A stretch of 64,000 nucleotides of DNA from Candidatus Latescibacterota bacterium (GCA_965207885.1 OZ242311.1:448001-512000); one strand, 5' to 3'. Positions 1 to 64,000 are shown, counted from the first letter of the stretch. The notes: generated from the sequence alone by a model not told the origin. A program made the numbers and translations.

Positions 1-905
1 TCAACGTTTTCTACCATGGCGAAGTAGAGAAATTGCTGATTCAGTGGTAGCTTGGCTACCAGAGCATAACAGGACTGATTCATCGCCATGTCAGTTTGGG
101 CAAGATTAATTTTGCCGACTGTTCCGCGTGCGGTGATGAAAACGGTATCTTTTGGATATAGCCTACTGCTACAATTACGCAGTCCTTCTTCCGTAAGCGT
201 TCGTTCTGTACTAAAAATGTATGCGTAATCCGTAGTATCCTTTGACGTGAAGAACGGAATCTCACCGTTCCAATAATCGGGCACACTCGTCTTAGGTGTC
301 CCTCCGCTCAGGACATCCATTACATCGAGAGCATTTTTCTTTTCCCACCCTTCCGGCACGCCATCTGTGATGGTGACGTGTTCATGGCCGGGGAAACGGA
401 GGTGGACGAACCACTTCTTGTAGAGTAGCTGCGCCGACTGTTCCAGCAATTGAATCCGCCGCCGGTTGTTTTCGATCAGGTCGTCGTAGGTGGAGACGAT
501 AGAGGCAATGCGGTCTTGTTGGCTGAAAGATGGGATAGATACCATAAGTCGCAAAGCATTGTTGCGGTTCAGCCCTGGAACAGCAGCATCTGTGTTCATT
601 TTTTGAAGCGGCAATGTCTTCAACAAGTAATAGGCGTATTGAAGCCTGATTCTCCCTTTAAGGACAACATAAAAGGTGGTATCAATTGGGAAGAAATCCT
701 CTTGGCTCCAATGAACAGCACCAATAGTGCCTTTTCTACCAATGATGACACCCGGCCCTTTAATTAGTGGCGTTTCATGAAAATCTACAACACCTGCTGA
801 TCCATACACAGGAAACCGGCCTTTTTTGCGTTGCCGCGCAGGGAGACCTTTACCGTATGCAAAGTCGATAAACTCACTCAATGGTTTTTTTCTCCCTTTA
901 CTCAT
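1..905 (-). CDS. hsdS: Type I restriction-modification specificity subunit (3' end runs off window)
   Basis: Not in the ORF track (no stop in window). Hand translation from ATG 905: MSKGRKKPLSEFIDFAYGKGL...IIGRKGTIG...AVPGLNRN...QDRIASIVSTYDDLIENNRRRIQLLEQSAQLLYKKWFVHLRFPGHE...GVPEGWEKK...ITARGTVG. This is the TRD-spacer-TRD layout of HsdS. Confidence 0.93.
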   Translation of the reverse strand, partial: MSKGRKKPLSEFIDFAYGKGLPARQRKKGRFPVYGSAGVVDFHETPLIKGPGVIIGRKGTIGAVHWSQEDFFPIDTTFYVVLKGRIRLQYAYYLLKTLPLQKMNTDAAVPGLNRNNALRLMVSIPSFSQQDRIASIVSTYDDLIENNRRRIQLLEQSAQLLYKKWFVHLRFPGHEHVTITDGVPEGWEKKNALDVMDVLSGGTPKTSVPDYWNGEIPFFTSKDTTDYAYIFSTERTLTEEGLRNCSSRLYPKDTVFITARGTVGKINLAQTDMAMNQSCYALVAKLPLNQQFLYFAMVENV

Positions 906-944
906 ATTCCCAATCCTCTAAAATTCTTCATTGTCTTCACACTT

Positions 945-998
945 CTACCCCAAGTGCTCAATTTCAACATTCCTCCAGTATTCCTGGAGGTACTCAGC
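945..998 (-). pseudogene. Orphan 3' end of a DUF488 gene (direct repeat of 1984-2037)
   Basis: 48/54 nt identical to 1984-2037; encodes AEYLQEYWRNVEIEHLG* versus AEDLREYWGNVEIEHLG*. Confidence 0.85.
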
Positions 999-1015
999 AA
1001 AGGGATTACAGGTTC

Positions 1016-1288
1016 TCACATCACATCCAATATCGCTTGCGGGTTTTTGTCTGCGACCATCAATAGTGTCCGAGCAGCACCTGATGGACGACGGCGGCCT
1101 TGCTCCCAATCTTGCAATGTGCGAACAGATACACCCATCAATTGGGCAAACTGAGTTTGAGAAAGACCCACTTTCGCTCTCGTTTGGGCAATGTCAGGTA
1201 CTGTGATGATACGACCGTGTTCGCCGCGCTTGATTTCCTGTAGGCCAGATAGAATCTCTTGACCAATATCTCTATTTTTTTCATTCAT
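1016..1288 (-). CDS. XRE-family HTH protein (HigA/NadS-like antitoxin)
   Basis: RAKVGLSQTQFAQLMGVSVRTLQDWEQGRRRPSGAARTLL is a typical HTH_3 antitoxin; start taken at ATG 1288. Confidence 0.88.
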   Translation of the reverse strand: MNEKNRDIGQEILSGLQEIKRGEHGRIITVPDIAQTRAKVGLSQTQFAQLMGVSVRTLQDWEQGRRRPSGAARTLLMVADKNPQAILDVM

Positions 1289-1439
1289 TTTCAATTGCTG
1301 CTAATGAAAGGGAGCTGGCTGCATATACTATGGGCATGCCTTTGTGATTCCAGCGTCCACCATATCGCCGTGCCCCTTCACCCGTAAAAGCTGAAGCTAT
1401 GCGATGTGCCTGTACAATTCGCCAGGCTGTCAGCATCAT
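1281..1439 (-). pseudogene. Truncated RES-domain toxin (N-terminal 52 aa only)
   Basis: Hand translation MMLTAWRIVQAHRIASAFTGEGARRYGGRWNHKGMPIVYAASSLSLAAIENE*; GEGA..YGGRWN..G..VY is the RES toxin N-terminus; ATGA overlap with the upstream antitoxin. Confidence 0.88.
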
Positions 1440-1930
1440 GAAAATACCCCGTACTCAATTCGTCCCAGAAGGTCTTCAACTTCTCGAGCACCTAATTCGG
1501 TATCTGCATAATCCAGTGGAGAAACGCTACCAAGAGCAGTTAATGGCGTTGCAAACCATTGACGGGCAACTTCCTGTCCTCCCAGAACCTCGACAGCCCG
1601 ATCATACAACAGACCAATACGCAGCAGTCGTTCCGATTCATCGATATGCAACCGTCCCTCTTTTTTTTGATGTGTCAGTGTATGTACCGCAATTTTAGTC
1701 ACAGAAGCCAGAGCTTGTTCAGAAATGCCCATAGCGTTTTTTAATGCGTCAAATGTCGCTACTGGTAATCCTTCTTTTATTGCTGCAATCATTTCAGATC
1801 GGTTTTCAAAACGCCACCCCGCCGATGTCGCATAAGTCGTGGTCTGTCCTTCTGCGATAAGTGAAGCACCATCTGCTGTTCGAAATCCTGTGGGTGTCCA
1901 CCTCCAGACTTTCAATTGTTGAGTTTTCAT
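1436..1930 (-). CDS. Xre/MbcA/ParS-type antitoxin (DUF2384) of a RES-Xre TA pair
   Basis: C-terminus ARQWFATPLTALGSVSPLDYADTELGAREVEDLLGRIEYGVFS; AGGAGG RBS before ATG 1930. Confidence 0.9.
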   Translation of the reverse strand: MKTQQLKVWRWTPTGFRTADGASLIAEGQTTTYATSAGWRFENRSEMIAAIKEGLPVATFDALKNAMGISEQALASVTKIAVHTLTHQKKEGRLHIDESERLLRIGLLYDRAVEVLGGQEVARQWFATPLTALGSVSPLDYADTELGAREVEDLLGRIEYGVFS

Positions 1931-1983
1931 GTATCCTCCTTTTTCCACGAGGCAATAATGCTGCCAGTGACTGCTTCTCCCTC

Positions 1984-2420
1984 CTACCCCAGATGCTCAA
2001 TTTCAACATTCCCCCAGTATTCCCGGAGGTCCTCGGCTACCAGACGTCTGTGGCAGTAATGGGGTTTGTCCTCGCTGCACAGCAGGCATGCATCTTCAAG
2101 GGTTTCTTGCTCAATCTCGTTTTCTATTTTCCGGGCGGCCATGAGATCGATAAAGTCGCGTTCATAAGTCTCCCAACTGCCGCGCTTTTTCTTGTAGGCG
2201 TCCAGTATGTCCTTTGTCGGTGCCAAGCTCGGCAGATGCGTGTAATCCATGCCGCAAATTTGTTTTAGAAAGTAGGCAAGGTCATTTTTTTCGCAAATCC
2301 CGACAACTGGGACACGTTATTGAGTCGCACATCAACGACCCGCTTGACGCCTGCTGTTTGCAAGTTGTCGAAGAACTGTTCTGCGCTCTTTTTGGTGAAG
2401 CCAATGGTGAAAATTTTCAT
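1984..2420 (-). pseudogene. DUF488 family protein, frameshifted in an A7 tract
   Basis: MKIFTIGFTKKSAEQFF...DVRLNNVSQLSGFAKK, then the frame breaks at T7 (2285-2291 on +). One extra A restores NDLAYFLKQICGMDYTH...LLCSEDKPHYCHRRLVAE. Span 437 nt (3n+2). Confidence 0.85.
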
Positions 2421-3013
2421 TGTGTAGCCTCCGCATCAACATACGCAATGCGCTGTTCCTGTGCCGCGTATGCCCGGTCTTCCAATTCATCAGGGGTGAG
2501 AAATAGATCCTGTGCTGGCAATCGCAGTTGCTCAGACAGGCGTTTCATCGCCTCGTCGTGTGGCTCCAGTGATCCATCCTCAAGAATGTGTGTGACATTC
2601 AGGCCGCTTGCCACCAATTCGCGAGCGACGAGAATTGTCCGGTGACAGTCCAGAGGGTCCTTCTCTGCACACATCAAGGCAATGCGTCTGTGTCTGCTCC
2701 CATCTCGGACGCGCTTTATTCCGGATTGAAACAGTGGGGTTTCGGCGAGCGCGCGATACTGCACCCGGCCGTTTTCGTAACATTGTGGATCGTCACTGCG
2801 TGCGCCGAGTTCCTTCCCGAGAAAAACATAGGCAATACCCCGGGCTTTCAGGGCTTCTACCAGATTTTCTCGATTGAATTGCGGTTGCCAACGGCTATAT
2901 GGAACCGACCGTACGTCTGCAACAGCATCCACGCCATGTTGTTTCAGGAGGGAGACGAAATCCTCAAACTCATGCGTCGAGTGTCCCACGGTGAATATTC
3001 TCGTTTTTGTCAT
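2417..3013 (-). CDS. DUF488 family protein
   Basis: IFTVGHST, DVRSVPYSR and LMCAEKDPLDCHR motifs. Confidence 0.92.
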   Translation of the reverse strand: MTKTRIFTVGHSTHEFEDFVSLLKQHGVDAVADVRSVPYSRWQPQFNRENLVEALKARGIAYVFLGKELGARSDDPQCYENGRVQYRALAETPLFQSGIKRVRDGSRHRRIALMCAEKDPLDCHRTILVARELVASGLNVTHILEDGSLEPHDEAMKRLSEQLRLPAQDLFLTPDELEDRAYAAQEQRIAYVDAEATQ

Positions 3014-3386
3014 CGCGGTTGCCGACCTTATTGGTCCGAAGATTTCGTTGAAACACCATTATACAATAAATGTAGCGAATCATGCGAAATAGTGCCACCT
3101 TTGCACATCTATATTGGTACAGGTTTGGTGCGCGATTAGATGTGCGCGTTTGGCTGCTCGTACAAGTGCGAAAGCAAAAGATAACTCAATGCTGTTACAC
3201 AAGCAACATCGCGGCGAAAAAATGGGCAAGCAGTACATATCTTTCACATGACCGCCCATTCATCGCTCAAAATGTACAGAGATTGTTCTGCGCCAAACAC
3301 GCAATCCACAAATTCAGGTTGTGAACAAGGGGGCAATACAGCATATTGAAGGCATAATTTTTGAAATTATTATGAAGGAGGGTCTC

Positions 3387-3650
3387 ATGGATCTCATCCG
3401 CGAATCATCTCTTATCCAATACTTTAAGCGAGAAGGCAGAGAGGAAGGTTTTGAGCAAGGGGAAAGAAAAAGCACGATCGAAGATATCCTTGAAGTGTTG
3501 GAGATTCGCTTTGGTCTGAGCGAGACGCATCCCTTATCTGCTCGTATTTCGGCTATTGACAATGTGCAGCACCTTAAGCAGTTGCACCGTGCGGCGATAC
3601 AGGTGTCCAATCTCGATGACTTTGAGGGCATGTTAGATGCAACGGCGTGA
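3387..3650 (+). CDS. Stand-alone Rpn/DUF4351-like C-terminal domain protein
   Basis: IRESSLIQYFKREGREEGFEQGE...ILEVLEIRFG...LKQLHRAA resembles the C-terminus of Rpn/PD-(D/E)XK transposase-like proteins; GGAGG precedes ATG 3387 (track ORF starts at 3321). Confidence 0.6.
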   Translation: MDLIRESSLIQYFKREGREEGFEQGERKSTIEDILEVLEIRFGLSETHPLSARISAIDNVQHLKQLHRAAIQVSNLDDFEGMLDATA

Positions 3651-3668
3651 CGCGATTGCCCAATAAAC

Positions 3669-3863
3669 TCAAATGTCGTTGTACATCTCCGGGTCCGGGT
3701 CAATTTCCACGACTTTGCCGTCGCGCATGACCACAACTTTGGTGCCGGTCTGGTGCGCGATCAGGTGTGCGCGTTTGGCGGCTCGTATAAGCGCGGTAGG
3801 TGCCGCTTGCATGTCGGGATCGTCCAGTTTGGACACAGGGATTTGATGTTTTTCTTTTTTCAT
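3669..3863 (-). CDS. Small hypothetical protein, partner of the zeta-like ATPase
   Basis: 64 aa, start overlaps the upstream ATPase stop; ALIRAAKRAH...GTKVVVMRDGKVVEI. Confidence 0.75.
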   Translation of the reverse strand: MKKEKHQIPVSKLDDPDMQAAPTALIRAAKRAHLIAHQTGTKVVVMRDGKVVEIDPDPEMYNDI

Positions 3864-4384
3864 TTCTTGTTCTCTCCTTCCTCTTCCAAAACAAGCGTAT
3901 CGCCGCTATTGTTAAATTTTTGCCAATGGTTGACGCAATGGCGATAGATGTCGTAGAAATTTTTTAGACCGGCGTGAAAACGACGGCGTATAACGGCTTC
4001 TGGAACATCATGTCCGCCCTGGTTTACACGCGATTTTACGCGCGTGATCGCTTCTTCGGGCGTTGCAAGAGACAGAAATATGAGCTTTACTGTGTAACCA
4101 TCAGCGCGCCATTGACTGATTCTTCTCACATAGCCCCGGCCGGATAGCGTCGTTTCAATGGCGAAGTTCCTGCCTACACGGGCGTGGTTGTCAATTTCCT
4201 CCAGCATCAGCCGCCCGGCGCGGATGGCCGCGTCAGCAGGGCGAAAGGGAGATAGTCCCGCTGCTATCAGGTCGGCATTGACGAAAATAGGACAATCCGC
4301 TTCGTTGGGCAAATACTCCTGTCCAAAGGTTGTTTTGCCGGCTCCGTTTGGTCCCGCGATGATAATGATTTTCTTAGCCTTCAT
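3860..4384 (-). CDS. Zeta-toxin-like P-loop ATPase (AAA_33)
   Basis: AGPNGAGKTT Walker A; FVNADLIA, ETTLSG and RVNQGGHDVPE motifs. Confidence 0.9.
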   Translation of the reverse strand: MKAKKIIIIAGPNGAGKTTFGQEYLPNEADCPIFVNADLIAAGLSPFRPADAAIRAGRLMLEEIDNHARVGRNFAIETTLSGRGYVRRISQWRADGYTVKLIFLSLATPEEAITRVKSRVNQGGHDVPEAVIRRRFHAGLKNFYDIYRHCVNHWQKFNNSGDTLVLEEEGENKK

Positions 4385-4640
4385 GTATCTCCCCAGCGCC
4401 GTTTAGTTCCTGCTCAATCTCTTCAATGATCGGCAGCGATTCGACCAAATAATTTGTGCAAGTACCTCTTGCACAATTTGGCGATCGTCTCAGGCGACAG
4501 CACACTTCACACATTCGCGGCAGGGATGCCGTTCCAATGGCGGAAATTTCACCCTTTACCCTTCAAAGCATCGTCAGGATGGCGCATCAAACAGTGATAC
4601 CAGGGGAATTGTGCAACGGTGCGTTGCACAATTTGGCGGT
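4385..4640 (-). pseudogene. Fragments of YhcG/DUF1016-like gene(s) containing two palindromes
   Basis: Minus strand gives DRQIVQRTVAQFPWYH, DRQIVQEVLAQII and SLPIIEEIEQEL, which resemble DUF1016 N- and C-terminal motifs; no intact ORF. Confidence 0.6.
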
Positions 4641-4660
4641 CATCACATACGGTAGCACCT

Positions 4661-4691
4661 TTCACACTTCACACTTCCTACTTCCCACTTC
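4661..4691. repeat. Heptamer tandem repeat abutting the hsdM stop
   Basis: ttcacac ttcacac ttcctac ttcccac ttc. Confidence 0.85.
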
Positions 4692-6762
4692 AAATCAGTG
4701 CTTCAAAATTTCGCTTAATCGTCGCTGCCAATGATACGGCCTCGTCATTGAGTTCTTCTATTTCGTCGTGTATCTCGCGCAGGGTCTCGGCAAAGTCGAA
4801 ATTTTCGTCTTCTTCTTCGGGTGCAACGCCGACGTAGCGGCCGGGGGTCAGGCTCCAGTCATTGGCTTCGATTTCGGCGCGATCTACCAGTTTGACCAGT
4901 CCTTCTACGTCGCAGAGTTTCGCTTCGGGAAAACGCTCGGTGAGCCAGCGTGCCTGCTGGTAGAAGTAGTTTATCTGTTTGAGTTGTTCGATTGCGATCT
5001 TCCGTGCCTCATCTGCGGTTCTGCGGGCGCGAGTGATGTCGGTCCTGTTATTGATTGTGCTCGAGGTTTCGCAGATATCTGTTATGCGGATGGCGAGTTT
5101 GTAGAGGCTGTCTGTGCGTTCGGATAGGTCGCGACTAATTTCGATCAGAGAGGCGAATTCTGCCACCTGTTTGTTCGGGTCGGTGCTGGTATTGGGTGCG
5201 GTTTCTGTGATGGCGGTGCGGAACTGTTCAATAGCCTCGGGGAGTGATGTTCGCGCTTTGTCGTATTCGGCGAGGGTTTCGGCATGCTGTCCGTTTTTCA
5301 GCAGGGTTTTCAGGGATGGTGCGAACAGGTCGTGCAATTGGGTGAGTGCGTTGACGAAGTCGGGTAAAGGGTGGATGGTTTCGCCGTCTTTGATCACGAA
5401 GCACGCATGGCTTTCTTTCAAAATGCGTTGCAGGTAGTTGGATATCAGGTCGCGGAATCGCTCGGTTTCGTCGCGATAGAGGTGGATAATGGCGAGGATG
5501 TTTTGCTGTTGCTCGGGGCTGAAGTCGTATATTTTGCGCGTGACCTGGCGATAGATGTTGCGGGCGTCGATCATCAGTACTTTGTCGCGGTGGGCTTCGG
5601 GTTTGGCGCGGTTGAGAAACCACAATTCGCAGGGGACGGTGCGGGTGTAGAAAAAGTTGGAGCGAATGGCGATCATGGCTTCTACATCGCCGATTTCTAC
5701 CAGTTTTTGGCGCACTTCGGCTTCGCTGCTGCCAGCACTCGATGCTTGAGAGGACATGACAAAGCCTGCCCTGCCCGTTTCGTTCAGGTAGCTGTAGAAG
5801 TAGCTGATCCAGACGTAGTTGCCGCTGCTGACTTTGTTATTTTGATTGACACCGGGCAAGCCAAAGGGCAGGCGAGGGTCGGTTTTGACTTTGTCGGCGT
5901 CGATTTCATCGACATTGAAGGGTGGATTGGCCATTACGTAGTCGGCTTTGCCGAGCAATTCGTGCGGGTCTTCGTAGTAGGTGATGGCCTGACGGATGTC
6001 GCCTTCAAGGCCATGTACTGCGAGGTTCATCCTGGCAAGGCGGATGGTGGTGCCGTTTTTTTCTATGCCGCGGAAGGTGAGTTGTTCGGTGGGATGTTGC
6101 CCCTGTTCTTCGACCGTGCGCGCACTTTGCACGAACATGCCGCCAGACCCGCAGGCCGGGTCGAGTACTGTGCCGCTGTTGGGTTCGAGCACATGGGCGA
6201 TCAGGGAAACGAGTGAGACGGGGGTGAAGAATTCGCCGTCGTCGTGTGCTTTCTCGTCGGCGAATTGCGTGAGAAAGTATTCGTAGATGCGCCCGAAGAC
6301 ATCGCCAGAGACTTGTTTCAGTTCGTCGGGGTTGAGCGTGCGGAGGAGTTGGCCGAGTACGTCGTTGTCCAGTTCCTGGTATTCGCTTTTGGGTAATGCA
6401 CCCCGCAGGCTTTCGTAGTCATCCTCAATGGAGTCCATTGCTTCGATGACGGCTTTGATGCGGTCCTCGCTGTCGGGCAGGGCGACGAGGTAATCGAACT
6501 GCGCGTTGGGTCGGAGGTAGATGGCGTTTTTCTGGGAGAAGTCCTCTTTGGTGAGTGCTCGTTTTTTACCGCCGCGGGTGGGCAGGTTGGCTTCAATGTC
6601 GTCCTTTACAGATAGGTATCGGCTGTACGCATAGCGCAGGAATACCAGGCCCATGACCGGGAGAAAGTATTCGTTGCTGGCATAAGGGGAGTTGGCCCGC
6701 AGAGTATCGGCTGCTCCCCACAGGCGCCTTTCAATGGCTTCGATGTGTTCGAGTTGTGGCAA
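4690..6762 (-). CDS. hsdM: Type I restriction-modification N6-adenine methyltransferase subunit
   Basis: LWGAADTLRAN N-terminus, GEFFTP, DPACGSGG (motif I), NPPF (motif IV); TTG start. Confidence 0.95.
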   Translation of the reverse strand: MPQLEHIEAIERRLWGAADTLRANSPYASNEYFLPVMGLVFLRYAYSRYLSVKDDIEANLPTRGGKKRALTKEDFSQKNAIYLRPNAQFDYLVALPDSEDRIKAVIEAMDSIEDDYESLRGALPKSEYQELDNDVLGQLLRTLNPDELKQVSGDVFGRIYEYFLTQFADEKAHDDGEFFTPVSLVSLIAHVLEPNSGTVLDPACGSGGMFVQSARTVEEQGQHPTEQLTFRGIEKNGTTIRLARMNLAVHGLEGDIRQAITYYEDPHELLGKADYVMANPPFNVDEIDADKVKTDPRLPFGLPGVNQNNKVSSGNYVWISYFYSYLNETGRAGFVMSSQASSAGSSEAEVRQKLVEIGDVEAMIAIRSNFFYTRTVPCELWFLNRAKPEAHRDKVLMIDARNIYRQVTRKIYDFSPEQQQNILAIIHLYRDETERFRDLISNYLQRILKESHACFVIKDGETIHPLPDFVNALTQLHDLFAPSLKTLLKNGQHAETLAEYDKARTSLPEAIEQFRTAITETAPNTSTDPNKQVAEFASLIEISRDLSERTDSLYKLAIRITDICETSSTINNRTDITRARRTADEARKIAIEQLKQINYFYQQARWLTERFPEAKLCDVEGLVKLVDRAEIEANDWSLTPGRYVGVAPEEEDENFDFAETLREIHDEIEELNDEAVSLAATIKRNFEALI

Positions 6763-6899
6763 GGGTCATTTCCTTTTGTTTAAATTTTACTGTTTTCACA
6801 TCTTCTATTCACACTTCAGATATATGCTTGTTTCTCACACCGGTGGTGCGAGTTTTTCAGAAGATAAGGCATTGCAAAAGGCCATCAATCAAAACCATT

Positions 6900-7064
6900 G
6901 CACAGCGCGCGAGTCCGTTTCGCAGAGAACATCCTTATGGCATCCCGACTATGAAGGCTCTTGTAGGGCGTATTACCACAAGAACGATTTGCGCTGTGCC
7001 AGCCCCTCGGCGTTTGAGAGCGGCATTTTTTGCCTCCTTTTTTTTGCTGCTGAAAAAAAGGAGG
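6900..7064. other. Structured non-coding element (nested inverted repeats)
   Basis: gcacagcgc 6900-6908 pairs with gcgctgtgc 6991-6999; inner tcttgt(a)gg/ccacaaga; 12-bp stem cctcc-T7 / A7-ggagg at 7033-7064. Confidence 0.45.
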
Positions 7065-7145
7065 TCGCCGAAGGCAGAACAAAAAAAAAGATGGAATTAT
7101 CCAACACTTTCGACAAGCAACGCAGGTCTTCTTAAATCTTGACGC

Positions 7146-8129
7146 TTATTGCATTCCCCTTCCGCGTGTGGTGAGGCGATATTTCTGGTTTCTCGCGGTG
7201 GGTGCTTCAGGGCGTGTCATTTCCACGAGTCCTGCGGACAGTGCCGGGCGAATGTAGTTTTCGCGGAATGTGGGACGATGTGAGAGGCCCAGTTCTGCCA
7301 TGAGTTCGGCGGCGGTTTTTGGACCTGTTCGCAAGGCGGCGAGTAGCCGAGCTACTTGGTCGGTTACTTGGTCGGTTACTTGGTCGGTTCCCTGGAGTGC
7401 ATCCAGAATAATCTCCAGCATGAATGTAATGAATGGCGTGCTCTCGCCCTCTGATGAACTCTGTCTGATGGCTTTGTAATAGTCGCTTTGTCGGGCATGG
7501 ACCAGGCTTTCTACGGGGATGTGGGCGAACAGGGGTTTCCAGCGGGTCAGTATCAGGGTTTGCCAGAGTCGTCCCATCCGTCCGTTGCCATCTTCAAAGG
7601 GGTGAATGAACTCAAATTCGTAGTGGAAGACCGAACTGGCGATTAGTGGATGCTCATCGGTGCTACCCAGCCATGCCAGCAAGTTTGCCATGAGTTGCGG
7701 TACGCGTCCGGGAGGCGGGCCTATGTGATGGACTTCGCCTCCGCCCATAACGCCAATGTCTTTGTGACGATATTGTCCGGGCGCATCCAATAGACCGATC
7801 ATCAGGATTTCGTGAGCGCGCAACAGGTCGGCTTCGCTGGCGGGGTTCCACTGCTGGTATTGGTCGTAGGCTTTGATGGCGTTGCGGGCTTCCTGTATGT
7901 CTCTGAGTGGCGCAATAACGGGCTTGCCGTCGAGTATTGTGGAGACTTGTTCTTCGCTGAGGATATTGCCTTCAATGGCGAGAGATCCGCGAATCGTGAG
8001 GATGCGGTTGATTCGTCGCAGGCGCAAGTCCTGCGAGATGCCCGTCGCACGACCAATCGCTTCACCGATTTCTTCAATGCGAAAGAGAATGTCCGGCGTG
8101 ATTGTGTATGGTGGTTTTTCGATTTTCAT
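7146..8129 (-). CDS. Fic family protein with C-terminal HTH
   Basis: Canonical HPFEDGNGRMGR motif; SLAIEGN inhibitory-type motif; TDQV linker repeats. Confidence 0.93.
   Translation of the reverse strand: MKIEKPPYTITPDILFRIEEIGEAIGRATGISQDLRLRRINRILTIRGSLAIEGNILSEEQVSTILDGKPVIAPLRDIQEARNAIKAYDQYQQWNPASEADLLRAHEILMIGLLDAPGQYRHKDIGVMGGGEVHHIGPPPGRVPQLMANLLAWLGSTDEHPLIASSVFHYEFEFIHPFEDGNGRMGRLWQTLILTRWKPLFAHIPVESLVHARQSDYYKAIRQSSSEGESTPFITFMLEIILDALQGTDQVTDQVTDQVARLLAALRTGPKTAAELMAELGLSHRPTFRENYIRPALSAGLVEMTRPEAPTARNQKYRLTTRGRGMQ
7353..7388. repeat. 12-bp in-frame tandem repeat x3 in Fic gene
   Basis: tacttggtcggt x3, encoding TDQV x3. Confidence 0.9.
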
Positions 8130-8234
8130 TGTTTATATAGGGTGGTCGATATTGCACAGGAGGCATGTATCAATGTACTGAATCAGGCGAGATTGCGCCA
8201 CCCTTCATATTGTGATTTAGCGGTTAAAACCATG

Positions 8235-8267
8235 TGGATCGCGGCTCAACATCATGCCGCGATGACG
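8235..8267 (-). repeat. CGTC-type REP-like palindrome, copy 1
   Basis: Reverse complement cgtcatcgcggcatgatgttgagccgcgatcca is 31/33 identical to 60008-60040. Confidence 0.85.
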
Positions 8268-8299
8268 AGAGCCTTTCACTTCACACTTCTCACCTCACA

Positions 8300-8331
8300 G
8301 TGAACTGGTCTGAACTGCGACCAGTTGTACA
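8300..8331 (+). repeat. Palindromic repeat, second family, copy 1
   Basis: gtgaactggtctgaactgcgaccagttgtaca; related copy at 55415-55446. Confidence 0.7.
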
Positions 8332-8415
8332 TCGTTTCTCACTTCCCTTCGTGTTGGCAATCGCGTATGTTGGGGGCGAGATCGCGTAATTTTATGTGAA
8401 GCAAAGGAGCGTTTT

Positions 8416-9312
8416 ATGGAATGGAATTTTGAACAGGTGGCGGGTCCGTTTGGTTTTACCGAGGGTCCGGTTTGGGTGGGCGATGCGCTGTTGTTTACAG
8501 ATATGCCGGGGGATCGCGCGATGCGCTACGATCACAGGTCGGGTGTTTGCGATGTGTGGCGCACGGGTACGAATCGAGCGAATGGTCTGACTACTGATGC
8601 AGAGGGTCGGGTCTATGGCGCAGAGGGTACTTTTGATCCGAGTGGTGACGGGTTTGTGGATGGTCCCGGGCGTCGCATTGCGCGTTATGAAAGCGATGGT
8701 TCGACGACGGTGATTTCCGATAATTTTGAGGGCAACCGTTTTAACAGTCCCAATGACCTCGTGGTTGATGCAAAGGGCCGGGTCTGGTTTACAGATCCGA
8801 GATATGGCGATGATAAGTCATGTATGGATATCGGTCACGAGTCGGTGTATCGGGCAGATCCCCAGGACGATGGTTCGTACGCGACTGTGCGGGTGACTTT
8901 TGATACGACAAAGCCCAATGGTCTGATTGTTACGCCCGATATGAAGACCCTGTATGTGGCGCAGAGCGATTATCTTCCCGGGACTGCCCGGGAATTGCGC
9001 GCGTATCCGATTGAAGAAGATGGGTCGCTGGGCGCTTGTGAGGTGCTGCACGATTTTGGTGCCCATCGGGGTATAGACGGTATGAGGCTGGATGAGGATC
9101 TCAATATTGTCGCGAGTGCGGGTTGGCCGGATGGTGGTCCCGGTCCGATGATTTACGTTTTTGCGCCCGACGGAGAGGTGCTCGAAGCACATCCTTTTCC
9201 GATTAATCCGACCAATTGCGCCTTTGGCGATGAAGATTTGCAGTCGCTCTATGTCACGGCTATCGATGGGTATTTGTACCGCGCGCGCACGCATCGAAAG
9301 GGGTTGGGATAG
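8416..9312 (+). CDS. SMP-30/gluconolactonase family protein
   Basis: FTEGPVW, NSPNDLVVD...WFTDP, PNGL and DGM motifs; AAGGAG RBS. Confidence 0.92.
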   Translation: MEWNFEQVAGPFGFTEGPVWVGDALLFTDMPGDRAMRYDHRSGVCDVWRTGTNRANGLTTDAEGRVYGAEGTFDPSGDGFVDGPGRRIARYESDGSTTVISDNFEGNRFNSPNDLVVDAKGRVWFTDPRYGDDKSCMDIGHESVYRADPQDDGSYATVRVTFDTTKPNGLIVTPDMKTLYVAQSDYLPGTARELRAYPIEEDGSLGACEVLHDFGAHRGIDGMRLDEDLNIVASAGWPDGGPGPMIYVFAPDGEVLEAHPFPINPTNCAFGDEDLQSLYVTAIDGYLYRARTHRKGLG

Positions 9313-9313
9313 G

Positions 9314-10279
9314 CTAGTACCACTTTGATTTATCCACGACATTGGTCAGTTCTTCGCCTGCGAGAAAGCGGCGGGCGTTGTCGATGAGTATTTCGTAGCG
9401 TCGCGCGTTTATGTTGCCGGCGTCTCGTACGGCAATGTGGGGGGTCATCAGTACGTTGGGTAAGCCCCACAGCTTGTGGTCGGAGGGCAGTGGCTCTTGT
9501 TCGAATACGTCCAGTCCGGCACCGGCTATTGTGCCGGATTCGATGGCGTTGGCGAGGTCGTCTATTTTGCACACTTTGCCGCGGCCGATGTTGATGAAGT
9601 ACGCCGAGGGTTTCATCAGGGCGAAGCGTCGCGCGTCGAACATGCCTTCGGTTTCGGGTGTGTGTGGGACGGTTGTGATCACAAAGTCCGCGAGTGGCAG
9701 AAGTGTGTCGAGTTCGTCCGGGGTGTGGAATTCGACGTAGGGCAGTTCGTATTCGGGCCGGGGTTCGATGCCGATGACGGTCATTCCCAGTTCGTTGCAC
9801 AGGCGCGCTGTCTCGTGTCCGATGCCGCCCACGCCGTTGATGAGGGCTGTTGCGTCAGCGAGGTCTATGTACGGGGATTTGCGCGCGTTTTTGTCCCATA
9901 TTCTGCGCCGCTGTGCGTCCATGTACCACGGTAGCCCGCGCGCCAATGCGAGCAGGAACATGAGGATGTGGTGGGATATGTGGTCGAAGTATATGCCGCG
10001 GGGATTTGTGATGGTTAGCGGGTGTTGGATCAGTTCTTTGTAGTAGTATCCGAAGAAGGGTCCGGCGTCCGGGTTGTGCAGCCAGGCGAGTTTTTCGGCA
10101 GCGGCGAGTGCATCGGGCGGTATCCAGCCGAATGCGGCGTCGGCGTCGCGTATTGCATCTATGGCTTCTTCGTCGGTTTCGGGCGATAGGATGTCGTATT
10201 CGGGGAGTTCGTCCGACAGGCGGGTGGCGAATGCGCGCTTGAGGTCGTCCTGCGGCGGCATGAATACAAATTTTGGCAT
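9314..10279 (-). CDS. D-2-hydroxyacid dehydrogenase
   Basis: GVGGIG, FINIGRG, AGLDVFEQEPL and TPH motifs; start at MPKFVF (ATG 10279). Confidence 0.92.
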   Translation of the reverse strand: MPKFVFMPPQDDLKRAFATRLSDELPEYDILSPETDEEAIDAIRDADAAFGWIPPDALAAAEKLAWLHNPDAGPFFGYYYKELIQHPLTITNPRGIYFDHISHHILMFLLALARGLPWYMDAQRRRIWDKNARKSPYIDLADATALINGVGGIGHETARLCNELGMTVIGIEPRPEYELPYVEFHTPDELDTLLPLADFVITTVPHTPETEGMFDARRFALMKPSAYFINIGRGKVCKIDDLANAIESGTIAGAGLDVFEQEPLPSDHKLWGLPNVLMTPHIAVRDAGNINARRYEILIDNARRFLAGEELTNVVDKSKWY

Positions 10280-10280
10280 T

Positions 10281-10946
10281 TTAATTCTCCAATCTTGCAG
10301 CCCATTTGATACATCCCGTGATGTGCGCGTGGAACCAGTCTTCGTGCCACAGGGCATCGGGGTGTCCCAGGGCGGTGTACATGACGCGGCCTTTGCCGTA
10401 TTCGTGGCACCAGCCCATGGCGTAGTCGTTATCTTCGCGGTTGCCTTTTTCCAGATCTACGGTTTCGTTGTCGATCCGCATTAAGACATGTGTCTTGTTG
10501 CGGTCGTAATTTTTAAAGGTGTAGATTTCATCTGTTACTCGAAAATAGTCGCCCAGCATTTTTGTCGCGGGGTGATTGGTGTCTTCGACGATGATCCCCA
10601 CTTCATGGTGCCATGGATGGCCGTTGAACCATCCGCCGAGCATTTCGCCGTATTCGGGCCAGTCATAGCAGGTGTCGGTTGCGTTGTGTATGCCGAAGAA
10701 TGATTTGCCGTTGCGGACAAAGTTCAGGATCGCGGTTTTTTGTTCGTCGGTAAAGGGCAGGTTCCCGGTGGTCGCAAATGCGAGGATGTCAAATTTTTCC
10801 AAATTCTCAGCGGAAATGCGGTCCAACCGATGCGTGGTTAAGACACGCCATCCGTTCTCTTTGCCGATTTCTTTCAGAGCCACTTCTGCATCGGGCAAAT
10901 AGCTGTGTTCAAATCCCGCTGAATGCCGCAGGAATAAGATGTTCAT
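10281..10946 (-). CDS. ThuA-domain protein
   Basis: GFEH, GIHNATD, HPW, DEIY and GKGRVMYTALGH motifs. Confidence 0.9.
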   Translation of the reverse strand: MNILFLRHSAGFEHSYLPDAEVALKEIGKENGWRVLTTHRLDRISAENLEKFDILAFATTGNLPFTDEQKTAILNFVRNGKSFFGIHNATDTCYDWPEYGEMLGGWFNGHPWHHEVGIIVEDTNHPATKMLGDYFRVTDEIYTFKNYDRNKTHVLMRIDNETVDLEKGNREDNDYAMGWCHEYGKGRVMYTALGHPDALWHEDWFHAHITGCIKWAARLEN

Positions 10947-10961
10947 GTTTTTCCTTTCTGT

Positions 10962-11720
10962 TTAATAGAGACTCAACAATCCCTCGGCGCCGGGGACGCG
11001 GCGTTTTTCGTATTCTTCAGATATCCATCGCGCATTTGACGGCAGGCCGGGATTGCGATAGGCATATACCACGCACCACCGCGTGTCACTGCTCGGCTGT
11101 CGTGGGTTTACGCCGTGAGCGGCAAATGTCCACATGGCGATTACGGTTCCAGGTGGCATAGAGGGCGCGTGTATCTGGAGGGGTTCACCCGTTATCGGGT
11201 GGGTTTTTCCGCTGAGCCATTGTTCTTGTAATGCTTTGTCTGAGTCAATACGCCCGATTTTTTTGCGGAATAGATGGCTGCCGGGTACGACTTTTAATCC
11301 GCCGTCGTCGGGTTCAAATCCGTTGACATAAAAGAAGATGCGAACAAATCCCAGACTGGGGTCTTCTTCTCCATACCCATGTGTGTGCCAGTGTGTTCCG
11401 CGGTTGCCCCCGGGGCGGTTCAGGCTGACGCAGTGATCATACCGAATATTTTCGCCCAGAATATCTCGCGCCAGTCTGAGCATTTGGGGATGGCCGATTA
11501 AGCTTTCGAGATACCAGTCAAATTCAGCGGCGAACCGATTGGGTTCATGGCCTTCTTCTGCCCGCGGTCTGAGTGACTCAATATAGGATAGGGATTCTGT
11601 CAATTTTTCCTGTGCGTCGTCTTTCAGCAGTCCCGGAAAGGCAATGTGTCCTTCGCGATCCATTTCTTCCCGTTCGGGTTCGCCGAATGTGAAATCGTGA
11701 AAAATGGGTTCCCATTCCAT
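10962..11720 (-). CDS. Phytanoyl-CoA dioxygenase (PhyH) family protein with atypical HxH motif
   Basis: DGGLKVVPGSH, PGTV and distal HG..P...R; WHTH where WHxD is usual. Confidence 0.85.
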   Translation of the reverse strand: MEWEPIFHDFTFGEPEREEMDREGHIAFPGLLKDDAQEKLTESLSYIESLRPRAEEGHEPNRFAAEFDWYLESLIGHPQMLRLARDILGENIRYDHCVSLNRPGGNRGTHWHTHGYGEEDPSLGFVRIFFYVNGFEPDDGGLKVVPGSHLFRKKIGRIDSDKALQEQWLSGKTHPITGEPLQIHAPSMPPGTVIAMWTFAAHGVNPRQPSSDTRWCVVYAYRNPGLPSNARWISEEYEKRRVPGAEGLLSLY

Positions 11721-11735
11721 GATCCGATCCTCATA

Positions 11736-12581
11736 CTATGCTATGGCTTCTTCGCCCAGGTGTTCAGATAGCCATCCACGCAGGGGTACGTCTTCGTCAG
11801 TGGGAGAGGTGAATCCATATCCGCCGGTTGGCGCGTTGCCAAATAATTGTTTGCGGATGGGATCCAATCGGTCCCACCAGTGATCCATCGTTACGTCATC
11901 GCGGGGACGGAACCAGCGATAGCTATATCCGTAAAAGAGTGCCCGACGCGCTTCTGTCCAGTAATTTGCGCTTACCGAGTGCCAGAGTCTGCGATCAAAA
12001 AATACGGCTGTTCCCGGCTTGACGAGCACGGGTATTGCATCTTTGGGTTCAGATGTGCGGTCGCCGTTGGGAAAGTCGTAGTCGTTGATCAAATGGCTGC
12101 CTGGTATAATGTAAAAGTTGCCCCGGCCATCTTCACTGCAGTCCGTTAAAAAGTATGCTACTTTGATTGAGATGCGGGGGCGAGGGTCTGTTTCTAATTC
12201 CTGATTGAGCAGGGCACTGTCTTGATGCCAGCGCAGATTCTTTCCACCACTTCCGTTTGATACCGGGGGGGTGACGTTGAGGTGCGAGTGATAGATTTGC
12301 AAGTTCCAGCTCAAGATATCCCACACTTTTGCGATGGTCCTGGGCCAATCTACCAGTTCGACAAATTCCCAGTCGAGGCCGATGAAGTCTCTGACGCTCA
12401 AGCGCCCGAGTTTATCTATGCCTTGTTTGGGACGCATTTCGGCATCTATGCGATCGATCACGGCGCACAGGCGCGCGACGTGGTCGGGATCGAGAGCATT
12501 TTCGATAATTAAATATCCATCGCGGTCAAACTGCAATCGCTCTTCTTCTGTCAGGCTATGCGATAGACATGAAGCATCCAT
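11736..12581 (-). CDS. PhyH family Fe/2OG dioxygenase
   Basis: FDRDGYL, WHQD, IIPGSH and FFDRRLWH; start at MDASC (ATG 12581). Confidence 0.9.
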   Translation of the reverse strand: MDASCLSHSLTEEERLQFDRDGYLIIENALDPDHVARLCAVIDRIDAEMRPKQGIDKLGRLSVRDFIGLDWEFVELVDWPRTIAKVWDILSWNLQIYHSHLNVTPPVSNGSGGKNLRWHQDSALLNQELETDPRPRISIKVAYFLTDCSEDGRGNFYIIPGSHLINDYDFPNGDRTSEPKDAIPVLVKPGTAVFFDRRLWHSVSANYWTEARRALFYGYSYRWFRPRDDVTMDHWWDRLDPIRKQLFGNAPTGGYGFTSPTDEDVPLRGWLSEHLGEEAIA

Positions 12582-12594
12582 GGTCGTCTCCTTT

Positions 12595-13986
12595 TTAAAA
12601 CGCTTCCCAAAATGTTTTTCCCCATTCGCTTTTCGCATCGTCCCAGTCGTCGCGCCATTTAAAAAGCACTTCTCGCAGGTCAGCTACTTTGCTGGCGTGT
12701 GCTTTATCGTCTGCGAGATTGTGCAGCTCCAGTGGGTCGTTTTCCAGATCGAATAGCTGTGTTGTGCGGCGTCCATTTACGGCGTATTCGATGAGTTTAA
12801 ATCGATTGTCTTTTACCATGCGTTGCCACTCGCGATACGCAGAGAAGAGGGTGTCGCGCACCTGTTCATCGCCGTTGTTGAGTGCGGATACCAGGCTGGT
12901 TCCTTCCACGGAGTCCGGTGTGTTGGTGCCGATTAAGTCGCACAGGGTTGGGAATATATCGTGCAAATACACATAGGCAGATCGTTTTTGTCCCGCGGTT
13001 ACGCCCGGTCCGGAAAATATCAGGGGTACGCGCACGCTGTGTTCGTACATATTCTGTTTGCCGAAAAGCCCGTGCTGTCCTACGGCGAGTCCATTGTCCC
13101 CGGCAAAGACGACGATGGTGTTATCCGCCATTCCGCACGCGCTTATTGTGTCGAGTACGCGTCCCATCTGTGCGTCTAAGTGGGTGATCATGGCATAGTA
13201 TTCGGCAATGTGTTGTCGCACTTTGTAGGGGTCGCGGGGAAAGTCTTCGAGGACTTCATCGCGCACTTTCAAGTCGCCATTGTCAAATGGATGTCCGCCC
13301 ATAAAGTTCTCGGGAAGTGGGGTGTCTTCGGGGTCGTACATGTCGAGATATTTTTGCGGCATTGTGCGCGGGTCGTGGGGCGCCATAAATGAGATGTACA
13401 TAAAGAATGGGTTGTCGGTGTCGTATTTTTCCAGCCAGTCAATTGCGCCTTCGGCAAATAATTCACTGGAGTGTTTGCCCGCGGTTACGTGGTCGCCTCT
13501 TCGTATTTTCAAGGCGTTTGATTGATTGGGGGTCGGACACTGCAGGAGTACGGAGTCGTATTTGCCGGTGGGGTCATGATTAAATGCGGGCACGTTCCAG
13601 TGGTCGTCCATGCCCCCGAAAAAGATCTCTGCGCCGTCTGAAAAGCTGCGCGCAAAAGAAGCGGGTCCATTGTGCCATTTGCCCGTGCCCCAGGTGCGAT
13701 AGCCGTTGGCTTGCAGATGTTCGCCCAGCATTACGTGGTCGTTGGGAATGCCCTGGCCCGCGCCGTCGAGGTGAAAGAGTGTGCGTCCCGTGTGCAACAT
13801 GGCGCGGCTGGGCATGCATATTGCGCCCGATGTTCCGCCGGGTATGTGCGCGTGTGTAAATGTCGTGCCTTCTGCCACGAGGCGATCCAGTACGGGTGTT
13901 TGCACATCTGTATTGCCCAGCGCGCGAATGGTGTCAAATCGCTGGTCGTCGGTGAAAAAGAAGAGGATGTTGGGTTTTTTGCTCAT
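12595..13986 (-). CDS. Sulfatase (formylglycine-dependent, Cys-type)
   Basis: KPNILFFFTDDQR, CMPSR, GKWH and GKQNMYEHSVRVP. Confidence 0.95.
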   Translation of the reverse strand: MSKKPNILFFFTDDQRFDTIRALGNTDVQTPVLDRLVAEGTTFTHAHIPGGTSGAICMPSRAMLHTGRTLFHLDGAGQGIPNDHVMLGEHLQANGYRTWGTGKWHNGPASFARSFSDGAEIFFGGMDDHWNVPAFNHDPTGKYDSVLLQCPTPNQSNALKIRRGDHVTAGKHSSELFAEGAIDWLEKYDTDNPFFMYISFMAPHDPRTMPQKYLDMYDPEDTPLPENFMGGHPFDNGDLKVRDEVLEDFPRDPYKVRQHIAEYYAMITHLDAQMGRVLDTISACGMADNTIVVFAGDNGLAVGQHGLFGKQNMYEHSVRVPLIFSGPGVTAGQKRSAYVYLHDIFPTLCDLIGTNTPDSVEGTSLVSALNNGDEQVRDTLFSAYREWQRMVKDNRFKLIEYAVNGRRTTQLFDLENDPLELHNLADDKAHASKVADLREVLFKWRDDWDDAKSEWGKTFWEAF

Positions 13987-14002
13987 ATTTTCTCCTTAAA
14001 GG

Positions 14003-14075
14003 CGGTGAGATGTGAAAGGTGAGACGTGAGAGGGGGTAGGGCGGTCCTTTCACCTCTTACGACTCACCTCTTACG
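14003..14075. repeat. Inverted pair of heptamer tracts
   Basis: ggtgagatgtgaaaggtgagacgtgaga ... tttcacctcttacgactcacctcttacg. Confidence 0.65.
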
Positions 14076-14227
14076 TGTATCAACTGAGCAATAAACGCTT
14101 CTCTTGCCGCAAAGTCAAGCCTGCAAAATGGTGTCTCCCTTTCTACTTTCTATTCGCCTAATCCAATGCTATATTGTGACAATAACTACCAATTTTAGGG
14201 ACCAGGGGCTGGGGACTGGTTGGGTGG

Positions 14228-14257
14228 GCCCCGTATAAAAGCACTACGGGGCAGGCT
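14228..14257 (+). repeat. 30-nt REP-like hairpin, third family, intergenic copy
   Basis: gccccgta-taaaagcac-tacggggc-aggct; related copy at 18395-18424. Confidence 0.7.
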
Positions 14258-14289
14258 CTCTTCCATCTTACGTCTCACCTTTTGGAGGT

Positions 14290-15390
14290 GTGTCCATGAA
14301 AACAATTTTTTTTGTTCTCTTTGTCATGTTAACGGGCAGTTTGTTTGCCCAACAATCCAATAGAAAGGATTCCAGTATGAAGTATCACATGTACGTCGCT
14401 GTATCTAAAGACAAGAAGCTCTTGCGCTATGATATGGACCCCGATACCGGCGACCTCACGCTTGTTGAAGAACTTCCCGCCAAAGGCGGCATTGGTCCGC
14501 TTTGCACGGATCCGCGACAAAAATATCTCTATGCGGCTTTGCGCCAGTCTAAAGAACTCGTTACCTACAGTATTGATCCCGAAACCGGCGCGCTCGAGCA
14601 TATTGCCACTGCGCCTTTTGATGGTGGCTCTTGTTATATCAGTACGGACAAAACCGGGCGGTATCTTTTTTCTGCGTATTACGGCGAGGGCGCGGTCGCT
14701 ATCAATGCGATTGACAAAGATGGGTCAGTGCTTGCACCACATCGACAGTGGATTCCCACGGATGAACACGCGCATTGTTTTTTTTCCGATCCCTCCAATC
14801 GATACCTGTTTGTACCGCATACGATGCCGGTCAATGCTATTTATCAATTTACCTTTGATGAGACCACAGGTGAGTTGGCGCCTAATGAGGTGGTGAAAGT
14901 CGATGCGGTTTATGGGGAGGGTCCTCGGCATTACGAGTTTCACCCGACTTTAGATGTGGTTTATGTTGCGAATGAAAATGGGTCCAGTGTTACGGTGTAT
15001 GATTTTAACCCGGATAATGGAACGCTTGCGCCCCGCCAAACGCTTTCAACACTGCCAGAGGGGTTTACAGAGCGCAATACCTGCGCCCAAATTCACATTC
15101 ATCCTTCGGGTAATTTTCTGTATATCTCCAATCGCGGGCACAATAGCATCGCGGGCTATGCTGTGCAGGATGATGGTTCTCTCACGTCACTGGGACAAAC
15201 GCCTACGGAACCTATTCCCCGTCCTTTCAATCTCGATCCCGAAGGCAATTTCCTCTTTGCAGCGGGTCAACAGTCAGACAAGATGGCCGGGTATCGGATT
15301 GACACGGAGACGGGCGATCTCACGCCGCTCAAAGTTTATGATGTGGGCGAACAACCGATGTGGATTATGATTCTCAAGCTCGAAAATTAA
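14290..15390 (+). CDS. Lactonase family protein (6-phosphogluconolactonase-like beta-propeller)
   Basis: HAH, GPRH..FHP, SNRGHNSIA and PRPF motifs; possible signal peptide. Confidence 0.9.
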   Translation: MSMKTIFFVLFVMLTGSLFAQQSNRKDSSMKYHMYVAVSKDKKLLRYDMDPDTGDLTLVEELPAKGGIGPLCTDPRQKYLYAALRQSKELVTYSIDPETGALEHIATAPFDGGSCYISTDKTGRYLFSAYYGEGAVAINAIDKDGSVLAPHRQWIPTDEHAHCFFSDPSNRYLFVPHTMPVNAIYQFTFDETTGELAPNEVVKVDAVYGEGPRHYEFHPTLDVVYVANENGSSVTVYDFNPDNGTLAPRQTLSTLPEGFTERNTCAQIHIHPSGNFLYISNRGHNSIAGYAVQDDGSLTSLGQTPTEPIPRPFNLDPEGNFLFAAGQQSDKMAGYRIDTETGDLTPLKVYDVGEQPMWIMILKLEN

Positions 15391-15409
15391 AAGGGGGCGC
15401 GAAGCGAGC

Positions 15410-15471
15410 GGGACGGCACAGGGGCGTCCTACGGTGGTGTTATTTGTAGGGGCGACCCCCTGTGGTCGCCC
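15410..15471. repeat. Inverted pair of GTAG-type REP palindromes (REPIN/BIME-like)
   Basis: GTAG-gggcgacc-ccctgt-ggtcgccc at 15446-15471 on +; gtaggacgcccctgtgccgtccc at 15432-15410 on -. Confidence 0.75.
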
Positions 15472-15484
15472 GGTCGAGGCTGTT

Positions 15485-16867
15485 ATGGAATCGAAATCCT
15501 TCGACAAAATTCTCATTGTTGACGATGACCGCGATGTTCTGGTGGTCGCGCAACTCTTGCTCAAGCAGTATGCCGAACGCGTTGATACCGAGGCGGATCC
15601 CAACCGCATTCCCGGTCTGCTGCAAAATGATACTTATGACGTGATTTTGCTCGATATGAATTTTGAACAGGATGCGACATCGGGCAAAGAGGGGTTTCAC
15701 TGGCTGAGTCGCATTCTGGAGATTGATTCTTCGGCGGTGGTGATTCTCATTACGGCTTATGGCGACGTTGAAACGGCTGTGCAAGCGATCAAAGAGGGTG
15801 CGACAGATTTTGTGCTCAAGCCGTGGCAAAATGAAAAGTTGCTCGCGACCCTTTCTTCTGCTGTGCGGTTGCGGCGGTCGCGGCTCGAAGTCAATCAGTT
15901 GCGCGCCGAACAAGAACAGCTTCGGGCAGATCTCGACGGTCAATTTCCCGATATGGTGGGTACATCGCGGGCCATGAGCGAGGTCTTTGATACGATTCAA
16001 AAAGTGGGGGCTACGGACGCCAATGTGCTCATTTTGGGCGAGAATGGAACCGGGAAAGATGCTGTTGCCCGCGCCCTGCACCGTCGATCTCGGCGTGCGT
16101 CAGAGGCGTTTATCCGCGTTGATCTCGGCGCTGTTTCAGAAAGCCTTTTTGAAAGCGAGCTTTTTGGGCACAAAAAAGGTGCTTTTACAGATGCGAGAGA
16201 AGACCGCGCCGGGCGTTTTGAAATCGCGTCGGGTGGCACGCTTTTTTTGGATGAGATTGGCAATCTCTCATTGCCGCTCCAGGCAAAGCTGCTGACGGCA
16301 CTTGAAAACCGCACGGTTATTCGCCTGGGTACCAACCGACCCATTGATATTGATGTGCGGCTGATCTGCGCGACCAATATGCCGATTCACGATATGGTGG
16401 CCCGCAATGATTTTCGGCAAGATCTTCTGTATCGCATCAATACTGTCGAACTCCATCTGCCGCCTCTGCGCGACCGCCTTGACGATATTCCCCTGCTGGT
16501 TGAGGTGTTTCTCGAGACGTACGGTCAGAAGTACAATAAACCGGGTATTGCCATTCAATCAGCAGCACTTGAGCATCTCAAAAATTACACATGGCCGGGC
16601 AATATCCGCGAATTGCAGCACGCGATTGAGCGGGCTGTGATTATGAACGAAAATGGCATTCTTCAACCGCTGGACTTTCCTCTCAGTGTTTCCGAACCCG
16701 CCGCAGGTGACGATATTCATTTTGACGATTTCAATCTCGAATACGTGGAGAAAACCGTTATTCGCAAAGCGATTGAGAAGCACCGCGGCAATATCAGTCA
16801 CGCAGCGCGTGAACTCGGTCTCACGCGTAGCGCGCTTTACCGCAGGCTCGAAAAGCATGGTTTATAA
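15485..16867 (+). CDS. Sigma54-dependent NtrC-family response regulator
   Basis: REC (ILIVDDD, LLDMN), GENGTGK, ESELFGH, GAFTDA, TLFLDEIG, WPGNIREL, Fis-type HTH; start ATG 15485. Confidence 0.95.
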   Translation: MESKSFDKILIVDDDRDVLVVAQLLLKQYAERVDTEADPNRIPGLLQNDTYDVILLDMNFEQDATSGKEGFHWLSRILEIDSSAVVILITAYGDVETAVQAIKEGATDFVLKPWQNEKLLATLSSAVRLRRSRLEVNQLRAEQEQLRADLDGQFPDMVGTSRAMSEVFDTIQKVGATDANVLILGENGTGKDAVARALHRRSRRASEAFIRVDLGAVSESLFESELFGHKKGAFTDAREDRAGRFEIASGGTLFLDEIGNLSLPLQAKLLTALENRTVIRLGTNRPIDIDVRLICATNMPIHDMVARNDFRQDLLYRINTVELHLPPLRDRLDDIPLLVEVFLETYGQKYNKPGIAIQSAALEHLKNYTWPGNIRELQHAIERAVIMNENGILQPLDFPLSVSEPAAGDDIHFDDFNLEYVEKTVIRKAIEKHRGNISHAARELGLTRSALYRRLEKHGL

Positions 16868-18200
16868 ACACTTTCGCCTGATATGTATTTTGCGCGTGGC
16901 CCTTCTGTGCGTTACCACCTGTCTTTTCTTTTATTGTCTTTTTTTTAGTGAATACTACGCCACGCTTGCTATTATTGGTGCGTGTGTGCTCTATCAGACC
17001 TGGGCACTCATACACTATGTGGAGCGCACGCAGCGCGATCTCACGCGTTTTTTGCAGGCGATTCGCTATGAGGATTTTTCCCAATCTTTTACGGGTGCCG
17101 GGTTGGGGTCGGCGTATAACAATCTCAAGGATGCGTTTAACGAGGTGCTCGAGGCTTTTCGCAAGACGCGCGCAGAGAGAGAAGAGAATTTTCAGTATCT
17201 CCAGACCGTTGTCCAGCATGTGGGCATTGGTCTGATTTGCTATACGCCCGAAGGTCGTATTGAATTGATGAATACGGCGGCGCAACGGCTGCTTCGCAAG
17301 CCCCATATGCGCGATGTGCGCGAATTGGAGGCGGTCAGCAAGGCGTTTTCAGAGGCGCTGCTCAAGCTCCGATCGGGCGATAAAACGCTGGTCAAAATTC
17401 AGGATGAGGACGAACTGCTCCAGATTATCGTCTATGCGACTGAACTGCGGATGCGGGGCGAGTCTTTTATTTTGGCGTCTATTCAAAATATCCAGAGCGA
17501 GCTCGAAGAACAGGAGATGGAGGCGTGGCAAAAGCTGATTCGGGTACTAACTCATGAGATCATGAATTCCATTACGCCCATTTCTTCTCTCACTTCCATC
17601 GTGCGCGATCTTTTGCCCGATTCTGCGCACGCTTCATCGCTTGATCCCGATACGCTACCCGATGTTCACACGGCTCTGGAAACGATTCAGTCGCGCAGCG
17701 AAGGTCTGCTCCATTTTGTCGAGGCTTATCGCCAACTTACACACATATCGCGTCCCGATTTTCAAATTTTTCAGATTTCCGAACTTTTTGCCCGCGTTGT
17801 GTTTCTGATGCAGGGTGAGTGCGATAAGAATAATATTGCTTTGCACACGGGGATTGATCCCAGGACGCTCGAACTTACCGCGGATCCCGATTTCATCGAA
17901 CAGGTGTTGATCAATTTGATGCGGAATGCCGTGCAAGCGCTCGCAGGTCGTTCCAATGCCCGCATGCATCTCTCGGCACAACTCGATGGGCGAGGCCGGG
18001 TTGTTATCCGCGTGCAAGACAATGGGCCAGGTATTTTAGAGGATGTGCAGGAACGGATTTTCATTCCTTTTTTTACTACCAAACGCGATGGGTCGGGTAT
18101 TGGTCTCGCGCTTTCCCGGCAAATTATGCGCGTTCATCGCGGTACGATTAGTGTTCAGTCCAAGCCGGAAGAAGAGACGGCTTTTACTCTGCGGTTTTGA
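16857..18200 (+). CDS. Sensor histidine kinase (NtrY-like), two N-terminal TM helices with very short loop
   Basis: HEIMNSITPI H-box, NLMRNA, DNGPG, FIPFFTTK and GSGIGL; overlaps regulator stop; start ATG 16857. Confidence 0.93.
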   Translation: MVYKHFRLICILRVALLCVTTCLFFYCLFFSEYYATLAIIGACVLYQTWALIHYVERTQRDLTRFLQAIRYEDFSQSFTGAGLGSAYNNLKDAFNEVLEAFRKTRAEREENFQYLQTVVQHVGIGLICYTPEGRIELMNTAAQRLLRKPHMRDVRELEAVSKAFSEALLKLRSGDKTLVKIQDEDELLQIIVYATELRMRGESFILASIQNIQSELEEQEMEAWQKLIRVLTHEIMNSITPISSLTSIVRDLLPDSAHASSLDPDTLPDVHTALETIQSRSEGLLHFVEAYRQLTHISRPDFQIFQISELFARVVFLMQGECDKNNIALHTGIDPRTLELTADPDFIEQVLINLMRNAVQALAGRSNARMHLSAQLDGRGRVVIRVQDNGPGILEDVQERIFIPFFTTKRDGSGIGLALSRQIMRVHRGTISVQSKPEEETAFTLRF

Positions 18201-18213
18201 AGGAAAAATTAAT

Positions 18214-18495
18214 ATGCGTTTTCAAGGGAAAGTTTATAAGGATGGAAATTTTTGGCTTGCGGAAATCCCAATGCTCGACGCTATGACTCAGGGATATACA
18301 AAAAAAGAAGCATATGTTATGGTCAAAGATCTGATAGAAACGCTGGTCAATCGTCCAGAATTTTCAGTCGAAGTTCATCCTGTAAAACACGGTGATCCCG
18401 CATTAAATCATTGCGGGACATGCTTTGAAGTCAGTTCCTCAGATACACGCGCAATGATTAGTCTTATGCTCCGCCGACAGCGCGAAAAGATGTGA
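18214..18495 (+). CDS. HicB-like antitoxin, apparently truncated before its HTH, with internal palindrome
   Basis: WLAEIPMLDAMTQGYTKKEAYVMVKD fits the HicB pattern; ends at LRRQREKM*; no hicA upstream. Confidence 0.7.
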   Translation: MRFQGKVYKDGNFWLAEIPMLDAMTQGYTKKEAYVMVKDLIETLVNRPEFSVEVHPVKHGDPALNHCGTCFEVSSSDTRAMISLMLRRQREKM

Positions 18496-18538
18496 TGTGC
18501 CAGACGCAGTAAGATTTGAGCGATGCACATAAATAAAG

Positions 18539-18565
18539 AAGCCGATGTCATTTAGACATCGGCTT
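18539..18565. terminator. Hairpin between convergent genes (possible bidirectional terminator)
   Basis: aagccgatgtc-attta-gacatcggctt, A-rich before and T-rich after. Confidence 0.7.
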
Positions 18566-18589
18566 TGCTGTTTTTCGTTGCAGAATATA

Positions 18590-18832
18590 CTACGATTCAG
18601 CAGAAATAGCTGTGGTGTCGTACACTTTCCTTTTTTCACGCAATGGAAGGAGATCGTTTCCCTCACATGTTATAAGGGCATAGGTGTGGCCATCTTGTGC
18701 TACAAATTCGACTTCATAGCCGTCATCAGGATGACATTCTACGACCGTGCCTATTTCGCCACGTACCAACTTGTGTTCCAGCTTATCGATTGTTAATGCC
18801 ACCACATCCAATAGGCGAATATCATTGGTCAT
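18590..18832 (-). CDS. DUF4926 domain protein
   Basis: LLDVVAL...LVRGEIGTVVE...YEVEFV...GHTYAL; start ATG 18832. Confidence 0.85.
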   Translation of the reverse strand: MTNDIRLLDVVALTIDKLEHKLVRGEIGTVVECHPDDGYEVEFVAQDGHTYALITCEGNDLLPLREKRKVYDTTAISAES

Positions 18833-18854
18833 CTTTCGCTCTTCTTCAAAATTT

Positions 18855-19100
18855 TTATGCCAGTGACGCAATAGCTTCTGGCTCAATTTCAACGCGCAGA
18901 ACATCCAGACCCAGAGACTTCACATCGGCTATTGCTGATCGAATTGCACTATCCATTGTTACCGCTTCTCGATGAAAATGAATTTGAGGAATATCGGCGA
19001 TGGTGGCAAGTGTCCCATCGTCAATAATGCCGTAGAGTTTATCCGCTTCTTCTTCAGTCGGATCGAGTGCGATAATCAGAGTGAATTTTTGAACTTTCAT
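18855..19100 (-). CDS. Small acidic hypothetical protein (putative HicB-like antitoxin)
   Basis: FTLII...FHREAVTMDSAIRSAIADV; immediately downstream of the HicA-like gene. Confidence 0.7.
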   Translation of the reverse strand: MKVQKFTLIIALDPTEEEADKLYGIIDDGTLATIADIPQIHFHREAVTMDSAIRSAIADVKSLGLDVLRVEIEPEAIASLA

Positions 19101-19114
19101 ATTTAATTTACCCT

Positions 19115-19339
19115 TTAGATATGGGGACAACGATTGACAATACGACGAACATCTCGTGCATGTGCTTCAGGATTCTTTGGGGTTGACATGATGCGAACAC
19201 GACATCCTGTTCGATCGCTATGTGGACACCAAACGGTACCCCAGATGTGGGCACGGGCACTTGCTTTAAGGAGCCGCCATCCTTTGCGTTCTGCGTATCT
19301 TATCGCTTCGCGAATATGTTTATTGGGATGAATGGGCAC
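19115..19339 (-). CDS. Small basic HicA-like protein (putative toxin)
   Basis: HPNKHIREAIRYAERKGW...AHIWG...C...C...STPKNPEAHA; GTG start. Confidence 0.7.
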   Translation of the reverse strand: MPIHPNKHIREAIRYAERKGWRLLKASARAHIWGTVWCPHSDRTGCRVRIMSTPKNPEAHARDVRRIVNRCPHI

Positions 19340-19502
19340 TCCTTAGCTCACAGATTTATACTTTTTAATTGAATGAAAAATATACCACAATCAATATGGC
19401 GGGTCAATGTGGGACTGCATTTCGTTCTTGTATTCATTCTTTGTGCCGATTATTATGTCAACGCTACTTGAATGATCACCAAAAGCTGTGGGTTTATTTT
19501 TT

Positions 19503-21887
19503 ATGAGAGTTATTCACGCCCAACCGCGCATTGCGCCATTTCCAATTCATAACAAGCGCGTTGATCGCAATCCGCCGCCTTTGCTCTGGCCCGCTGAGAG
19601 GGGTGAGGATGTGCGATATGCGGTTCGTCTGTCTCAAGATTCCGGTTTTCCAGAATGCAGTACTATCGCAGAAGAGGATTTTCCCTGGGCGATGTTCAAT
19701 CCGCATCGAGAACTTGCGTTCGGGGTATGGTATTGGCAATACGGTACGTCGATAGGTGGTGGTCCTTATCGCTGGTCTGATAGATATGATTTTGAGATTA
19801 CTGGTTCGGTTCGGTGCATGGAGACTCTGTCGGCTACTGATGTGATTGCGGCTTGTCCTAAGACGCATCCCCGTCTCTGGGTGTTGCCAGATGACATCGG
19901 TGATCTCAAAGGCCATATCAAGCAGTTCACGTCGCGTGCGGATCAGTTTCTCGATGCGCCGCTGAAAGACGATACTATGCCGCCGGATAAGGGGGAAGAC
20001 GCGTATCAGGTTTTCAAATTTCACAGGTGGGGTAGTAAAGCGCTTGCGGGTAGTATGGCTTCGGCGGTGCAATGGCTTATTCCGGCTTATTTGCTTTCGG
20101 GTGATGAATGCTATGCCCGCGAAGCGATACGCCGCGGGCTTCATGTGGCGAATTGGGATGCGGATGGGTACACCAATCCCGTTATTAGCGATTTTGCCGA
20201 TGGTTCTTGTATGCGGGTTATGGCGGGTGTTTACGATTCTTGCTTTGATCTGCTTACGGAATCCCAGCGCGCGTGCCTGCGTGCGGCAATGGTTGTGCGG
20301 GCAGAGCGTTTTTTCAAGGAGGAGACGAATAAGATTGAGACGCTGGTTTTTCGCAGCCATTTCTGGCAACATTTGCTTATCGAATTTTCCGAAGTTGCTT
20401 TTGCACTTTTGCACGCGTATCCCGATGCGGCACAGTGGGTGCGCTTTGTGTACGAGCTCTGGATTGCCCGCTTTCCCCTTATGGGAGGTGCAGATGGAGG
20501 CTGGGCAAATGGCAATTCTTATTTTGGGACGAATGTCGAGACGCTGCTCGTTCTCCCTTCGCGCATTGGAGAACTCAGCGGTGTCGATCTTTTTCAGGAT
20601 GCATGGTATAAAAATAGTGCCAGTTTTTTGCTTTATACATGGCCGCCCCATTCGCGATCGGATGGATTTGGCGATGGTACGGAACTGAAGGCGCATCCGA
20701 CGAGTAATCATCTCGATTTTGTAGAGGATATGGCTGTTCGGTTTGACGATCCTTATGCAGCGTGGTATGTGCAGCAGTGGCGGGAAGAGGCAGAAGAGGA
20801 GGGTAATCCATTACTCATCTGGCACAAGCTCAAAGATCAAAAGGCAAGACCGCGCCCGCGTTCGCCCAGATCATTGCCGCAGGGCAGGTGTTTTGCCGAT
20901 GTTGGTATTGTGTCGCTGCATACGGATCTCGCAAATACCCGACGAGATCTCATGGTGGGCATGCGGTCCAGTCCCTATGGCTCGCTTCTCCATTCTCACG
21001 AGTGTCAGAATGGGTTCAATATTTTTTATGGGGGGGAGCCTCTTTTCAGGAATTCGGGGTATTACACGTCTGCGGGTGACGATCATTCAAAGCAATGGTA
21101 TAGAGCTACGCGCGGACACAATTCGGTTCTCATAGATGGCAAGGGTCAGCCCCGGGGTGCTGAGAGTTATGGTGTAATTTCCAGGTTTCTCAATGGTGAA
21201 CACATGGCTTACGCGCTCGGGGATGCGTCCCATGCGTATGGGGATGCGGGTCTCGGGCGTTTTCGCCGGCATCTGGTGCTTTTGAGGCCAGATGTTCTGG
21301 TGATTTACGATGATCTGGAAGCCGATCACGACGCTTGCTGGCAATGGCTCGTCCACGGGGACCGGGAAATTACTGCTGATGTTTGTCACCAGCGGTTGTA
21401 CACGCAGACTCGTGTTGCGCGCGGTCAGGTGAATATTTTTGGGTCGCAAAAATTGCATATTGATATCGATACGGTTTTTGATCCGCCCGCGGTCAACTGG
21501 GGGGGTAATAAGACTTTTCTGGGAAAAAATATGGCGGTTTTTCCCGATCAGTGGCACGTTACAGTCTCGCCTGAGAGGGCGTGCAATATTATGCGTTTTC
21601 TCGCTGTTTTTCAGGTGCGTGACCGGGAGGATGACGCGCGGTTTCAAGACCCTGTTCAGAGAGATGGGTGGATTTGTTTGGGCGATTGGATTATTCGGGG
21701 GGAGTTAAATCCCGATCGTGGTCCCGCGCTCGAGATTCGCCATGAGGACAGGGGTATCGCTCTCGGTGTGGATGTCCCATTGCTTGCGGTAGGCGAGAGA
21801 CGGTATCGCGGGTCCGATGCCACGGTGCTTGTTGAACCATCAGGTGTTCAAAGGACGACGGATTCCTTGCCCCAGGCGGCGAGATGA
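19503..21887 (+). CDS. DUF4962 / heparinase II/III-like polysaccharide lyase
   Basis: NPPPLLWP, HPRLW, DGGW, FGDG, SPYGSLLHSHECQNGF, HNSVLIDGKGQ and FRRH. Confidence 0.85.
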   Translation: MRVIHAQPRIAPFPIHNKRVDRNPPPLLWPAERGEDVRYAVRLSQDSGFPECSTIAEEDFPWAMFNPHRELAFGVWYWQYGTSIGGGPYRWSDRYDFEITGSVRCMETLSATDVIAACPKTHPRLWVLPDDIGDLKGHIKQFTSRADQFLDAPLKDDTMPPDKGEDAYQVFKFHRWGSKALAGSMASAVQWLIPAYLLSGDECYAREAIRRGLHVANWDADGYTNPVISDFADGSCMRVMAGVYDSCFDLLTESQRACLRAAMVVRAERFFKEETNKIETLVFRSHFWQHLLIEFSEVAFALLHAYPDAAQWVRFVYELWIARFPLMGGADGGWANGNSYFGTNVETLLVLPSRIGELSGVDLFQDAWYKNSASFLLYTWPPHSRSDGFGDGTELKAHPTSNHLDFVEDMAVRFDDPYAAWYVQQWREEAEEEGNPLLIWHKLKDQKARPRPRSPRSLPQGRCFADVGIVSLHTDLANTRRDLMVGMRSSPYGSLLHSHECQNGFNIFYGGEPLFRNSGYYTSAGDDHSKQWYRATRGHNSVLIDGKGQPRGAESYGVISRFLNGEHMAYALGDASHAYGDAGLGRFRRHLVLLRPDVLVIYDDLEADHDACWQWLVHGDREITADVCHQRLYTQTRVARGQVNIFGSQKLHIDIDTVFDPPAVNWGGNKTFLGKNMAVFPDQWHVTVSPERACNIMRFLAVFQVRDREDDARFQDPVQRDGWICLGDWIIRGELNPDRGPALEIRHEDRGIALGVDVPLLAVGERRYRGSDATVLVEPSGVQRTTDSLPQAAR

Positions 21888-23353
21888 ATCACAGGAGAAA
21901 AATGATGAAGGTGCTGTTCATTGGTTTTTACATGTTGGCTCTGTTTGCCAATAGCTATGGTAGCGGTCCCTATCAGGCTACGGGGATTAAAATTTGCGAG
22001 GTGGATCAGACCAGTGCGATTGTCTGGGCGCGTTTGAGCAAGGATCCCCAGCGGATAGATAAAAGCCATCCCAGGCCCACTGTGCGCTATCGAAATCCCG
22101 AGACGGGCGAATTGGAACGGCGCCAGGGCCGACGCACTATGAAACCCGTTGTTCTGTTTCCCGATGGTTCCGATATCTATACGATTGAGGGGGCGGTTCC
22201 CGGTACGTTGGGGGATGTGCGCGTGCGGTATGCTGTTGAAATGTCCGATGACTGGAAGAGTACGCCTTGGCGTGCTGTGGATCCCAATCGCGATTTTACG
22301 CGGCAGATCAAGCTGACGGATCTAAAGCCGGGTACGCGGTATCAAATCGAGGTGCAGTCTCGCGCTGAGACAGATGGACAAATGGTCTCTGGGCGTTTTC
22401 GCACGGCACCTTCTGTAGATCAATCCGCCCGTGTTGTTTTTCACGTTTCTACTTGTCAGGCTTATGGCGATCAAGACGCACCTGAGGGGGGCTATCGCAT
22501 TTACGCGAGTATATTAAAGCGCGATCCCGATTTTTTTGTGCATGCAGGGGATATTGTCTATTACGACAGCCGGGCAAAGAATCTGTCTCTGGCGCGGTGG
22601 CACTGGGCGCGGATGTACAGCCTGCCTACCAATGTCGCATTTCACCGGGAGGTTGCCAGTTATTTTATTAAAGATGATCACGATACATGGATGAACGATT
22701 GTTGGCCGGGTCAACAGACGGTATTTATGGGTGAATTTACTTTTGAGCAGGGTCTGGCTGTTTTTCGGGAGCAGGTTGGGATGGGTGCTCGCACGTATCG
22801 AACGGTGCGCTGGGGTAAAGATTTGCAGATCTGGATGGTTGAAGGCCGCGATTTTCGGAGTCCAAATACGATGGCAGATGGTCCTGAAAAGACGATCTGG
22901 GGAAAGGAGCAAAAGGCCTGGTTTAAAGATACTGTGCGGGCTTCCGATGCCACGTTCCGCATTCTCATCAGTCCCACGCCAGTGGTTGGTCCTGACCGCT
23001 CGGGGAAGAAGGACAACCACGCCAACAAGGTGTTTTCTCATGAGGGGGATGAATTGCGCCAGTTTATCGCGGGACAAAAGAATATGGTCGTTGTTTGCGG
23101 TGACCGGCACTGGCAATACGTCTCTGTTGATGAGAAAACAGGTGTGCGAGAGTATTCCTGTGGTCCTGCCAGCGATGAACACGCCGGTGGATGGTCTAAT
23201 GATAAGCGGCTGCCCGAGCACCGCTATCTCAATGTTATTGGTGGTTTTCTGGAGGGTGTGGTGGATCGCGAGAACAATATTCCCGTTCTCATTTTCCGCC
23301 ATTTTGGGGTGGATGGCAATTTGCTCAATGAAGACCGCCTCGTGGCTCAATAA
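21884..23353 (+). CDS. Alkaline phosphatase D family protein
   Basis: GDIVYYD, KDDHD, GRDFRS and CGDRHWQY; signal peptide. Confidence 0.9.
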   Translation: MNHRRKMMKVLFIGFYMLALFANSYGSGPYQATGIKICEVDQTSAIVWARLSKDPQRIDKSHPRPTVRYRNPETGELERRQGRRTMKPVVLFPDGSDIYTIEGAVPGTLGDVRVRYAVEMSDDWKSTPWRAVDPNRDFTRQIKLTDLKPGTRYQIEVQSRAETDGQMVSGRFRTAPSVDQSARVVFHVSTCQAYGDQDAPEGGYRIYASILKRDPDFFVHAGDIVYYDSRAKNLSLARWHWARMYSLPTNVAFHREVASYFIKDDHDTWMNDCWPGQQTVFMGEFTFEQGLAVFREQVGMGARTYRTVRWGKDLQIWMVEGRDFRSPNTMADGPEKTIWGKEQKAWFKDTVRASDATFRILISPTPVVGPDRSGKKDNHANKVFSHEGDELRQFIAGQKNMVVVCGDRHWQYVSVDEKTGVREYSCGPASDEHAGGWSNDKRLPEHRYLNVIGGFLEGVVDRENNIPVLIFRHFGVDGNLLNEDRLVAQ

Positions 23354-23361
23354 TAGTGCTT

Positions 23362-24666
23362 ATGAAACCCAATATTCTCTTTATACACGTCGATCAAATG
23401 CACGCCGATGCGATCTCTGCGCTCGGCTGCGAATACGTACACACACCTGCTATTGACGAGCTCGTGCGCGAAGGCTATACCTTTATCAATGCCTATTGCG
23501 CCATGCCCCAGTGCTGTCCTTCGCGGGCGTGTTGGTACACGGGGCGCATGTCCAAAGAACACGGCGTTGTCGTCAATTCCTATCCTATGGATCCCAATAT
23601 TCCAGACCTGGGCCAGTGGCTGCGCCGCGAAAATTACGAGTGTGTGTACACGGGCAAATGGCACGTCACGGGACGCGATTTGCACGCGAGCTTTGATGTG
23701 TTGCAACCCCAGCACGGCATGGGCGAACTCAACGACGGCAATGTCGCCCGATCAGCCGTTGCCTATCTGAAAAATCGCGCGTCTGATAAACCCTTCTTTT
23801 TGAGCGTTGGATTTCTCAACCCGCACGATTGCTGCTTTCCCGCGATGTCCCACGGCGGCCCGGGCAAATACGGTTTTGCATCGAAAATTGAGGGCGATCT
23901 CCCGCCTCTTCCGGGCAATTTTGACGACGAATACGCCCGGCGCGGTCGGCCCAGTACTCGCCAGTGGTCGCGCCGCGATTGGCAGTATTACATCTATCAG
24001 TATTACCGCATGGTCGAGATGGTTGACGCCGAAGTTGGTCGCGTTATGCACGCCCTTCGCGCATCGCCTTATGCTGACAACACCCTCGTCATCTTTGCCT
24101 CTGACCACGGCGATGGCCTCGGCTTTCACAGCAATACCAGCAAGGGTTTTCTCGAGGAAGAAGCGTTTCGCGTTCCCACCATTGCGTGGTGGCCCGGGCG
24201 TATTCCCGAAGGCGTGCGGGATGCCGAGCACCTCATCTCTGGCGTCGATATTCCCGCTACGATATGCGACTATGCCGGCGCACCGCCCTTGCCCAAGACC
24301 ACTGTTGCGCGTTCATGGCGTCCCATTTTTGAACGGCGCGATGTCCCGTGGCGCACCTATGTCATCGGCGAAACTTCTATTGGTCGGCTATCGGTTGCCG
24401 TGCGCGATGCGCGCTATAAAAGCATTATTGAACGGGATAACACGCGCCTCTACGACCTTCAAAACGATCCGCTCGAAACGCAAGACCTCGCCGATGAAGC
24501 GCACTGTACAGATATTGTCGCGCGCCATCGGGCACATTTTCGCGAGTACATATCCCAAATTGAAATGTATCCCGAACCAGAAGAAATTGATCTCGACAGG
24601 CTGAAGCGCGGCAATGTCTATCGCGACTATATCGACTGGTATCTTTCCGTTCTCAACGAGGCCTGA
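23362..24666 (+). CDS. Sulfatase (Cys-type)
   Basis: KPNILFIHVDQ, CCPSR, GKWH, NPHD and SDHGD. Confidence 0.93.
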   Translation: MKPNILFIHVDQMHADAISALGCEYVHTPAIDELVREGYTFINAYCAMPQCCPSRACWYTGRMSKEHGVVVNSYPMDPNIPDLGQWLRRENYECVYTGKWHVTGRDLHASFDVLQPQHGMGELNDGNVARSAVAYLKNRASDKPFFLSVGFLNPHDCCFPAMSHGGPGKYGFASKIEGDLPPLPGNFDDEYARRGRPSTRQWSRRDWQYYIYQYYRMVEMVDAEVGRVMHALRASPYADNTLVIFASDHGDGLGFHSNTSKGFLEEEAFRVPTIAWWPGRIPEGVRDAEHLISGVDIPATICDYAGAPPLPKTTVARSWRPIFERRDVPWRTYVIGETSIGRLSVAVRDARYKSIIERDNTRLYDLQNDPLETQDLADEAHCTDIVARHRAHFREYISQIEMYPEPEEIDLDRLKRGNVYRDYIDWYLSVLNEA

Positions 24667-24670
24667 TCCC

Positions 24671-25375
24671 ATGGCGATTGACACTATTGGTCCCTATGCC
24701 GTTCAACCCATCCGCGATTTTCTCTCGGGTTTCACGCCGGTCCAGAAGTCTGTCGTGGATGCCGATTGCGCCACGCTTACTTACGATATTCTCAACTGGT
24801 CCTTTGCGCCCGCGCAACCGCCGCCTTGTCCCAACAGCGTGTATGGTTCGCTGACTATTGGGCGCGAACATGGCGGCGCGTATCGCATCCGCCAGCAGAC
24901 CCACATTGCCGGCGAACCGACTATTTTTGAGGCGGATGTGATCTGCAACTCCGACGATACCCTCAAATCCTGGACGCTGTACACTTATCGCGCCGATGCC
25001 GAGGGCGAGCCGGTTCCGATTTCTGAACTGCGCGAAAGCTGGGAAAATAACAATGGTCATATCCAGTCGCGAGATGGTGCATATAAATACCGCGCGACGC
25101 GTCCGGTTTTCAGCCATTGGACACTCCCCCACATTTTGCTATGTGGAGGGCACTCCTTGCCAATGGAATTTGATCTGATTCAAGATCTGTCCCTTTTGCG
25201 CCCCAATCACAAGCTCGTTTCCGACGGGTCAGTTGAACTCTCTGTCGGCGCTTACGAAACTTTTGTTCAATCTGGCGAAGGCATCTTGCCCGTTCACTAT
25301 TTGCTGGATAAAGACCGCCGCCCACAGCTCATTACTTTCGGTCTCATTGCCTGGGCACTCACCGATATTTCATGA
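24671..25375 (+). CDS. Hypothetical protein
   Basis: 234-aa ORF tightly packed between the sulfatase and coaD; no recognisable motif. Confidence 0.7.
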   Translation: MAIDTIGPYAVQPIRDFLSGFTPVQKSVVDADCATLTYDILNWSFAPAQPPPCPNSVYGSLTIGREHGGAYRIRQQTHIAGEPTIFEADVICNSDDTLKSWTLYTYRADAEGEPVPISELRESWENNNGHIQSRDGAYKYRATRPVFSHWTLPHILLCGGHSLPMEFDLIQDLSLLRPNHKLVSDGSVELSVGAYETFVQSGEGILPVHYLLDKDRRPQLITFGLIAWALTDIS

Positions 25376-25875
25376 GGAAAACGATGAAAAAAGCCGTTTA
25401 TGCCGCCAGCTTTGATCCCGTTACCCACGGCCATCTGTGGGTTATTCAGGAGGCTGCAGAGCTTTTCGATCAGCTCGTTGTCGCTATTGGGATCAATCCG
25501 GATAAAGACTATACGTTTTCACTGGAGGATCGGCTCGGTCTGCTTTATGAAACCACGTCGCAGTTCGATAATGTCGCGGTGGCCAGTTACGAAAATCAAT
25601 TCCTGGTCAATTACGCACGCGGTATTGGCGCAGGTTATATTGTGCGGGGTATTCGCACGCAGAGCGACTATGAGTTTGAACGCAGGATGCGCTATATTAA
25701 CAGCGATCTGGACGATACGATTACGACTATTTTTTTGATGCCCCCGCGAGAGATTGCCGAGATTAGTTCCAGTTTTATCAAAGGGCTGGTGGGTCCCGAT
25801 GGCTGGCAAGATGTTGTGAGACGCTATGTTCCGGAACCCGTTTTTGAGAAATTTGTGGAGTATTTTGAGGGGTGA
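25372..25875 (+). CDS. coaD: Pantetheine-phosphate adenylyltransferase
   Basis: SFDPVTHGH, IVRGIR...DYEFE and ISSS..K motifs. Confidence 0.93.
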   Translation: MRKTMKKAVYAASFDPVTHGHLWVIQEAAELFDQLVVAIGINPDKDYTFSLEDRLGLLYETTSQFDNVAVASYENQFLVNYARGIGAGYIVRGIRTQSDYEFERRMRYINSDLDDTITTIFLMPPREIAEISSSFIKGLVGPDGWQDVVRRYVPEPVFEKFVEYFEG

Positions 25876-25882
25876 AAAGAAA

Positions 25883-28285
25883 TCAATTCACACTGAACAC
25901 CTCAGCCATTGGCTTGCGGGGACGTTTCATGAGGGCGGTTTCCAGTACCTGATCCATGTGCGATGCAAATACCAGTCTTATGTCTTTGCGCGCTGTGTCG
26001 GGTATTTCGCGTGCGTCTTTGCGGTTGTCTTCGGGTAAGATTACGGTTTTTACACCTGCGCGGTGTGCTGATAGGACTTTATCGCGTACGCCGCCGATGG
26101 GCAGTACTTTGCCGCGCAGTGTAATTTCGCCTGTCATTGCCACGTCTTTGCGGATGGGCCGATTGGTAAATACCGATGCGAGGACTGTGGCCATGGTAAT
26201 GCCTGCCGAGGGGCCGTCTTTGGGTACGGCACCTGCGGGTACGTGGACGTGTACATCCTGGTTTTTGTTAAACTGCGCGTTTAGCTCCAGTTCATGCCAG
26301 CGTGACCGCACATAGGTCATGGCTGCATGCGCGGATTCCTTCATTACGTCGCCGACCTGTCCGGTCAGATTTAACTCGCCTTTACCGGGTATGACTGTTG
26401 CTTCGACAAAGAGGACATCACCACCGGTAGATGTTACGGCCAGGCCAGCGGCGACGCCCACCTCGTGATCTTCTTCGGCTACTTCGTGGCGGAATTTTTG
26501 CGGTCCCAGATATTCGACGATGTTTTTTTGATGGATGTGTACGCGCCGTTTGCGGCCCTGGGCAAATTTGCGGGCTACTTTGCGCGCTACGGTTGCGATT
26601 TCGCGCTCCAGATTTCGCACCCCGGCCTCGCGGGTGTAGTGCTGGATGACTTCTTGCAGGGCGGCTTTGTCGAAGGATGCTTTTTGGGGGGTCAATCCGT
26701 GTTCTGAGATCTGGCGTTTGACCAGGTACCGGCGCGCAATTTCCATTTTTTCGGCTTCGGTATATCCCGATACTTCCAGTACTTCCATCCGGTCCATCAG
26801 TGCGGGTGGAATTGTGTGGAGTGAGTTGGCAGTGGCGAGGAATAAGACTTCTGAGAGGTCAAAGGCGACGTCGAGGTAGTGATCCACAAAGGTGTTGTTT
26901 TGTGCCGGGTCCAGGACCTCCAGCAGTGCTGCGGAGGGGTCGCCGCGAAAATCCGCGCCGAGTTTGTCGATTTCATCCAGCATAAATACGGGGTTTTTTG
27001 TGCCTGCGCGTCGCAGTCCCTGGATGATGCGTCCGGGCAGTGCGCCGATGTAGGTGCGGCGGTGCCCTCGAATTTCCGATTCGTCGCGGATGCCGCCCAA
27101 TGACATTCTGACAAATTCGCGGTTGAGTGCGCGTGCGACGGATTTGCCCAGTGATGTTTTTCCCGTGCCCGGGGGTCCGACCAGTAACAAGATAGGCCCT
27201 CGCATGTCGTCTTTTAATTGGCGGACGGAGAGGTACTCCAGGATGCGTTCTTTGGGTTTTTCCAATCCATAGTGGTCTGCGTTTAAGATGCGCTCGGCTT
27301 TTTTGATGTCTAATTGATCGCTTGTCTTTTTGTTCCAGGGGAGTTCGACGAGCCAGTCCAGATAGGTGCGCGATACGGTGTATTCGGCGGAGGCTTCGGG
27401 CATGCGTGCCATGCGTTTTAGTTCGCGCTCGGCTTCTGTTTTTGCTTCTGCGGACATGCCAGCGGCTTTGATCTTTTCGCGCAGTTCTTCGATTTCGGCG
27501 CCGATGTCCTCTCCTTCGCCCAGTTCATCTTGAATTGCCCGCAGTTGCTGGCGCAAAAAGTATTCTTTTTGTGCATCTTCCATGGATCCCGCAGCTTCTG
27601 AACTGATTTTTTCCCGCAGTTCCAGTATTTCAACTTCGCGATTTAGAAATTGATTGATGGCTTCCAATCGTCGGTACAGATTGCGCTCGGTTAGTATTTT
27701 TTGTTGGTCTTCAAATCCCACGTTGAGTTGTGAGGCGATGAAGTCTGCCTTGTGGGTTATTTCTGAGAGGGCGTCTAAGGCTTCCCCGACTTCTCGAGGT
27801 ACATTGGGGGCGAGTGCTACTGCTTTTTTGAACTGGCCGAATATATTGCGCGCGAGCGCTTCCAATTCTGTGTTGTGTTCTATGTCTGATGCTATTTTTT
27901 CGACTTGCGCTATGGGATGAGGTTGCGATTGCAATACATCTATGAGCGATAGTCGCGCCATGCCCTGTACGAGTACTTGCATGCGGCCGTCGGGCATTTC
28001 CGCTGATCGCGCAATGTAGATTGCCGTGCCTACGGGATATAGAGACTCCCGGCGGATGTCTTCTTCGGTATCGCTTTCTTCCAGTTCTCCAAAGATGGCG
28101 AGTACCTTGTGCCCGGCGTCTATTGCCGCTTGCGCGGCTTTGACTGCGCGTTCGTCTTCCAATAGCAAGGGGGCGGCCATGAGGGGATAGATCACCACTT
28201 CAGATGTTACCAGCATGGGCAATTCAGATGGGATGCTATACGCTTCGATTGCGTTTACGCTTGTGAGAGGGTTGTCGTTTGACAT
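25883..28285 (-). CDS. lon: ATP-dependent protease La
   Basis: Lon N-domain, GPPGTGKTS, GHRRTYIG, LDEIDK, catalytic PKDGPSAG and GGVRDK. Confidence 0.97.
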   Translation of the reverse strand: MSNDNPLTSVNAIEAYSIPSELPMLVTSEVVIYPLMAAPLLLEDERAVKAAQAAIDAGHKVLAIFGELEESDTEEDIRRESLYPVGTAIYIARSAEMPDGRMQVLVQGMARLSLIDVLQSQPHPIAQVEKIASDIEHNTELEALARNIFGQFKKAVALAPNVPREVGEALDALSEITHKADFIASQLNVGFEDQQKILTERNLYRRLEAINQFLNREVEILELREKISSEAAGSMEDAQKEYFLRQQLRAIQDELGEGEDIGAEIEELREKIKAAGMSAEAKTEAERELKRMARMPEASAEYTVSRTYLDWLVELPWNKKTSDQLDIKKAERILNADHYGLEKPKERILEYLSVRQLKDDMRGPILLLVGPPGTGKTSLGKSVARALNREFVRMSLGGIRDESEIRGHRRTYIGALPGRIIQGLRRAGTKNPVFMLDEIDKLGADFRGDPSAALLEVLDPAQNNTFVDHYLDVAFDLSEVLFLATANSLHTIPPALMDRMEVLEVSGYTEAEKMEIARRYLVKRQISEHGLTPQKASFDKAALQEVIQHYTREAGVRNLEREIATVARKVARKFAQGRKRRVHIHQKNIVEYLGPQKFRHEVAEEDHEVGVAAGLAVTSTGGDVLFVEATVIPGKGELNLTGQVGDVMKESAHAAMTYVRSRWHELELNAQFNKNQDVHVHVPAGAVPKDGPSAGITMATVLASVFTNRPIRKDVAMTGEITLRGKVLPIGGVRDKVLSAHRAGVKTVILPEDNRKDAREIPDTARKDIRLVFASHMDQVLETALMKRPRKPMAEVFSVN

Positions 28286-28421
28286 GATCAGATGCTCCTT
28301 GGAATGATTAGATATCAGCCATCAGCTATCAGCAAATCAGGTGCTGTACTTGAAAGCCGCGATCCAGAAGGTTTTTTCTGACTGATGACCGCTTTGGTAT
28401 ATCAAACTTTACTATTTTTTA

Positions 28422-28437
28422 AGCAATATCCGTGCCT
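28422..28437 (-). promoter_or_regulatory. Sigma54 -24/-12 promoter upstream of lon
   Basis: Minus strand AGGCACGGATATTGCT, exact GG-N10-GC spacing. Confidence 0.7.
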
Positions 28438-28553
28438 GAAATTTTAAATTTAGCTAATTACTTTATTTACAACTAAATACTAATTTTTGTTCCAATATTT
28501 AATCTGAGAAGTGCCGATTTTGCTACCCGATTTCAGTCAGAATGGCAGTTTTT

Positions 28554-28694
28554 ACGACTATTGAGACAGATCTTTTGTGGATGTGCGCGTGGTTGTAGCG
28601 ACGAACAGAAGGGAACCAGGTCCGCGCGGCCGCGCTTCTGGGGATCTCGAGAATGGTCTTGAGATATAGGATAAAAAAGTGCGGATTGGATTGA
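28554..28694 (+). pseudogene. Remnant of a Fis-type HTH (C-terminus of a sigma54 activator)
   Basis: TTIETDLLWMCAWL*RRTEGNQVRAAALLGISRMVLRYRIKKCGLD*; GNQ..AA.LLGISR..L...IKK.GL pattern. Confidence 0.7.
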
Positions 28695-28698
28695 TAGG

Positions 28699-28731
28699 GA
28701 ACCACAGATGAACGCAGATGAACACAAGATG
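28699..28731 (+). repeat. Degenerate ~10-bp tandem repeat
   Basis: aaccacagatg aacgcagatg aacacaagatg. Confidence 0.55.
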
Positions 28732-29011
28732 AAAAGCGGGGAAAGCAACCACAGAAAAAACGCGAATGAGTGGGGTACAACTGGCAATAGCCAGTTCATT
28801 TGAGTGTTTTACGCAGATGAAAGGGAAGCAACAATGGATCAGCCTTCAAGTTCAGCAATACAGAGACCCCTTGATGCCGTATAGAATCATTACGGTGCAT
28901 GCTTTGACGGTCTCGTTCAATTTTGAAGTCACACATCGCGTTGGTTTGAATCAGAAACAGCCTCTCTTTTGATGCCATGAATTTTCAGCGATGGCGGATT
29001 AACTTTGCACA

Positions 29012-29395
29012 TTATGTTGTGTCAGTCTGTCGTGCTACAGAGGATGCAATCAGCGGTTCTATCTCCCGCTCAATTTGGCGACGTACCGTGTGCTCGGCGA
29101 CATCGAGATCGTAGCGGGTCTGAAGATTGATCCAGAACTCAGGCGTCATGCCAAAGTAGTGACCAAGGCGTAGCGCGGTATCGATTGTAATTCCATTAAT
29201 TCCATTCACGATAGTGTCTAAGTCCTTTTCCGAAACCTTGATCCCTTGAGCAAGGCGATCCACACTGAGATTCATCGGAATAAGGAACTCATCGCGCAGG
29301 ATCTCGCCAGGATGTACCGGAGACAGTAGCTGTCCGGTTGTGACTTCCGAGAAGTCAACTTTTCGCCGGTCCAGTTCTTCGCGTTTAATGGTTAT
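29012..29395 (-). CDS. higA: HigA antitoxin with ATA at the expected start
   Basis: Frame extends upstream of the track ORF through PVHPGEILRDEFL to ATA at 29395, preceded by GGAG; ALRLGHYFGMTPEFWINLQTRYDL. Confidence 0.88.
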   Translation of the reverse strand: MTIKREELDRRKVDFSEVTTGQLLSPVHPGEILRDEFLIPMNLSVDRLAQGIKVSEKDLDTIVNGINGITIDTALRLGHYFGMTPEFWINLQTRYDLDVAEHTVRRQIEREIEPLIASSVARQTDTT

Positions 29396-29406
29396 CTTTT
29401 ATCTCC

Positions 29407-29688
29407 TCAATGATAATCAACGATCTCGACTTCCCATGATTCACCATCGCGCCAAACGAAGCAGATGCGCCATCGGTCATTGACGCGAATACTATATTGC
29501 CCTCTACGATCAGCTCGCAAAGCCTCGAGACGATTGCCAGGTGGAGTAAGCAGGTCGTTGAGCCGATTAGCAGCATCAATTGCCAGCAGCTTCGCCCGCG
29601 CTCGTTGCTGGAGTTGCAGAGGCAGGCCGCGAACAGCATGTCCCGCAAAGATAGCTGCGGTGCGCTTGTCTGCAAAACTCTTGATCAT
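29407..29688 (-). CDS. higB: HigB (RelE/ParE-family) toxin
   Basis: MIKSFADK...PPGNRLEAL...GQYSIRVNDRWRICF...VEIVDYH. Confidence 0.95.
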   Translation of the reverse strand: MIKSFADKRTAAIFAGHAVRGLPLQLQQRARAKLLAIDAANRLNDLLTPPGNRLEALRADRRGQYSIRVNDRWRICFVWRDGESWEVEIVDYH

Positions 29689-30039
29689 GCGTTAACGTAA
29701 TGATAAATGGCTGGCGAGTGACATCTATTCCCTGCTTCCAAAATGAATTTGGGGATCAACCGCAATCCTGCCTCGATAATTTCCATTGTCCATATCGCTT
29801 AGACTCCAATTTAACGATGCACAATGAATAATATTTCAATAACGGTGCGAACGCAATCAGCCCGATGTGCCCGGCATTAAGGATGCGTTGTCCAGCCAGT
29901 TCACTCAGGAAAGTACCGCATAAAAAGAAAAAAGTCAATGCGCCAAGCAGTACTCGGTACCGATGAGGCTCCGTTCAACCCAGGAATGACCTCCGCAACA
30001 AGGCACTGAACGTACGTAACCGAGTAGTCTGACCCGCGG

Positions 30040-31170
30040 TCATTTTTTCTGTCCAGTCGCCAGCAGCGAGTCCCAAGAGACCGACGTTTCCTTGCCGGTC
30101 ACCCTCAATTTGTATGTTTCCCAGTACTCGGTATCGCCATTGTCCAGGTTAAATTTCGCCTCGAAGTTTATGTCGACCTCGTAAGCCAACCCCGAGGTCT
30201 CGCCCTCGTCAATGATCACCCGGGCCACTTTGGCCAGCGCAAATGCTCTTTCGATGTTGGCCATCGCCTGCATTCCTTCCTCGCCCACATTCGTTTCGAA
30301 GTACCGCCAACGACCGAATGTGTGTCTTGCCCTCTTCAATTCGTCCTCAATCTCGGCGAAGTCCGCCTTCAATCTCGTTTTGCTGTCTTCCGGCAGGTCC
30401 TTGTACAGTTCCAGAAGGTCGTGAGTCTTTCTCGCTTCGTCCAGGCGCGTGATCAGGATCGCCTTCAGTGCCAGCTCGCAGGCGAACGCCGCAGTCATTC
30501 CCGCCGTCATGAGCAAACCCATTCTCTGCATCAGCACCTGCTCCGACAATTTTTGGGACTTACCCACGGTCTTTCCCGACACGCGCATTTCGGAAAGATC
30601 ATCCGCCACATCGACGTCTGAAATGTGTGGCTTCTGGAAGTCATAATCCGATATTCGGACTAACGACATTTCACGGGGAAGGCTCTCTATCCCGGCCATA
30701 AACGCACTGGCCTGAAGATAAAGGTATCCGGCCTCTCCCTTTGGGAAATCATGCCGACTTAGCCTGTTTTTTTTGCGTCCTTCTGCCATCTTCGCAGCGA
30801 CGCGCCTGTTGAAATATGCCTTATCGCGCTCCATGTCCGGCAGAACCTTGAGCACGAATTTCGCATCCTCGCGGTACTTCGCGGGCAGGCCCCGTCGCAC
30901 CTTCGGCAGATTATCGACTATCTCTCGACGCATTCTTTCCATCTCGTGATTCGCCTCTTCGCCCTTGACGGATCTCCCGCATATCTGACATTCGATGCTG
31001 GTCCACCTGATGTTTCCGTCTAGCTGTCCGACCAGTCGCCCCCAGCAATTTGTGCATCTTCCTTTTATAGCAGCCGCGGCCGCCTCGCCTGCGGAGTGCT
31101 CGTCGAAGTCCACCCACCAATCTATTTTGACGGTTGCTTCGTTTGTTGTCTTTTTTATAACTTCCTCCAA
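30040..31170 (-). CDS. Hypothetical protein with N-terminal Zn ribbon and C-terminal HEPN-like domain
   Basis: CTNC...CQIC; AFACELALKA...THDLLELYKDLP...FGRWRY. Confidence 0.7.
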   Translation of the reverse strand: MEEVIKKTTNEATVKIDWWVDFDEHSAGEAAAAAIKGRCTNCWGRLVGQLDGNIRWTSIECQICGRSVKGEEANHEMERMRREIVDNLPKVRRGLPAKYREDAKFVLKVLPDMERDKAYFNRRVAAKMAEGRKKNRLSRHDFPKGEAGYLYLQASAFMAGIESLPREMSLVRISDYDFQKPHISDVDVADDLSEMRVSGKTVGKSQKLSEQVLMQRMGLLMTAGMTAAFACELALKAILITRLDEARKTHDLLELYKDLPEDSKTRLKADFAEIEDELKRARHTFGRWRYFETNVGEEGMQAMANIERAFALAKVARVIIDEGETSGLAYEVDINFEAKFNLDNGDTEYWETYKLRVTGKETSVSWDSLLATGQKK

Positions 31171-31213
31171 ACCTTCGTTTGTCCACTTTATGCGCGGCGT
31201 CTGTTTTTCGCGT

Positions 31214-31245
31214 CCATCTTGACGGCTCCTGCGCCGTCAAGATGG
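31214..31245. repeat. Perfect 13-6-13 inverted repeat
   Basis: ccatcttgacggc-tcctgc-gccgtcaagatgg. Confidence 0.85.
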
Positions 31246-31442
31246 TGTTACCTTACCGCTCTTATCCTATGCGATATCAATTGCGGTCGGTCTCCGAAGG
31301 AAAGAATAATTCCGCCATCATACGCAAGCCAATTTGGAGCCGAAGAGAAAACATCCTCTGATGATTTTGGCATCGTACAAATTATCGGTAGAGTTATCTT
31401 ACCTACAGGATTTTTAATTTCCTTATTTTTCATTAATTTTTT

Positions 31443-32639
31443 TAAAGTACACGACAAAAAATAAAAGACCTGTGCAAAACGTGAAAAAGAGTTAGGTTTG
31501 AATGTGTGAAAACGAACCTTCTCATCTCAACAAGGCACAGGTCTATGTCTCGTCAAGTTATACAACTTCACCATGTATTGCAAGGCCATTTTGGGTGGCA
31601 TAAAGCACGCATCACTTTCACAGCGGCCTTCATCTTGTCTTTGGTCAAGCTGAGCAGGGTCAACTTCGCCAAATTGGCTAATGCGCTAAATGGACAGGTC
31701 AAACCGCAATCAAATTACCGCAGGATACAGCGTTTTTTCGCTGAGTTTGACATTCCTTATGAAGCCGTGACGCGACTGATCTTGCACTTATTACCTATAA
31801 AGACCGATTTTGCAGTCTCAATAGATCGCACTAATTGGAAGTTAGGCAAATTCAATATCAACATCCTAACCGCAGGCATTATCTATGAAGGGGTCGCCTT
31901 TCCTATGTGTTGGCACTTGTTAAAAAAACGAGGCAATTCCAATAGTGATGAGCGTATCAATTTGATGAAACAGGTGCTTACGCGCATTCCCAAGTCTCAT
32001 ATCCGCGTTGTATTGGCAGATAGAGAATTCATTGGAAGAGAATGGTTTGCGTGGTTAGACACACAAAACATCCCTTTTGTCATCCGCATCAAGGAAAATG
32101 CCCTTGTCTCAAGGGCAGATAGAGAGATACCCATAAAAAAACTCTTTGAAAATTTGCACATCCATCAGCAGGTCAGCCTACAAAGACCTCGCCGCGTTTA
32201 TGACCTACCTGTGTATGTGTCTGCGCTAAGATTGAAGGATCAATACCTCATTCTTGCAAGCAACCAACAACGTCAAGTCGCATTGGAGGTGTATAAAAAA
32301 CGTTGGGGCATTGAAGTCCTTTTTGCAAATTTGAAAAGTCGAGGATTTAATCTGGAAGAGACCCACCTTATACATCAAGATCGCATTGAAAAACTCATCG
32401 CGCTTTTGGCTATTGCCTGCACCTGGGCCCATATCATCGGCGAATGGATCGCCCTTACAAAACCTTTGAAGGTCAAAAACCACGGACGGATGGAAAAAAG
32501 TCTCTTCCGATATGGGTTGGACTATTTGCAGTATGTCCTGCTCAATATACACCAACAAGCCCAGCAGTTCCTCAAATGCATTCGTTTACTGATTAATCCG
32601 CCAGATTTTAACCCGATTTAGGTTTTGTCGTGTACTATG
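31443..32639 (+). mobile_element. IS4-family (IS10/ISAba1-like) insertion sequence
   Basis: Terminal inverted repeats agtacacgacaaaa (31446-31459) and ttttgtcgtgtact (32623-32636) enclose a single transposase ORF; exact ends inferred. Confidence 0.9.
31545..32621 (+). CDS. IS4-family DDE transposase
   Basis: SNYRRIQRFF, IDRTNWK, LADREFIG and YKKRWGIEVLFANLKSRGFNLE (YREK-type). Confidence 0.95.
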   Translation: MSRQVIQLHHVLQGHFGWHKARITFTAAFILSLVKLSRVNFAKLANALNGQVKPQSNYRRIQRFFAEFDIPYEAVTRLILHLLPIKTDFAVSIDRTNWKLGKFNINILTAGIIYEGVAFPMCWHLLKKRGNSNSDERINLMKQVLTRIPKSHIRVVLADREFIGREWFAWLDTQNIPFVIRIKENALVSRADREIPIKKLFENLHIHQQVSLQRPRRVYDLPVYVSALRLKDQYLILASNQQRQVALEVYKKRWGIEVLFANLKSRGFNLEETHLIHQDRIEKLIALLAIACTWAHIIGEWIALTKPLKVKNHGRMEKSLFRYGLDYLQYVLLNIHQQAQQFLKCIRLLINPPDFNPI

Positions 32640-32849
32640 ATTTTTTATATAAACCCGATAGATGCGGTCGGCATTTTCGTGAAAGGTGTCATAGGTCCAT
32701 TCATTGTGGACGAAGAGGTAGGTGAGGATGCAGAAGGTGAGGCCGATGGCAATGCCGATGATGTTGATGGCGGAGTAAATGCGGTGCCTGGCGAGGTTGC
32801 GGATCGCCGTTTTCAGGTAGCTACTGAGTAAAGATATTTCACCGAACAT
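32640..32849 (-). pseudogene. 5' fragment of an ABC permease (type B) cut by the IS
   Basis: MFGEISLLSSYLKTAIRNLARHRIYSAINIIGIAIG...ADRIYRVYIK is near-identical to the N-termini of 37712-40063 and 42504-44828; ends at the IS right end. Confidence 0.9.
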
Positions 32850-32878
32850 TGGTTTCTCCTTTGCAGGACAGGAATTGA

Positions 32879-35254
32879 TCACTCATATCGCAGGGCGTCC
32901 ACGGGATTGGTGCGGGCAACTCTCCACGCCTGATAACTCACCGTGGTCAAGGCGATGAACAATGCCAGAAAACCACTCAATACAAACGCCCATATTTCCA
33001 GGTCAATGCGATAGGCGAAGTCCTGTAGCCACCTGTGCATCGCGTAATAGGCGATTGGCCAGGCAATGAGATTGGCAATGCCGACGAGCAGAGCGAACTC
33101 TTTTGACAACATGAGCACGAGGTTGGAAACGGATGCGCCCAGGACTTTGCGGATGCCGATTTCTTTGATGCGTTGTTGTGCTGTGAAGGAGGCGAGTCCG
33201 AACAGTCCGAGGCTGGCGACGAATATGGCGAGGATGGAGAAGAGGCCAAAGAGTGTGCCTATTTGTTTTTCTGTGCGATAGAGTTTGTCGTAGTCGTCGT
33301 CGAGAAAGAAATAGTCGAATGGCCTGTCCGATACGACCTCGCGCCACTGGGTTTTTAGAAAGTTCAGTGTGGCAGCAATATCGTCTGAGCGGATCCGGAT
33401 GGAAAGATACTCTATCCAACTTCCTCCCATCATGAGCACAAGCGGTTCAATTTCATGGTGCAGGGACTGATAATGAAAGTCCTTCACAACGCCCACCACA
33501 TCTCCCTGAATCTCCACATTCAATATATTCCCTTCTGGATAGACCCGTTCAAGTCTTCTATTGGCGAGGGAAGTCCATCCAAATTTTCGCACGGCAGCTT
33601 CATTGAGGATAAATGCGCCATTTCGATCGCTTCTAATATCCTCTGAAAAGGCGCGGCCCTCTAAAATTCCAATACCAAATGCCTGAATAAACTCGTGATC
33701 TACATACATCACGTTGATCAGTAAAGCATCTTTGTGTGCGGGATCAAGGGAAGGGCGAAAGAGATGGGCAGCAATCTCTCGGCCTGGTACGGTAGAAGAC
33801 GCCGATACATTTAATACCGCTGCCTGCGCTGACACTGCGGATTTATATCGCTTCACCAATTGTCTATCAATCGGTATGACAATCACCTGTTCTTTATTGA
33901 AGCCCAGTTTCTTGTGTTTGATGTAATCCGATTGATGGTAAACGACAACTGTCCCAATGATGAGAACAATTGAGATGACAAACTGAAATACGACGAGTGT
34001 TTTGCGAGAACTGGAGGTTTTCAATCCTCGCCTCAGGGTGCTTTTTAATACTTCCACTGGCTGAAAAGCTGAGAGGAATAAGGCGGGGTAAATCCCAGAG
34101 AGTAGCCCTGCAAATAACGCAACACTGAGCAGGGCTAACAATACATGCCAATTGCCTGTGTAATCCAATACCAATTCGCGCTGGGTAAAGGCGTTGAATG
34201 CAGGGAGTGAGAGTTCAACGAGAACAACGGCAAACATTAGGGCTAATAACGCCAGTAATATGGATTCGCCCATAAACTGACGGATTAGCTGTGATCGGTT
34301 TGCGCCAACGACTTTTCGCATGCCGACCTCTTTTGGCCGGGTCGCTGAGCGAGCTGTAGAGAGGTTCATAAAGTTGATACAGGCGAGCACGAGGACGAAA
34401 AGAGCAATGATCAGGAAGAGATAGACGTACCGAATATCGCCGTTGGAGCTTATTTCAAATTCCAGGTGGGAATGCAAATGAATATCGGTTAATGGCTGTA
34501 GAAAAGGCTTGAATTGGATCCCTGAAGCCTTGAGTTGTTCCCCCATATGTCTTTCGATAAAATTGGGTAACTCTGTTTCTAACTCGTCCGCAGCCTGGGT
34601 GTCTTGTAAGAGCAGATAGGTATAATAGCTGTGATCGACCCAATCGCTACGCCTCATGGATGAGACCAGAAAATGAAACTGTAAATGGGTATTGTGGGCG
34701 TGGTTTTCTAAAACCCCGGTGATCTTAAACGCTTTTCCATCTACCGAAAGGGTCTGTCCCATCGGATCCTGCTCGCCGAAATATTTCCGAGCCATTTCTT
34801 CTGTCAGGACAATGGAATGGGGTTCTTGGAGTGCTGTTCTGGGGTCACCCTGAATGAGTGGAAAATCGAAGACCTGAAAGATACTTGTCTCGGTGAACAA
34901 GACGCCTCTTTCGTAGAACTGATTTTGCTGGTTTGCGATAGGCGTTTTTTCATCATTTTTGTAAAACCGGACGGCATCTACAACAGTGGGATAATCTTGA
35001 ACGAGAGCCGGTCCCATCGGGAATGATGTAATTGCAATTCGACGCGTTTGTCCTGCTATATGTGCTTCTTCAGCGAGCCGATAAATTCGGTGTGCGTGTT
35101 CGTGGTGCTGGTCATAGCTCAGTTCATCTTGCACATAGAGCAGGATGAGGATGCAACAGGCCATGCCGATGGCGAGGCCGAGGATGTTGATGGCAGAGAA
35201 TGTTTTGTTTCTGGCGATGTTGCGGATGGCAACGGTCAGATAATTTTTGATCAT
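32879..35254 (-). CDS. MacB/FtsX-like duplicated ABC permease (type A)
   Basis: INILGLAIG, LACINFMNL, KEVGMRKVVGA, KEIGIRKVLGA and NPVDALRYE. Confidence 0.93.
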   Translation of the reverse strand: MIKNYLTVAIRNIARNKTFSAINILGLAIGMACCILILLYVQDELSYDQHHEHAHRIYRLAEEAHIAGQTRRIAITSFPMGPALVQDYPTVVDAVRFYKNDEKTPIANQQNQFYERGVLFTETSIFQVFDFPLIQGDPRTALQEPHSIVLTEEMARKYFGEQDPMGQTLSVDGKAFKITGVLENHAHNTHLQFHFLVSSMRRSDWVDHSYYTYLLLQDTQAADELETELPNFIERHMGEQLKASGIQFKPFLQPLTDIHLHSHLEFEISSNGDIRYVYLFLIIALFVLVLACINFMNLSTARSATRPKEVGMRKVVGANRSQLIRQFMGESILLALLALMFAVVLVELSLPAFNAFTQRELVLDYTGNWHVLLALLSVALFAGLLSGIYPALFLSAFQPVEVLKSTLRRGLKTSSSRKTLVVFQFVISIVLIIGTVVVYHQSDYIKHKKLGFNKEQVIVIPIDRQLVKRYKSAVSAQAAVLNVSASSTVPGREIAAHLFRPSLDPAHKDALLINVMYVDHEFIQAFGIGILEGRAFSEDIRSDRNGAFILNEAAVRKFGWTSLANRRLERVYPEGNILNVEIQGDVVGVVKDFHYQSLHHEIEPLVLMMGGSWIEYLSIRIRSDDIAATLNFLKTQWREVVSDRPFDYFFLDDDYDKLYRTEKQIGTLFGLFSILAIFVASLGLFGLASFTAQQRIKEIGIRKVLGASVSNLVLMLSKEFALLVGIANLIAWPIAYYAMHRWLQDFAYRIDLEIWAFVLSGFLALFIALTTVSYQAWRVARTNPVDALRYE

Positions 35255-35272
35255 GATTTTAAATCCTCATTT

Positions 35273-37687
35273 TCACTCATCTCGCAACTCTTTCACGGGG
35301 TCTGTTCGCACAATGCGTGTGGTGTGATATGAAATTGCCACAAGTGCCAGGGCGATACAGCCAATCGCTGGTCCTGCAAAGTGCATTGGCTCCAGTGGTG
35401 TTTGAAAAGGGAAGCGTTGCAAATACGCACGCATCGCAAAAAAGGACATGGAGGTTCCAATGATACACCCAATGACAGCAAGACGGACTATGGGCAAGGA
35501 TAGCAAGACAAAGAGGGCGTGTGCGGAAGCACCCAGAACTTTGCGAACGCCAACTTCTTTTGTGCGGCGAGACAGCATGTGCATGGCAAGCCCGATCAAT
35601 CCCACACAGGCGACTATAATCGCCATGAGCGAAGCCGTATAGCCGATGGATTGATACATTTTTCGAGGATCTCGAATGGAATTTACAAGGTCATCCTGCA
35701 AAAGGCCGAACTGGGGTGTAATACCTGGCGCGACCTCGAGCCAGAGTTGCTTTAATATGGCTTCGGTTTCCGTTGCTATGTCCGGGTGGAGGCGCACCAG
35801 AATAGCCCGAATCGCGGTTTCGGGGTCTTTGTGAATGACCAGCGGACCCATAGGGGGCAATATATTTTGAAAATAAAAGTCAGGGATGACACCTGCAACC
35901 TGGGGGTGCTCAACTTGTCCCACTTGAAATGGAAATGTTTGACCAGGTGCGTGTGTCCATCCAAATTGCTTTGCGAAGTGTTCGTTGACCAAAACTTCGT
36001 TGATCGGTCCGTTTGGATCCAGATTTTTTCCTGAGACCAGATCTATGCCGAGTGTTTTTAGAAAGTCGCCACGCACTTTGTAATGCCATATTATCGTTTC
36101 TGAATGGGTCAGCTTTTGCATGCCTGCCGACCACAATACTGGGATGTTATTCACAGCGGCCATTCCGACAACTCCTGGGAGTTGTTCTGCTTTTTGGCGA
36201 AATCGCTCGTAATAGACTTCTGCTTCGTCCCCTGGAACTTTGGGCTGTATGACCATTAAGTGGCGCATGTCGAATCCCCTATCCATAGACGTGAAGTAAT
36301 TGATTTGATGCACCATAATTGTGGAGGATGCCACCAAAAATACAGCTACTGCAAATTGAACAATCAGCAGAAATCGGCTCAGGCGTGCTCTCTGTCCCGG
36401 AAATGTCTCACTTTTGAGGGCATTTACGGGCTGAAGCCGGGACAATAGCCACGATGGGTAGAAGCCCGCCAGAATTGCCAATAGGACGGGCAATACAAGG
36501 ATGAACAGGAATCCTGTGATATTCCCCTGAAGCTGAGGCTTATAGTGAGGAAAGAAGGGAAAGAGAGATGCAAAATGGGGAAGCAATAATTCGTTTGCGC
36601 TTAGTGCCAGTCCCATTGCGAGAAAACAAAGAATCAAGGATTCGAGGATGGTCTGCCCAATAATATGGCGGCGTGTGGCGCCGAGGGTTTTGCGTATGCC
36701 GACTTCCGTGCCGCGCGTCATGAGTCGGCCAATGGTTACGATGCCAAAATTGACGGATCCTACAATGAGTACGAGAAGCCCCACCAGAGATAGCAAGACC
36801 AGAAAATGTTGCGGCAGGTACCTGACTTGAAGTCCGGACATCTCGAATTTGGGCAATGCAGACAGGGGTTGAAGATGGACGTGAAAGGGAGACGCTTCCT
36901 TTGTCCATTGTCCTTCGGCGCGATAGTTGTCACTCTGTTTGGCAAAATAAGCGTCTGAAAAGTAGGGCAATCGGTTCTTTATGTGATCGGGGGTAATATT
37001 TTTTTTGAGGTGCAAAAAGAGCATGGCTTCAAATTCACCTCGCGGATCAGACGCTGCGCTCGGAATCAGGTGCTGATATGGGATGAGCATATCGAACTGC
37101 AAGCTCGAATGGTGCGAAAGCGTTTCGACGATACCGCTGATGGTAAAATGTTCGCGCACGTTGTTCCTCACCAGGGTCAACGAGGTCCCTACTATGTCGG
37201 CGATTGCTCTGTCACGCGATAGTTTTTCTGCGAGTGTTCGAGAGATGAGTATGTTTTGTGGATGTGACAGGGTCTCTGGATTTCCGTAAAGCACGGGGAA
37301 TGAAAAGAGCGACAAAAACGAGGGATCGACATACGCTGCCTGATCTCTTCGGAAATGTTCGTCTCCGTAGAGATATGTAAGATAGCTTAACCGGTATCGA
37401 CAAACTGTTGCCAATTCGTGCAGTTCATCCGCGAGCAGCGGCCCGGCATGGGCGCGAAAAGATGCGTGTTGCCGCTCCCTTTCGGTCTGAGCCATTTCAC
37501 TGGTGCGGTAGATCCAGTAGATTCGATCTGCGTTGTCGTGGAATTCATCTCGCGCGCGATAGCGGTCTTCGACAATGACAAATACCATCAACGCACACGT
37601 AATGCCCACTGTCAGGCTCAACACACTCATCACACTGGCAATCCGGTCGCGTTTGAGTCGCCGCCAGGCGATTTTGAGGTTTTTCAT
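35273..37687 (-). CDS. MacB/FtsX-like duplicated ABC permease (divergent)
   Basis: EVGIRKTLGA, QFAVAVFL, KEVGVRKVLGA and DPVKELRDE. Confidence 0.9.
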   Translation of the reverse strand: MKNLKIAWRRLKRDRIASVMSVLSLTVGITCALMVFVIVEDRYRARDEFHDNADRIYWIYRTSEMAQTERERQHASFRAHAGPLLADELHELATVCRYRLSYLTYLYGDEHFRRDQAAYVDPSFLSLFSFPVLYGNPETLSHPQNILISRTLAEKLSRDRAIADIVGTSLTLVRNNVREHFTISGIVETLSHHSSLQFDMLIPYQHLIPSAASDPRGEFEAMLFLHLKKNITPDHIKNRLPYFSDAYFAKQSDNYRAEGQWTKEASPFHVHLQPLSALPKFEMSGLQVRYLPQHFLVLLSLVGLLVLIVGSVNFGIVTIGRLMTRGTEVGIRKTLGATRRHIIGQTILESLILCFLAMGLALSANELLLPHFASLFPFFPHYKPQLQGNITGFLFILVLPVLLAILAGFYPSWLLSRLQPVNALKSETFPGQRARLSRFLLIVQFAVAVFLVASSTIMVHQINYFTSMDRGFDMRHLMVIQPKVPGDEAEVYYERFRQKAEQLPGVVGMAAVNNIPVLWSAGMQKLTHSETIIWHYKVRGDFLKTLGIDLVSGKNLDPNGPINEVLVNEHFAKQFGWTHAPGQTFPFQVGQVEHPQVAGVIPDFYFQNILPPMGPLVIHKDPETAIRAILVRLHPDIATETEAILKQLWLEVAPGITPQFGLLQDDLVNSIRDPRKMYQSIGYTASLMAIIVACVGLIGLAMHMLSRRTKEVGVRKVLGASAHALFVLLSLPIVRLAVIGCIIGTSMSFFAMRAYLQRFPFQTPLEPMHFAGPAIGCIALALVAISYHTTRIVRTDPVKELRDE

Positions 37688-37711
37688 TTTGTACCTCCAG
37701 TAGCCCCAGTC

Positions 37712-40063
37712 TCACTCATCTCTCAACGAATCAGCCGGGTTTGCGCGGGCTGCTTTGAGGGTTTGGGCGGTGACGGTTGTGAGTACGACGAGGAACATGG
37801 CTACGCTGCCGAGTAAGAATGTGCCAATACCCAATTCGGTGCGATAGGCGAAGGTTTGTAACCATTGATTGGTCGCGTAATAGGCGATTGGAAAGGCGAT
37901 GAGGCTTGATAGGGCGATGTAGAGGACAAATTCCCGCGAGAACAGGGATAAGATTTGCGTCTGAGATGCGCCCAGGACTTTGCGAATGCCAATTTCTTTG
38001 GTGCGTCTTGTTGTGGCGAGAGCCGCCAGTCCGAATGCGCCGAGTGCAGCGATGAAGATGGCGAATCCGGTGGCGTATTGGATCATGAGATTCCAGCGTT
38101 CTTCTTTTTTGTATTGTTTGTCGAGGTCTTCATCGATGAATGAGAAGTTGAATGCGTGGTTGGGTGCGATTTTTTTCCACTGTTCTTTTATAAATGCGAT
38201 GGTGCCGGGCACATTTTCGGGATGGATGCGGACCAATAAGCGTCCGGTGTATGTGCTGAGTGGCAGAACAGCGGGTCTGATTTTATGATGCAGAGAGCGG
38301 AAGTGGAAATTTTGAACAACGCCGATGATGGTTCTTTCTTTTAAGCCGCCGTATGTGATTGTTTTGCCAACCGGGTCTTCTATGTCGAATTTTTCGACGA
38401 GTGCTTCGTTTACAATGACAGCTTCCTTTTGATCTGTTGGAAAGTCTCTGTTGTATTCTCGACCTGCAGCGAGTTTTATGTCGAGTGTTTTGAACAAGTC
38501 GTAGTCAATACTAATACCTTCAACGGGTTGTTCTGGACTTCCCTGATATGTTACATAGGTTGACATACTCATGTCGTTGTTTAGACGGTGGTTGATCCAG
38601 GTCGTGCTGATCACGGCATGGTGAGACAGCAGGGCATCTCGAAAAGCCGTTTCTGTGGTTTTGTTTTCTTTTTTTAGATCACTGGTCCAGATGGCGATAA
38701 CGTGTTCGGTTTGATATCCCAGTGGTTGGGTCCGCAAGTATGTGAGTTGTTTGCCCATCATCAGGGTGGTGATGATGAAGAATATGGATAGGGCGAACTG
38801 AAAAATGATTAATATGTTGCCGAACCGATTGCCCGTTTTGATTTGCAATCTGCTCGTTATGATCTGGGTCGGCTGCAATCGGGATAGGATAAGGGCAGGA
38901 TAACCTCCTGCTGTGATGCCGACGAGGCTGATTAGGAGGATGAGAAAGGCGAGTGTTGTAGGGTTGAGACCGTCGGTCAAGGATAGGGATTTCCCAGATA
39001 GGTTATTGAATGTTGGCAATGAGAGTTCTGCGACGGCAATGCCAGCGATGAGTGCGATGACGATAAGTAACAGAGATTCCCCGATAAATTGGTTTGCGAT
39101 TTGTGAGCGTTTTGCGCCAACGACTTTTCTCAAGCCGACTTCTCTCGCCCGCGTTGCTTGTCGTCCGAGGGTCAGGGTTGTGAAGTTGACGCAGGCGATA
39201 AATAATACGAGGATTGCGATGCCCGATAAGATGTATGAGTAAATTGGATTACTGCGGCGGCTTACATGCATGGTCTGATCGAAGTGCATCTGGGTGAGTG
39301 ATTGAAGTTTGATCAAGTTTTCGCTCTTTTCGTCCCACCAGTTTTTGGTCCATTGAGGAAATTGTTGTTCGAGACTATTGGGGTGTACATTTGGGGGGAG
39401 CATCATGAAAGTAAAGATGCTGTAGGAGTTCCATCTGTCTTCGGTCTTGCTTTGTTCAAAGGGTAGTAGTACGTCAAATTGAATTGTGGAGTTTTTGGGC
39501 GCGTTTTGCACAATGCCCGTGATGGTGTAATCCTGGATTTCATTTTTGTATTCAATGGGAAGCACTGCTCCGATCGGGTTGGTGTTGTTGAAATACTTCT
39601 GCGCGGTTTTTTCTGTTATGAGTGCGGAGTATTTGTCTTGAAGGGTATGGGATAGATCGCCTCGAAGGATTGGAAAAGAAAAGATGTCGAGGAAGTTGGG
39701 ATCAACAAATCCCAACTTTGCCCGAAAAGCGCGATTTTCTGTGCCAATTTTCCCCGTGCGAGATGTAAAACGAATCGTTTGCAGGTCGGGGAATGCTTCT
39801 CTCAGGGCGGGTCCGAGAGGGCCGGGTGTTACACCGTGAACGCGCTCGTTTCTCCCTTTTATATAAACCCGATAGATGCGATCGGCGTTTTCGTGAAAGG
39901 TGTCGTAGGTCCATTCGTTTTGAACGAAGAGAAAGGTGAGGATGCAAAAGGCGAGGCCGATGGCAATGCCGATGATGTTGATGGCAGAGTAGATGCGGTG
40001 CCTGGCGAGGTTGCGGATTGCTGTTTTCAGGTAGCTACTAAATAAAGATATTTCAGCGAACAT
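37712..40063 (-). CDS. MacB/FtsX-like duplicated ABC permease (type B)
   Basis: IACVNF, REVGLRKVVGA, KEIGIRKVLGA and NPADSLRDE. Confidence 0.93.
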   Translation of the reverse strand: MFAEISLFSSYLKTAIRNLARHRIYSAINIIGIAIGLAFCILTFLFVQNEWTYDTFHENADRIYRVYIKGRNERVHGVTPGPLGPALREAFPDLQTIRFTSRTGKIGTENRAFRAKLGFVDPNFLDIFSFPILRGDLSHTLQDKYSALITEKTAQKYFNNTNPIGAVLPIEYKNEIQDYTITGIVQNAPKNSTIQFDVLLPFEQSKTEDRWNSYSIFTFMMLPPNVHPNSLEQQFPQWTKNWWDEKSENLIKLQSLTQMHFDQTMHVSRRSNPIYSYILSGIAILVLFIACVNFTTLTLGRQATRAREVGLRKVVGAKRSQIANQFIGESLLLIVIALIAGIAVAELSLPTFNNLSGKSLSLTDGLNPTTLAFLILLISLVGITAGGYPALILSRLQPTQIITSRLQIKTGNRFGNILIIFQFALSIFFIITTLMMGKQLTYLRTQPLGYQTEHVIAIWTSDLKKENKTTETAFRDALLSHHAVISTTWINHRLNNDMSMSTYVTYQGSPEQPVEGISIDYDLFKTLDIKLAAGREYNRDFPTDQKEAVIVNEALVEKFDIEDPVGKTITYGGLKERTIIGVVQNFHFRSLHHKIRPAVLPLSTYTGRLLVRIHPENVPGTIAFIKEQWKKIAPNHAFNFSFIDEDLDKQYKKEERWNLMIQYATGFAIFIAALGAFGLAALATTRRTKEIGIRKVLGASQTQILSLFSREFVLYIALSSLIAFPIAYYATNQWLQTFAYRTELGIGTFLLGSVAMFLVVLTTVTAQTLKAARANPADSLRDE

Positions 40064-40092
40064 TAGTTACTCCTTTACGGGATGGGAATTGA

Positions 40093-42480
40093 TTACTCAT
40101 ATCTCAGGGCATCCACGGGATTGGTGCGAGCAACTTTCCACGCCTGATAACTCACTGTGGTCAAGGCAATGAACAACGCCAGAAAACCACTCAATACAAA
40201 TGCCCATATCTCCAGATCAATGCGATAGGCAAAATCCTGTAGCCACCTGTGCATCGCGTAATAGGCAATTGGCCAGGCGATGAGATTGGCAATGCCGACG
40301 AGCAGGGCGAACTCTTTCGACAACATGAGCACGAGATTAGAAACCGATGCGCCCAGGACTTTGCGGATGCCGATTTCTTTGATGCGTAGTTGTGCTGTGA
40401 AGGAGGCGAGTCCGAACAGTCCGAGGCTGGCGACGAATATGGCGAGGATGGAGAAGAGGCCAAAGAGTGTGCCTATTTGTTTTTCTGTGCGATAGAGTTT
40501 GTCGTAATCGTCGTCGAGAAAGAAATAGTCGAATGGCTTATTCGGTGCGATTTCCTTCCATTGTGCCTTTAGAAAACTGAGTGTGCCTGTAATATCATCG
40601 GAACGAATGCGAATAGAAAAATACTCAAACCAATCTCCCGTCATGATAATTAACGGTTCAATTTCATGATGCAGAGACTTGTAGTGAAAGTCCTTCACTA
40701 TCCCCACCACATCTCCTTGAGCCACCACTTTTAATTTATCCCCTTCTGGAAAAATCAGTTCAAGCTTTTGATTAGCGTGGGAAGTCCATCCCAATTTTCG
40801 CATGGCAGATTCATTGAGGATAAATGTTCCATATTTATCACTCGAAATATCTTTTGAAAAGTCTCTGCCCTCTATAAGATCAAGGCCGTAAGTCGAAATA
40901 AACCCGTGATCAACCTGGAGATGGTTTATCATTAAACCGTCAGAATACGTGCTACCAGAAGAAGGACGAAACAGATTAGAAGGGAGCTTCCGCCCCGGCA
41001 CAGACACAGACAGCGAGGTATTCAGCACATTTCCATAAGTTGACAAAATTGACCTGTATCTCTCTGTCAATTGTTTACCAGGATTAGGCATCACAATGAC
41101 ATGCTCTTTATTGAAGCCCAGTTTTTTGTTTTTGATATAATCCGATTGATGGTAAATGACAACCGTTCCGATAATGAGGACAATTGAGATGACAAACTGA
41201 AATACGACAAGCGTTTTGCGGGAACTGGAGGTTTTCAACCCCCGCTTCAGTGTGCTTTTTAAGACCACTACTGGCTGAAAAGCCGAGAGGAATAAGGCGG
41301 GATAAATCCCAGAGAGTAGCCCTGCAAATAACGCAACACTGAGCAGGGCTAATACGACCTGCCAATTGCCTGTGTAATCCAATACCAATTCGCGCTGAAT
41401 AAAGGCGTTGAACTCAGGTAGTGAGAGTTCAATGAGAACAACGGCCAAAAATAGTGCCACCAAAGCCAGCCATATCGATTCGCTTATGAACTGACGGATT
41501 AACTGTGTACGGTTGGCACCAACGACTTTTCGCATGCCAACCTCTTTTGACCGGGTCGCTGAGCGAGCGGTGGAGAGGTTCATAAAATTGACACAGGCGA
41601 GTATGAGGACGAAAAGAGCAATGCTCAGGAAGAGATAGACATACCGAATATCGCCGTTGGGACTCATTTCCCACTCCAGGTGGGAATGCAAATGAATATC
41701 AGTCAGGGGTTGTAGAAAGTAATCGATTTTAAAGCCTGTAGCCTTGTACTGTTCACCTGCATGTGTCTCAATAAAGTCGGGCAATTTCGCTTCTAATTCT
41801 CCAGCAGAATCTCTTTGCTGAAGCAACAAATAGGTATAAAACTCGTGATTAAACCAACCTGGTTCCTGGAGTATAGGAGATGCAAGGAAGTCGAATTGGA
41901 AATGAGTATTGTGAGCCGCGTCCTTCAAAACACCTGTCACCTTAAACCATGCTTTTTTATCGAGGGTCAGGGTCTGTCCTATCGGATTTTGTTTGCCAAA
42001 ATATTTTTGAGCCATTGCTTCTGTAATCACAATAGAAAAAGGTTCCAAAAATGCTGTCTCTGGATCTCCCTGGCTGAGTGGAAAATTGAAGACTTCAAAA
42101 ACATTCGCATCGGTGAACAAAACACCATCTTCAAAGAAGACATGACCGTTTTGGCCCTCAACAAGCGTCCTTGGATTGGTTCCCTGGAAAAACCGCACAG
42201 CCTTTATCACTTCGGGATAGTCTTTGACAAGTGCAGGTCCCATCGGAAATGGCGTGATCGCAAATTGACGCATGGCTCCGGCGACTTTCCCCTCTGCGGC
42301 GACCCGATAGATTCGGTGTGCGTGTTCGTGGTGCCGGTCATAGCTCAGTTCGTCTTGCACATAGAGCAGGATGAGGATGCAACAGGCCATGCCGATGGCG
42401 AGACCGAGGATGTTGATCGCAGAGAAGGTTTTGTTTCTGGCGATGTTGCGGACCGCAACTGTCAGATAATTTTTGATCAT
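40093..42480 (-). CDS. MacB/FtsX-like duplicated ABC permease (type A)
   Basis: Close paralog of 32879-35254; same motifs. Confidence 0.93.
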   Translation of the reverse strand: MIKNYLTVAVRNIARNKTFSAINILGLAIGMACCILILLYVQDELSYDRHHEHAHRIYRVAAEGKVAGAMRQFAITPFPMGPALVKDYPEVIKAVRFFQGTNPRTLVEGQNGHVFFEDGVLFTDANVFEVFNFPLSQGDPETAFLEPFSIVITEAMAQKYFGKQNPIGQTLTLDKKAWFKVTGVLKDAAHNTHFQFDFLASPILQEPGWFNHEFYTYLLLQQRDSAGELEAKLPDFIETHAGEQYKATGFKIDYFLQPLTDIHLHSHLEWEMSPNGDIRYVYLFLSIALFVLILACVNFMNLSTARSATRSKEVGMRKVVGANRTQLIRQFISESIWLALVALFLAVVLIELSLPEFNAFIQRELVLDYTGNWQVVLALLSVALFAGLLSGIYPALFLSAFQPVVVLKSTLKRGLKTSSSRKTLVVFQFVISIVLIIGTVVIYHQSDYIKNKKLGFNKEHVIVMPNPGKQLTERYRSILSTYGNVLNTSLSVSVPGRKLPSNLFRPSSGSTYSDGLMINHLQVDHGFISTYGLDLIEGRDFSKDISSDKYGTFILNESAMRKLGWTSHANQKLELIFPEGDKLKVVAQGDVVGIVKDFHYKSLHHEIEPLIIMTGDWFEYFSIRIRSDDITGTLSFLKAQWKEIAPNKPFDYFFLDDDYDKLYRTEKQIGTLFGLFSILAIFVASLGLFGLASFTAQLRIKEIGIRKVLGASVSNLVLMLSKEFALLVGIANLIAWPIAYYAMHRWLQDFAYRIDLEIWAFVLSGFLALFIALTTVSYQAWKVARTNPVDALRYE

Positions 42481-42503
42481 GAGAAGCTCCCTATCGTTGT
42501 TCT

Positions 42504-44828
42504 CTATTCATCTCTTAAAGCGTCTGCCGGATTTGCGCGCGCGGCTTTCAGGGTCTGGGTTGTGACAGTTGTGAGTACGATGAAGAACATGGCTATGCTG
42601 CCGAGTAAGAAGGTGCCAATGCCCAATTCAGTGCGGTAGGCGAAGGTTTGTAACCATTGATTGGTGGCGTAATAGGCGATTGGGAATGCGATGAGGCTTG
42701 ATAGGGCGATGTAGAGGACAAATTCTCGTGAGAGTAGGGATAGGATTTGCGTTTGGGATGCACCCAATACTTTGCGGATGCCGATTTCTTTGGTGCGTCG
42801 TGCGACAGCTAATGCAGCCAGTCCGAAAGCGCCGAGTGCAGCGATGAAGATGGCGAATCCTGTGGCGTATTGGATCATCTGATTCCAGCGTTCTTCTTTT
42901 TTGTATTGTTTGTCCAGATCTTCATCGATAAATGAAAATCTGAATGTCTGATTGGGGGCAACTTCTTCCCATTTTTCTTTCATAAATGCGATGGTACCGG
43001 GCACGTTTTCGGGGTGAATGCGAACCCACAAGGACCAATGACTTGTAGAGAGGGGCAGAATGGCGGGTTCGATTTTGTGATGCAGGGAGCGAAAGTGGAA
43101 ATCGCGGACAACACCGATGATGGTCTTGTCTCGTCCATGTTCGATTGTTTTGCCAACTGGGTCTTCTATACCGAGTTTTTGGACGAGAGCTTCGTTGACA
43201 AGGATTGCTTCTTTGGCATCGGTTGGAAAGTCTCTGTCGTATTCTCGACCTGCAACGAGTTTCATGTCGAGCGTTTTGAACAAATCGTAATCAATCGAGA
43301 TGCGTTCAACGTATTGCGTAGGACTCCCTTCATAAGTTACACCAGACCGGGAGCTCATGTTGTTGTTTAATCTATGACCAAGCCAGGTCGTGCTTATGAC
43401 TGAGGGATGTGATAGCAGGGCATCCCGAAAAACGGTTGGTAAAGTTTTGTTTTCTCTTTGCAGTGCCTGGGTCTGAATGGCGACAACGTGTTCGGTTTGA
43501 TACCCCAGGGGTTTGGTTCGCAAAAATGTGAGTTGTTGGGCCATCATCAGGGTGGTGATGATGAAGAATATGGATAGGGCAAACTGAAAAATGACCAGTA
43601 ATTTACCAAAACGGTTGCCCGTTTTAATTTGCAACCGGCTTGTTATGATTTGGGTTGGCTGCAATCGGGATAGCACAAAGGCGGGGTAACCCCCTGCTGT
43701 GACGCCTACGAGGCTGACCAGCAGAATGAGAAAGGCGAGGGTTATGGGATTCAGTCCGTCGCTCATGGACAGAGATTTTCCGGCGAGGTTGTTAAATGTT
43801 GGCAACGTGATTTCTGCGATGGCAATGCCAGCGATGAGCGCGATGGTGATGAGTAAGAGCGATTCGCCGATAAATTGTTTTGCAATCTGCATGCGCCCTG
43901 CGCCGACGACTTTTCGCAAGCCGACTTCTCGTGCCCGCGTTGCCTGCCGTCCGAGCGTTAAAGTGATGAAGTTGACACAGGCGATAAACAGGACGAGGAT
44001 TGCAATGCCCGATAGAATGTATGAATAAACCGGATTACTGCTATTGCGTACCCCCATGTTTTGAGCAAAATGCATTTGGGTGATAGGTAGGAGTTTGAGT
44101 TCTTTCTCGCCGCCCATCCAAATTTTGGTCAATTTGGGAAATTGCTGTTCGACACTATTTGGGGACACATTCGGAGGGAGCATCATATACGTATCCAGGT
44201 AGGATACATGCCATCGGCTTGGGGCACGCATCATGGGATTTGGTTCAAATGGCAGTAGTATGTCAAATTGAAGTGTGGAGTTTTTGGGCACGTTTTTTAC
44301 AATGCCCGTGATGGTGTAGTTTTGAATTTCTTTCCCGAAGTACTGAATGGGAAGCTGTTCCCCGACGGGGTTGGCGTTGTTGAAATATTTCTGCGCGATT
44401 TTTTCTGTTATGATTACAGAATACTTGTCCTGGAGTGCTTGAGCGGGATCGCCGTGAATGACTGGAAAAGAAAAAATGTCGAGGAAGTTGGGATCGACAA
44501 AACCCAAAGTTGCTCGAAAAGCGCGGTCTTCTGTACCAATTTTTCCCCCGCTACTGCTGAAACGAACGGTCTGCATGTCTGGGAATGCTTCTGCTATTGC
44601 AGGTCCGAGGGGTTCTGGTGTCGTACCAGAAACCCGATAGATGCGGTCGGCGTTTTCGTGAAAGGTGTCATAGGTCCATTCGTTTTGGACAAAGAGGTAG
44701 GTGAGGATGCAGAATGCGAGGCCGATGGCAATGCCGATGATGTTGATGGCCGAGTAGATGCGGTGCCTGGCGAGGTTGCGGAGCGCTGTTTTCAGATAGC
44801 TGCTGAGCAGAGATATTTCACCTAACAT
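42504..44828 (-). CDS. MacB/FtsX-like duplicated ABC permease (type B)
   Basis: Close paralog of 37712-40063; start at MLGEISLL (ATG 44828) after AAGGAG. Confidence 0.93.
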   Translation of the reverse strand: MLGEISLLSSYLKTALRNLARHRIYSAINIIGIAIGLAFCILTYLFVQNEWTYDTFHENADRIYRVSGTTPEPLGPAIAEAFPDMQTVRFSSSGGKIGTEDRAFRATLGFVDPNFLDIFSFPVIHGDPAQALQDKYSVIITEKIAQKYFNNANPVGEQLPIQYFGKEIQNYTITGIVKNVPKNSTLQFDILLPFEPNPMMRAPSRWHVSYLDTYMMLPPNVSPNSVEQQFPKLTKIWMGGEKELKLLPITQMHFAQNMGVRNSSNPVYSYILSGIAILVLFIACVNFITLTLGRQATRAREVGLRKVVGAGRMQIAKQFIGESLLLITIALIAGIAIAEITLPTFNNLAGKSLSMSDGLNPITLAFLILLVSLVGVTAGGYPAFVLSRLQPTQIITSRLQIKTGNRFGKLLVIFQFALSIFFIITTLMMAQQLTFLRTKPLGYQTEHVVAIQTQALQRENKTLPTVFRDALLSHPSVISTTWLGHRLNNNMSSRSGVTYEGSPTQYVERISIDYDLFKTLDMKLVAGREYDRDFPTDAKEAILVNEALVQKLGIEDPVGKTIEHGRDKTIIGVVRDFHFRSLHHKIEPAILPLSTSHWSLWVRIHPENVPGTIAFMKEKWEEVAPNQTFRFSFIDEDLDKQYKKEERWNQMIQYATGFAIFIAALGAFGLAALAVARRTKEIGIRKVLGASQTQILSLLSREFVLYIALSSLIAFPIAYYATNQWLQTFAYRTELGIGTFLLGSIAMFFIVLTTVTTQTLKAARANPADALRDE

Positions 44829-44857
44829 GGGTTTCTCCTTTGCAGGATGGGAACTGA

Positions 44858-47287
44858 TCACTCATATCTCAAGGCGTCAATCGGATTGGAGCGCGCTGCG
44901 CGAATGGCTTGCATGCTCACAGTGCCAAAGGCGATGATCAGGGCCATTATCGCGCTTGCAACAAATGGCAAGACATTCAGATCTGTCTGATAGGCGAAAC
45001 CGGAGAGCCAGTCGCGCATCAGGTAGTAGGCGATTGGCCAGGCGATGAGATTGGCAAGCAGAATGAGCAACATGAATTCGCGCGAGAGTAGCATGACCAG
45101 ATGCAATGTGGATGCGCCCAGTACTTTTCGCACACCAATTTCTTTGGTGCGAGATTGAACCATGAATGCGGCCAGTCCGAACAGTCCCAAACAGGCTACA
45201 AAAATTGCCAGTAGTGAAAATACTCCGAGCAGTTTGCCAGTGAGTTGTTCGTTGAAATAGATCCAATCTATGATTTCGTCCAAAAAGTGATATTCGAAAG
45301 GCGCATCTGGTACAAAGCGTTTCCACTGCGTTTCGAGGAAGGATAGGGTTTGCGCGGTGTTTTCTGGTCGGATGCGTAAAGCCAGAGAATAAAACATCTT
45401 CCAGCGGGCCAAAAATCCCATGGGGGCGATTTCTTCTCGTAGTGTCAAATTGTGGTAATCTTTTACGACCCCAATTACTGTCAAGGATAGGTTGTCATAC
45501 GCTGGTAACACAATCTGTCTGCCAATCGGGTCTTCCTCCCAGCCGAGCAAGCGCACGGCTGTTTCGTTCAAGATAATTGCCTGAGAGGTATCGCTGGCAA
45601 CATCGGCTGAAAAGGCGCGACCGCGAAGTACGGGGATTTCAAATGTTTCAAAGAACGAATCGTCAACTTCGTTTATGCGAAATGTCCGTTCTTTTGTGGG
45701 GTCTCCATCGGGCCAGGCCAATCGCAGTCGTCCGCTGTATCCCGTGATTTCGTATCGCAGTGCCGATGCGCTGAGGATATTGGGGTGTTCGAGAAAGACC
45801 TGTTTGACCATCTGATGGCGTGCTGAAAGGCGTTTTTGTGGGTTTGGCTCTCCGGAAAAGTCAGGGACAAAAATGGGTAAACTCACAATGTGATCGCGCG
45901 CAAAGCCCATGTCTTTGGTTTCTATAAATCGCAGTTGCTGATAAACGATCAGGGTGCAGATTACCAGCAAAATGGACATGCCGAACTGAAAAACTACGAG
46001 TCCTTTCTTCAGTCCTGTAGAACCCGATGAGGAAGACGCGCTGCTTTTTAACGCGGTCACCGGTTGAAAAGAAGAGAGGAAAAACGCCGGATACCATCCC
46101 GCCAGCAGTCCGACCAACAATGTGAGTGCCAGTACTGCTGGCGCACCTGCCATCACTGTAGCCGCGTTGAGGTGTAAATCGCCGCGTACAAATTGGTTGA
46201 ATAAGGGCAGGAATAACTCGACCAGTGCCAGGGCAATCAGCAGGGCGGCGGAGGTTAAAAGCAGGGATTCGCTCAAAAACTGGACCATCAGTTGCGGGCG
46301 ATGCGCGCCGACCACTTTCCGCACGCCGACTTCGCGCTTGCGGGTGACAGCCCGTGCAGTTGCCAGATTTGTAAAATTCACGCAGGCAATGACGACGAGG
46401 ATTAGTCCAATAGCTGCCAGCATGTAAATTTTTTCAATAGGGCTATTTGCAGTTGGGTTAAAATCGGATTCGCCATACAGGTACACCCGGTGCAGAGGCT
46501 GCAAATAGTAGGTGTTTTTTGCTGCGACGTCATCCCCCATATACTGTACGATCAAAGGCTGCATTTTTGTTTGTAGGGTTTCTGCGTTTTGTCCTGCTTT
46601 TAATAGCACAAAGGTTTTTACCGGACGCCACGATTGTGTGGGTCGCCACAATGTCCATACCTCTTGCGTTTCTGCTACGGAGGGTATTGTGGTTGAGAGG
46701 ATTTGAAAATAAAGATTGGATGAGAGATGTGGCGCTTTTACGATGCCCGTTACTGTGTATTCGCCCGGAAAACTGCGACTGTCGATTGAAACGGTTTTGC
46801 CCATTGGATCAGTATCGCCAAACAAGTGTTGCGCCATGTCGTCGGTAATGACCACAGAGTAGGGTGTGCGAAACGCGGTCTTTGGATCGCCTTTTATGAG
46901 GGGAAAATCAAATACGTCCAAAAAGATGTCATCTACCAGCGCAAGGAGATATCGATCCTTGCGCTCGCCGTATTGTACAGATACAGTCCATCGCCAGATA
47001 CGCACAGTTGTTTCTATTTCGGGAAATGTTTCTTCCAATACAGGACCGAGTGCGCCTGATGTCCCTTCTGTGTATGAGGTTTGCGTACTGCCGCGTTGTT
47101 CCCGAATCACTTTGTAAATGCGGTCGCCCAGGGTGTGAGTGCGATCTATTGCAAACTCTTGCTGGATGTATAACACGATCAAGATGCCACACGCCAGGCC
47201 GATGGCGAGTCCCAGTACATTGATGGAGGTGTACAATTTGTGCCGCATCAAATTGCGAATCGCAACGGTTAGATAATTTTTGATCAT
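44858..47287 (-). CDS. MacB/FtsX-like duplicated ABC permease, first gene of sub-operon
   Basis: MIKNYLTVAIRNL, REVGVRKVVGA and NPIDALRYE; GGAG RBS before ATG 47287. Confidence 0.93.
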   Translation of the reverse strand: MIKNYLTVAIRNLMRHKLYTSINVLGLAIGLACGILIVLYIQQEFAIDRTHTLGDRIYKVIREQRGSTQTSYTEGTSGALGPVLEETFPEIETTVRIWRWTVSVQYGERKDRYLLALVDDIFLDVFDFPLIKGDPKTAFRTPYSVVITDDMAQHLFGDTDPMGKTVSIDSRSFPGEYTVTGIVKAPHLSSNLYFQILSTTIPSVAETQEVWTLWRPTQSWRPVKTFVLLKAGQNAETLQTKMQPLIVQYMGDDVAAKNTYYLQPLHRVYLYGESDFNPTANSPIEKIYMLAAIGLILVVIACVNFTNLATARAVTRKREVGVRKVVGAHRPQLMVQFLSESLLLTSAALLIALALVELFLPLFNQFVRGDLHLNAATVMAGAPAVLALTLLVGLLAGWYPAFFLSSFQPVTALKSSASSSSGSTGLKKGLVVFQFGMSILLVICTLIVYQQLRFIETKDMGFARDHIVSLPIFVPDFSGEPNPQKRLSARHQMVKQVFLEHPNILSASALRYEITGYSGRLRLAWPDGDPTKERTFRINEVDDSFFETFEIPVLRGRAFSADVASDTSQAIILNETAVRLLGWEEDPIGRQIVLPAYDNLSLTVIGVVKDYHNLTLREEIAPMGFLARWKMFYSLALRIRPENTAQTLSFLETQWKRFVPDAPFEYHFLDEIIDWIYFNEQLTGKLLGVFSLLAIFVACLGLFGLAAFMVQSRTKEIGVRKVLGASTLHLVMLLSREFMLLILLANLIAWPIAYYLMRDWLSGFAYQTDLNVLPFVASAIMALIIAFGTVSMQAIRAARSNPIDALRYE

Positions 47288-47359
47288 GGTCTTATCTCCT
47301 GTTCCGTCCCAGCAGTCAGCCATTCATCATTCAGGTAGCGTGAACGTATCAAAATAACA

Positions 47360-47375
47360 AGCAATTTTTGTGCCA
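47360..47375 (-). promoter_or_regulatory. Sigma54 -24/-12 promoter of the permease sub-operon
   Basis: Minus strand TGGCACAAAAATTGCT. Confidence 0.85.
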
Positions 47376-47437
47376 AAAGTCTCTTTTCTATGTTTTTCAA
47401 TTAGTTATGAAAATTTGTGCTCTGAACGCCGTTCAAT

Positions 47438-47480
47438 AAGTGTCCGATTTTGATACAGTGGTGTCCGAAAATGAACACTT
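47438..47480. promoter_or_regulatory. Putative upstream activator sequence (tandem TGT-N11-ACA and TGT-N10-ACA)
   Basis: aagtgtccgattttgatacagtggtgtccgaaaatgaacactt; 42/43 identical to 55327-55369. Confidence 0.8.
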
Positions 47481-47582
47481 AAAAACAAAAAACAGGCACA
47501 TTGTTTTTATTTTTATGTGCCTGCTGTATTATGCGTAGAACTATTATTTATTACATCACCCAGCATCAACCTCCGTGCAGTT

Positions 47583-47849
47583 TTACAGTTTGCCTTTCAT
47601 ATTTCGATCAAAGAATACGCTCACCACCCTCCAGGGCGTAACGGTGGTGTTCACGGCTACGCGCAGCACACGGTTACCCTGTTCCGGGATGATCCGAAAG
47701 AATCGCTCTACCTCAGGGTCCTTCGGGTCGGATATACGCAACATCGGTTCGGCTACCACCCGTTCGATCCACTCTTGAGGGATCATGCGTTCTGTCCTTG
47801 CAAGAACCGCATGTTTGCTAAATTCCAGCTTTATCAATCCGGTTGCCAT
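47583..47849 (-). CDS. DUF4258 domain protein (putative toxin)
   Basis: FSKHA...ER.IPQEWIERVV..P...GNRVLRVAVN...VVSVFFDR; start uncertain. Confidence 0.8.
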   Translation of the reverse strand: MATGLIKLEFSKHAVLARTERMIPQEWIERVVAEPMLRISDPKDPEVERFFRIIPEQGNRVLRVAVNTTVTPWRVVSVFFDRNMKGKL

Positions 47850-47921
47850 ATCGCGCTCATGGCTTTAAGGTACGCGGCGGAATATATCTAAAACAAAAAC
47901 AATAGTTCTTGTAGGGAACGG

Positions 47922-48122
47922 TCAAGCGGTCTCAAATTCCAGGGTGGAGAGCTTCAGATTGGAGGAGCGTTTGGAGAGATAGAGCAGTTCTACGCCCACC
48001 ACTTCGTTTGATGCATTGTAATCGAGCACCACGCCCGGCGAGACCTCTTCTGACTCGACAATAGTAGAGTCGTCAAGGCGCAGATAGAGCGCGTCGGCTT
48101 CCTTATCGATATGTAGTTTCAT
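47922..48122 (-). CDS. DUF2283 domain protein (putative antitoxin)
   Basis: MKLHIDKEADALYLRL...ESEEVSPGVVLDY...VVGVELL; GGAGG RBS. Confidence 0.88.
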   Translation of the reverse strand: MKLHIDKEADALYLRLDDSTIVESEEVSPGVVLDYNASNEVVGVELLYLSKRSSNLKLSTLEFETA

Positions 48123-48230
48123 AATTTGTTGCCTCCATCGTGTACTATTTTTCAGAAGTCCATTTGGGATCAGCATATCCGTATTTACAAATATCTGCAA
48201 TTTAAGCAAAAAAACAAGGGGCTATATGAC

Positions 48231-50609
48231 TTACTCATCTCGCAACGCATCCACGGGATTGCGACGTGCGGCTTTCAGTGTTTGAAAATTCACTGTCAAC
48301 AGCGCGACCAACAAGGTCAGTATTCCTGCGATGCCAAAAACACCTATGCCCAGTTCAATGCGATATGCGAAATTGGTCAACCATTGATTCATCATCCAGT
48401 AGGCAATGGGCCAGGCGATGATATTGGCGACCAGTAGCAGTTTGATAAAATCTCTGGAAAACAACCACATGACATGATGGACAGAAGCCCCCAGTACCTT
48501 CCGAATCCCAATCTCCTTTGTCCGCCGCGCAACCGCCAGTGACGCCAGCCCGAACAATCCCAAACACGAAAGCAGAACAGCCACCAGTGCCGAATGGCTT
48601 AATACGCGAAACCAATAGATTTCATTGGCATACTGTTGATTCAGGTTTTCATCTAAAAACGAGAGTTCAAAGGGGCTATCAGACGCGACTTTTTCCCATG
48701 TGCTTTTGAGCATTTCGATTGTTTCAAAAATTTGGTCCGAGCGCATGCGAATTAGCAGAAATGGGCCATAGTTGTATTTTTCCATCAGCAATGCCAATGG
48801 CTCAATCCGGTTGTGCAAAGACTTTATGTGAAAATCGCGCACGATACCAATAACAACGGGATCGTTAACGCCATTCCTTCCAAAGCCCGCCAGCGTTTTT
48901 CCCACCGGGTTTTCAAGGCTCAATTGCTTTGCCAGGGTTTCGTTGACCAATATGGCATTGTTCAGGTCTGACGGACGGTCTTCTGAAAAATTTCGTCCAG
49001 CGAGAAGAGGTATCTCCAGAGTAGAGAGATAATCGACATCTACGCCAATCACCTTTATCTCAACTATTGAGCCATCGGGCAACGAGTAATTGGACCAGGA
49101 ATAACCACTTTCTGTTGTGAGTGTGCGATCCGTAATTGTAACACCCGCAATGCGTGAGTCATTTACAATGGCTTCCTTATAGGGTTTTGCCAACTGCCGA
49201 TTTGTCTTAATAATGGCGACTTGCTCTTCGTTAAAGCCCAGGTTTTTGTTCCGTATATAATCTTGCTGTTGAATCATTATACCTGTGCCAATGATGAGGG
49301 CTATGGATGCCGCGTATTGCAAAATGATTAACGTGCGCGTCAAAAGGTTGCGCCCACCAGGGCGCGCTTCGCCTTTCATGGCTAAAACAGGTTGAAATCG
49401 CGACAAGACCAGAGCGGGATAACTGCCGGCAATTAGCCCGACAACGCCGAGCAGGAGCAGCAATACCCACCAATCGCCAAAATACGCAAGGGTCAATTTT
49501 TGATGCACAAATCCATTGAATACGGGCAACAGGATTTCGGCAAGTGCGGTGCCCACGAGCAAGCCCAAAAAGCTCAACACCAGTGCTTCGCTCCAAAATT
49601 GTTGAATAATCTGACCGCGGTTAGCACCTACCACTTTGCGCAACCCCACTTCTTTTGCCCGCCCAGAAGACTCTGCGACCGATAGGGTAATAAAGTTGCT
49701 GCACGCAATGAGTAAGACCAGCCATGCAAGCCCCCACAAGATATAAACCCCTGTTGGATTGCCCTGCGGCCCGTAGCGATTGGGAATGTCTGTATTCCAG
49801 TACACATCCGTTAAAGGCTGGAGAATGAAGTTGAATGATGTTTTGAATATCTCTTCTCGTAACTTTTCTTTTTTTGACCAATGATTGAGATCGTCAAGTA
49901 CGCGAGAAGCATTTGTTTCCCCTATTTGTACAAAGATCCATGCACTTGCACCGTGGTAGTGTCTTGCAAGTCCAAAGCCTTTTTCAGCTTTTGTTGAAAC
50001 CAATACGTCGAATTGAAGACTTGATGTTGTAGGCACATCTGCCATAACACCGGTTACGATAAACAACTTATTTTTTATGCTCAATGCTTGCCCTATCAGT
50101 GTGTTGTAATCCTTTACATCCCCAAAAAACTTGCGTGCTGTTGTTTCGGTAATCACTATCCCATCTGGTTGAGCGAGTGCTGTTGTAGGATTACCTGACA
50201 AAAAAGGAAATGTAAACATCGCAAAGAAATCACCACTCACAAACCCCATGGCTGACCGAAAAGATTTGTCTCCCTTTGTGATTTTACTCCTCGTGTGCCG
50301 CATAAATGCACAGGCTTGTTCAACACCTGAGATTTCATCTTTCAACTCATCGACAACCAAAAGCGGATATACCGTATCCCAGATATTAAATGGAATCGTC
50401 TCCCCATCTGGTTGAAGTCTTTGCGCCACCACGCGAAACAATTGGTCGTGGTTCTCGTGAAACTGATCGCGTGACCATTCGTGTTTGACAAACAGAGCCA
50501 TCAAGATACAGCAGGCAAGCCCCAGGCCGAGGCCGAACACATTGATGAATGTGTAGAGCTTCTTTCGCATTAGATTGCGAATCGCGACAACAAAGTAATT
50601 TTTGATCAT
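48231..50609 (-). CDS. MacB/FtsX-like duplicated ABC permease
   Basis: INVFGLGLG, KEVGLRKVVGA, KEIGIRKVLGA and NPVDALRDE. Confidence 0.93.
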   Translation of the reverse strand: MIKNYFVVAIRNLMRKKLYTFINVFGLGLGLACCILMALFVKHEWSRDQFHENHDQLFRVVAQRLQPDGETIPFNIWDTVYPLLVVDELKDEISGVEQACAFMRHTRSKITKGDKSFRSAMGFVSGDFFAMFTFPFLSGNPTTALAQPDGIVITETTARKFFGDVKDYNTLIGQALSIKNKLFIVTGVMADVPTTSSLQFDVLVSTKAEKGFGLARHYHGASAWIFVQIGETNASRVLDDLNHWSKKEKLREEIFKTSFNFILQPLTDVYWNTDIPNRYGPQGNPTGVYILWGLAWLVLLIACSNFITLSVAESSGRAKEVGLRKVVGANRGQIIQQFWSEALVLSFLGLLVGTALAEILLPVFNGFVHQKLTLAYFGDWWVLLLLLGVVGLIAGSYPALVLSRFQPVLAMKGEARPGGRNLLTRTLIILQYAASIALIIGTGIMIQQQDYIRNKNLGFNEEQVAIIKTNRQLAKPYKEAIVNDSRIAGVTITDRTLTTESGYSWSNYSLPDGSIVEIKVIGVDVDYLSTLEIPLLAGRNFSEDRPSDLNNAILVNETLAKQLSLENPVGKTLAGFGRNGVNDPVVIGIVRDFHIKSLHNRIEPLALLMEKYNYGPFLLIRMRSDQIFETIEMLKSTWEKVASDSPFELSFLDENLNQQYANEIYWFRVLSHSALVAVLLSCLGLFGLASLAVARRTKEIGIRKVLGASVHHVMWLFSRDFIKLLLVANIIAWPIAYWMMNQWLTNFAYRIELGIGVFGIAGILTLLVALLTVNFQTLKAARRNPVDALRDE

Positions 50610-50633
50610 GAGAAGCCTCCTGGTGGATCGCGG

Positions 50634-51215
50634 TCAGCCCGCCCAGCTTCCGACCTCTTGTTTTTCCAATGCGCGTTTTAGCTGATGACGTCCGCGGTGG
50701 AGCCAGATTTTTACGGTGCCGAGGGGTACTTGCATTTCCCATACGATTTCGCGGTAGGACAATTCTTTTATGTAGCGAAGCCACATTGCGCGTTGTTGCT
50801 CTTTGGGCAGTGTGCATAGGCCCTGTGTTAAGCGTTGATGGCGTTCTTTTTGTATAATGCTATCTTCTGGCGTTGTCAGGGTGATTGGTTCGGGCATGTG
50901 TTGCGCTATGGTTTCCAGGCCGTTTTTTCGGGATAGCCGGGATCGTAGGTGTGACCGCCCGACGTTGATGGCAATGCGCGTCAGATAGGTTGTGAATGCC
51001 GATTCGCCGCGAAAATGGCGCAGGCTCTGAAAGACTTTCATGAATACCACCTGCATCAGGTCTTCGGTTTCGTCGCGGTCCTTCACATATCGCCCGACAA
51101 TGGCGCGTACGCGATTCTGGTGCAGATGGTAGAGTTTGCCAAATGCGCTTTTGTCGCCGGCTTTGATCATGTGGATCAATTGTACATCGTTTTCTATGTC
51201 TGATCGTTTATTCAT
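50634..51215 (-). CDS. ECF sigma factor (sigma70 family)
   Basis: GDKSAFGKLY, EDLMQVVF, FRGESAFTTYLTRIAIN and LSYREI...GTVKIWLHRGR. Confidence 0.92.
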   Translation of the reverse strand: MNKRSDIENDVQLIHMIKAGDKSAFGKLYHLHQNRVRAIVGRYVKDRDETEDLMQVVFMKVFQSLRHFRGESAFTTYLTRIAINVGRSHLRSRLSRKNGLETIAQHMPEPITLTTPEDSIIQKERHQRLTQGLCTLPKEQQRAMWLRYIKELSYREIVWEMQVPLGTVKIWLHRGRHQLKRALEKQEVGSWAG

Positions 51216-53676
51216 ATCGCAATGCCTCCACGGGGTTCATTTTTGCCGCTTTCACGGCTTGCAGGCTCACTGTTCCGATTACGACCAATAGGGTCAGCAA
51301 GCCGCCGAGTGCAAATACCCCGGCTGTCAACCCGATGCGATAGGCAAAACTCTGTAACCACCAGATCATTATTAGATAAGTCAGGGGCCAGGCGCATAGA
51401 CTTGCGACTATAACCAGTATTACGAACTCACGCGATAACAGCGATACGATATTTAAAATCGAGGCGCCCATAATTTTTCGAATGCCTATTTCTTTGGTCC
51501 GTCTTGTCACGGCCAGTGCCGTTAGCCCAAATGCGCCCAGACAGGCGATAAAAACAGCCAGAATCGTTGCATAGCCCACGATTTTGCTCCAGTTTAAAAG
51601 GTCCCGGTAATAATTCTCAATATCCTCTTGCAAAAACGTGAAGTAAAACGGCTCGCCAACGGGCGCGATTTCTTTCCACCCGGTTTCCAGATATTTCAAG
51701 GTCTCGACAATATCGTCAGATTTGATCCTCACAAAGAAGTTTTCTGCTTCATCTCCCATTGATGGATTCAGTAAAAGCATCGCGGGTTGAACTTTTTGCC
51801 GGAGTGGCATTAAGTAAAAATCCTGCACCACGCCAATGACCTGGGTAATTCCTTTTGACGCTCTCAATAAGTTTGCTGCTTTGCCTTCAAATGTGATGGT
51901 CTGTCCAATTGGATCGTCCCATCCCATCTGTTTGACCAGTTCTTCATTTACGAGAGCACTGCCCTGTGCTTGTTCATTCGCATTAGCGTCAAAATCTCGT
52001 CCCGATAGTAACTTCATCTCGAATGTTTTTACAAAACCATAATCCACATAGAAGCGTTTTATGCCCACAGACTGTCCTTGTTCACCTTTTCCTTCTCTGC
52101 GGTCTTGCCATCTTTCATCCAATAGCGGATACCTCACTGTCGTGCATCCAATTACCTTGTGATGTTGCAGATAATGGTTCTTGAGCAAATCTTGATCCCC
52201 TCTCATTTCGGGAAGACCGTCTGTGTTAATAGAAATCACGAATTCCGTGTTAAAGCCCAAGTCTTTTTCTTTTACAAATTGCAGTTGATATACCATGATC
52301 AGTGTGCAGGTAATCAAAGCACTCGACACGGCAAACTGCCCAAAGACGAGTCCGCGACCAAACGGATTGCGATGGCTCAGCTTAAACCGCCCCGTGAGAA
52401 TGCGAACCGGATTAAACCCGGAGATCATAAATGCGGGATAGCAGCCTATCAGGAGACCGACAAGTAAGACCAGAGCGATCAAAAACACAAAAGTAGGCCA
52501 GGTAAAAATATTGTTGAAGGACAGGTTCTGATGCATGAATTCATTGAAAAACGGCAGTACCAGTTCGGCAAGTGACAGACCCAAAACTACGGCTACAAGG
52601 CTCAATAAAACCGACTCGCTTAAAAATTGCCGAATCAGTTGAGGGCGCACAGCACCTACAACTTTGCGAATGCCCACTTCTTTTGTTCGGGTAACCAGCC
52701 GCCCCACCGCAAGGTTGACAAAATTGATGGAAGCCATGACCAGAACCAGCAGTGAAAGACAGATTAGTCCATACCCGTTCATTGGGTCTCGTGGTGCCTT
52801 TAAGCCGTGATTGGTGGTTTCTATAAGATCTATTCGATGGTGCAGATTTGTCAGCGGCTGAAGTTGCAAATGAAAGTTGTCTTCTGAGATCTCTGGTCGC
52901 AGCATATGCGCTTTTACAATCGCGTGCATCGCCGGTTCTATGTCTGTGGATTTAGTATTTTCACTGAGTTGAACGTAAGTATCACACGTAGAAAAGCGAT
53001 TCCAATCATTTGCCTCCTGGTGCAGAAAAAACCATAGATGCTGATATGGTAGCAACATATCAAACTGAATGGATGAGTTGTCGGGTATGGGTTCGGCGAC
53101 GCCTGTTACTGTGAAATCGGCGTGTTCGTGGCTCCATAGAGATCGCAGTATCAGTTGTTTTCCGATCGGATTCTCATCTCCGAAAATTTTCTTTGCTGTT
53201 TCAGTGCTCAATACAACAGATTGCGGGTGTTTGAGGGCAATTTCCGCATCGCCAGAGCGAAGGGGAAACGAAAACATGTCTAAGAATTCGGGATCTACGA
53301 TCAGGAATGGCAATTTGAAGATCTGTTCTCCGTACGTAACCTGTATCTCTCGATCACTGGGATCGCCTCCCCGTCCGGCAACTAAGCGTACAGCCCGGTC
53401 CACGCCTGTTACAGTTTGGATCAATTCATTGCGCAAAGCGGTTGGGACCGTGGGTATGCGATAAGATTTATTATCTGGGCCACGGAATTCGGTATATACC
53501 CGATAAATTTGGTCGGCATTCTTGTGAAATGCATCATAGGTCCATTCGTGATGTATGTACAGGAATGTCAAGATGCAAAACGCGATGCCGATTGCCAGGC
53601 CAGTGATGTTGATCGCAGAATACACTTTGTAACGGACGAGGTTGCGATACGCTACGGTCAGATAGTTGCGGAACAT
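51208..53676 (-). CDS. MacB/FtsX-like duplicated ABC permease
   Basis: MFRNYLTVAYRNL, KEVGIRKVVGA and NPVEALRYE; stop overlaps the ECF start. Confidence 0.93.
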   Translation of the reverse strand: MFRNYLTVAYRNLVRYKVYSAINITGLAIGIAFCILTFLYIHHEWTYDAFHKNADQIYRVYTEFRGPDNKSYRIPTVPTALRNELIQTVTGVDRAVRLVAGRGGDPSDREIQVTYGEQIFKLPFLIVDPEFLDMFSFPLRSGDAEIALKHPQSVVLSTETAKKIFGDENPIGKQLILRSLWSHEHADFTVTGVAEPIPDNSSIQFDMLLPYQHLWFFLHQEANDWNRFSTCDTYVQLSENTKSTDIEPAMHAIVKAHMLRPEISEDNFHLQLQPLTNLHHRIDLIETTNHGLKAPRDPMNGYGLICLSLLVLVMASINFVNLAVGRLVTRTKEVGIRKVVGAVRPQLIRQFLSESVLLSLVAVVLGLSLAELVLPFFNEFMHQNLSFNNIFTWPTFVFLIALVLLVGLLIGCYPAFMISGFNPVRILTGRFKLSHRNPFGRGLVFGQFAVSSALITCTLIMVYQLQFVKEKDLGFNTEFVISINTDGLPEMRGDQDLLKNHYLQHHKVIGCTTVRYPLLDERWQDRREGKGEQGQSVGIKRFYVDYGFVKTFEMKLLSGRDFDANANEQAQGSALVNEELVKQMGWDDPIGQTITFEGKAANLLRASKGITQVIGVVQDFYLMPLRQKVQPAMLLLNPSMGDEAENFFVRIKSDDIVETLKYLETGWKEIAPVGEPFYFTFLQEDIENYYRDLLNWSKIVGYATILAVFIACLGAFGLTALAVTRRTKEIGIRKIMGASILNIVSLLSREFVILVIVASLCAWPLTYLIMIWWLQSFAYRIGLTAGVFALGGLLTLLVVIGTVSLQAVKAAKMNPVEALRYE

Positions 53677-53720
53677 TTTATTCTCCTTGGCTGTCCCAGG
53701 CGGTCATGACGCAGCTTGTC

Positions 53721-55142
53721 TTAAAGGAGAGGAGAGATTAGCGTGAGCATGACTCGAAAAGAACGATTCGTCATCATAACCTTTCCTTGCCGATCAATCA
53801 GAACATAGTGCGGAAGGCCTCCAATGTTATACATCTTTGATACCTTGTTATTGTTGTCTATAGCGTCCAGGATTTGGGGCCATCCAATGTGAGACTTCTC
53901 CACATAATTCTCGACTTTGTATCTTCTGGTATCGGCACTGACGCCGATAATCTCGAAATTATCGCGGTCGAATTTTTCAGATAGCGCTTTCAATCTGGGG
54001 GTATCTTTGACACATGGCCCGCACCCGGTGGACCAGAAGTCCAACAAAACGTATTTGCCCCTGAAATTTGAAAGCCGAAGCTTCTTTCCGTCTATATCCC
54101 TAACTGCAAAATCCGGTGCCACGAAACCTCGCTTGATTTCAATCTTTGTTGGGACAGAGACATCTGATTTTCTGAGGATAATTTCATCACCAGAGGCGGA
54201 GATGCTTTTAACTTCAAATGTGATACCACCGATATTAAAGGGGTTGTTAACGTCGTAATATTCCGCTGATTCGCGTTCCTTTTCGAATACACCATCGCGA
54301 TCAAGATCCCATAGTATTCTGTTAAAAATTTTGGTAGAGTAGGTCGCGAAGCGTTCTTTGTTGTAGATAGCCAAATCGTATGATTGACCATCTATTTCTA
54401 CCTGCCCTTTTCGGTATTCAGCTATCTTTCCCTTGAATTTTGGGATAGTTGGATCTTTCTGAACTTTCGTATATTGCGGATATTTATGAATCACTACGTC
54501 CACCCTTTGGGTTCTGGCGATTTTACCATCGTTATATTCAAATTCAACGGTAGCATTTGCCCTCTGCCCATATGGAAGTTTCCCTGGTAGAATGTAGCTC
54601 ATCAGACGAAATGCCGTGCCGAAGGTCTCCGGATATATCGCATGTTCATCGGAGAAGTCTTCATTGTTGTTGGTATCAAAAAAGAAAACGGCATTTCCAT
54701 TCCGGTCCTGTCCATTCACAAAGGATACTTTGCTATCTACAGGTACCTCTAAGTCATACGGCTCCCAGAGTTCCCGGTTCATCTTTTCTGGACGATTATC
54801 GTACAATAGAAACTGCAACGCACTCAATTCGAATATCCCATAGAATTCGATGGTAACTCCCGGTGGAAATCCTCGCAGGCCCTTCTCGAGCGGTTTTCGG
54901 CTTATCAAATCGTGAAAATTAAAGTCAATCCGTGGTGACTCAAATATTGCGAATGAGCTTAAAGGTACACGCTCCAGGGGGATCACAACTTGATCCATAT
55001 TAGCTGAGTCAAATCGCGCAACGGAGGAATCCTGGGTGTTCTTAGAAAGGCCGAAGAGTGTGGAATGAACAGATAGAGAGAAGAGTATAAACAGACCAGC
55101 GAGAATGCTGTTCTTTCGAAAAATCGGGTTGATGGAGATCAT
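53721..55142 (-). CDS. Exported TlpA-like thiol-disulfide redoxin with large unknown N-terminal domain
   Basis: Signal-like N-terminus; APDF...GKYVLLDFWSTGCGPC...GLPHYVLIDRQG. Confidence 0.88.
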   Translation of the reverse strand: MISINPIFRKNSILAGLFILFSLSVHSTLFGLSKNTQDSSVARFDSANMDQVVIPLERVPLSSFAIFESPRIDFNFHDLISRKPLEKGLRGFPPGVTIEFYGIFELSALQFLLYDNRPEKMNRELWEPYDLEVPVDSKVSFVNGQDRNGNAVFFFDTNNNEDFSDEHAIYPETFGTAFRLMSYILPGKLPYGQRANATVEFEYNDGKIARTQRVDVVIHKYPQYTKVQKDPTIPKFKGKIAEYRKGQVEIDGQSYDLAIYNKERFATYSTKIFNRILWDLDRDGVFEKERESAEYYDVNNPFNIGGITFEVKSISASGDEIILRKSDVSVPTKIEIKRGFVAPDFAVRDIDGKKLRLSNFRGKYVLLDFWSTGCGPCVKDTPRLKALSEKFDRDNFEIIGVSADTRRYKVENYVEKSHIGWPQILDAIDNNNKVSKMYNIGGLPHYVLIDRQGKVMMTNRSFRVMLTLISPLL

Positions 55143-55249
55143 GATTTCCTCCTGAGGATTTTACGGCTGTAGGATCTGCGAGGATACCCCAATCTACACA
55201 ATTTCAGGCGACACTTCCTTGCGCCGCATGTTCTTTGTCCCGATTTTAT

Positions 55250-55265
55250 TGCAATAATCGTGCCA
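55250..55265 (-). promoter_or_regulatory. Sigma54 -24/-12 promoter of the TlpA-permease-ECF-permease operon
   Basis: Minus strand TGGCACGATTATTGCA, a full consensus match. Confidence 0.9.
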
Positions 55266-55326
55266 AAAGATTCAAATGATTAAATAACAGTAATTTATGA
55301 AAATTTCTTGAAATTGACTAATTGGA

Positions 55327-55369
55327 AAGTGTCCGATTTTGATACAGTAGTGTCCGAAAATGAACACTT
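55327..55369. promoter_or_regulatory. Putative upstream activator sequence, second copy
   Basis: aagtgtccgattttgatacagtagtgtccgaaaatgaacactt. Confidence 0.8.
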
Positions 55370-55372
55370 GGG

Positions 55373-55492
55373 AAAGTGTGAAGTGTGAAGGAGGAAGTGT
55401 GAAGGAGGCCCCGCGTGAACTGGCCTGAGAGTCGGTCAGTTGTACACCACCGGGGTAGTGTTGGGTGGACTTCTAACTTCTAACTTCTAACT
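55373..55492. repeat. Composite repeat: heptamer tract, palindrome (55415-55446), inverted heptamer tract
   Basis: aagtgtg aagtgtg aaggagg aagtgtg aaggagg ... gtgaactggcctgagagtcggtcagttgtaca ... acttcta acttcta acttcta. Confidence 0.8.
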
Positions 55493-56650
55493 TTTTCTGC
55501 CCGGTATCCGAAATACCAGCACAACCCCGAGCAACATCAAGATCGCGCTGATTTCAAAAGCCCGGCGCAGGCTGTATGCATCTGCCATGATGCCGAGGAG
55601 CAACATTGCCACGCCGCGAAGCACGAATCCCGCGCCCATGTAAAGCCCGTTGGCAAAAGCCCGGTTTTCTGGGCAGCTTTCCTGTACCATTGCCATGACC
55701 ACGGGACCGGTGGAGAGGGCGACAAAGCCCAGGATGATTAAAATGGGAAATAAGGCCCAGCCCTGGGTTTCGAGAAAGACAAATAGGAGGAGGGGAGTTG
55801 CGATCATGGAGAAGCCGAGGATTTGTTTGCGTCCCCAGCGGTCACTTACCCATCCGCCGATTAGCGCACCGCCAATGCCCGCGCCCTCCAGGACGGAGAG
55901 AGATGCGCCCGATAGCCACAAACTGGCGCCTTCTTCGGTCAAAAAGGTGGGGAGGAATGCGGTCAGGGAGGCCATCATAAATGCGCGGACAAAGACAATG
56001 CCCGATAGGGGTATCATGACCGGTGCCATGCGTTTTAAGGCGGCCTGCCAGATTAGTGCTTTATATGCGGATATGACGCGGCTGGCAACGCTTCTCATTC
56101 GCAATAAGAGTATCAGTGAGGCCACGACGCCTGCGGGTATTAGATAGGTCATTCCGGCGATTCCCCACAGGCCGATGACGCTTACGATTAATATAGGTCC
56201 CAGGGTGCGACCGAGTTCACCGCATAACATCCAGATGCCCATTCCGCGTCCCAGGTTGGAGCCCGAGAGCGTTCCGGCCATTGCAGGTCCAACGGCGTGA
56301 AACGCCGCGGAGCTAAATCCCGTGATTAGTAATAGGACGACGAGGGAGAGATAACCGTGCGCTATGCCGAGCAGGCTCATGGCGATGCCCGTTATTGCAG
56401 GTCCCAGGATTACGAGAGATCGCAAGTTCAGACGGTCTGCCTGATGTCCGATGATGGGTTGAAATACCGAGGGTGCCTGCCTGACGACCATTAATAAGCT
56501 GGCTTCAGTTTTGGATAGGGATAGGGTTTGTATGAATATGGGGAGTAAGGGGGGTAAGAATCCGCTGTATGTGTCGTGTACTGCATGCCCGCCGGAGAGG
56601 GTGATTACGTCGCGGGTCTGAAAACGGCTGTTATTACTATTTGAGGACAT
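55487..56650 (-). CDS. MFS transporter (Fsr-like)
   Basis: GHAVHDTY, QPIIGHQADR, SAAFHA and GWVSDRWGRK; many hydrophobic helices. Confidence 0.9.
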   Translation of the reverse strand: MSSNSNNSRFQTRDVITLSGGHAVHDTYSGFLPPLLPIFIQTLSLSKTEASLLMVVRQAPSVFQPIIGHQADRLNLRSLVILGPAITGIAMSLLGIAHGYLSLVVLLLITGFSSAAFHAVGPAMAGTLSGSNLGRGMGIWMLCGELGRTLGPILIVSVIGLWGIAGMTYLIPAGVVASLILLLRMRSVASRVISAYKALIWQAALKRMAPVMIPLSGIVFVRAFMMASLTAFLPTFLTEEGASLWLSGASLSVLEGAGIGGALIGGWVSDRWGRKQILGFSMIATPLLLFVFLETQGWALFPILIILGFVALSTGPVVMAMVQESCPENRAFANGLYMGAGFVLRGVAMLLLGIMADAYSLRRAFEISAILMLLGVVLVFRIPGRKS

Positions 56651-56823
56651 GGGGTTCTCGGAAAAAAGAGATGAATGACGGCTTTAAGATAAGGCGCAAA
56701 GGCTACTTGAAGGAGTGATAAATGGTGTGGCTAAGTTCAGCACTGTTTCTTAGGGTTGCGGGAATAGAAATGGGGACATAATTTAGGGACTGGGACTGCA
56801 CATTATTATATAAGGATTATTAC

Positions 56824-57984
56824 ATGTCTGATTATCCCCCCATTCGCGCGATTACTCGGGGACCTGAGTTCCACTGGTTTGGTTATTACGACAAGTGGCA
56901 AATAGACCCGTCAGGCCGATACGCGCTCGGTATGAAGGTGGATTTTGAACACCGGTCGCCCTTTGCGGATGATACGGTTGGGCTGGGTGTTATTGATATG
57001 GAGGATGGGGATGCATGGTCTGAGTTTGGGCGCACGCGGGCGTGGTGCTGGCAACAGGGGTGTATGTTGCAGTGGATTCCCAATTCGGATACGGAGGTTA
57101 TTTTTAATGATCGCGAAGGGGATGCGTTTGTCTCGCGGATATACAATGTGAAAACGGAGGCTGTTCGGACTCTTCCGCACGCGATTTATGCGATTTCACC
57201 CGATGGGAAGACAGCGATTGGGGCGGATTTTCGCCGGATCAATCACATGCGGCCCGGGTATGGGTATGCGGGGATTCCCGATCCCAATCGCAATGTGCGC
57301 GCGCCCGATGATGTGGGTGTTTATACTGTGGATCTGGAGACGGGTGAGTCAAGGCTTGTTGTTGCGATTGCCGAGGTTGCTGCGATTCCGTATCCGCATG
57401 GCGATATTTCCAGGGCGCGGCACTATTTTAATCATTTGCTGTTTAATACGGATGGGTCGCGGTTCATTTTTTTGCACCGTTGGCGATTTGGCGAGGGAGG
57501 CTTTGATACGCGGATGATGACGGCAAGTGCCGATGGGTCAAATTTGCATGTGGTTGATGATTACGGCAAGATGTCGCATTTTATCTGGCGCGATCCAGAG
57601 ACGATTCTCGGGTGGACGTATCACCCGTCGCACGGGAATAAGTTTTATCTCTATCGGGATCTGACCGATGTGGAGCCAGAGGTGATTGGCGATGGGGTTA
57701 TGACGGTTAATGGTCACTGTACGTATTTGCCGGGGAATGAGTGGATTCTCAACGATACGTATCCGTCACGGGGGCATCGGAATCAAGTTCCGTATCTTTA
57801 TCACGTTGCGACTGGCAAGCGCGTCGATCTGGGTGTTTTTCCGTCGCCGGAGCCTTATACGGGCGAGTGGCGCTGTGATTTGCATCCGCGCTTTAGTCCC
57901 GATGGGCAGTTTGTGGTGATTGATTCGCCTCATATGGGCAATGGACGGCAGATGTATCGGATTGAGGTTGGGGATATTGTGTAA
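56824..57984 (+). CDS. Hypothetical beta-propeller protein (TolB/oligogalacturonate-lyase-like)
   Basis: FGYYD, AWCWQQG, FIFLHRW, NDTYP and RCDLHPRFSPDG. Confidence 0.8.
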   Translation: MSDYPPIRAITRGPEFHWFGYYDKWQIDPSGRYALGMKVDFEHRSPFADDTVGLGVIDMEDGDAWSEFGRTRAWCWQQGCMLQWIPNSDTEVIFNDREGDAFVSRIYNVKTEAVRTLPHAIYAISPDGKTAIGADFRRINHMRPGYGYAGIPDPNRNVRAPDDVGVYTVDLETGESRLVVAIAEVAAIPYPHGDISRARHYFNHLLFNTDGSRFIFLHRWRFGEGGFDTRMMTASADGSNLHVVDDYGKMSHFIWRDPETILGWTYHPSHGNKFYLYRDLTDVEPEVIGDGVMTVNGHCTYLPGNEWILNDTYPSRGHRNQVPYLYHVATGKRVDLGVFPSPEPYTGEWRCDLHPRFSPDGQFVVIDSPHMGNGRQMYRIEVGDIV

Positions 57985-57999
57985 TAAAGGAGATATGAG

Positions 58000-58743
58000 A
58001 TGGCTATAGCTGAAGCACCTGCGGTACTGACGGAGGAGGAGATGCTACATTTTCGCACGCGGGGCTTTCTCGGTCCGTATTCGCTGTGTTCTGAGGTGGA
58101 GATGGCAGATCTTCGGCCGGCGATTGAAGAGGTGCTGGAGACAGATCCGCCGAATGGTAAGAATCGCATTCACAACCGGCATCTGGATAGTCGCGTGGTT
58201 TACGATTTGTCAACGCATCCCGAGATTCTCAGTCGGATGGTGGCTCTGTACGGGGCGGATTTGTTGTTGTGGCGCACGAATTTTTTTATCAAGTACAAGG
58301 GTACGAAGGCGATTCCTTGGCATCAGGATTTCAATTATTGGCCGCTCGAGCCGCCGATTATTGTTTCGGCGTGGATTGCGGTGGATGCTTCGACTAAGGA
58401 GAATGGGAATTTGCAGCTTATTCCCGGGTCACATCGCAAAATTATTCCCCATGTCAAAGCCACGCCCGATGTGCAGTTTCAGGAGATGGCCGATGCGGGG
58501 TATTACGATCCGGAGCAACTGGTCGATCTGGAGATGCAGCCGGGCGAGTTTATTTTGTTTAACGAGCGTACGTTGCATCACTCGAAAGCCAATTTCTCGG
58601 ATTTGCGGCGCATTGGTCTGGCTGTGCGCGCGATTCCTCCGATTGTGCATGTTCTCAGGTACGATTCCGACGATCACGGACTTCCGGTTATTCACGGCGA
58701 GGATACGATGGGGTTTAATCGCGTTACACAACCGCCGGTATAA
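58000..58743 (+). CDS. PhyH family Fe/2OG dioxygenase
   Basis: WHQD, ENGNLQLIPGSH and GEFILFNERTLHHS. Confidence 0.9.
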   Translation: MAIAEAPAVLTEEEMLHFRTRGFLGPYSLCSEVEMADLRPAIEEVLETDPPNGKNRIHNRHLDSRVVYDLSTHPEILSRMVALYGADLLLWRTNFFIKYKGTKAIPWHQDFNYWPLEPPIIVSAWIAVDASTKENGNLQLIPGSHRKIIPHVKATPDVQFQEMADAGYYDPEQLVDLEMQPGEFILFNERTLHHSKANFSDLRRIGLAVRAIPPIVHVLRYDSDDHGLPVIHGEDTMGFNRVTQPPV

Positions 58744-58753
58744 GGAACATTAT

Positions 58754-59941
58754 ATGAAGATTACTAATATTGAGACATTTATTGTGGATGCGGGTTGGCG
58801 CCCGTGGATATTTGTTCGGGTGGATACCGATGAGGGGATTAGCGGCTGGGGGGAGTGTAGCGATGGCCGCAGTCCGTATGGGGTTACGGGGACGGTGCGC
58901 GATTTGACGCCTTTGCTCATCGGCAAGGATCCGCGCGCTTATGAGATGCGTTTTTGGGATATGTTGCGGGGGACGCGGCAGAGTCCGGGGGGTATTGCGG
59001 CGAAGGCGATTGCGGGTGTTGAGCTCGCGCTTATTGATATTAAGGCGCGTGCGCTCGGTATTTCTGTTGTGGAGCTTTTTGGAGGTCCAACGCGGGAGCG
59101 GGTTTGCGTTTATTGGTCGCATTGCGGTACTTCGCGTGCTCGCAATAGCGATTTGCTCAATACGCCACCGCTTCGCACGATGGACGATATTGCTGCGCTG
59201 GGGCGGGAGGTTGTGGAAAGGGGATACACGGCGTTGAAGACGAATATCGTGGTACCGGGGAATCCTGCCAGTGTGTATTTTGGGGGTTTTGGCGGCGAAC
59301 CAGGGACGACGGATGGCGTGGTTTCGCGACAGATTCTCCGGCATATTGAGACGCTTATTGGTACGTTTCGAGATGCTGTGGGTCCGGATGTCGATATTAA
59401 TCTGGATCTGAATTTTAATTTCAAACCCGAGTCGTGTATGCGCATTGCCCAGGTGCTGGAACAATTTGATTTGCTGTGGCTGGAGATCGATATGTACGAG
59501 CCAGATGCGATTCGGCAGATTAAGGATGCGACGAGTACTAAAATTTGTACGGGTGAAAATTTGTTTTATATGCGCGAGTTTATTCCTTATTTCCAGGCGC
59601 GGTCTGCGGATGTGTTTATGATCGATGTGCCGTGGAATGGGTTTGCCCAGTCGAAGAAGGTAGGGGATTTGGCCGAGGCGTATCAACTCAATGTTGCGCC
59701 GCACAATTATTATAGCCATCTTTCGACGTGTATCAGTGCGAGTCTGTGCGCGGTTTTGCCGAATGTGCGTATTATGGAGATCGATGTTGACGATGTGCCC
59801 TGGCGAGAGGATATGGTGACGAATGTGCCGCATATTGAGAATGGATATTTGACGATTCCCTCAGGTCCGGGATGGGGTATTGAGATGGTTGAAGAGGTGC
59901 TCAAAGCACATCCCTGGGATAAGGGGAATGCGAATTGGTAA
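58754..59941 (+). CDS. Mandelate racemase/muconate lactonizing enzyme family (DgoD-like dehydratase)
   Basis: VRVDTDEGISGWGE, DIKARALG, GYTALK, TGEN, APHN and PSGPGWG; start ATG 58754. Confidence 0.92.
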   Translation: MKITNIETFIVDAGWRPWIFVRVDTDEGISGWGECSDGRSPYGVTGTVRDLTPLLIGKDPRAYEMRFWDMLRGTRQSPGGIAAKAIAGVELALIDIKARALGISVVELFGGPTRERVCVYWSHCGTSRARNSDLLNTPPLRTMDDIAALGREVVERGYTALKTNIVVPGNPASVYFGGFGGEPGTTDGVVSRQILRHIETLIGTFRDAVGPDVDINLDLNFNFKPESCMRIAQVLEQFDLLWLEIDMYEPDAIRQIKDATSTKICTGENLFYMREFIPYFQARSADVFMIDVPWNGFAQSKKVGDLAEAYQLNVAPHNYYSHLSTCISASLCAVLPNVRIMEIDVDDVPWREDMVTNVPHIENGYLTIPSGPGWGIEMVEEVLKAHPWDKGNANW

Positions 59942-60004
59942 GAAGTGTGAAGTAGGAAGTGTGAAGTAGGAAGTGTGAAGTAGGAAGTGTGAAGTGAGAA
60001 GGGA
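59942..60004 (+). repeat. Heptamer tandem repeat x9 with 14-bp higher-order period
   Basis: (gaagtgt gaagtag)x3 gaagtgt gaagtga gaaggga. Confidence 0.92.
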
Positions 60005-60007
60005 GGC

Positions 60008-60040
60008 TGTCATCGCGGCATGGTGTTGAGCCGCGATCCA
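60008..60040 (+). repeat. CGTC-type REP-like palindrome, copy 2
   Basis: tgtcatcgcggcatggtgttgagccgcgatcca. Confidence 0.85.
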
Positions 60041-60078
60041 GAAGATTTTTGGCTGATCGCTTTTTTTGTGAGGACAAT

Positions 60079-60819
60079 ATGGAGAATAATCAACAACACT
60101 TGTTTGAACTCGATGTGTATGGCTTTACGGTTGTTGAAGATGTTTTGACGACTGAGGAAGCTGGTGAGATGCGTGAAGCTCTTATGCGCTGTGAGAAGGA
60201 ATTTGGCACGGAGGCCAGAAATCGGGGAACCGCTCGGCATGTCGCCAATTTGCCGGTGCTGGATCGCGTTTTTCACAAGACGATTGACCATCCGCGAATC
60301 CTTCCGCTGCTGGAGCATTATCTGGAGAAGTCGCTTATTCTGGGGAGTCTCAATGCCCGCATTGTGCGCCCGGGCGATCCGGATCAGGGTTTGCACAGTG
60401 ATATTCCGCTGGAGATGCTGAATTTTAGTTCGCCAGTTATGATGAATACGATCTGGATGCTGGATGATTTTTCGCCGGTAAATGGCGGTACGCGCGTGGT
60501 GCCGGGTTCGCATAAGAGCGGGTTGGTTGTCCCGCCAGAGGATGTGTCTGTCAAGCATATTGCACAACCCGAGGGATCTGCGGGTAGTGTTATTGTTATT
60601 AACGGTCAAATATGGCATGCGGGCGGCGCGAATACGGGGACGACGAATCGCCATGCGCTGTTCGGTCATTATCGCAAACGGATGTGTATGTTCCAGGTGG
60701 ATCCCCACGATGGTTTTCCGCCCGAGTGGTTTGACGGGCTTACGGAGAGACAAAGGCAATTGATGCGGATGAGCAAGGGGCTTAGATCAGCCCACGCAGC
60801 GGATGCGCATTTTCGATAA
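60079..60819 (+). CDS. PhyH family Fe/2OG dioxygenase
   Basis: LHSD, WMLDDF..NGGTRVVPGSH and IWHAGG; start ATG 60079. Confidence 0.9.
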   Translation: MENNQQHLFELDVYGFTVVEDVLTTEEAGEMREALMRCEKEFGTEARNRGTARHVANLPVLDRVFHKTIDHPRILPLLEHYLEKSLILGSLNARIVRPGDPDQGLHSDIPLEMLNFSSPVMMNTIWMLDDFSPVNGGTRVVPGSHKSGLVVPPEDVSVKHIAQPEGSAGSVIVINGQIWHAGGANTGTTNRHALFGHYRKRMCMFQVDPHDGFPPEWFDGLTERQRQLMRMSKGLRSAHAADAHFR

Positions 60820-60823
60820 GGCG

Positions 60824-60940
60824 GTGAGACGTGAGACGAAAGACGTAAGACGTTAAAGGCACGTCATTGCGGCATGGTTTAAGCCGCAATCCAGTGGGGT
60901 GGTGTTGGGTGGATTTCTCACTTCACACTTCTCACTTCAT
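60824..60940. repeat. Composite repeat: heptamer tract, REP copy 3 (60862-60893), inverted heptamer tract
   Basis: gtgagac gtgagac gaaagac gtaagac ... cgtcattgcggcatggtttaagccgcaatcca ... ttctcac ttcacac ttctcac ttc. Confidence 0.82.
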
Positions 60941-60954
60941 AATTGGAGATCAAT

Positions 60955-61386
60955 ATGCTCGTTGGTATATCCCCATTGTTCAGTCCCGAGTTGTTGGCTA
61001 CGATTTATCGCATGGGACACGGAGATGAGATTGTTCTGGCAGATGCGCATTTTCCCGGGCATTCGGTGAATGCCAATACGCTGCGGGCAGATGGTCTGGG
61101 GGTTGCGGCGTTGCTCGAGGCGATTTTGCCCCTGTTTGTGCTGGATACGTATGTGGATAGTCCGGTTTTTATGATGGATGCAGTGCCAGGCGATACGCTT
61201 GATCCCGCAGTTGAGGCGTCTTACCGGGCTGTGATTGACAGGGTATGGCCAGATACGCCCCCCATCGCGCGCGTTGAACGTTTTGCGTTTTACGAACAGG
61301 CGAGAGATGCTTTTGCGGTTGTTATGACTGGGGAGACTGCAAAATACGGCAATGTTATTTTGAAGAAGGGTGTGACGCCGGTGTAG
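60955..61386 (+). CDS. fucU: RbsD/FucU family sugar mutarotase
   Basis: SPELL...[22 protein letters not shown] and [16 protein letters not shown]. Confidence 0.88.
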
Positions 61387-61390
61387 GATG

Positions 61391-61418
61391 ACCTGTCCAA
61401 AAGGACAGGTTGTTTTTG
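61391..61418 (+). terminator. Putative intrinsic terminator
   Basis: acctgtcc-aaaa-ggacaggt followed by tgtttttg. Confidence 0.6.
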
Positions 61419-61500
61419 TCCCTGGGGACGGTGTTTTGGGATTTTGGATGGCGTATTTTTGGGGTGAGATTAGTTCATTCCAATCAAAAGGAGGCATACC

Positions 61501-63267
61501 ATGGCTGTGACGACGCTTGATTATGTGCCCTGTGCGCGTGTGGAAGATATTCCCGAGGGTGGAATTAAGGCGGTGAATGTGGAGGGCCATGCGATTGCGC
61601 TGGCAAAGTCGGACGGCGAGATCCGGGCGGTGGATAACCGGTGCCCGCATATGGGGTATCCGCTGAGTGAGGGGTCGATTCACAATGGGTTGATTATTTG
61701 CCACTGGCATCACGCGCGGTTTGATCTGGTCAGCGGGTGTACGTTTGATCCGTTTGCCGATGATGTGCGGAGTTATCCGGTGGATGTGCAGGATGGTGAG
61801 ATTTATGTGAATGTGCATGCGACGCATCCCGATCCGGTGGGTCATTGGAAGCGGCGGTTGAGCGAGAGTTTGGAGCAGAATATCAATCTGGTGATTGCCA
61901 AGTCGGTGATCGCGCTTCGGGGCCAGCGGGTCGATGGCGATGATATTGCAGAGATTGGCGCGCGGTATGGTGCGCTGAGGCGGCGTCAGGGGTGGGGTCC
62001 GGGGTTGACGATTTTGACGTGTATGGCCAATGTGGTGCCGAAGCTGGCACCCGAGGATCAGGTTCTGGCGCTGTATCAGGGGTTGTTGCATGTGGCGCAG
62101 GAGACGAGTAATGCAGCGCCGAGGATTGTTTTTACGCCGCTGGAGACAGAGGAGCTGACGCTGGCGCGGATTAAGGCGTGGTTCCGCTATCTGATTGAGG
62201 TGCGAAATGCCGATGGCGCGGAGCGCGCGTTGTTGACGGCGATCCAGATGGGGGCAACGCCTTCGGAGATGTGCGATATGCTGGTGACTGCAGCGACGGA
62301 TCACTTTTATCGCGATGGCGGGCATGTGCTGGATTTTATCAATAAGGGTTTTGAGGTGCTCGAGCGCATTGGATGGGACAAGGCCGATGAGATTTTGCCT
62401 TCGCTGGTGGGTGTGCTTTCGGGTTCACAGCGGAGTGAGGAGTTGAACCGGTGGCGCAGTCCCGTTGATCTGGTGGCGTTGTTACGCGATGCGTTTGATG
62501 AGCTTGAGGATCTGGTTCGCGAGGGTGAGGGGAAGACGTGGGATGATGCGGATGCTTTGACGGAGGTTTTGTCAGGCGATGATCCGCACGCGATTGTGGA
62601 TGGGTTGAAGGCGGCGTTTGCCGGTGGGGCGACGCTGACGCAGTTGACGCAGACGCTGACTTATGCAGCGGCGTTGCGGATTGCGCGGTTTCACGTTAAG
62701 AATGAGTTTGCCGATTGGATCGCTGTGCTGCATACGCATTCGGCGGCCAATGCGCTGCATCAATGTGCAAAGCGCGCACCGTCCCTGGATCTGGCGCGGG
62801 GGATTTTTCACGGTGCAATGGCGCTGTATTTTGATCGGTGGTTTAATAAGCCGGCAGCCCGTTTGCCCCAGGATCAGCGCGCGACCCAGCAGTTGCCGGA
62901 GGATGCGGATGAGTTGCTGGATTCTTTTGTGGATTTGCTCGATACTCAGGCTCAGGTGGATGAGGCGGGGCGAATTGCGTATCGGTATTTGTCGCTGGGT
63001 CATCCGCGCGGTGCTTTGTGCGAGCGGTTGGGCCATGTGTTGCTGCGAGAAGATGCCGAGTTTCATTCGTTTCAGATGCTGGAGTCGGCGTTTAGCCAGG
63101 CAGAGGAGTTGGATGAGGAACGCGCACGGATTACGCTGGTGGGCGCGGCGCGGTATCTGGCAGCGCATGCACCAACGGCGCGTGCGTTGGGACAGACGGC
63201 GAATTTGGCACTTCGACTGCACAGGGGAGAGGATCTTTCGGCTGAGGATCCGGATGAGGAAGTTTGA
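61501..63267 (+). CDS. Rieske [2Fe-2S] domain protein with long helical C-terminal region
   Basis: DNRCPHMG...CHWHHARFDL Rieske ligands; AGGAGG RBS. Confidence 0.9.
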   Translation: MAVTTLDYVPCARVEDIPEGGIKAVNVEGHAIALAKSDGEIRAVDNRCPHMGYPLSEGSIHNGLIICHWHHARFDLVSGCTFDPFADDVRSYPVDVQDGEIYVNVHATHPDPVGHWKRRLSESLEQNINLVIAKSVIALRGQRVDGDDIAEIGARYGALRRRQGWGPGLTILTCMANVVPKLAPEDQVLALYQGLLHVAQETSNAAPRIVFTPLETEELTLARIKAWFRYLIEVRNADGAERALLTAIQMGATPSEMCDMLVTAATDHFYRDGGHVLDFINKGFEVLERIGWDKADEILPSLVGVLSGSQRSEELNRWRSPVDLVALLRDAFDELEDLVREGEGKTWDDADALTEVLSGDDPHAIVDGLKAAFAGGATLTQLTQTLTYAAALRIARFHVKNEFADWIAVLHTHSAANALHQCAKRAPSLDLARGIFHGAMALYFDRWFNKPAARLPQDQRATQQLPEDADELLDSFVDLLDTQAQVDEAGRIAYRYLSLGHPRGALCERLGHVLLREDAEFHSFQMLESAFSQAEELDEERARITLVGAARYLAAHAPTARALGQTANLALRLHRGEDLSAEDPDEEV

Positions 63268-63308
63268 AGGCGGGATAGATGATTCCAGATCACACAGATG
63301 GGTATTTC

Positions 63309-63343
63309 AAAAGCCTGTACCAGCAGTGGTGCAGGCTTTTTTT
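63309..63343. terminator. Bidirectional intrinsic terminator
   Basis: aaaagcctgtacca-gcag-tggtgcaggcttttttt between convergent genes. Confidence 0.8.
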
Positions 63344-63734
63344 ATATCGTCGGTTTCCATTTTCCCTGTACGCGATAGGCTTCATCAGGACCCGGCCACG
63401 GGGGCATGGTGATGGCGACAGCGCAGAGTGGTTCTCTGTTGTGGGCGCGAAATTGGAAGTGGGTGCCTTGCGGTATGGTGAGGGTTACGCCGGGGGCGAG
63501 GGATGCGATTTCTTCGCGGTTGCCCTGTTTGCGCCACATTTCGCCCTGTCCGCTGATGATGTACCAGATTTCTTCGACGGTGCGGTGGGCGACGGCGATG
63601 GATGTTTTTCCCGGGGCGAGTTCAAAGTGGGCCATGCCGCCATTTTTGAGTTCGAGGAGTATGCGGACGTCGGATCCATCGGGTGCGGTGACGTCGGGTT
63701 TTTGAGGCAGGTGTTTTGTGCTGAATTCGGTCAT
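63342..63734 (-). CDS. Cupin domain protein
   Basis: APDGSDVR, HRTVEEIWY..G.G and GTHFQFR; start ATG 63734. Confidence 0.9.
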   Translation of the reverse strand: MTEFSTKHLPQKPDVTAPDGSDVRILLELKNGGMAHFELAPGKTSIAVAHRTVEEIWYIISGQGEMWRKQGNREEIASLAPGVTLTIPQGTHFQFRAHNREPLCAVAITMPPWPGPDEAYRVQGKWKPTI

Positions 63735-63747
63735 GGTGTTCTCCGAT

Positions 63748-64000
63748 TTACATTTCCCGTTCTTCAATGGTTTTCCGAAGCAGGACTCTTCCGCGGTACA
63801 GCCAGGTTTTTACGGTGCCTATGGGTACTTGCATGGCTTTTTCGATTTCGGCATAAGAATAGTCCTCGATATAACGCAGGCGCATGGCTTCGCGATATTG
63901 TTGTGGCAGTGTTTGTATGCTTTTGCGTACGAGGTGTTGGCTTTCTCGTGCGTGCAGGGTGGTTTCCGGGTCTTGTGTGCCGGACGGGGCGATTTTTTGC
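63748..64000 (-). CDS. ECF sigma factor, C-terminal part (5' end off window)
   Basis: Hand translation ...LPQQYREAMRLRYIEDYSYAEIEKAMQVPIGTVKTWLYRGR...; region 4, similar to 50634-51215. Confidence 0.88.
   Translation of the reverse strand, partial: QKIAPSGTQDPETTLHARESQHLVRKSIQTLPQQYREAMRLRYIEDYSYAEIEKAMQVPIGTVKTWLYRGRVLLRKTIEEREM

Follow-up and report, generated by a model that had tools for sequence, protein, structure and literature searches.

A tandem array of duplicated MacB/FtsX-type permeases in a Latescibacterota-like bacterium belongs to a predicted sigma-54 regulon with unlinked ATPase and adaptor genes

A 64-kb stretch of DNA (the window, genome positions 448001-512000) from a sponge-associated Latescibacterota-like bacterium, whose genome is one contig of 6.23 Mb, carries eight intact genes for duplicated permeases. 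Their products are pseudo-heterodimeric type VII (MacB/FtsX-superfamily) ABC permeases, with two four-helix units and two periplasmic domains per chain. The window units B and C are two of nine sigma-54 transcription units with a common enhancer, and ATPase and adaptor genes located elsewhere in the genome are headed by the same enhancer and promoter. We consider it probable that the permeases are interchangeable and share a trans-encoded ATPase pair and an adaptor, with which they would act as inducible MacAB-like pumps.

All eight permeases are encoded on the minus strand by ORFs of 783 to 822 amino acids. They comprise permease 1 (32879..35254, 791 aa, MacB_PCD-FtsX twice), permease 2 (35273..37687, 804 aa, the most divergent copy, with 28% identity to permease 1), permease 3 (37712..40063, 783 aa, a young duplicate of permease 5 at 80% identity), permease 4 (40093..42480, 795 aa, a young duplicate of permease 1 at 76% identity), permease 5 (42504..44861, 785 aa), permease 6 (44858..47323), permease 7 (48231..50609, 792 aa), and permease 8 (51208..53676, 822 aa). 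Permease 6 heads unit B as an 821-aa ORF, although its likely start is the ATG at 47287, which is preceded by GGAG. Both MacB_PCD (E values of 1.9e-25 to 2.5e-37) and FtsX (5.3e-21 to 6.7e-28) exceeded the Pfam cut-off in every copy, with two FtsX stretches in all eight and two MacB_PCD stretches in seven. In the same Pfam search ABC_tran was absent from all eight, each chain consisting of two fused permease units. Hydropathy analysis gave eight hydrophobic segments per permease, and PDB profile matches to MacB chains reached an E value of 8e-21.

A ninth permease is represented by an N-terminal fragment of about 77 to 85 aa (32628..32882, minus strand) that retains the start of MacB_PCD (E value of 1.2e-5) and is 88 to 91% identical to the N termini of permeases 3 and 5 by tblastn. 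It is cut by an IS element (31446..32636, plus strand) with a DDE_Tnp_1 transposase (31506-32621, Pfam) and 20-nt inverted repeats at 31446-31465 and 32617-32636; the rest of the gene was not found by tblastn in 28000-31446. An earlier note on this DNA, made from the sequence alone, had described eight intact minus-strand permeases of about 800 aa and one fragment, and both descriptions were borne out. It had also named a collapse of the array by long reads as grounds for rejecting its reading. Because the window copies are only 28 to 76% identical to permease 1 and the genome is a single contig, such an artefact is ruled out, and the array is genuine.

Unit C is headed by a gene for an exported TlpA/ResA-like thiol-disulfide oxidoreductase (53721..55142, minus strand, 473 aa) with a signal anchor and a CGPC motif, and an ECF sigma factor gene (50634..51215, minus strand) is placed between permeases 8 and 7, so that the two accessory genes reported within the units are confirmed. 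No anti-sigma factor was visible for the embedded ECF sigma factor. Between units B and C are two small genes (47583..48209, minus strand) with DUF2283 (47922-48209) and DUF4258 (47583-47849) Pfam matches. Unit C ends in a terminator-like hairpin followed by a U run (47479..47525, minus strand, 11-bp stem), which folds at -15.3 kcal/mol (z score of -3.3); a strict terminator scan returned nothing, this hairpin included. Pfam searches revealed no peptide biosynthesis genes near the array.

The proposal that the array consists of two sigma-54-driven units is upheld by exact TGGCAC-N5-TTGC promoters of the -24/-12 type, found on the coding strand in the intergenic heads of unit B (TGGCACAAAAATTGC, 47361..47375, minus strand) and unit C (TGGCACGATTATTGC, 55251..55265, minus strand). 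On its own, this motif with up to one mismatch gave 8 matches, which is not above chance (5.24 ± 2.26). Both exact promoters, however, share one 39-nt upstream element at constant spacing, a putative enhancer (UAS) containing two TGT-N10/11-ACA half-palindromes. It lies 64 nt upstream of the unit B promoter (47440..47478, minus strand) and 63 nt upstream of that of unit C (55329..55367, minus strand). Ten such sites occur in the 6.23-Mb genome, nine of them with TGGCAC-N5-TTGC (at most one mismatch) at +63/64 nt and one without a sigma-54 promoter. Element and promoter together head units B and C, an HlyD-ATPase operon, a lone ATPase gene, and five further permease units, whereas about 19 of the 37 permeases in the genome lack this promoter type within 450 nt. 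The element was also present in 12 of 12 genus mates, at 1 to 13 sites each compared with 0 to 2 for a reversed control pattern. A dual-site pattern in other phyla, defined after the data had been seen, occurred in just 6 of 11 regions. The parts of a sigma-54 regulon found here are the promoter, the upstream element, rpoN, and an AAA+ activator that is assigned by orthology and whose binding is predicted. Unit B and the HlyD-ATPase operon are alike over the whole upstream cassette, hairpin included, and the common enhancer may in part be a promoter cassette copied along with the genes.

The regulators are probably encoded within the window itself. A response regulator and sigma-54 activator with REC-AAA+-HTH_8 architecture by Pfam (15434..16867, plus strand), the likely regulon activator, is followed by a histidine kinase gene (16857..18200, plus strand). 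The kinase had been called sensor-less, which holds for a periplasmic sensor: it has two TM helices, an outer loop of about 4 residues, and no recognised sensor domain. Ten activators that adjoin arrays in other phyla were compared with this genome, and all ten had the window activator as their best match, at 376 to 651 bits against 263 to 371 bits for the next. In other phyla, orthologues of the kinase, which is single copy in the present genome, adjoin the activator at 9 loci. As the two window genes are the unique orthologues of regulators beside adaptor-ATPase-permease arrays elsewhere, they likely control the array.

The genome has 94 ABC_tran matches, all of them outside the window, in agreement with the earlier note, which had gone on to propose that the permeases share one ATPase encoded elsewhere. 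ATPase genes in trans that are predicted to be co-regulated with the array do exist, but they number three and form two conserved classes, one class II and two class I. Two of the three are in an enhancer-headed operon 77 kb from the array (genome 392615-403988) with the order permease-HlyD-ATPase-permease-ATPase-HD-permease; the third, of class I, is a lone, enhancer-headed gene for a 224-aa protein about 826 kb away (genome 1327319-1327993). All 6 genus mates that were checked have a variant of the element, plus a promoter, ahead of an ATPase 95.5 to 97.8% identical to the lone one. These array-type ATPases form a clade separate from the 8 other MacB/LolD-type ATPases of the genome (support 0.999). 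Most of the latter adjoin other permease types, with two exceptions: the one at 4245203 has a tRNA synthetase gene and a ClpB-type gene as its neighbours, and the one at 3581059 is next to a gene for an 835-aa protein without a Pfam match. The genome-wide count that had been suggested as a check thus came to 37 full-length permeases versus 11 MacB/LolD-type ATPases, 3 of them array-type.

The reported lack of an adaptor applies to the window but not to the regulon, since the co-regulated operon encodes an HlyD-type adaptor, the one copy of the array type in the genome (986 bits to itself, 47 bits to the next match). The genome has 7 OEP/TolC genes (14 domain matches), none of them near the arrays or enhancer sites. 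The permeases are orphan by position only, and other phyla place the same permeases behind adaptor and ATPase genes. Among 75 loci of other phyla, 47 have at least two permeases and 33 at least four; an array-type ATPase is at the array edge in 18, with 1 to 6 permeases per 1 to 2 ATPases, an HlyD/MacA-family adaptor adjoins the arrays in 15, and the full activator-HlyD-ATPase-permeases layout occurs in 8. Where such loci have two ATPases, they have one of each class (5 of 5). In 21 related genomes, permeases range from 2 to 42 and array-type ATPases from 1 to 5.

Conservation among 38 paralogues is highest in the TM2-TM3 loop (0.57), the TM6-TM7 loop (0.61), and the C-terminal tail (0.56), and lowest in the periplasmic domains (0.28 to 0.29). 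Both halves of every window copy carry an invariant loop motif, R-x-K/R-E-[VI]-G-x-R-K-x-x-G-A, and the loop aligns with the TM2-TM3 segment of MacB, which is described as the major coupling helix (PMC5985334). These coupling loops are near-identical between orphan and ATPase-adjacent copies. Young duplicate pairs have diverged mostly in their periplasmic domains (62% versus 87 to 98%, and 69 to 76% versus 80 to 93%). Judging from their sequences, the permeases look built for NBD binding.

The closest described family is ADOP (acidobacterial duplicated orphan permease, TIGR03434), the best NCBIfam match for all eight window copies and a full-length one for six. Its members have the same duplicated MacB_PCD-FtsX architecture and length, and likewise form a large paralogous family in tandem arrays without an adjacent ATPase. 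The window copies nevertheless score 280.7 to 336.4 bits, far under the curated cut-off of 622.3; their host is Latescibacterota-like rather than acidobacterial, and they are tied to ATPase and adaptor genes by a common enhancer and promoter. To our knowledge, the ADOP family has been defined as lacking ATPase partners. An absence of partners across the whole family is contradicted by arrays with adjacent or co-regulated ATPases. The second-best match was DarB (NF038008), another duplicated permease (about 777 aa), against which the window copies score 66.1 to 167.4 bits (cut-off 700); unlike a darobactin locus, the array has no peptide biosynthesis genes nearby. In the darobactin exporter DarBCD, a duplicated permease works with an ATPase and an adaptor that are separate proteins, a precedent for that arrangement. 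The permease family and its tandem arrays are already known: arrays of 8 to 10 duplicated permeases are described in Psychroflexus torquis (PMC3914696), and 28 to 33 copies in Dyadobacter (PMC11573002).

With MacAB-TolC, the window permeases have in common the MacB periplasmic core domain, the FtsX four-TM unit, and the coupling-helix motif, and the regulon likewise has an HlyD/MacA-family adaptor and MacB/LolD-type ATPases. In MacB, however, the NBD is fused to the N terminus of a homodimerising four-TM permease, whereas here it is separate and two units are fused in an eight-TM chain; dozens of alternative permeases are set against a single adaptor and three ATPases, TolC genes are unlinked, and control is by sigma-54 and a two-component system. 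Shared ATPases are also known from MsiK and group II ECF modules. MceG, which serves Mce1 and Mce4, and FhuC, which serves several importers (PMC9947336, PMC10147376), follow the same principle of one motor encoded apart from several membrane modules. Those are importers or Mce systems with few permease sets, while the present case would be type VII exporter-like, with 18 to 37 permeases and a shared adaptor. BceAB-BceRS resembles the present system in its MacB-superfamily permease, separate ATPase, and genetic tie to a kinase without an extracellular sensor. Bce regulators are of the OmpR type. BceB crosses the membrane with 10 TM helices and carries a single extracellular domain (PMC5985334), whereas the window permeases have 8 TM helices and two periplasmic domains, and the regulator is an NtrC-type sigma-54 activator. 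Of permease topology, kinase, and regulator type, only the sensor-less kinase is Bce-like.

Under the shared-motor model, the window kinase without a periplasmic sensor and the NtrC-type activator would be the likely switch, and the regulon would supply, besides permeases, the single HlyD/MacA-like adaptor and three ATPases, one of class II and two of class I. After induction, a class I/class II ATPase pair would engage the two conserved coupling loops of each permease, in a complex predicted from co-regulation and gene counts only. A heterodimer is not compelled, because every catalytic motif is complete in both ATPase classes. With the help of the shared adaptor and of a TolC-type duct encoded at an unlinked locus, the permease would then expel substrates by mechanotransmission, taking them from the periplasm or the outer leaflet, and its periplasmic domains, which diverge fast, would set the specificity. 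Alternatively, the two ATPases of the operon might serve just their three neighbour permeases.

An ATPase-driven role other than efflux is, in our estimate, unlikely. Like FtsEX or LolCDE, the permeases would transmit force to periplasmic partners. Their task could be to pull lipids, lipoproteins, or glycolipids out of the inner membrane, or to activate enzymes of the periplasm, for example the co-transcribed thioredoxin-fold proteins. The type VII members FtsEX, LolCDE, and YbbAP-TesA do not perform efflux (PMC5985334), the regulon has no linked TolC gene, exported thioredoxin-fold proteins occur in 2 of its 9 units, and there is just one adaptor for many permeases. However, an HlyD/MacA-type adaptor directly before the ATPase, both in the operon and in 15 of the 75 loci, is a hallmark of tripartite pumps, and the periplasmic domains match the MacB periplasmic core domain. 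We give still less credence to ATPase-free receptors that signal to the sensor-less kinase, as in Bce modules, or to the embedded ECF sigma factor. The kinase topology, the ATPase-free window, and the sigma factor without a visible anti-sigma, whose position between two permeases recurs in two related genomes (L001 and L055), would fit such receptors. Against them stand the co-regulated ATPase genes and the NBD-coupling loops, the best-conserved segments of the paralogues whether or not an ATPase adjoins, and neither the 10-TM permease nor the OmpR-type regulator of Bce modules was found here. A sensing role could nonetheless exist on top of transport.

It is very improbable that segmental duplication and IS activity have left most copies redundant or in decay, with little function today and a promoter that is only a copied cassette. 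Three permease copies are truncated or split by IS elements, the young duplicates are 76 to 80% identical, and the cassette upstream of unit B recurs at the HlyD-ATPase operon. Yet 8 of the 9 window copies are intact and span the whole profile, and the copies fall into at least five old clades (28 to 45% identity), every one of which has sisters in other parts of the genome. Key motifs are invariant, all 12 genus mates retain both arrays and enhancer, and a comparable array is described as highly expressed in a flavobacterium proteome from 2014 (PMC3914696). A dedicated ATPase elsewhere for each permease is scarcely credible: none was found among the 94 ABC_tran matches, and one ATPase per permease is contradicted by the genome counts, in which 3 of the 11 MacB/LolD-type ATPases belong to the array-linked clade against 37 permeases.

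In its fullest form, the shared-motor model describes a modular type VII ABC machine, in which one sigma-54-switched class I/class II heterodimer motor and one adaptor serve 18 to 37 interchangeable fused permeases with diversifying periplasmic domains; we judge this form as apt to prove wrong as right. That the permeases also report substrate load to the sensor-less kinase is a bolder, speculative addition. If true, the modular machine would resemble the ECF S-components that are served by one energising module, but for an envelope exporter, and would settle a long-standing question, namely what powers the "orphan" permeases of the ADOP type. Regulon membership gives a testable account of how this known but unexplained family of orphan permeases may obtain its power.

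The genome is represented by one 6.23-Mb contig, with the window at positions 448001-512000. An ORF listing gave eight minus-strand ORFs of 783 to 822 amino acids within window positions 32879-53676, and all eight exceed the Pfam cut-offs for MacB_PCD and FtsX. FtsX is matched twice per chain in every copy and MacB_PCD twice in seven of the eight, and hydropathy plots display eight hydrophobic segments per permease; judged from these doubled domains and segments, each chain is a fusion of two MacB/LolC-like four-helix units. A ninth permease (32628-32882) retains only its first ~77 to 85 residues, being cut by an insertion sequence (IS) with 20-nt inverted repeats, and its remainder was not found beyond the IS. 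The eight intact permeases and one fragment described in the earlier note were thus recovered by ORFs, Pfam and the IS-cut copy, as were the two accessory genes that it placed in the same units: an ECF sigma gene (50634-51215) and a TlpA-like gene (53721-55142). The former lies between permeases with no visible anti-sigma, in an order shared with two homologous loci elsewhere (L001 and L055), and the latter encodes an exported thioredoxin-fold protein with a CGPC motif. All 94 ABC_tran matches of the genome lie outside the window, confirming that the 64 kb carry no ABC ATPase. A small DUF2283/DUF4258 gene pair resembling a toxin-antitoxin module (47583-48209) separates the two permease units.

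The top NCBIfam model for the window copies was ADOP (TIGR03434), at 281 to 336 bits versus a curated cut-off of 622.3, and DarB (NF038008) reached 66 to 167 bits versus a cut-off of 700. As these scores fall short, the copies are best classified by sequence as ADOP relatives below NCBI's membership threshold. Profile comparison of the eight copies with the PDB matched MacB chains (E down to 8e-21), the best match overall being a periplasmic domain solved for a "putative permease." Identity to copy 1 ranges from 28 to 76% among window copies, and the closest public permease relatives, 91%, 72%, and 46% identical, come from closed "Candidatus Latescibacterota" chromosomes. In a tree of 38 paralogues from this genome, the window copies are spread over at least five old clades, each with sister copies in other clusters of the genome, and there are two young pairs, 1/4 and 3/5. 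The array therefore combines old subfamilies with recent segmental duplication and does not represent a fresh amplification.

Conservation among the 38 paralogues is distributed unevenly along the chain. Mean pairwise column identity is 0.57 in the TM2-TM3 loop, 0.61 in the TM6-TM7 loop, and 0.56 in the C-terminal tail, versus 0.28 to 0.29 in the periplasmic domains. The young pairs repeat this pattern, with periplasmic identity of 62% versus 87 to 98% in the remainder for pair 1/4 and 69 to 76% versus 80 to 93% for pair 3/5. The loop motif aligned to the MacB TM2-TM3 segment, and the loops are almost the same in orphan and ATPase-adjacent copies. Among fused permeases of the MacB superfamily, the nucleotide-binding domain (NBD) is always a separate protein, according to the MacB review PMC5985334. 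The permeases studied here look suited to bind such an NBD.

Both window units begin with an exact TGGCAC-N5-TTGC element on the coding strand (47361-47375 and 55251-55265), in keeping with the earlier note's two sigma-54-driven units. A near-identical 39-nt element containing two TGT-N10/11-ACA half-palindromes, hereafter the enhancer, lies 63 to 64 nt upstream of each promoter. Directly upstream of the enhancer of unit B, the unit that starts with permease 6, a hairpin followed by a U run was seen by eye and by folding; a strict terminator/promoter scan of 47300-48300 gave no match. The hairpin and U run fit two separate transcription units. Genome-wide, the 39-nt element occurs 10 times, and in nine of these a promoter (at most one mismatch) follows at +63/64. 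The enhancer heads the two window units and five other permease units. It also heads an operon at genome 392615-403988, termed the engine operon, which encodes in order a permease, an HlyD-family adaptor, an ATPase, a permease, an ATPase, an HD protein, and a permease, and a lone gene for a 224-aa ATPase (genome 1327319-1327993). The sigma-54 gene itself is present in the genome.

The tenth enhancer copy (genome 4263408-4263446; L076:1408-1446, L076 to L081 being regions of this genome) is without a sigma-54 promoter. It is flanked by an ECF sigma gene and by 98-aa and 242-aa ORFs without Pfam matches, and a TTGACA-N17-TATTTT element was noted by eye after it. Enhancer-headed units hold 18 intact permeases, or 22 if closely spaced codirectional genes past genome position 1804264 are counted to unit F, and together carry three ATPases and one adaptor. 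Approximately 19 of 37 permeases have neither enhancer nor sigma-54 promoter within 450 nt, and one permease (genome 3489824-3492274) is preceded by an exact sigma-54 promoter and no enhancer. The 39-nt element was found in all 12 genus mates, at 1 to 13 sites each versus 0 to 2 for a reversed control pattern, and enhancer variants were found in six of eight genomes of the same order. The variant at the lone ATPase precedes the orthologous ATPase (95.5 to 97.8% identity) in all six genus mates checked, again with a promoter at +63/64.

Searching the genome with a profile built from the window copies yielded 37 permeases of full length plus three larger fragments, and one further, divergent duplicated permease lies beside its own ATPase. 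The ATPase seed matched 83 ORFs, of which 11 are of the MacB/LolD type. Tree placement groups the three ATPases of the regulon with 26 ATPases linked to arrays in other genomes, separating them from the remaining eight of MacB/LolD type encoded here (support 0.999). The genome-wide tally of 37 permeases to 11 MacB/LolD-type ATPases, three of them of array type, favors the earlier note's proposal that many permeases draw on an ATPase encoded elsewhere. The array-linked clade comprises two classes: class II, which follows the adaptor (here 399216-399893), and class I, found behind class II or at an array's distal end (represented here by 395783-396532 and the lone gene). Class I forms a clade of 13 members with support of 0.999, and the class II grouping is weak (0.298). 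Where loci contain two ATPases, there is one of each class (5/5), and both classes retain Walker A, Q-loop, signature, Walker B, and H-loop motifs. The array-type adaptor is present in a single copy. Across 21 related genomes, permeases number 2 to 42 and array-type ATPases 1 to 5, a count in which this genome scores 38 permeases as the threshold admits one large fragment; motor number therefore does not scale with permease number. A candidate second engine operon (genome 247771-258095) was rejected, as its broken ATPase is part of a fused TMD-NBD ABC exporter (252410-255641; L081:7410-10641), located in another permease cluster and split by TnpB, and the region upstream of the ATPase is not HlyD-like. 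That TnpB is IS605 OrfB/Cas12f-like, and the enhancer of the engine operon is closely preceded by a second TnpB gene (L078:15183-16295).

Scanning with the window copies identified 75 homologous loci in Bacteroidota, Ignavibacteria, Calditrichota, Armatimonadota, Aminicenantes, and others. At least two full-length permeases are present in 47 loci and at least four in 33, with a maximum of eight in ~22 kb. An array-type ATPase sits at the array edge in at least 18 of the 75, a lower bound since many arrays extend past the fetched DNA, with one to six permeases per one or two ATPases. Fifteen loci carry an adaptor, and eight are complete, with a divergent sigma-54 activator followed by the adaptor, ATPase(s), and permeases.

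Since none of the ~27 sigma-54 activator genes of this genome abuts an enhancer site, adjacency was uninformative and the activator was assigned by orthology. For all 10 array-adjacent activators from other phyla, the best match in this genome is the response-regulator/activator at window 15434-16867, which scores 376 to 651 bits versus 263 to 371 for the runner-up. The partner kinase, with a probable start at 16857, has two TM helices, a loop of ~4 residues, and no recognized sensor domain; it is single copy here, and its orthologues adjoin the activator in nine loci of other phyla. Six of 11 activator-adjacent intergenic regions from other phyla contain a dual TGT-N10-12-ACA site (0 to 1 of 200 shuffles each), which is missing from the other five (L015, L021, L051, L053, and L058); a sigma-54-like element follows 52 to 101 nt after the site in five of the six. 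This pattern was defined after the data had been seen and carries supporting weight only. Together, orthology and gene order suggest that the window two-component pair is likely the switch of the nine sigma-54 units.

The IS that cut the ninth permease (31446-32636) belongs to a family with a DDE_Tnp_1 transposase of 371 to 374 amino acids that recurs in this permease family. Further copies lie at genome 1836936-1838060, genome 246607-247722, and L077:7123-8247; of these, one interrupts a permease of another enhancer-headed unit, one precedes an N-truncated permease, and one stands beside the lone ATPase. Defense and addiction genes are dense in window 1-8200 and 30040-31170 (type I R-M HsdS and HsdM, Fic, a zeta-toxin-like kinase, an Xre/ParS-type antitoxin, DUF488, and HEPN). 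Window 8400-25900 and 56800-64000 encode sulfatases, a heparinase II/III-like protein with DUF4962, ThuA, PhyH dioxygenases, and lactonases. Such content is typical of a glycan-degrading symbiont and consistent with presence in sponge metagenomes, where 23 to 54% of the stretch's sampled words were found in several studies. The region 35600-55500 was compared with contigs from one DNA run and from three RNA libraries (X18 and X19 of one study, X20 of another). RNA-library contigs 90 to 98% alike cover parts of the array, including contigs of 2,309 nt on 47598-49902, of 976 nt on 47525-48498, and of 2,062 nt with its end at 37206; they are mute on level, start, and strand, the libraries may contain DNA, most matches represent relatives, and gaps are uninformative. 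The comparison therefore speaks neither for nor against expression of the array.

The architecture, counts, shared control region, regulator orthology, and conservation pattern are established here. From the sequences, the most likely mechanism is a pump system with shared motors. The window two-component pair would switch on the nine sigma-54 units, and the resulting permeases would dock onto shared class I and class II ATPases. The single adaptor would be used with an unlinked TolC-type duct; the genome has seven OEP genes, none linked to the regulon. The permeases would then act as MacAB-like pumps whose specificity resides in the periplasmic domains. Permease-ATPase binding, a heterodimeric motor, efflux, and substrates are what we infer. 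Exported thioredoxin-fold proteins occur in two of nine units (window 53721-55142 and genome 1804315-1806159, L079:4315-6159), one with an unknown domain of 330 aa at its N terminus and the other with TPR repeats. ECF sigma genes occur at three of 10 enhancer sites (window 50634-51215, L076:501-1082, and L079:406-1563), one product being fused to a 3-keto-disaccharide hydrolase-like domain. Their recurrence hints at an envelope-stress response and does not name the substrate.

Large families and arrays of such permeases have already been published. Dyadobacter genomes have 28 to 33 copies (PMC11573002), and the Psychroflexus array paper (PMC3914696) tabulates P. torquis array genes in its tables S1 and S3 and describes an addiction module within the array cluster. 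Among the papers searched, mainly from outside the subscription journals, none addressed the power source or the regulation of the family. This genome adds a dispersed regulon set by a near-invariant enhancer, which names candidate motor parts, includes a conserved lone ATPase, and points to the likely switch.

In Acidobacteriota, Bacteroidota, and relatives, duplicated "orphan" MacB-type permeases count among the biggest paralogous families that still lack an explanation, with dozens of copies in some genomes and no experimental answer on power source or cargo. In this closed genome the problem is unusually tractable, in that enhancer and promoter mark permease units, three ATPases, and the single adaptor as a set, and the likely switch lies in the same window as the array; the guess of a shared motor becomes testable with named parts. 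If true, module sharing would reach type VII ABC exporters, and this would suggest how a small number of motors lets a sponge symbiont adjust a wide envelope-clearing repertoire.
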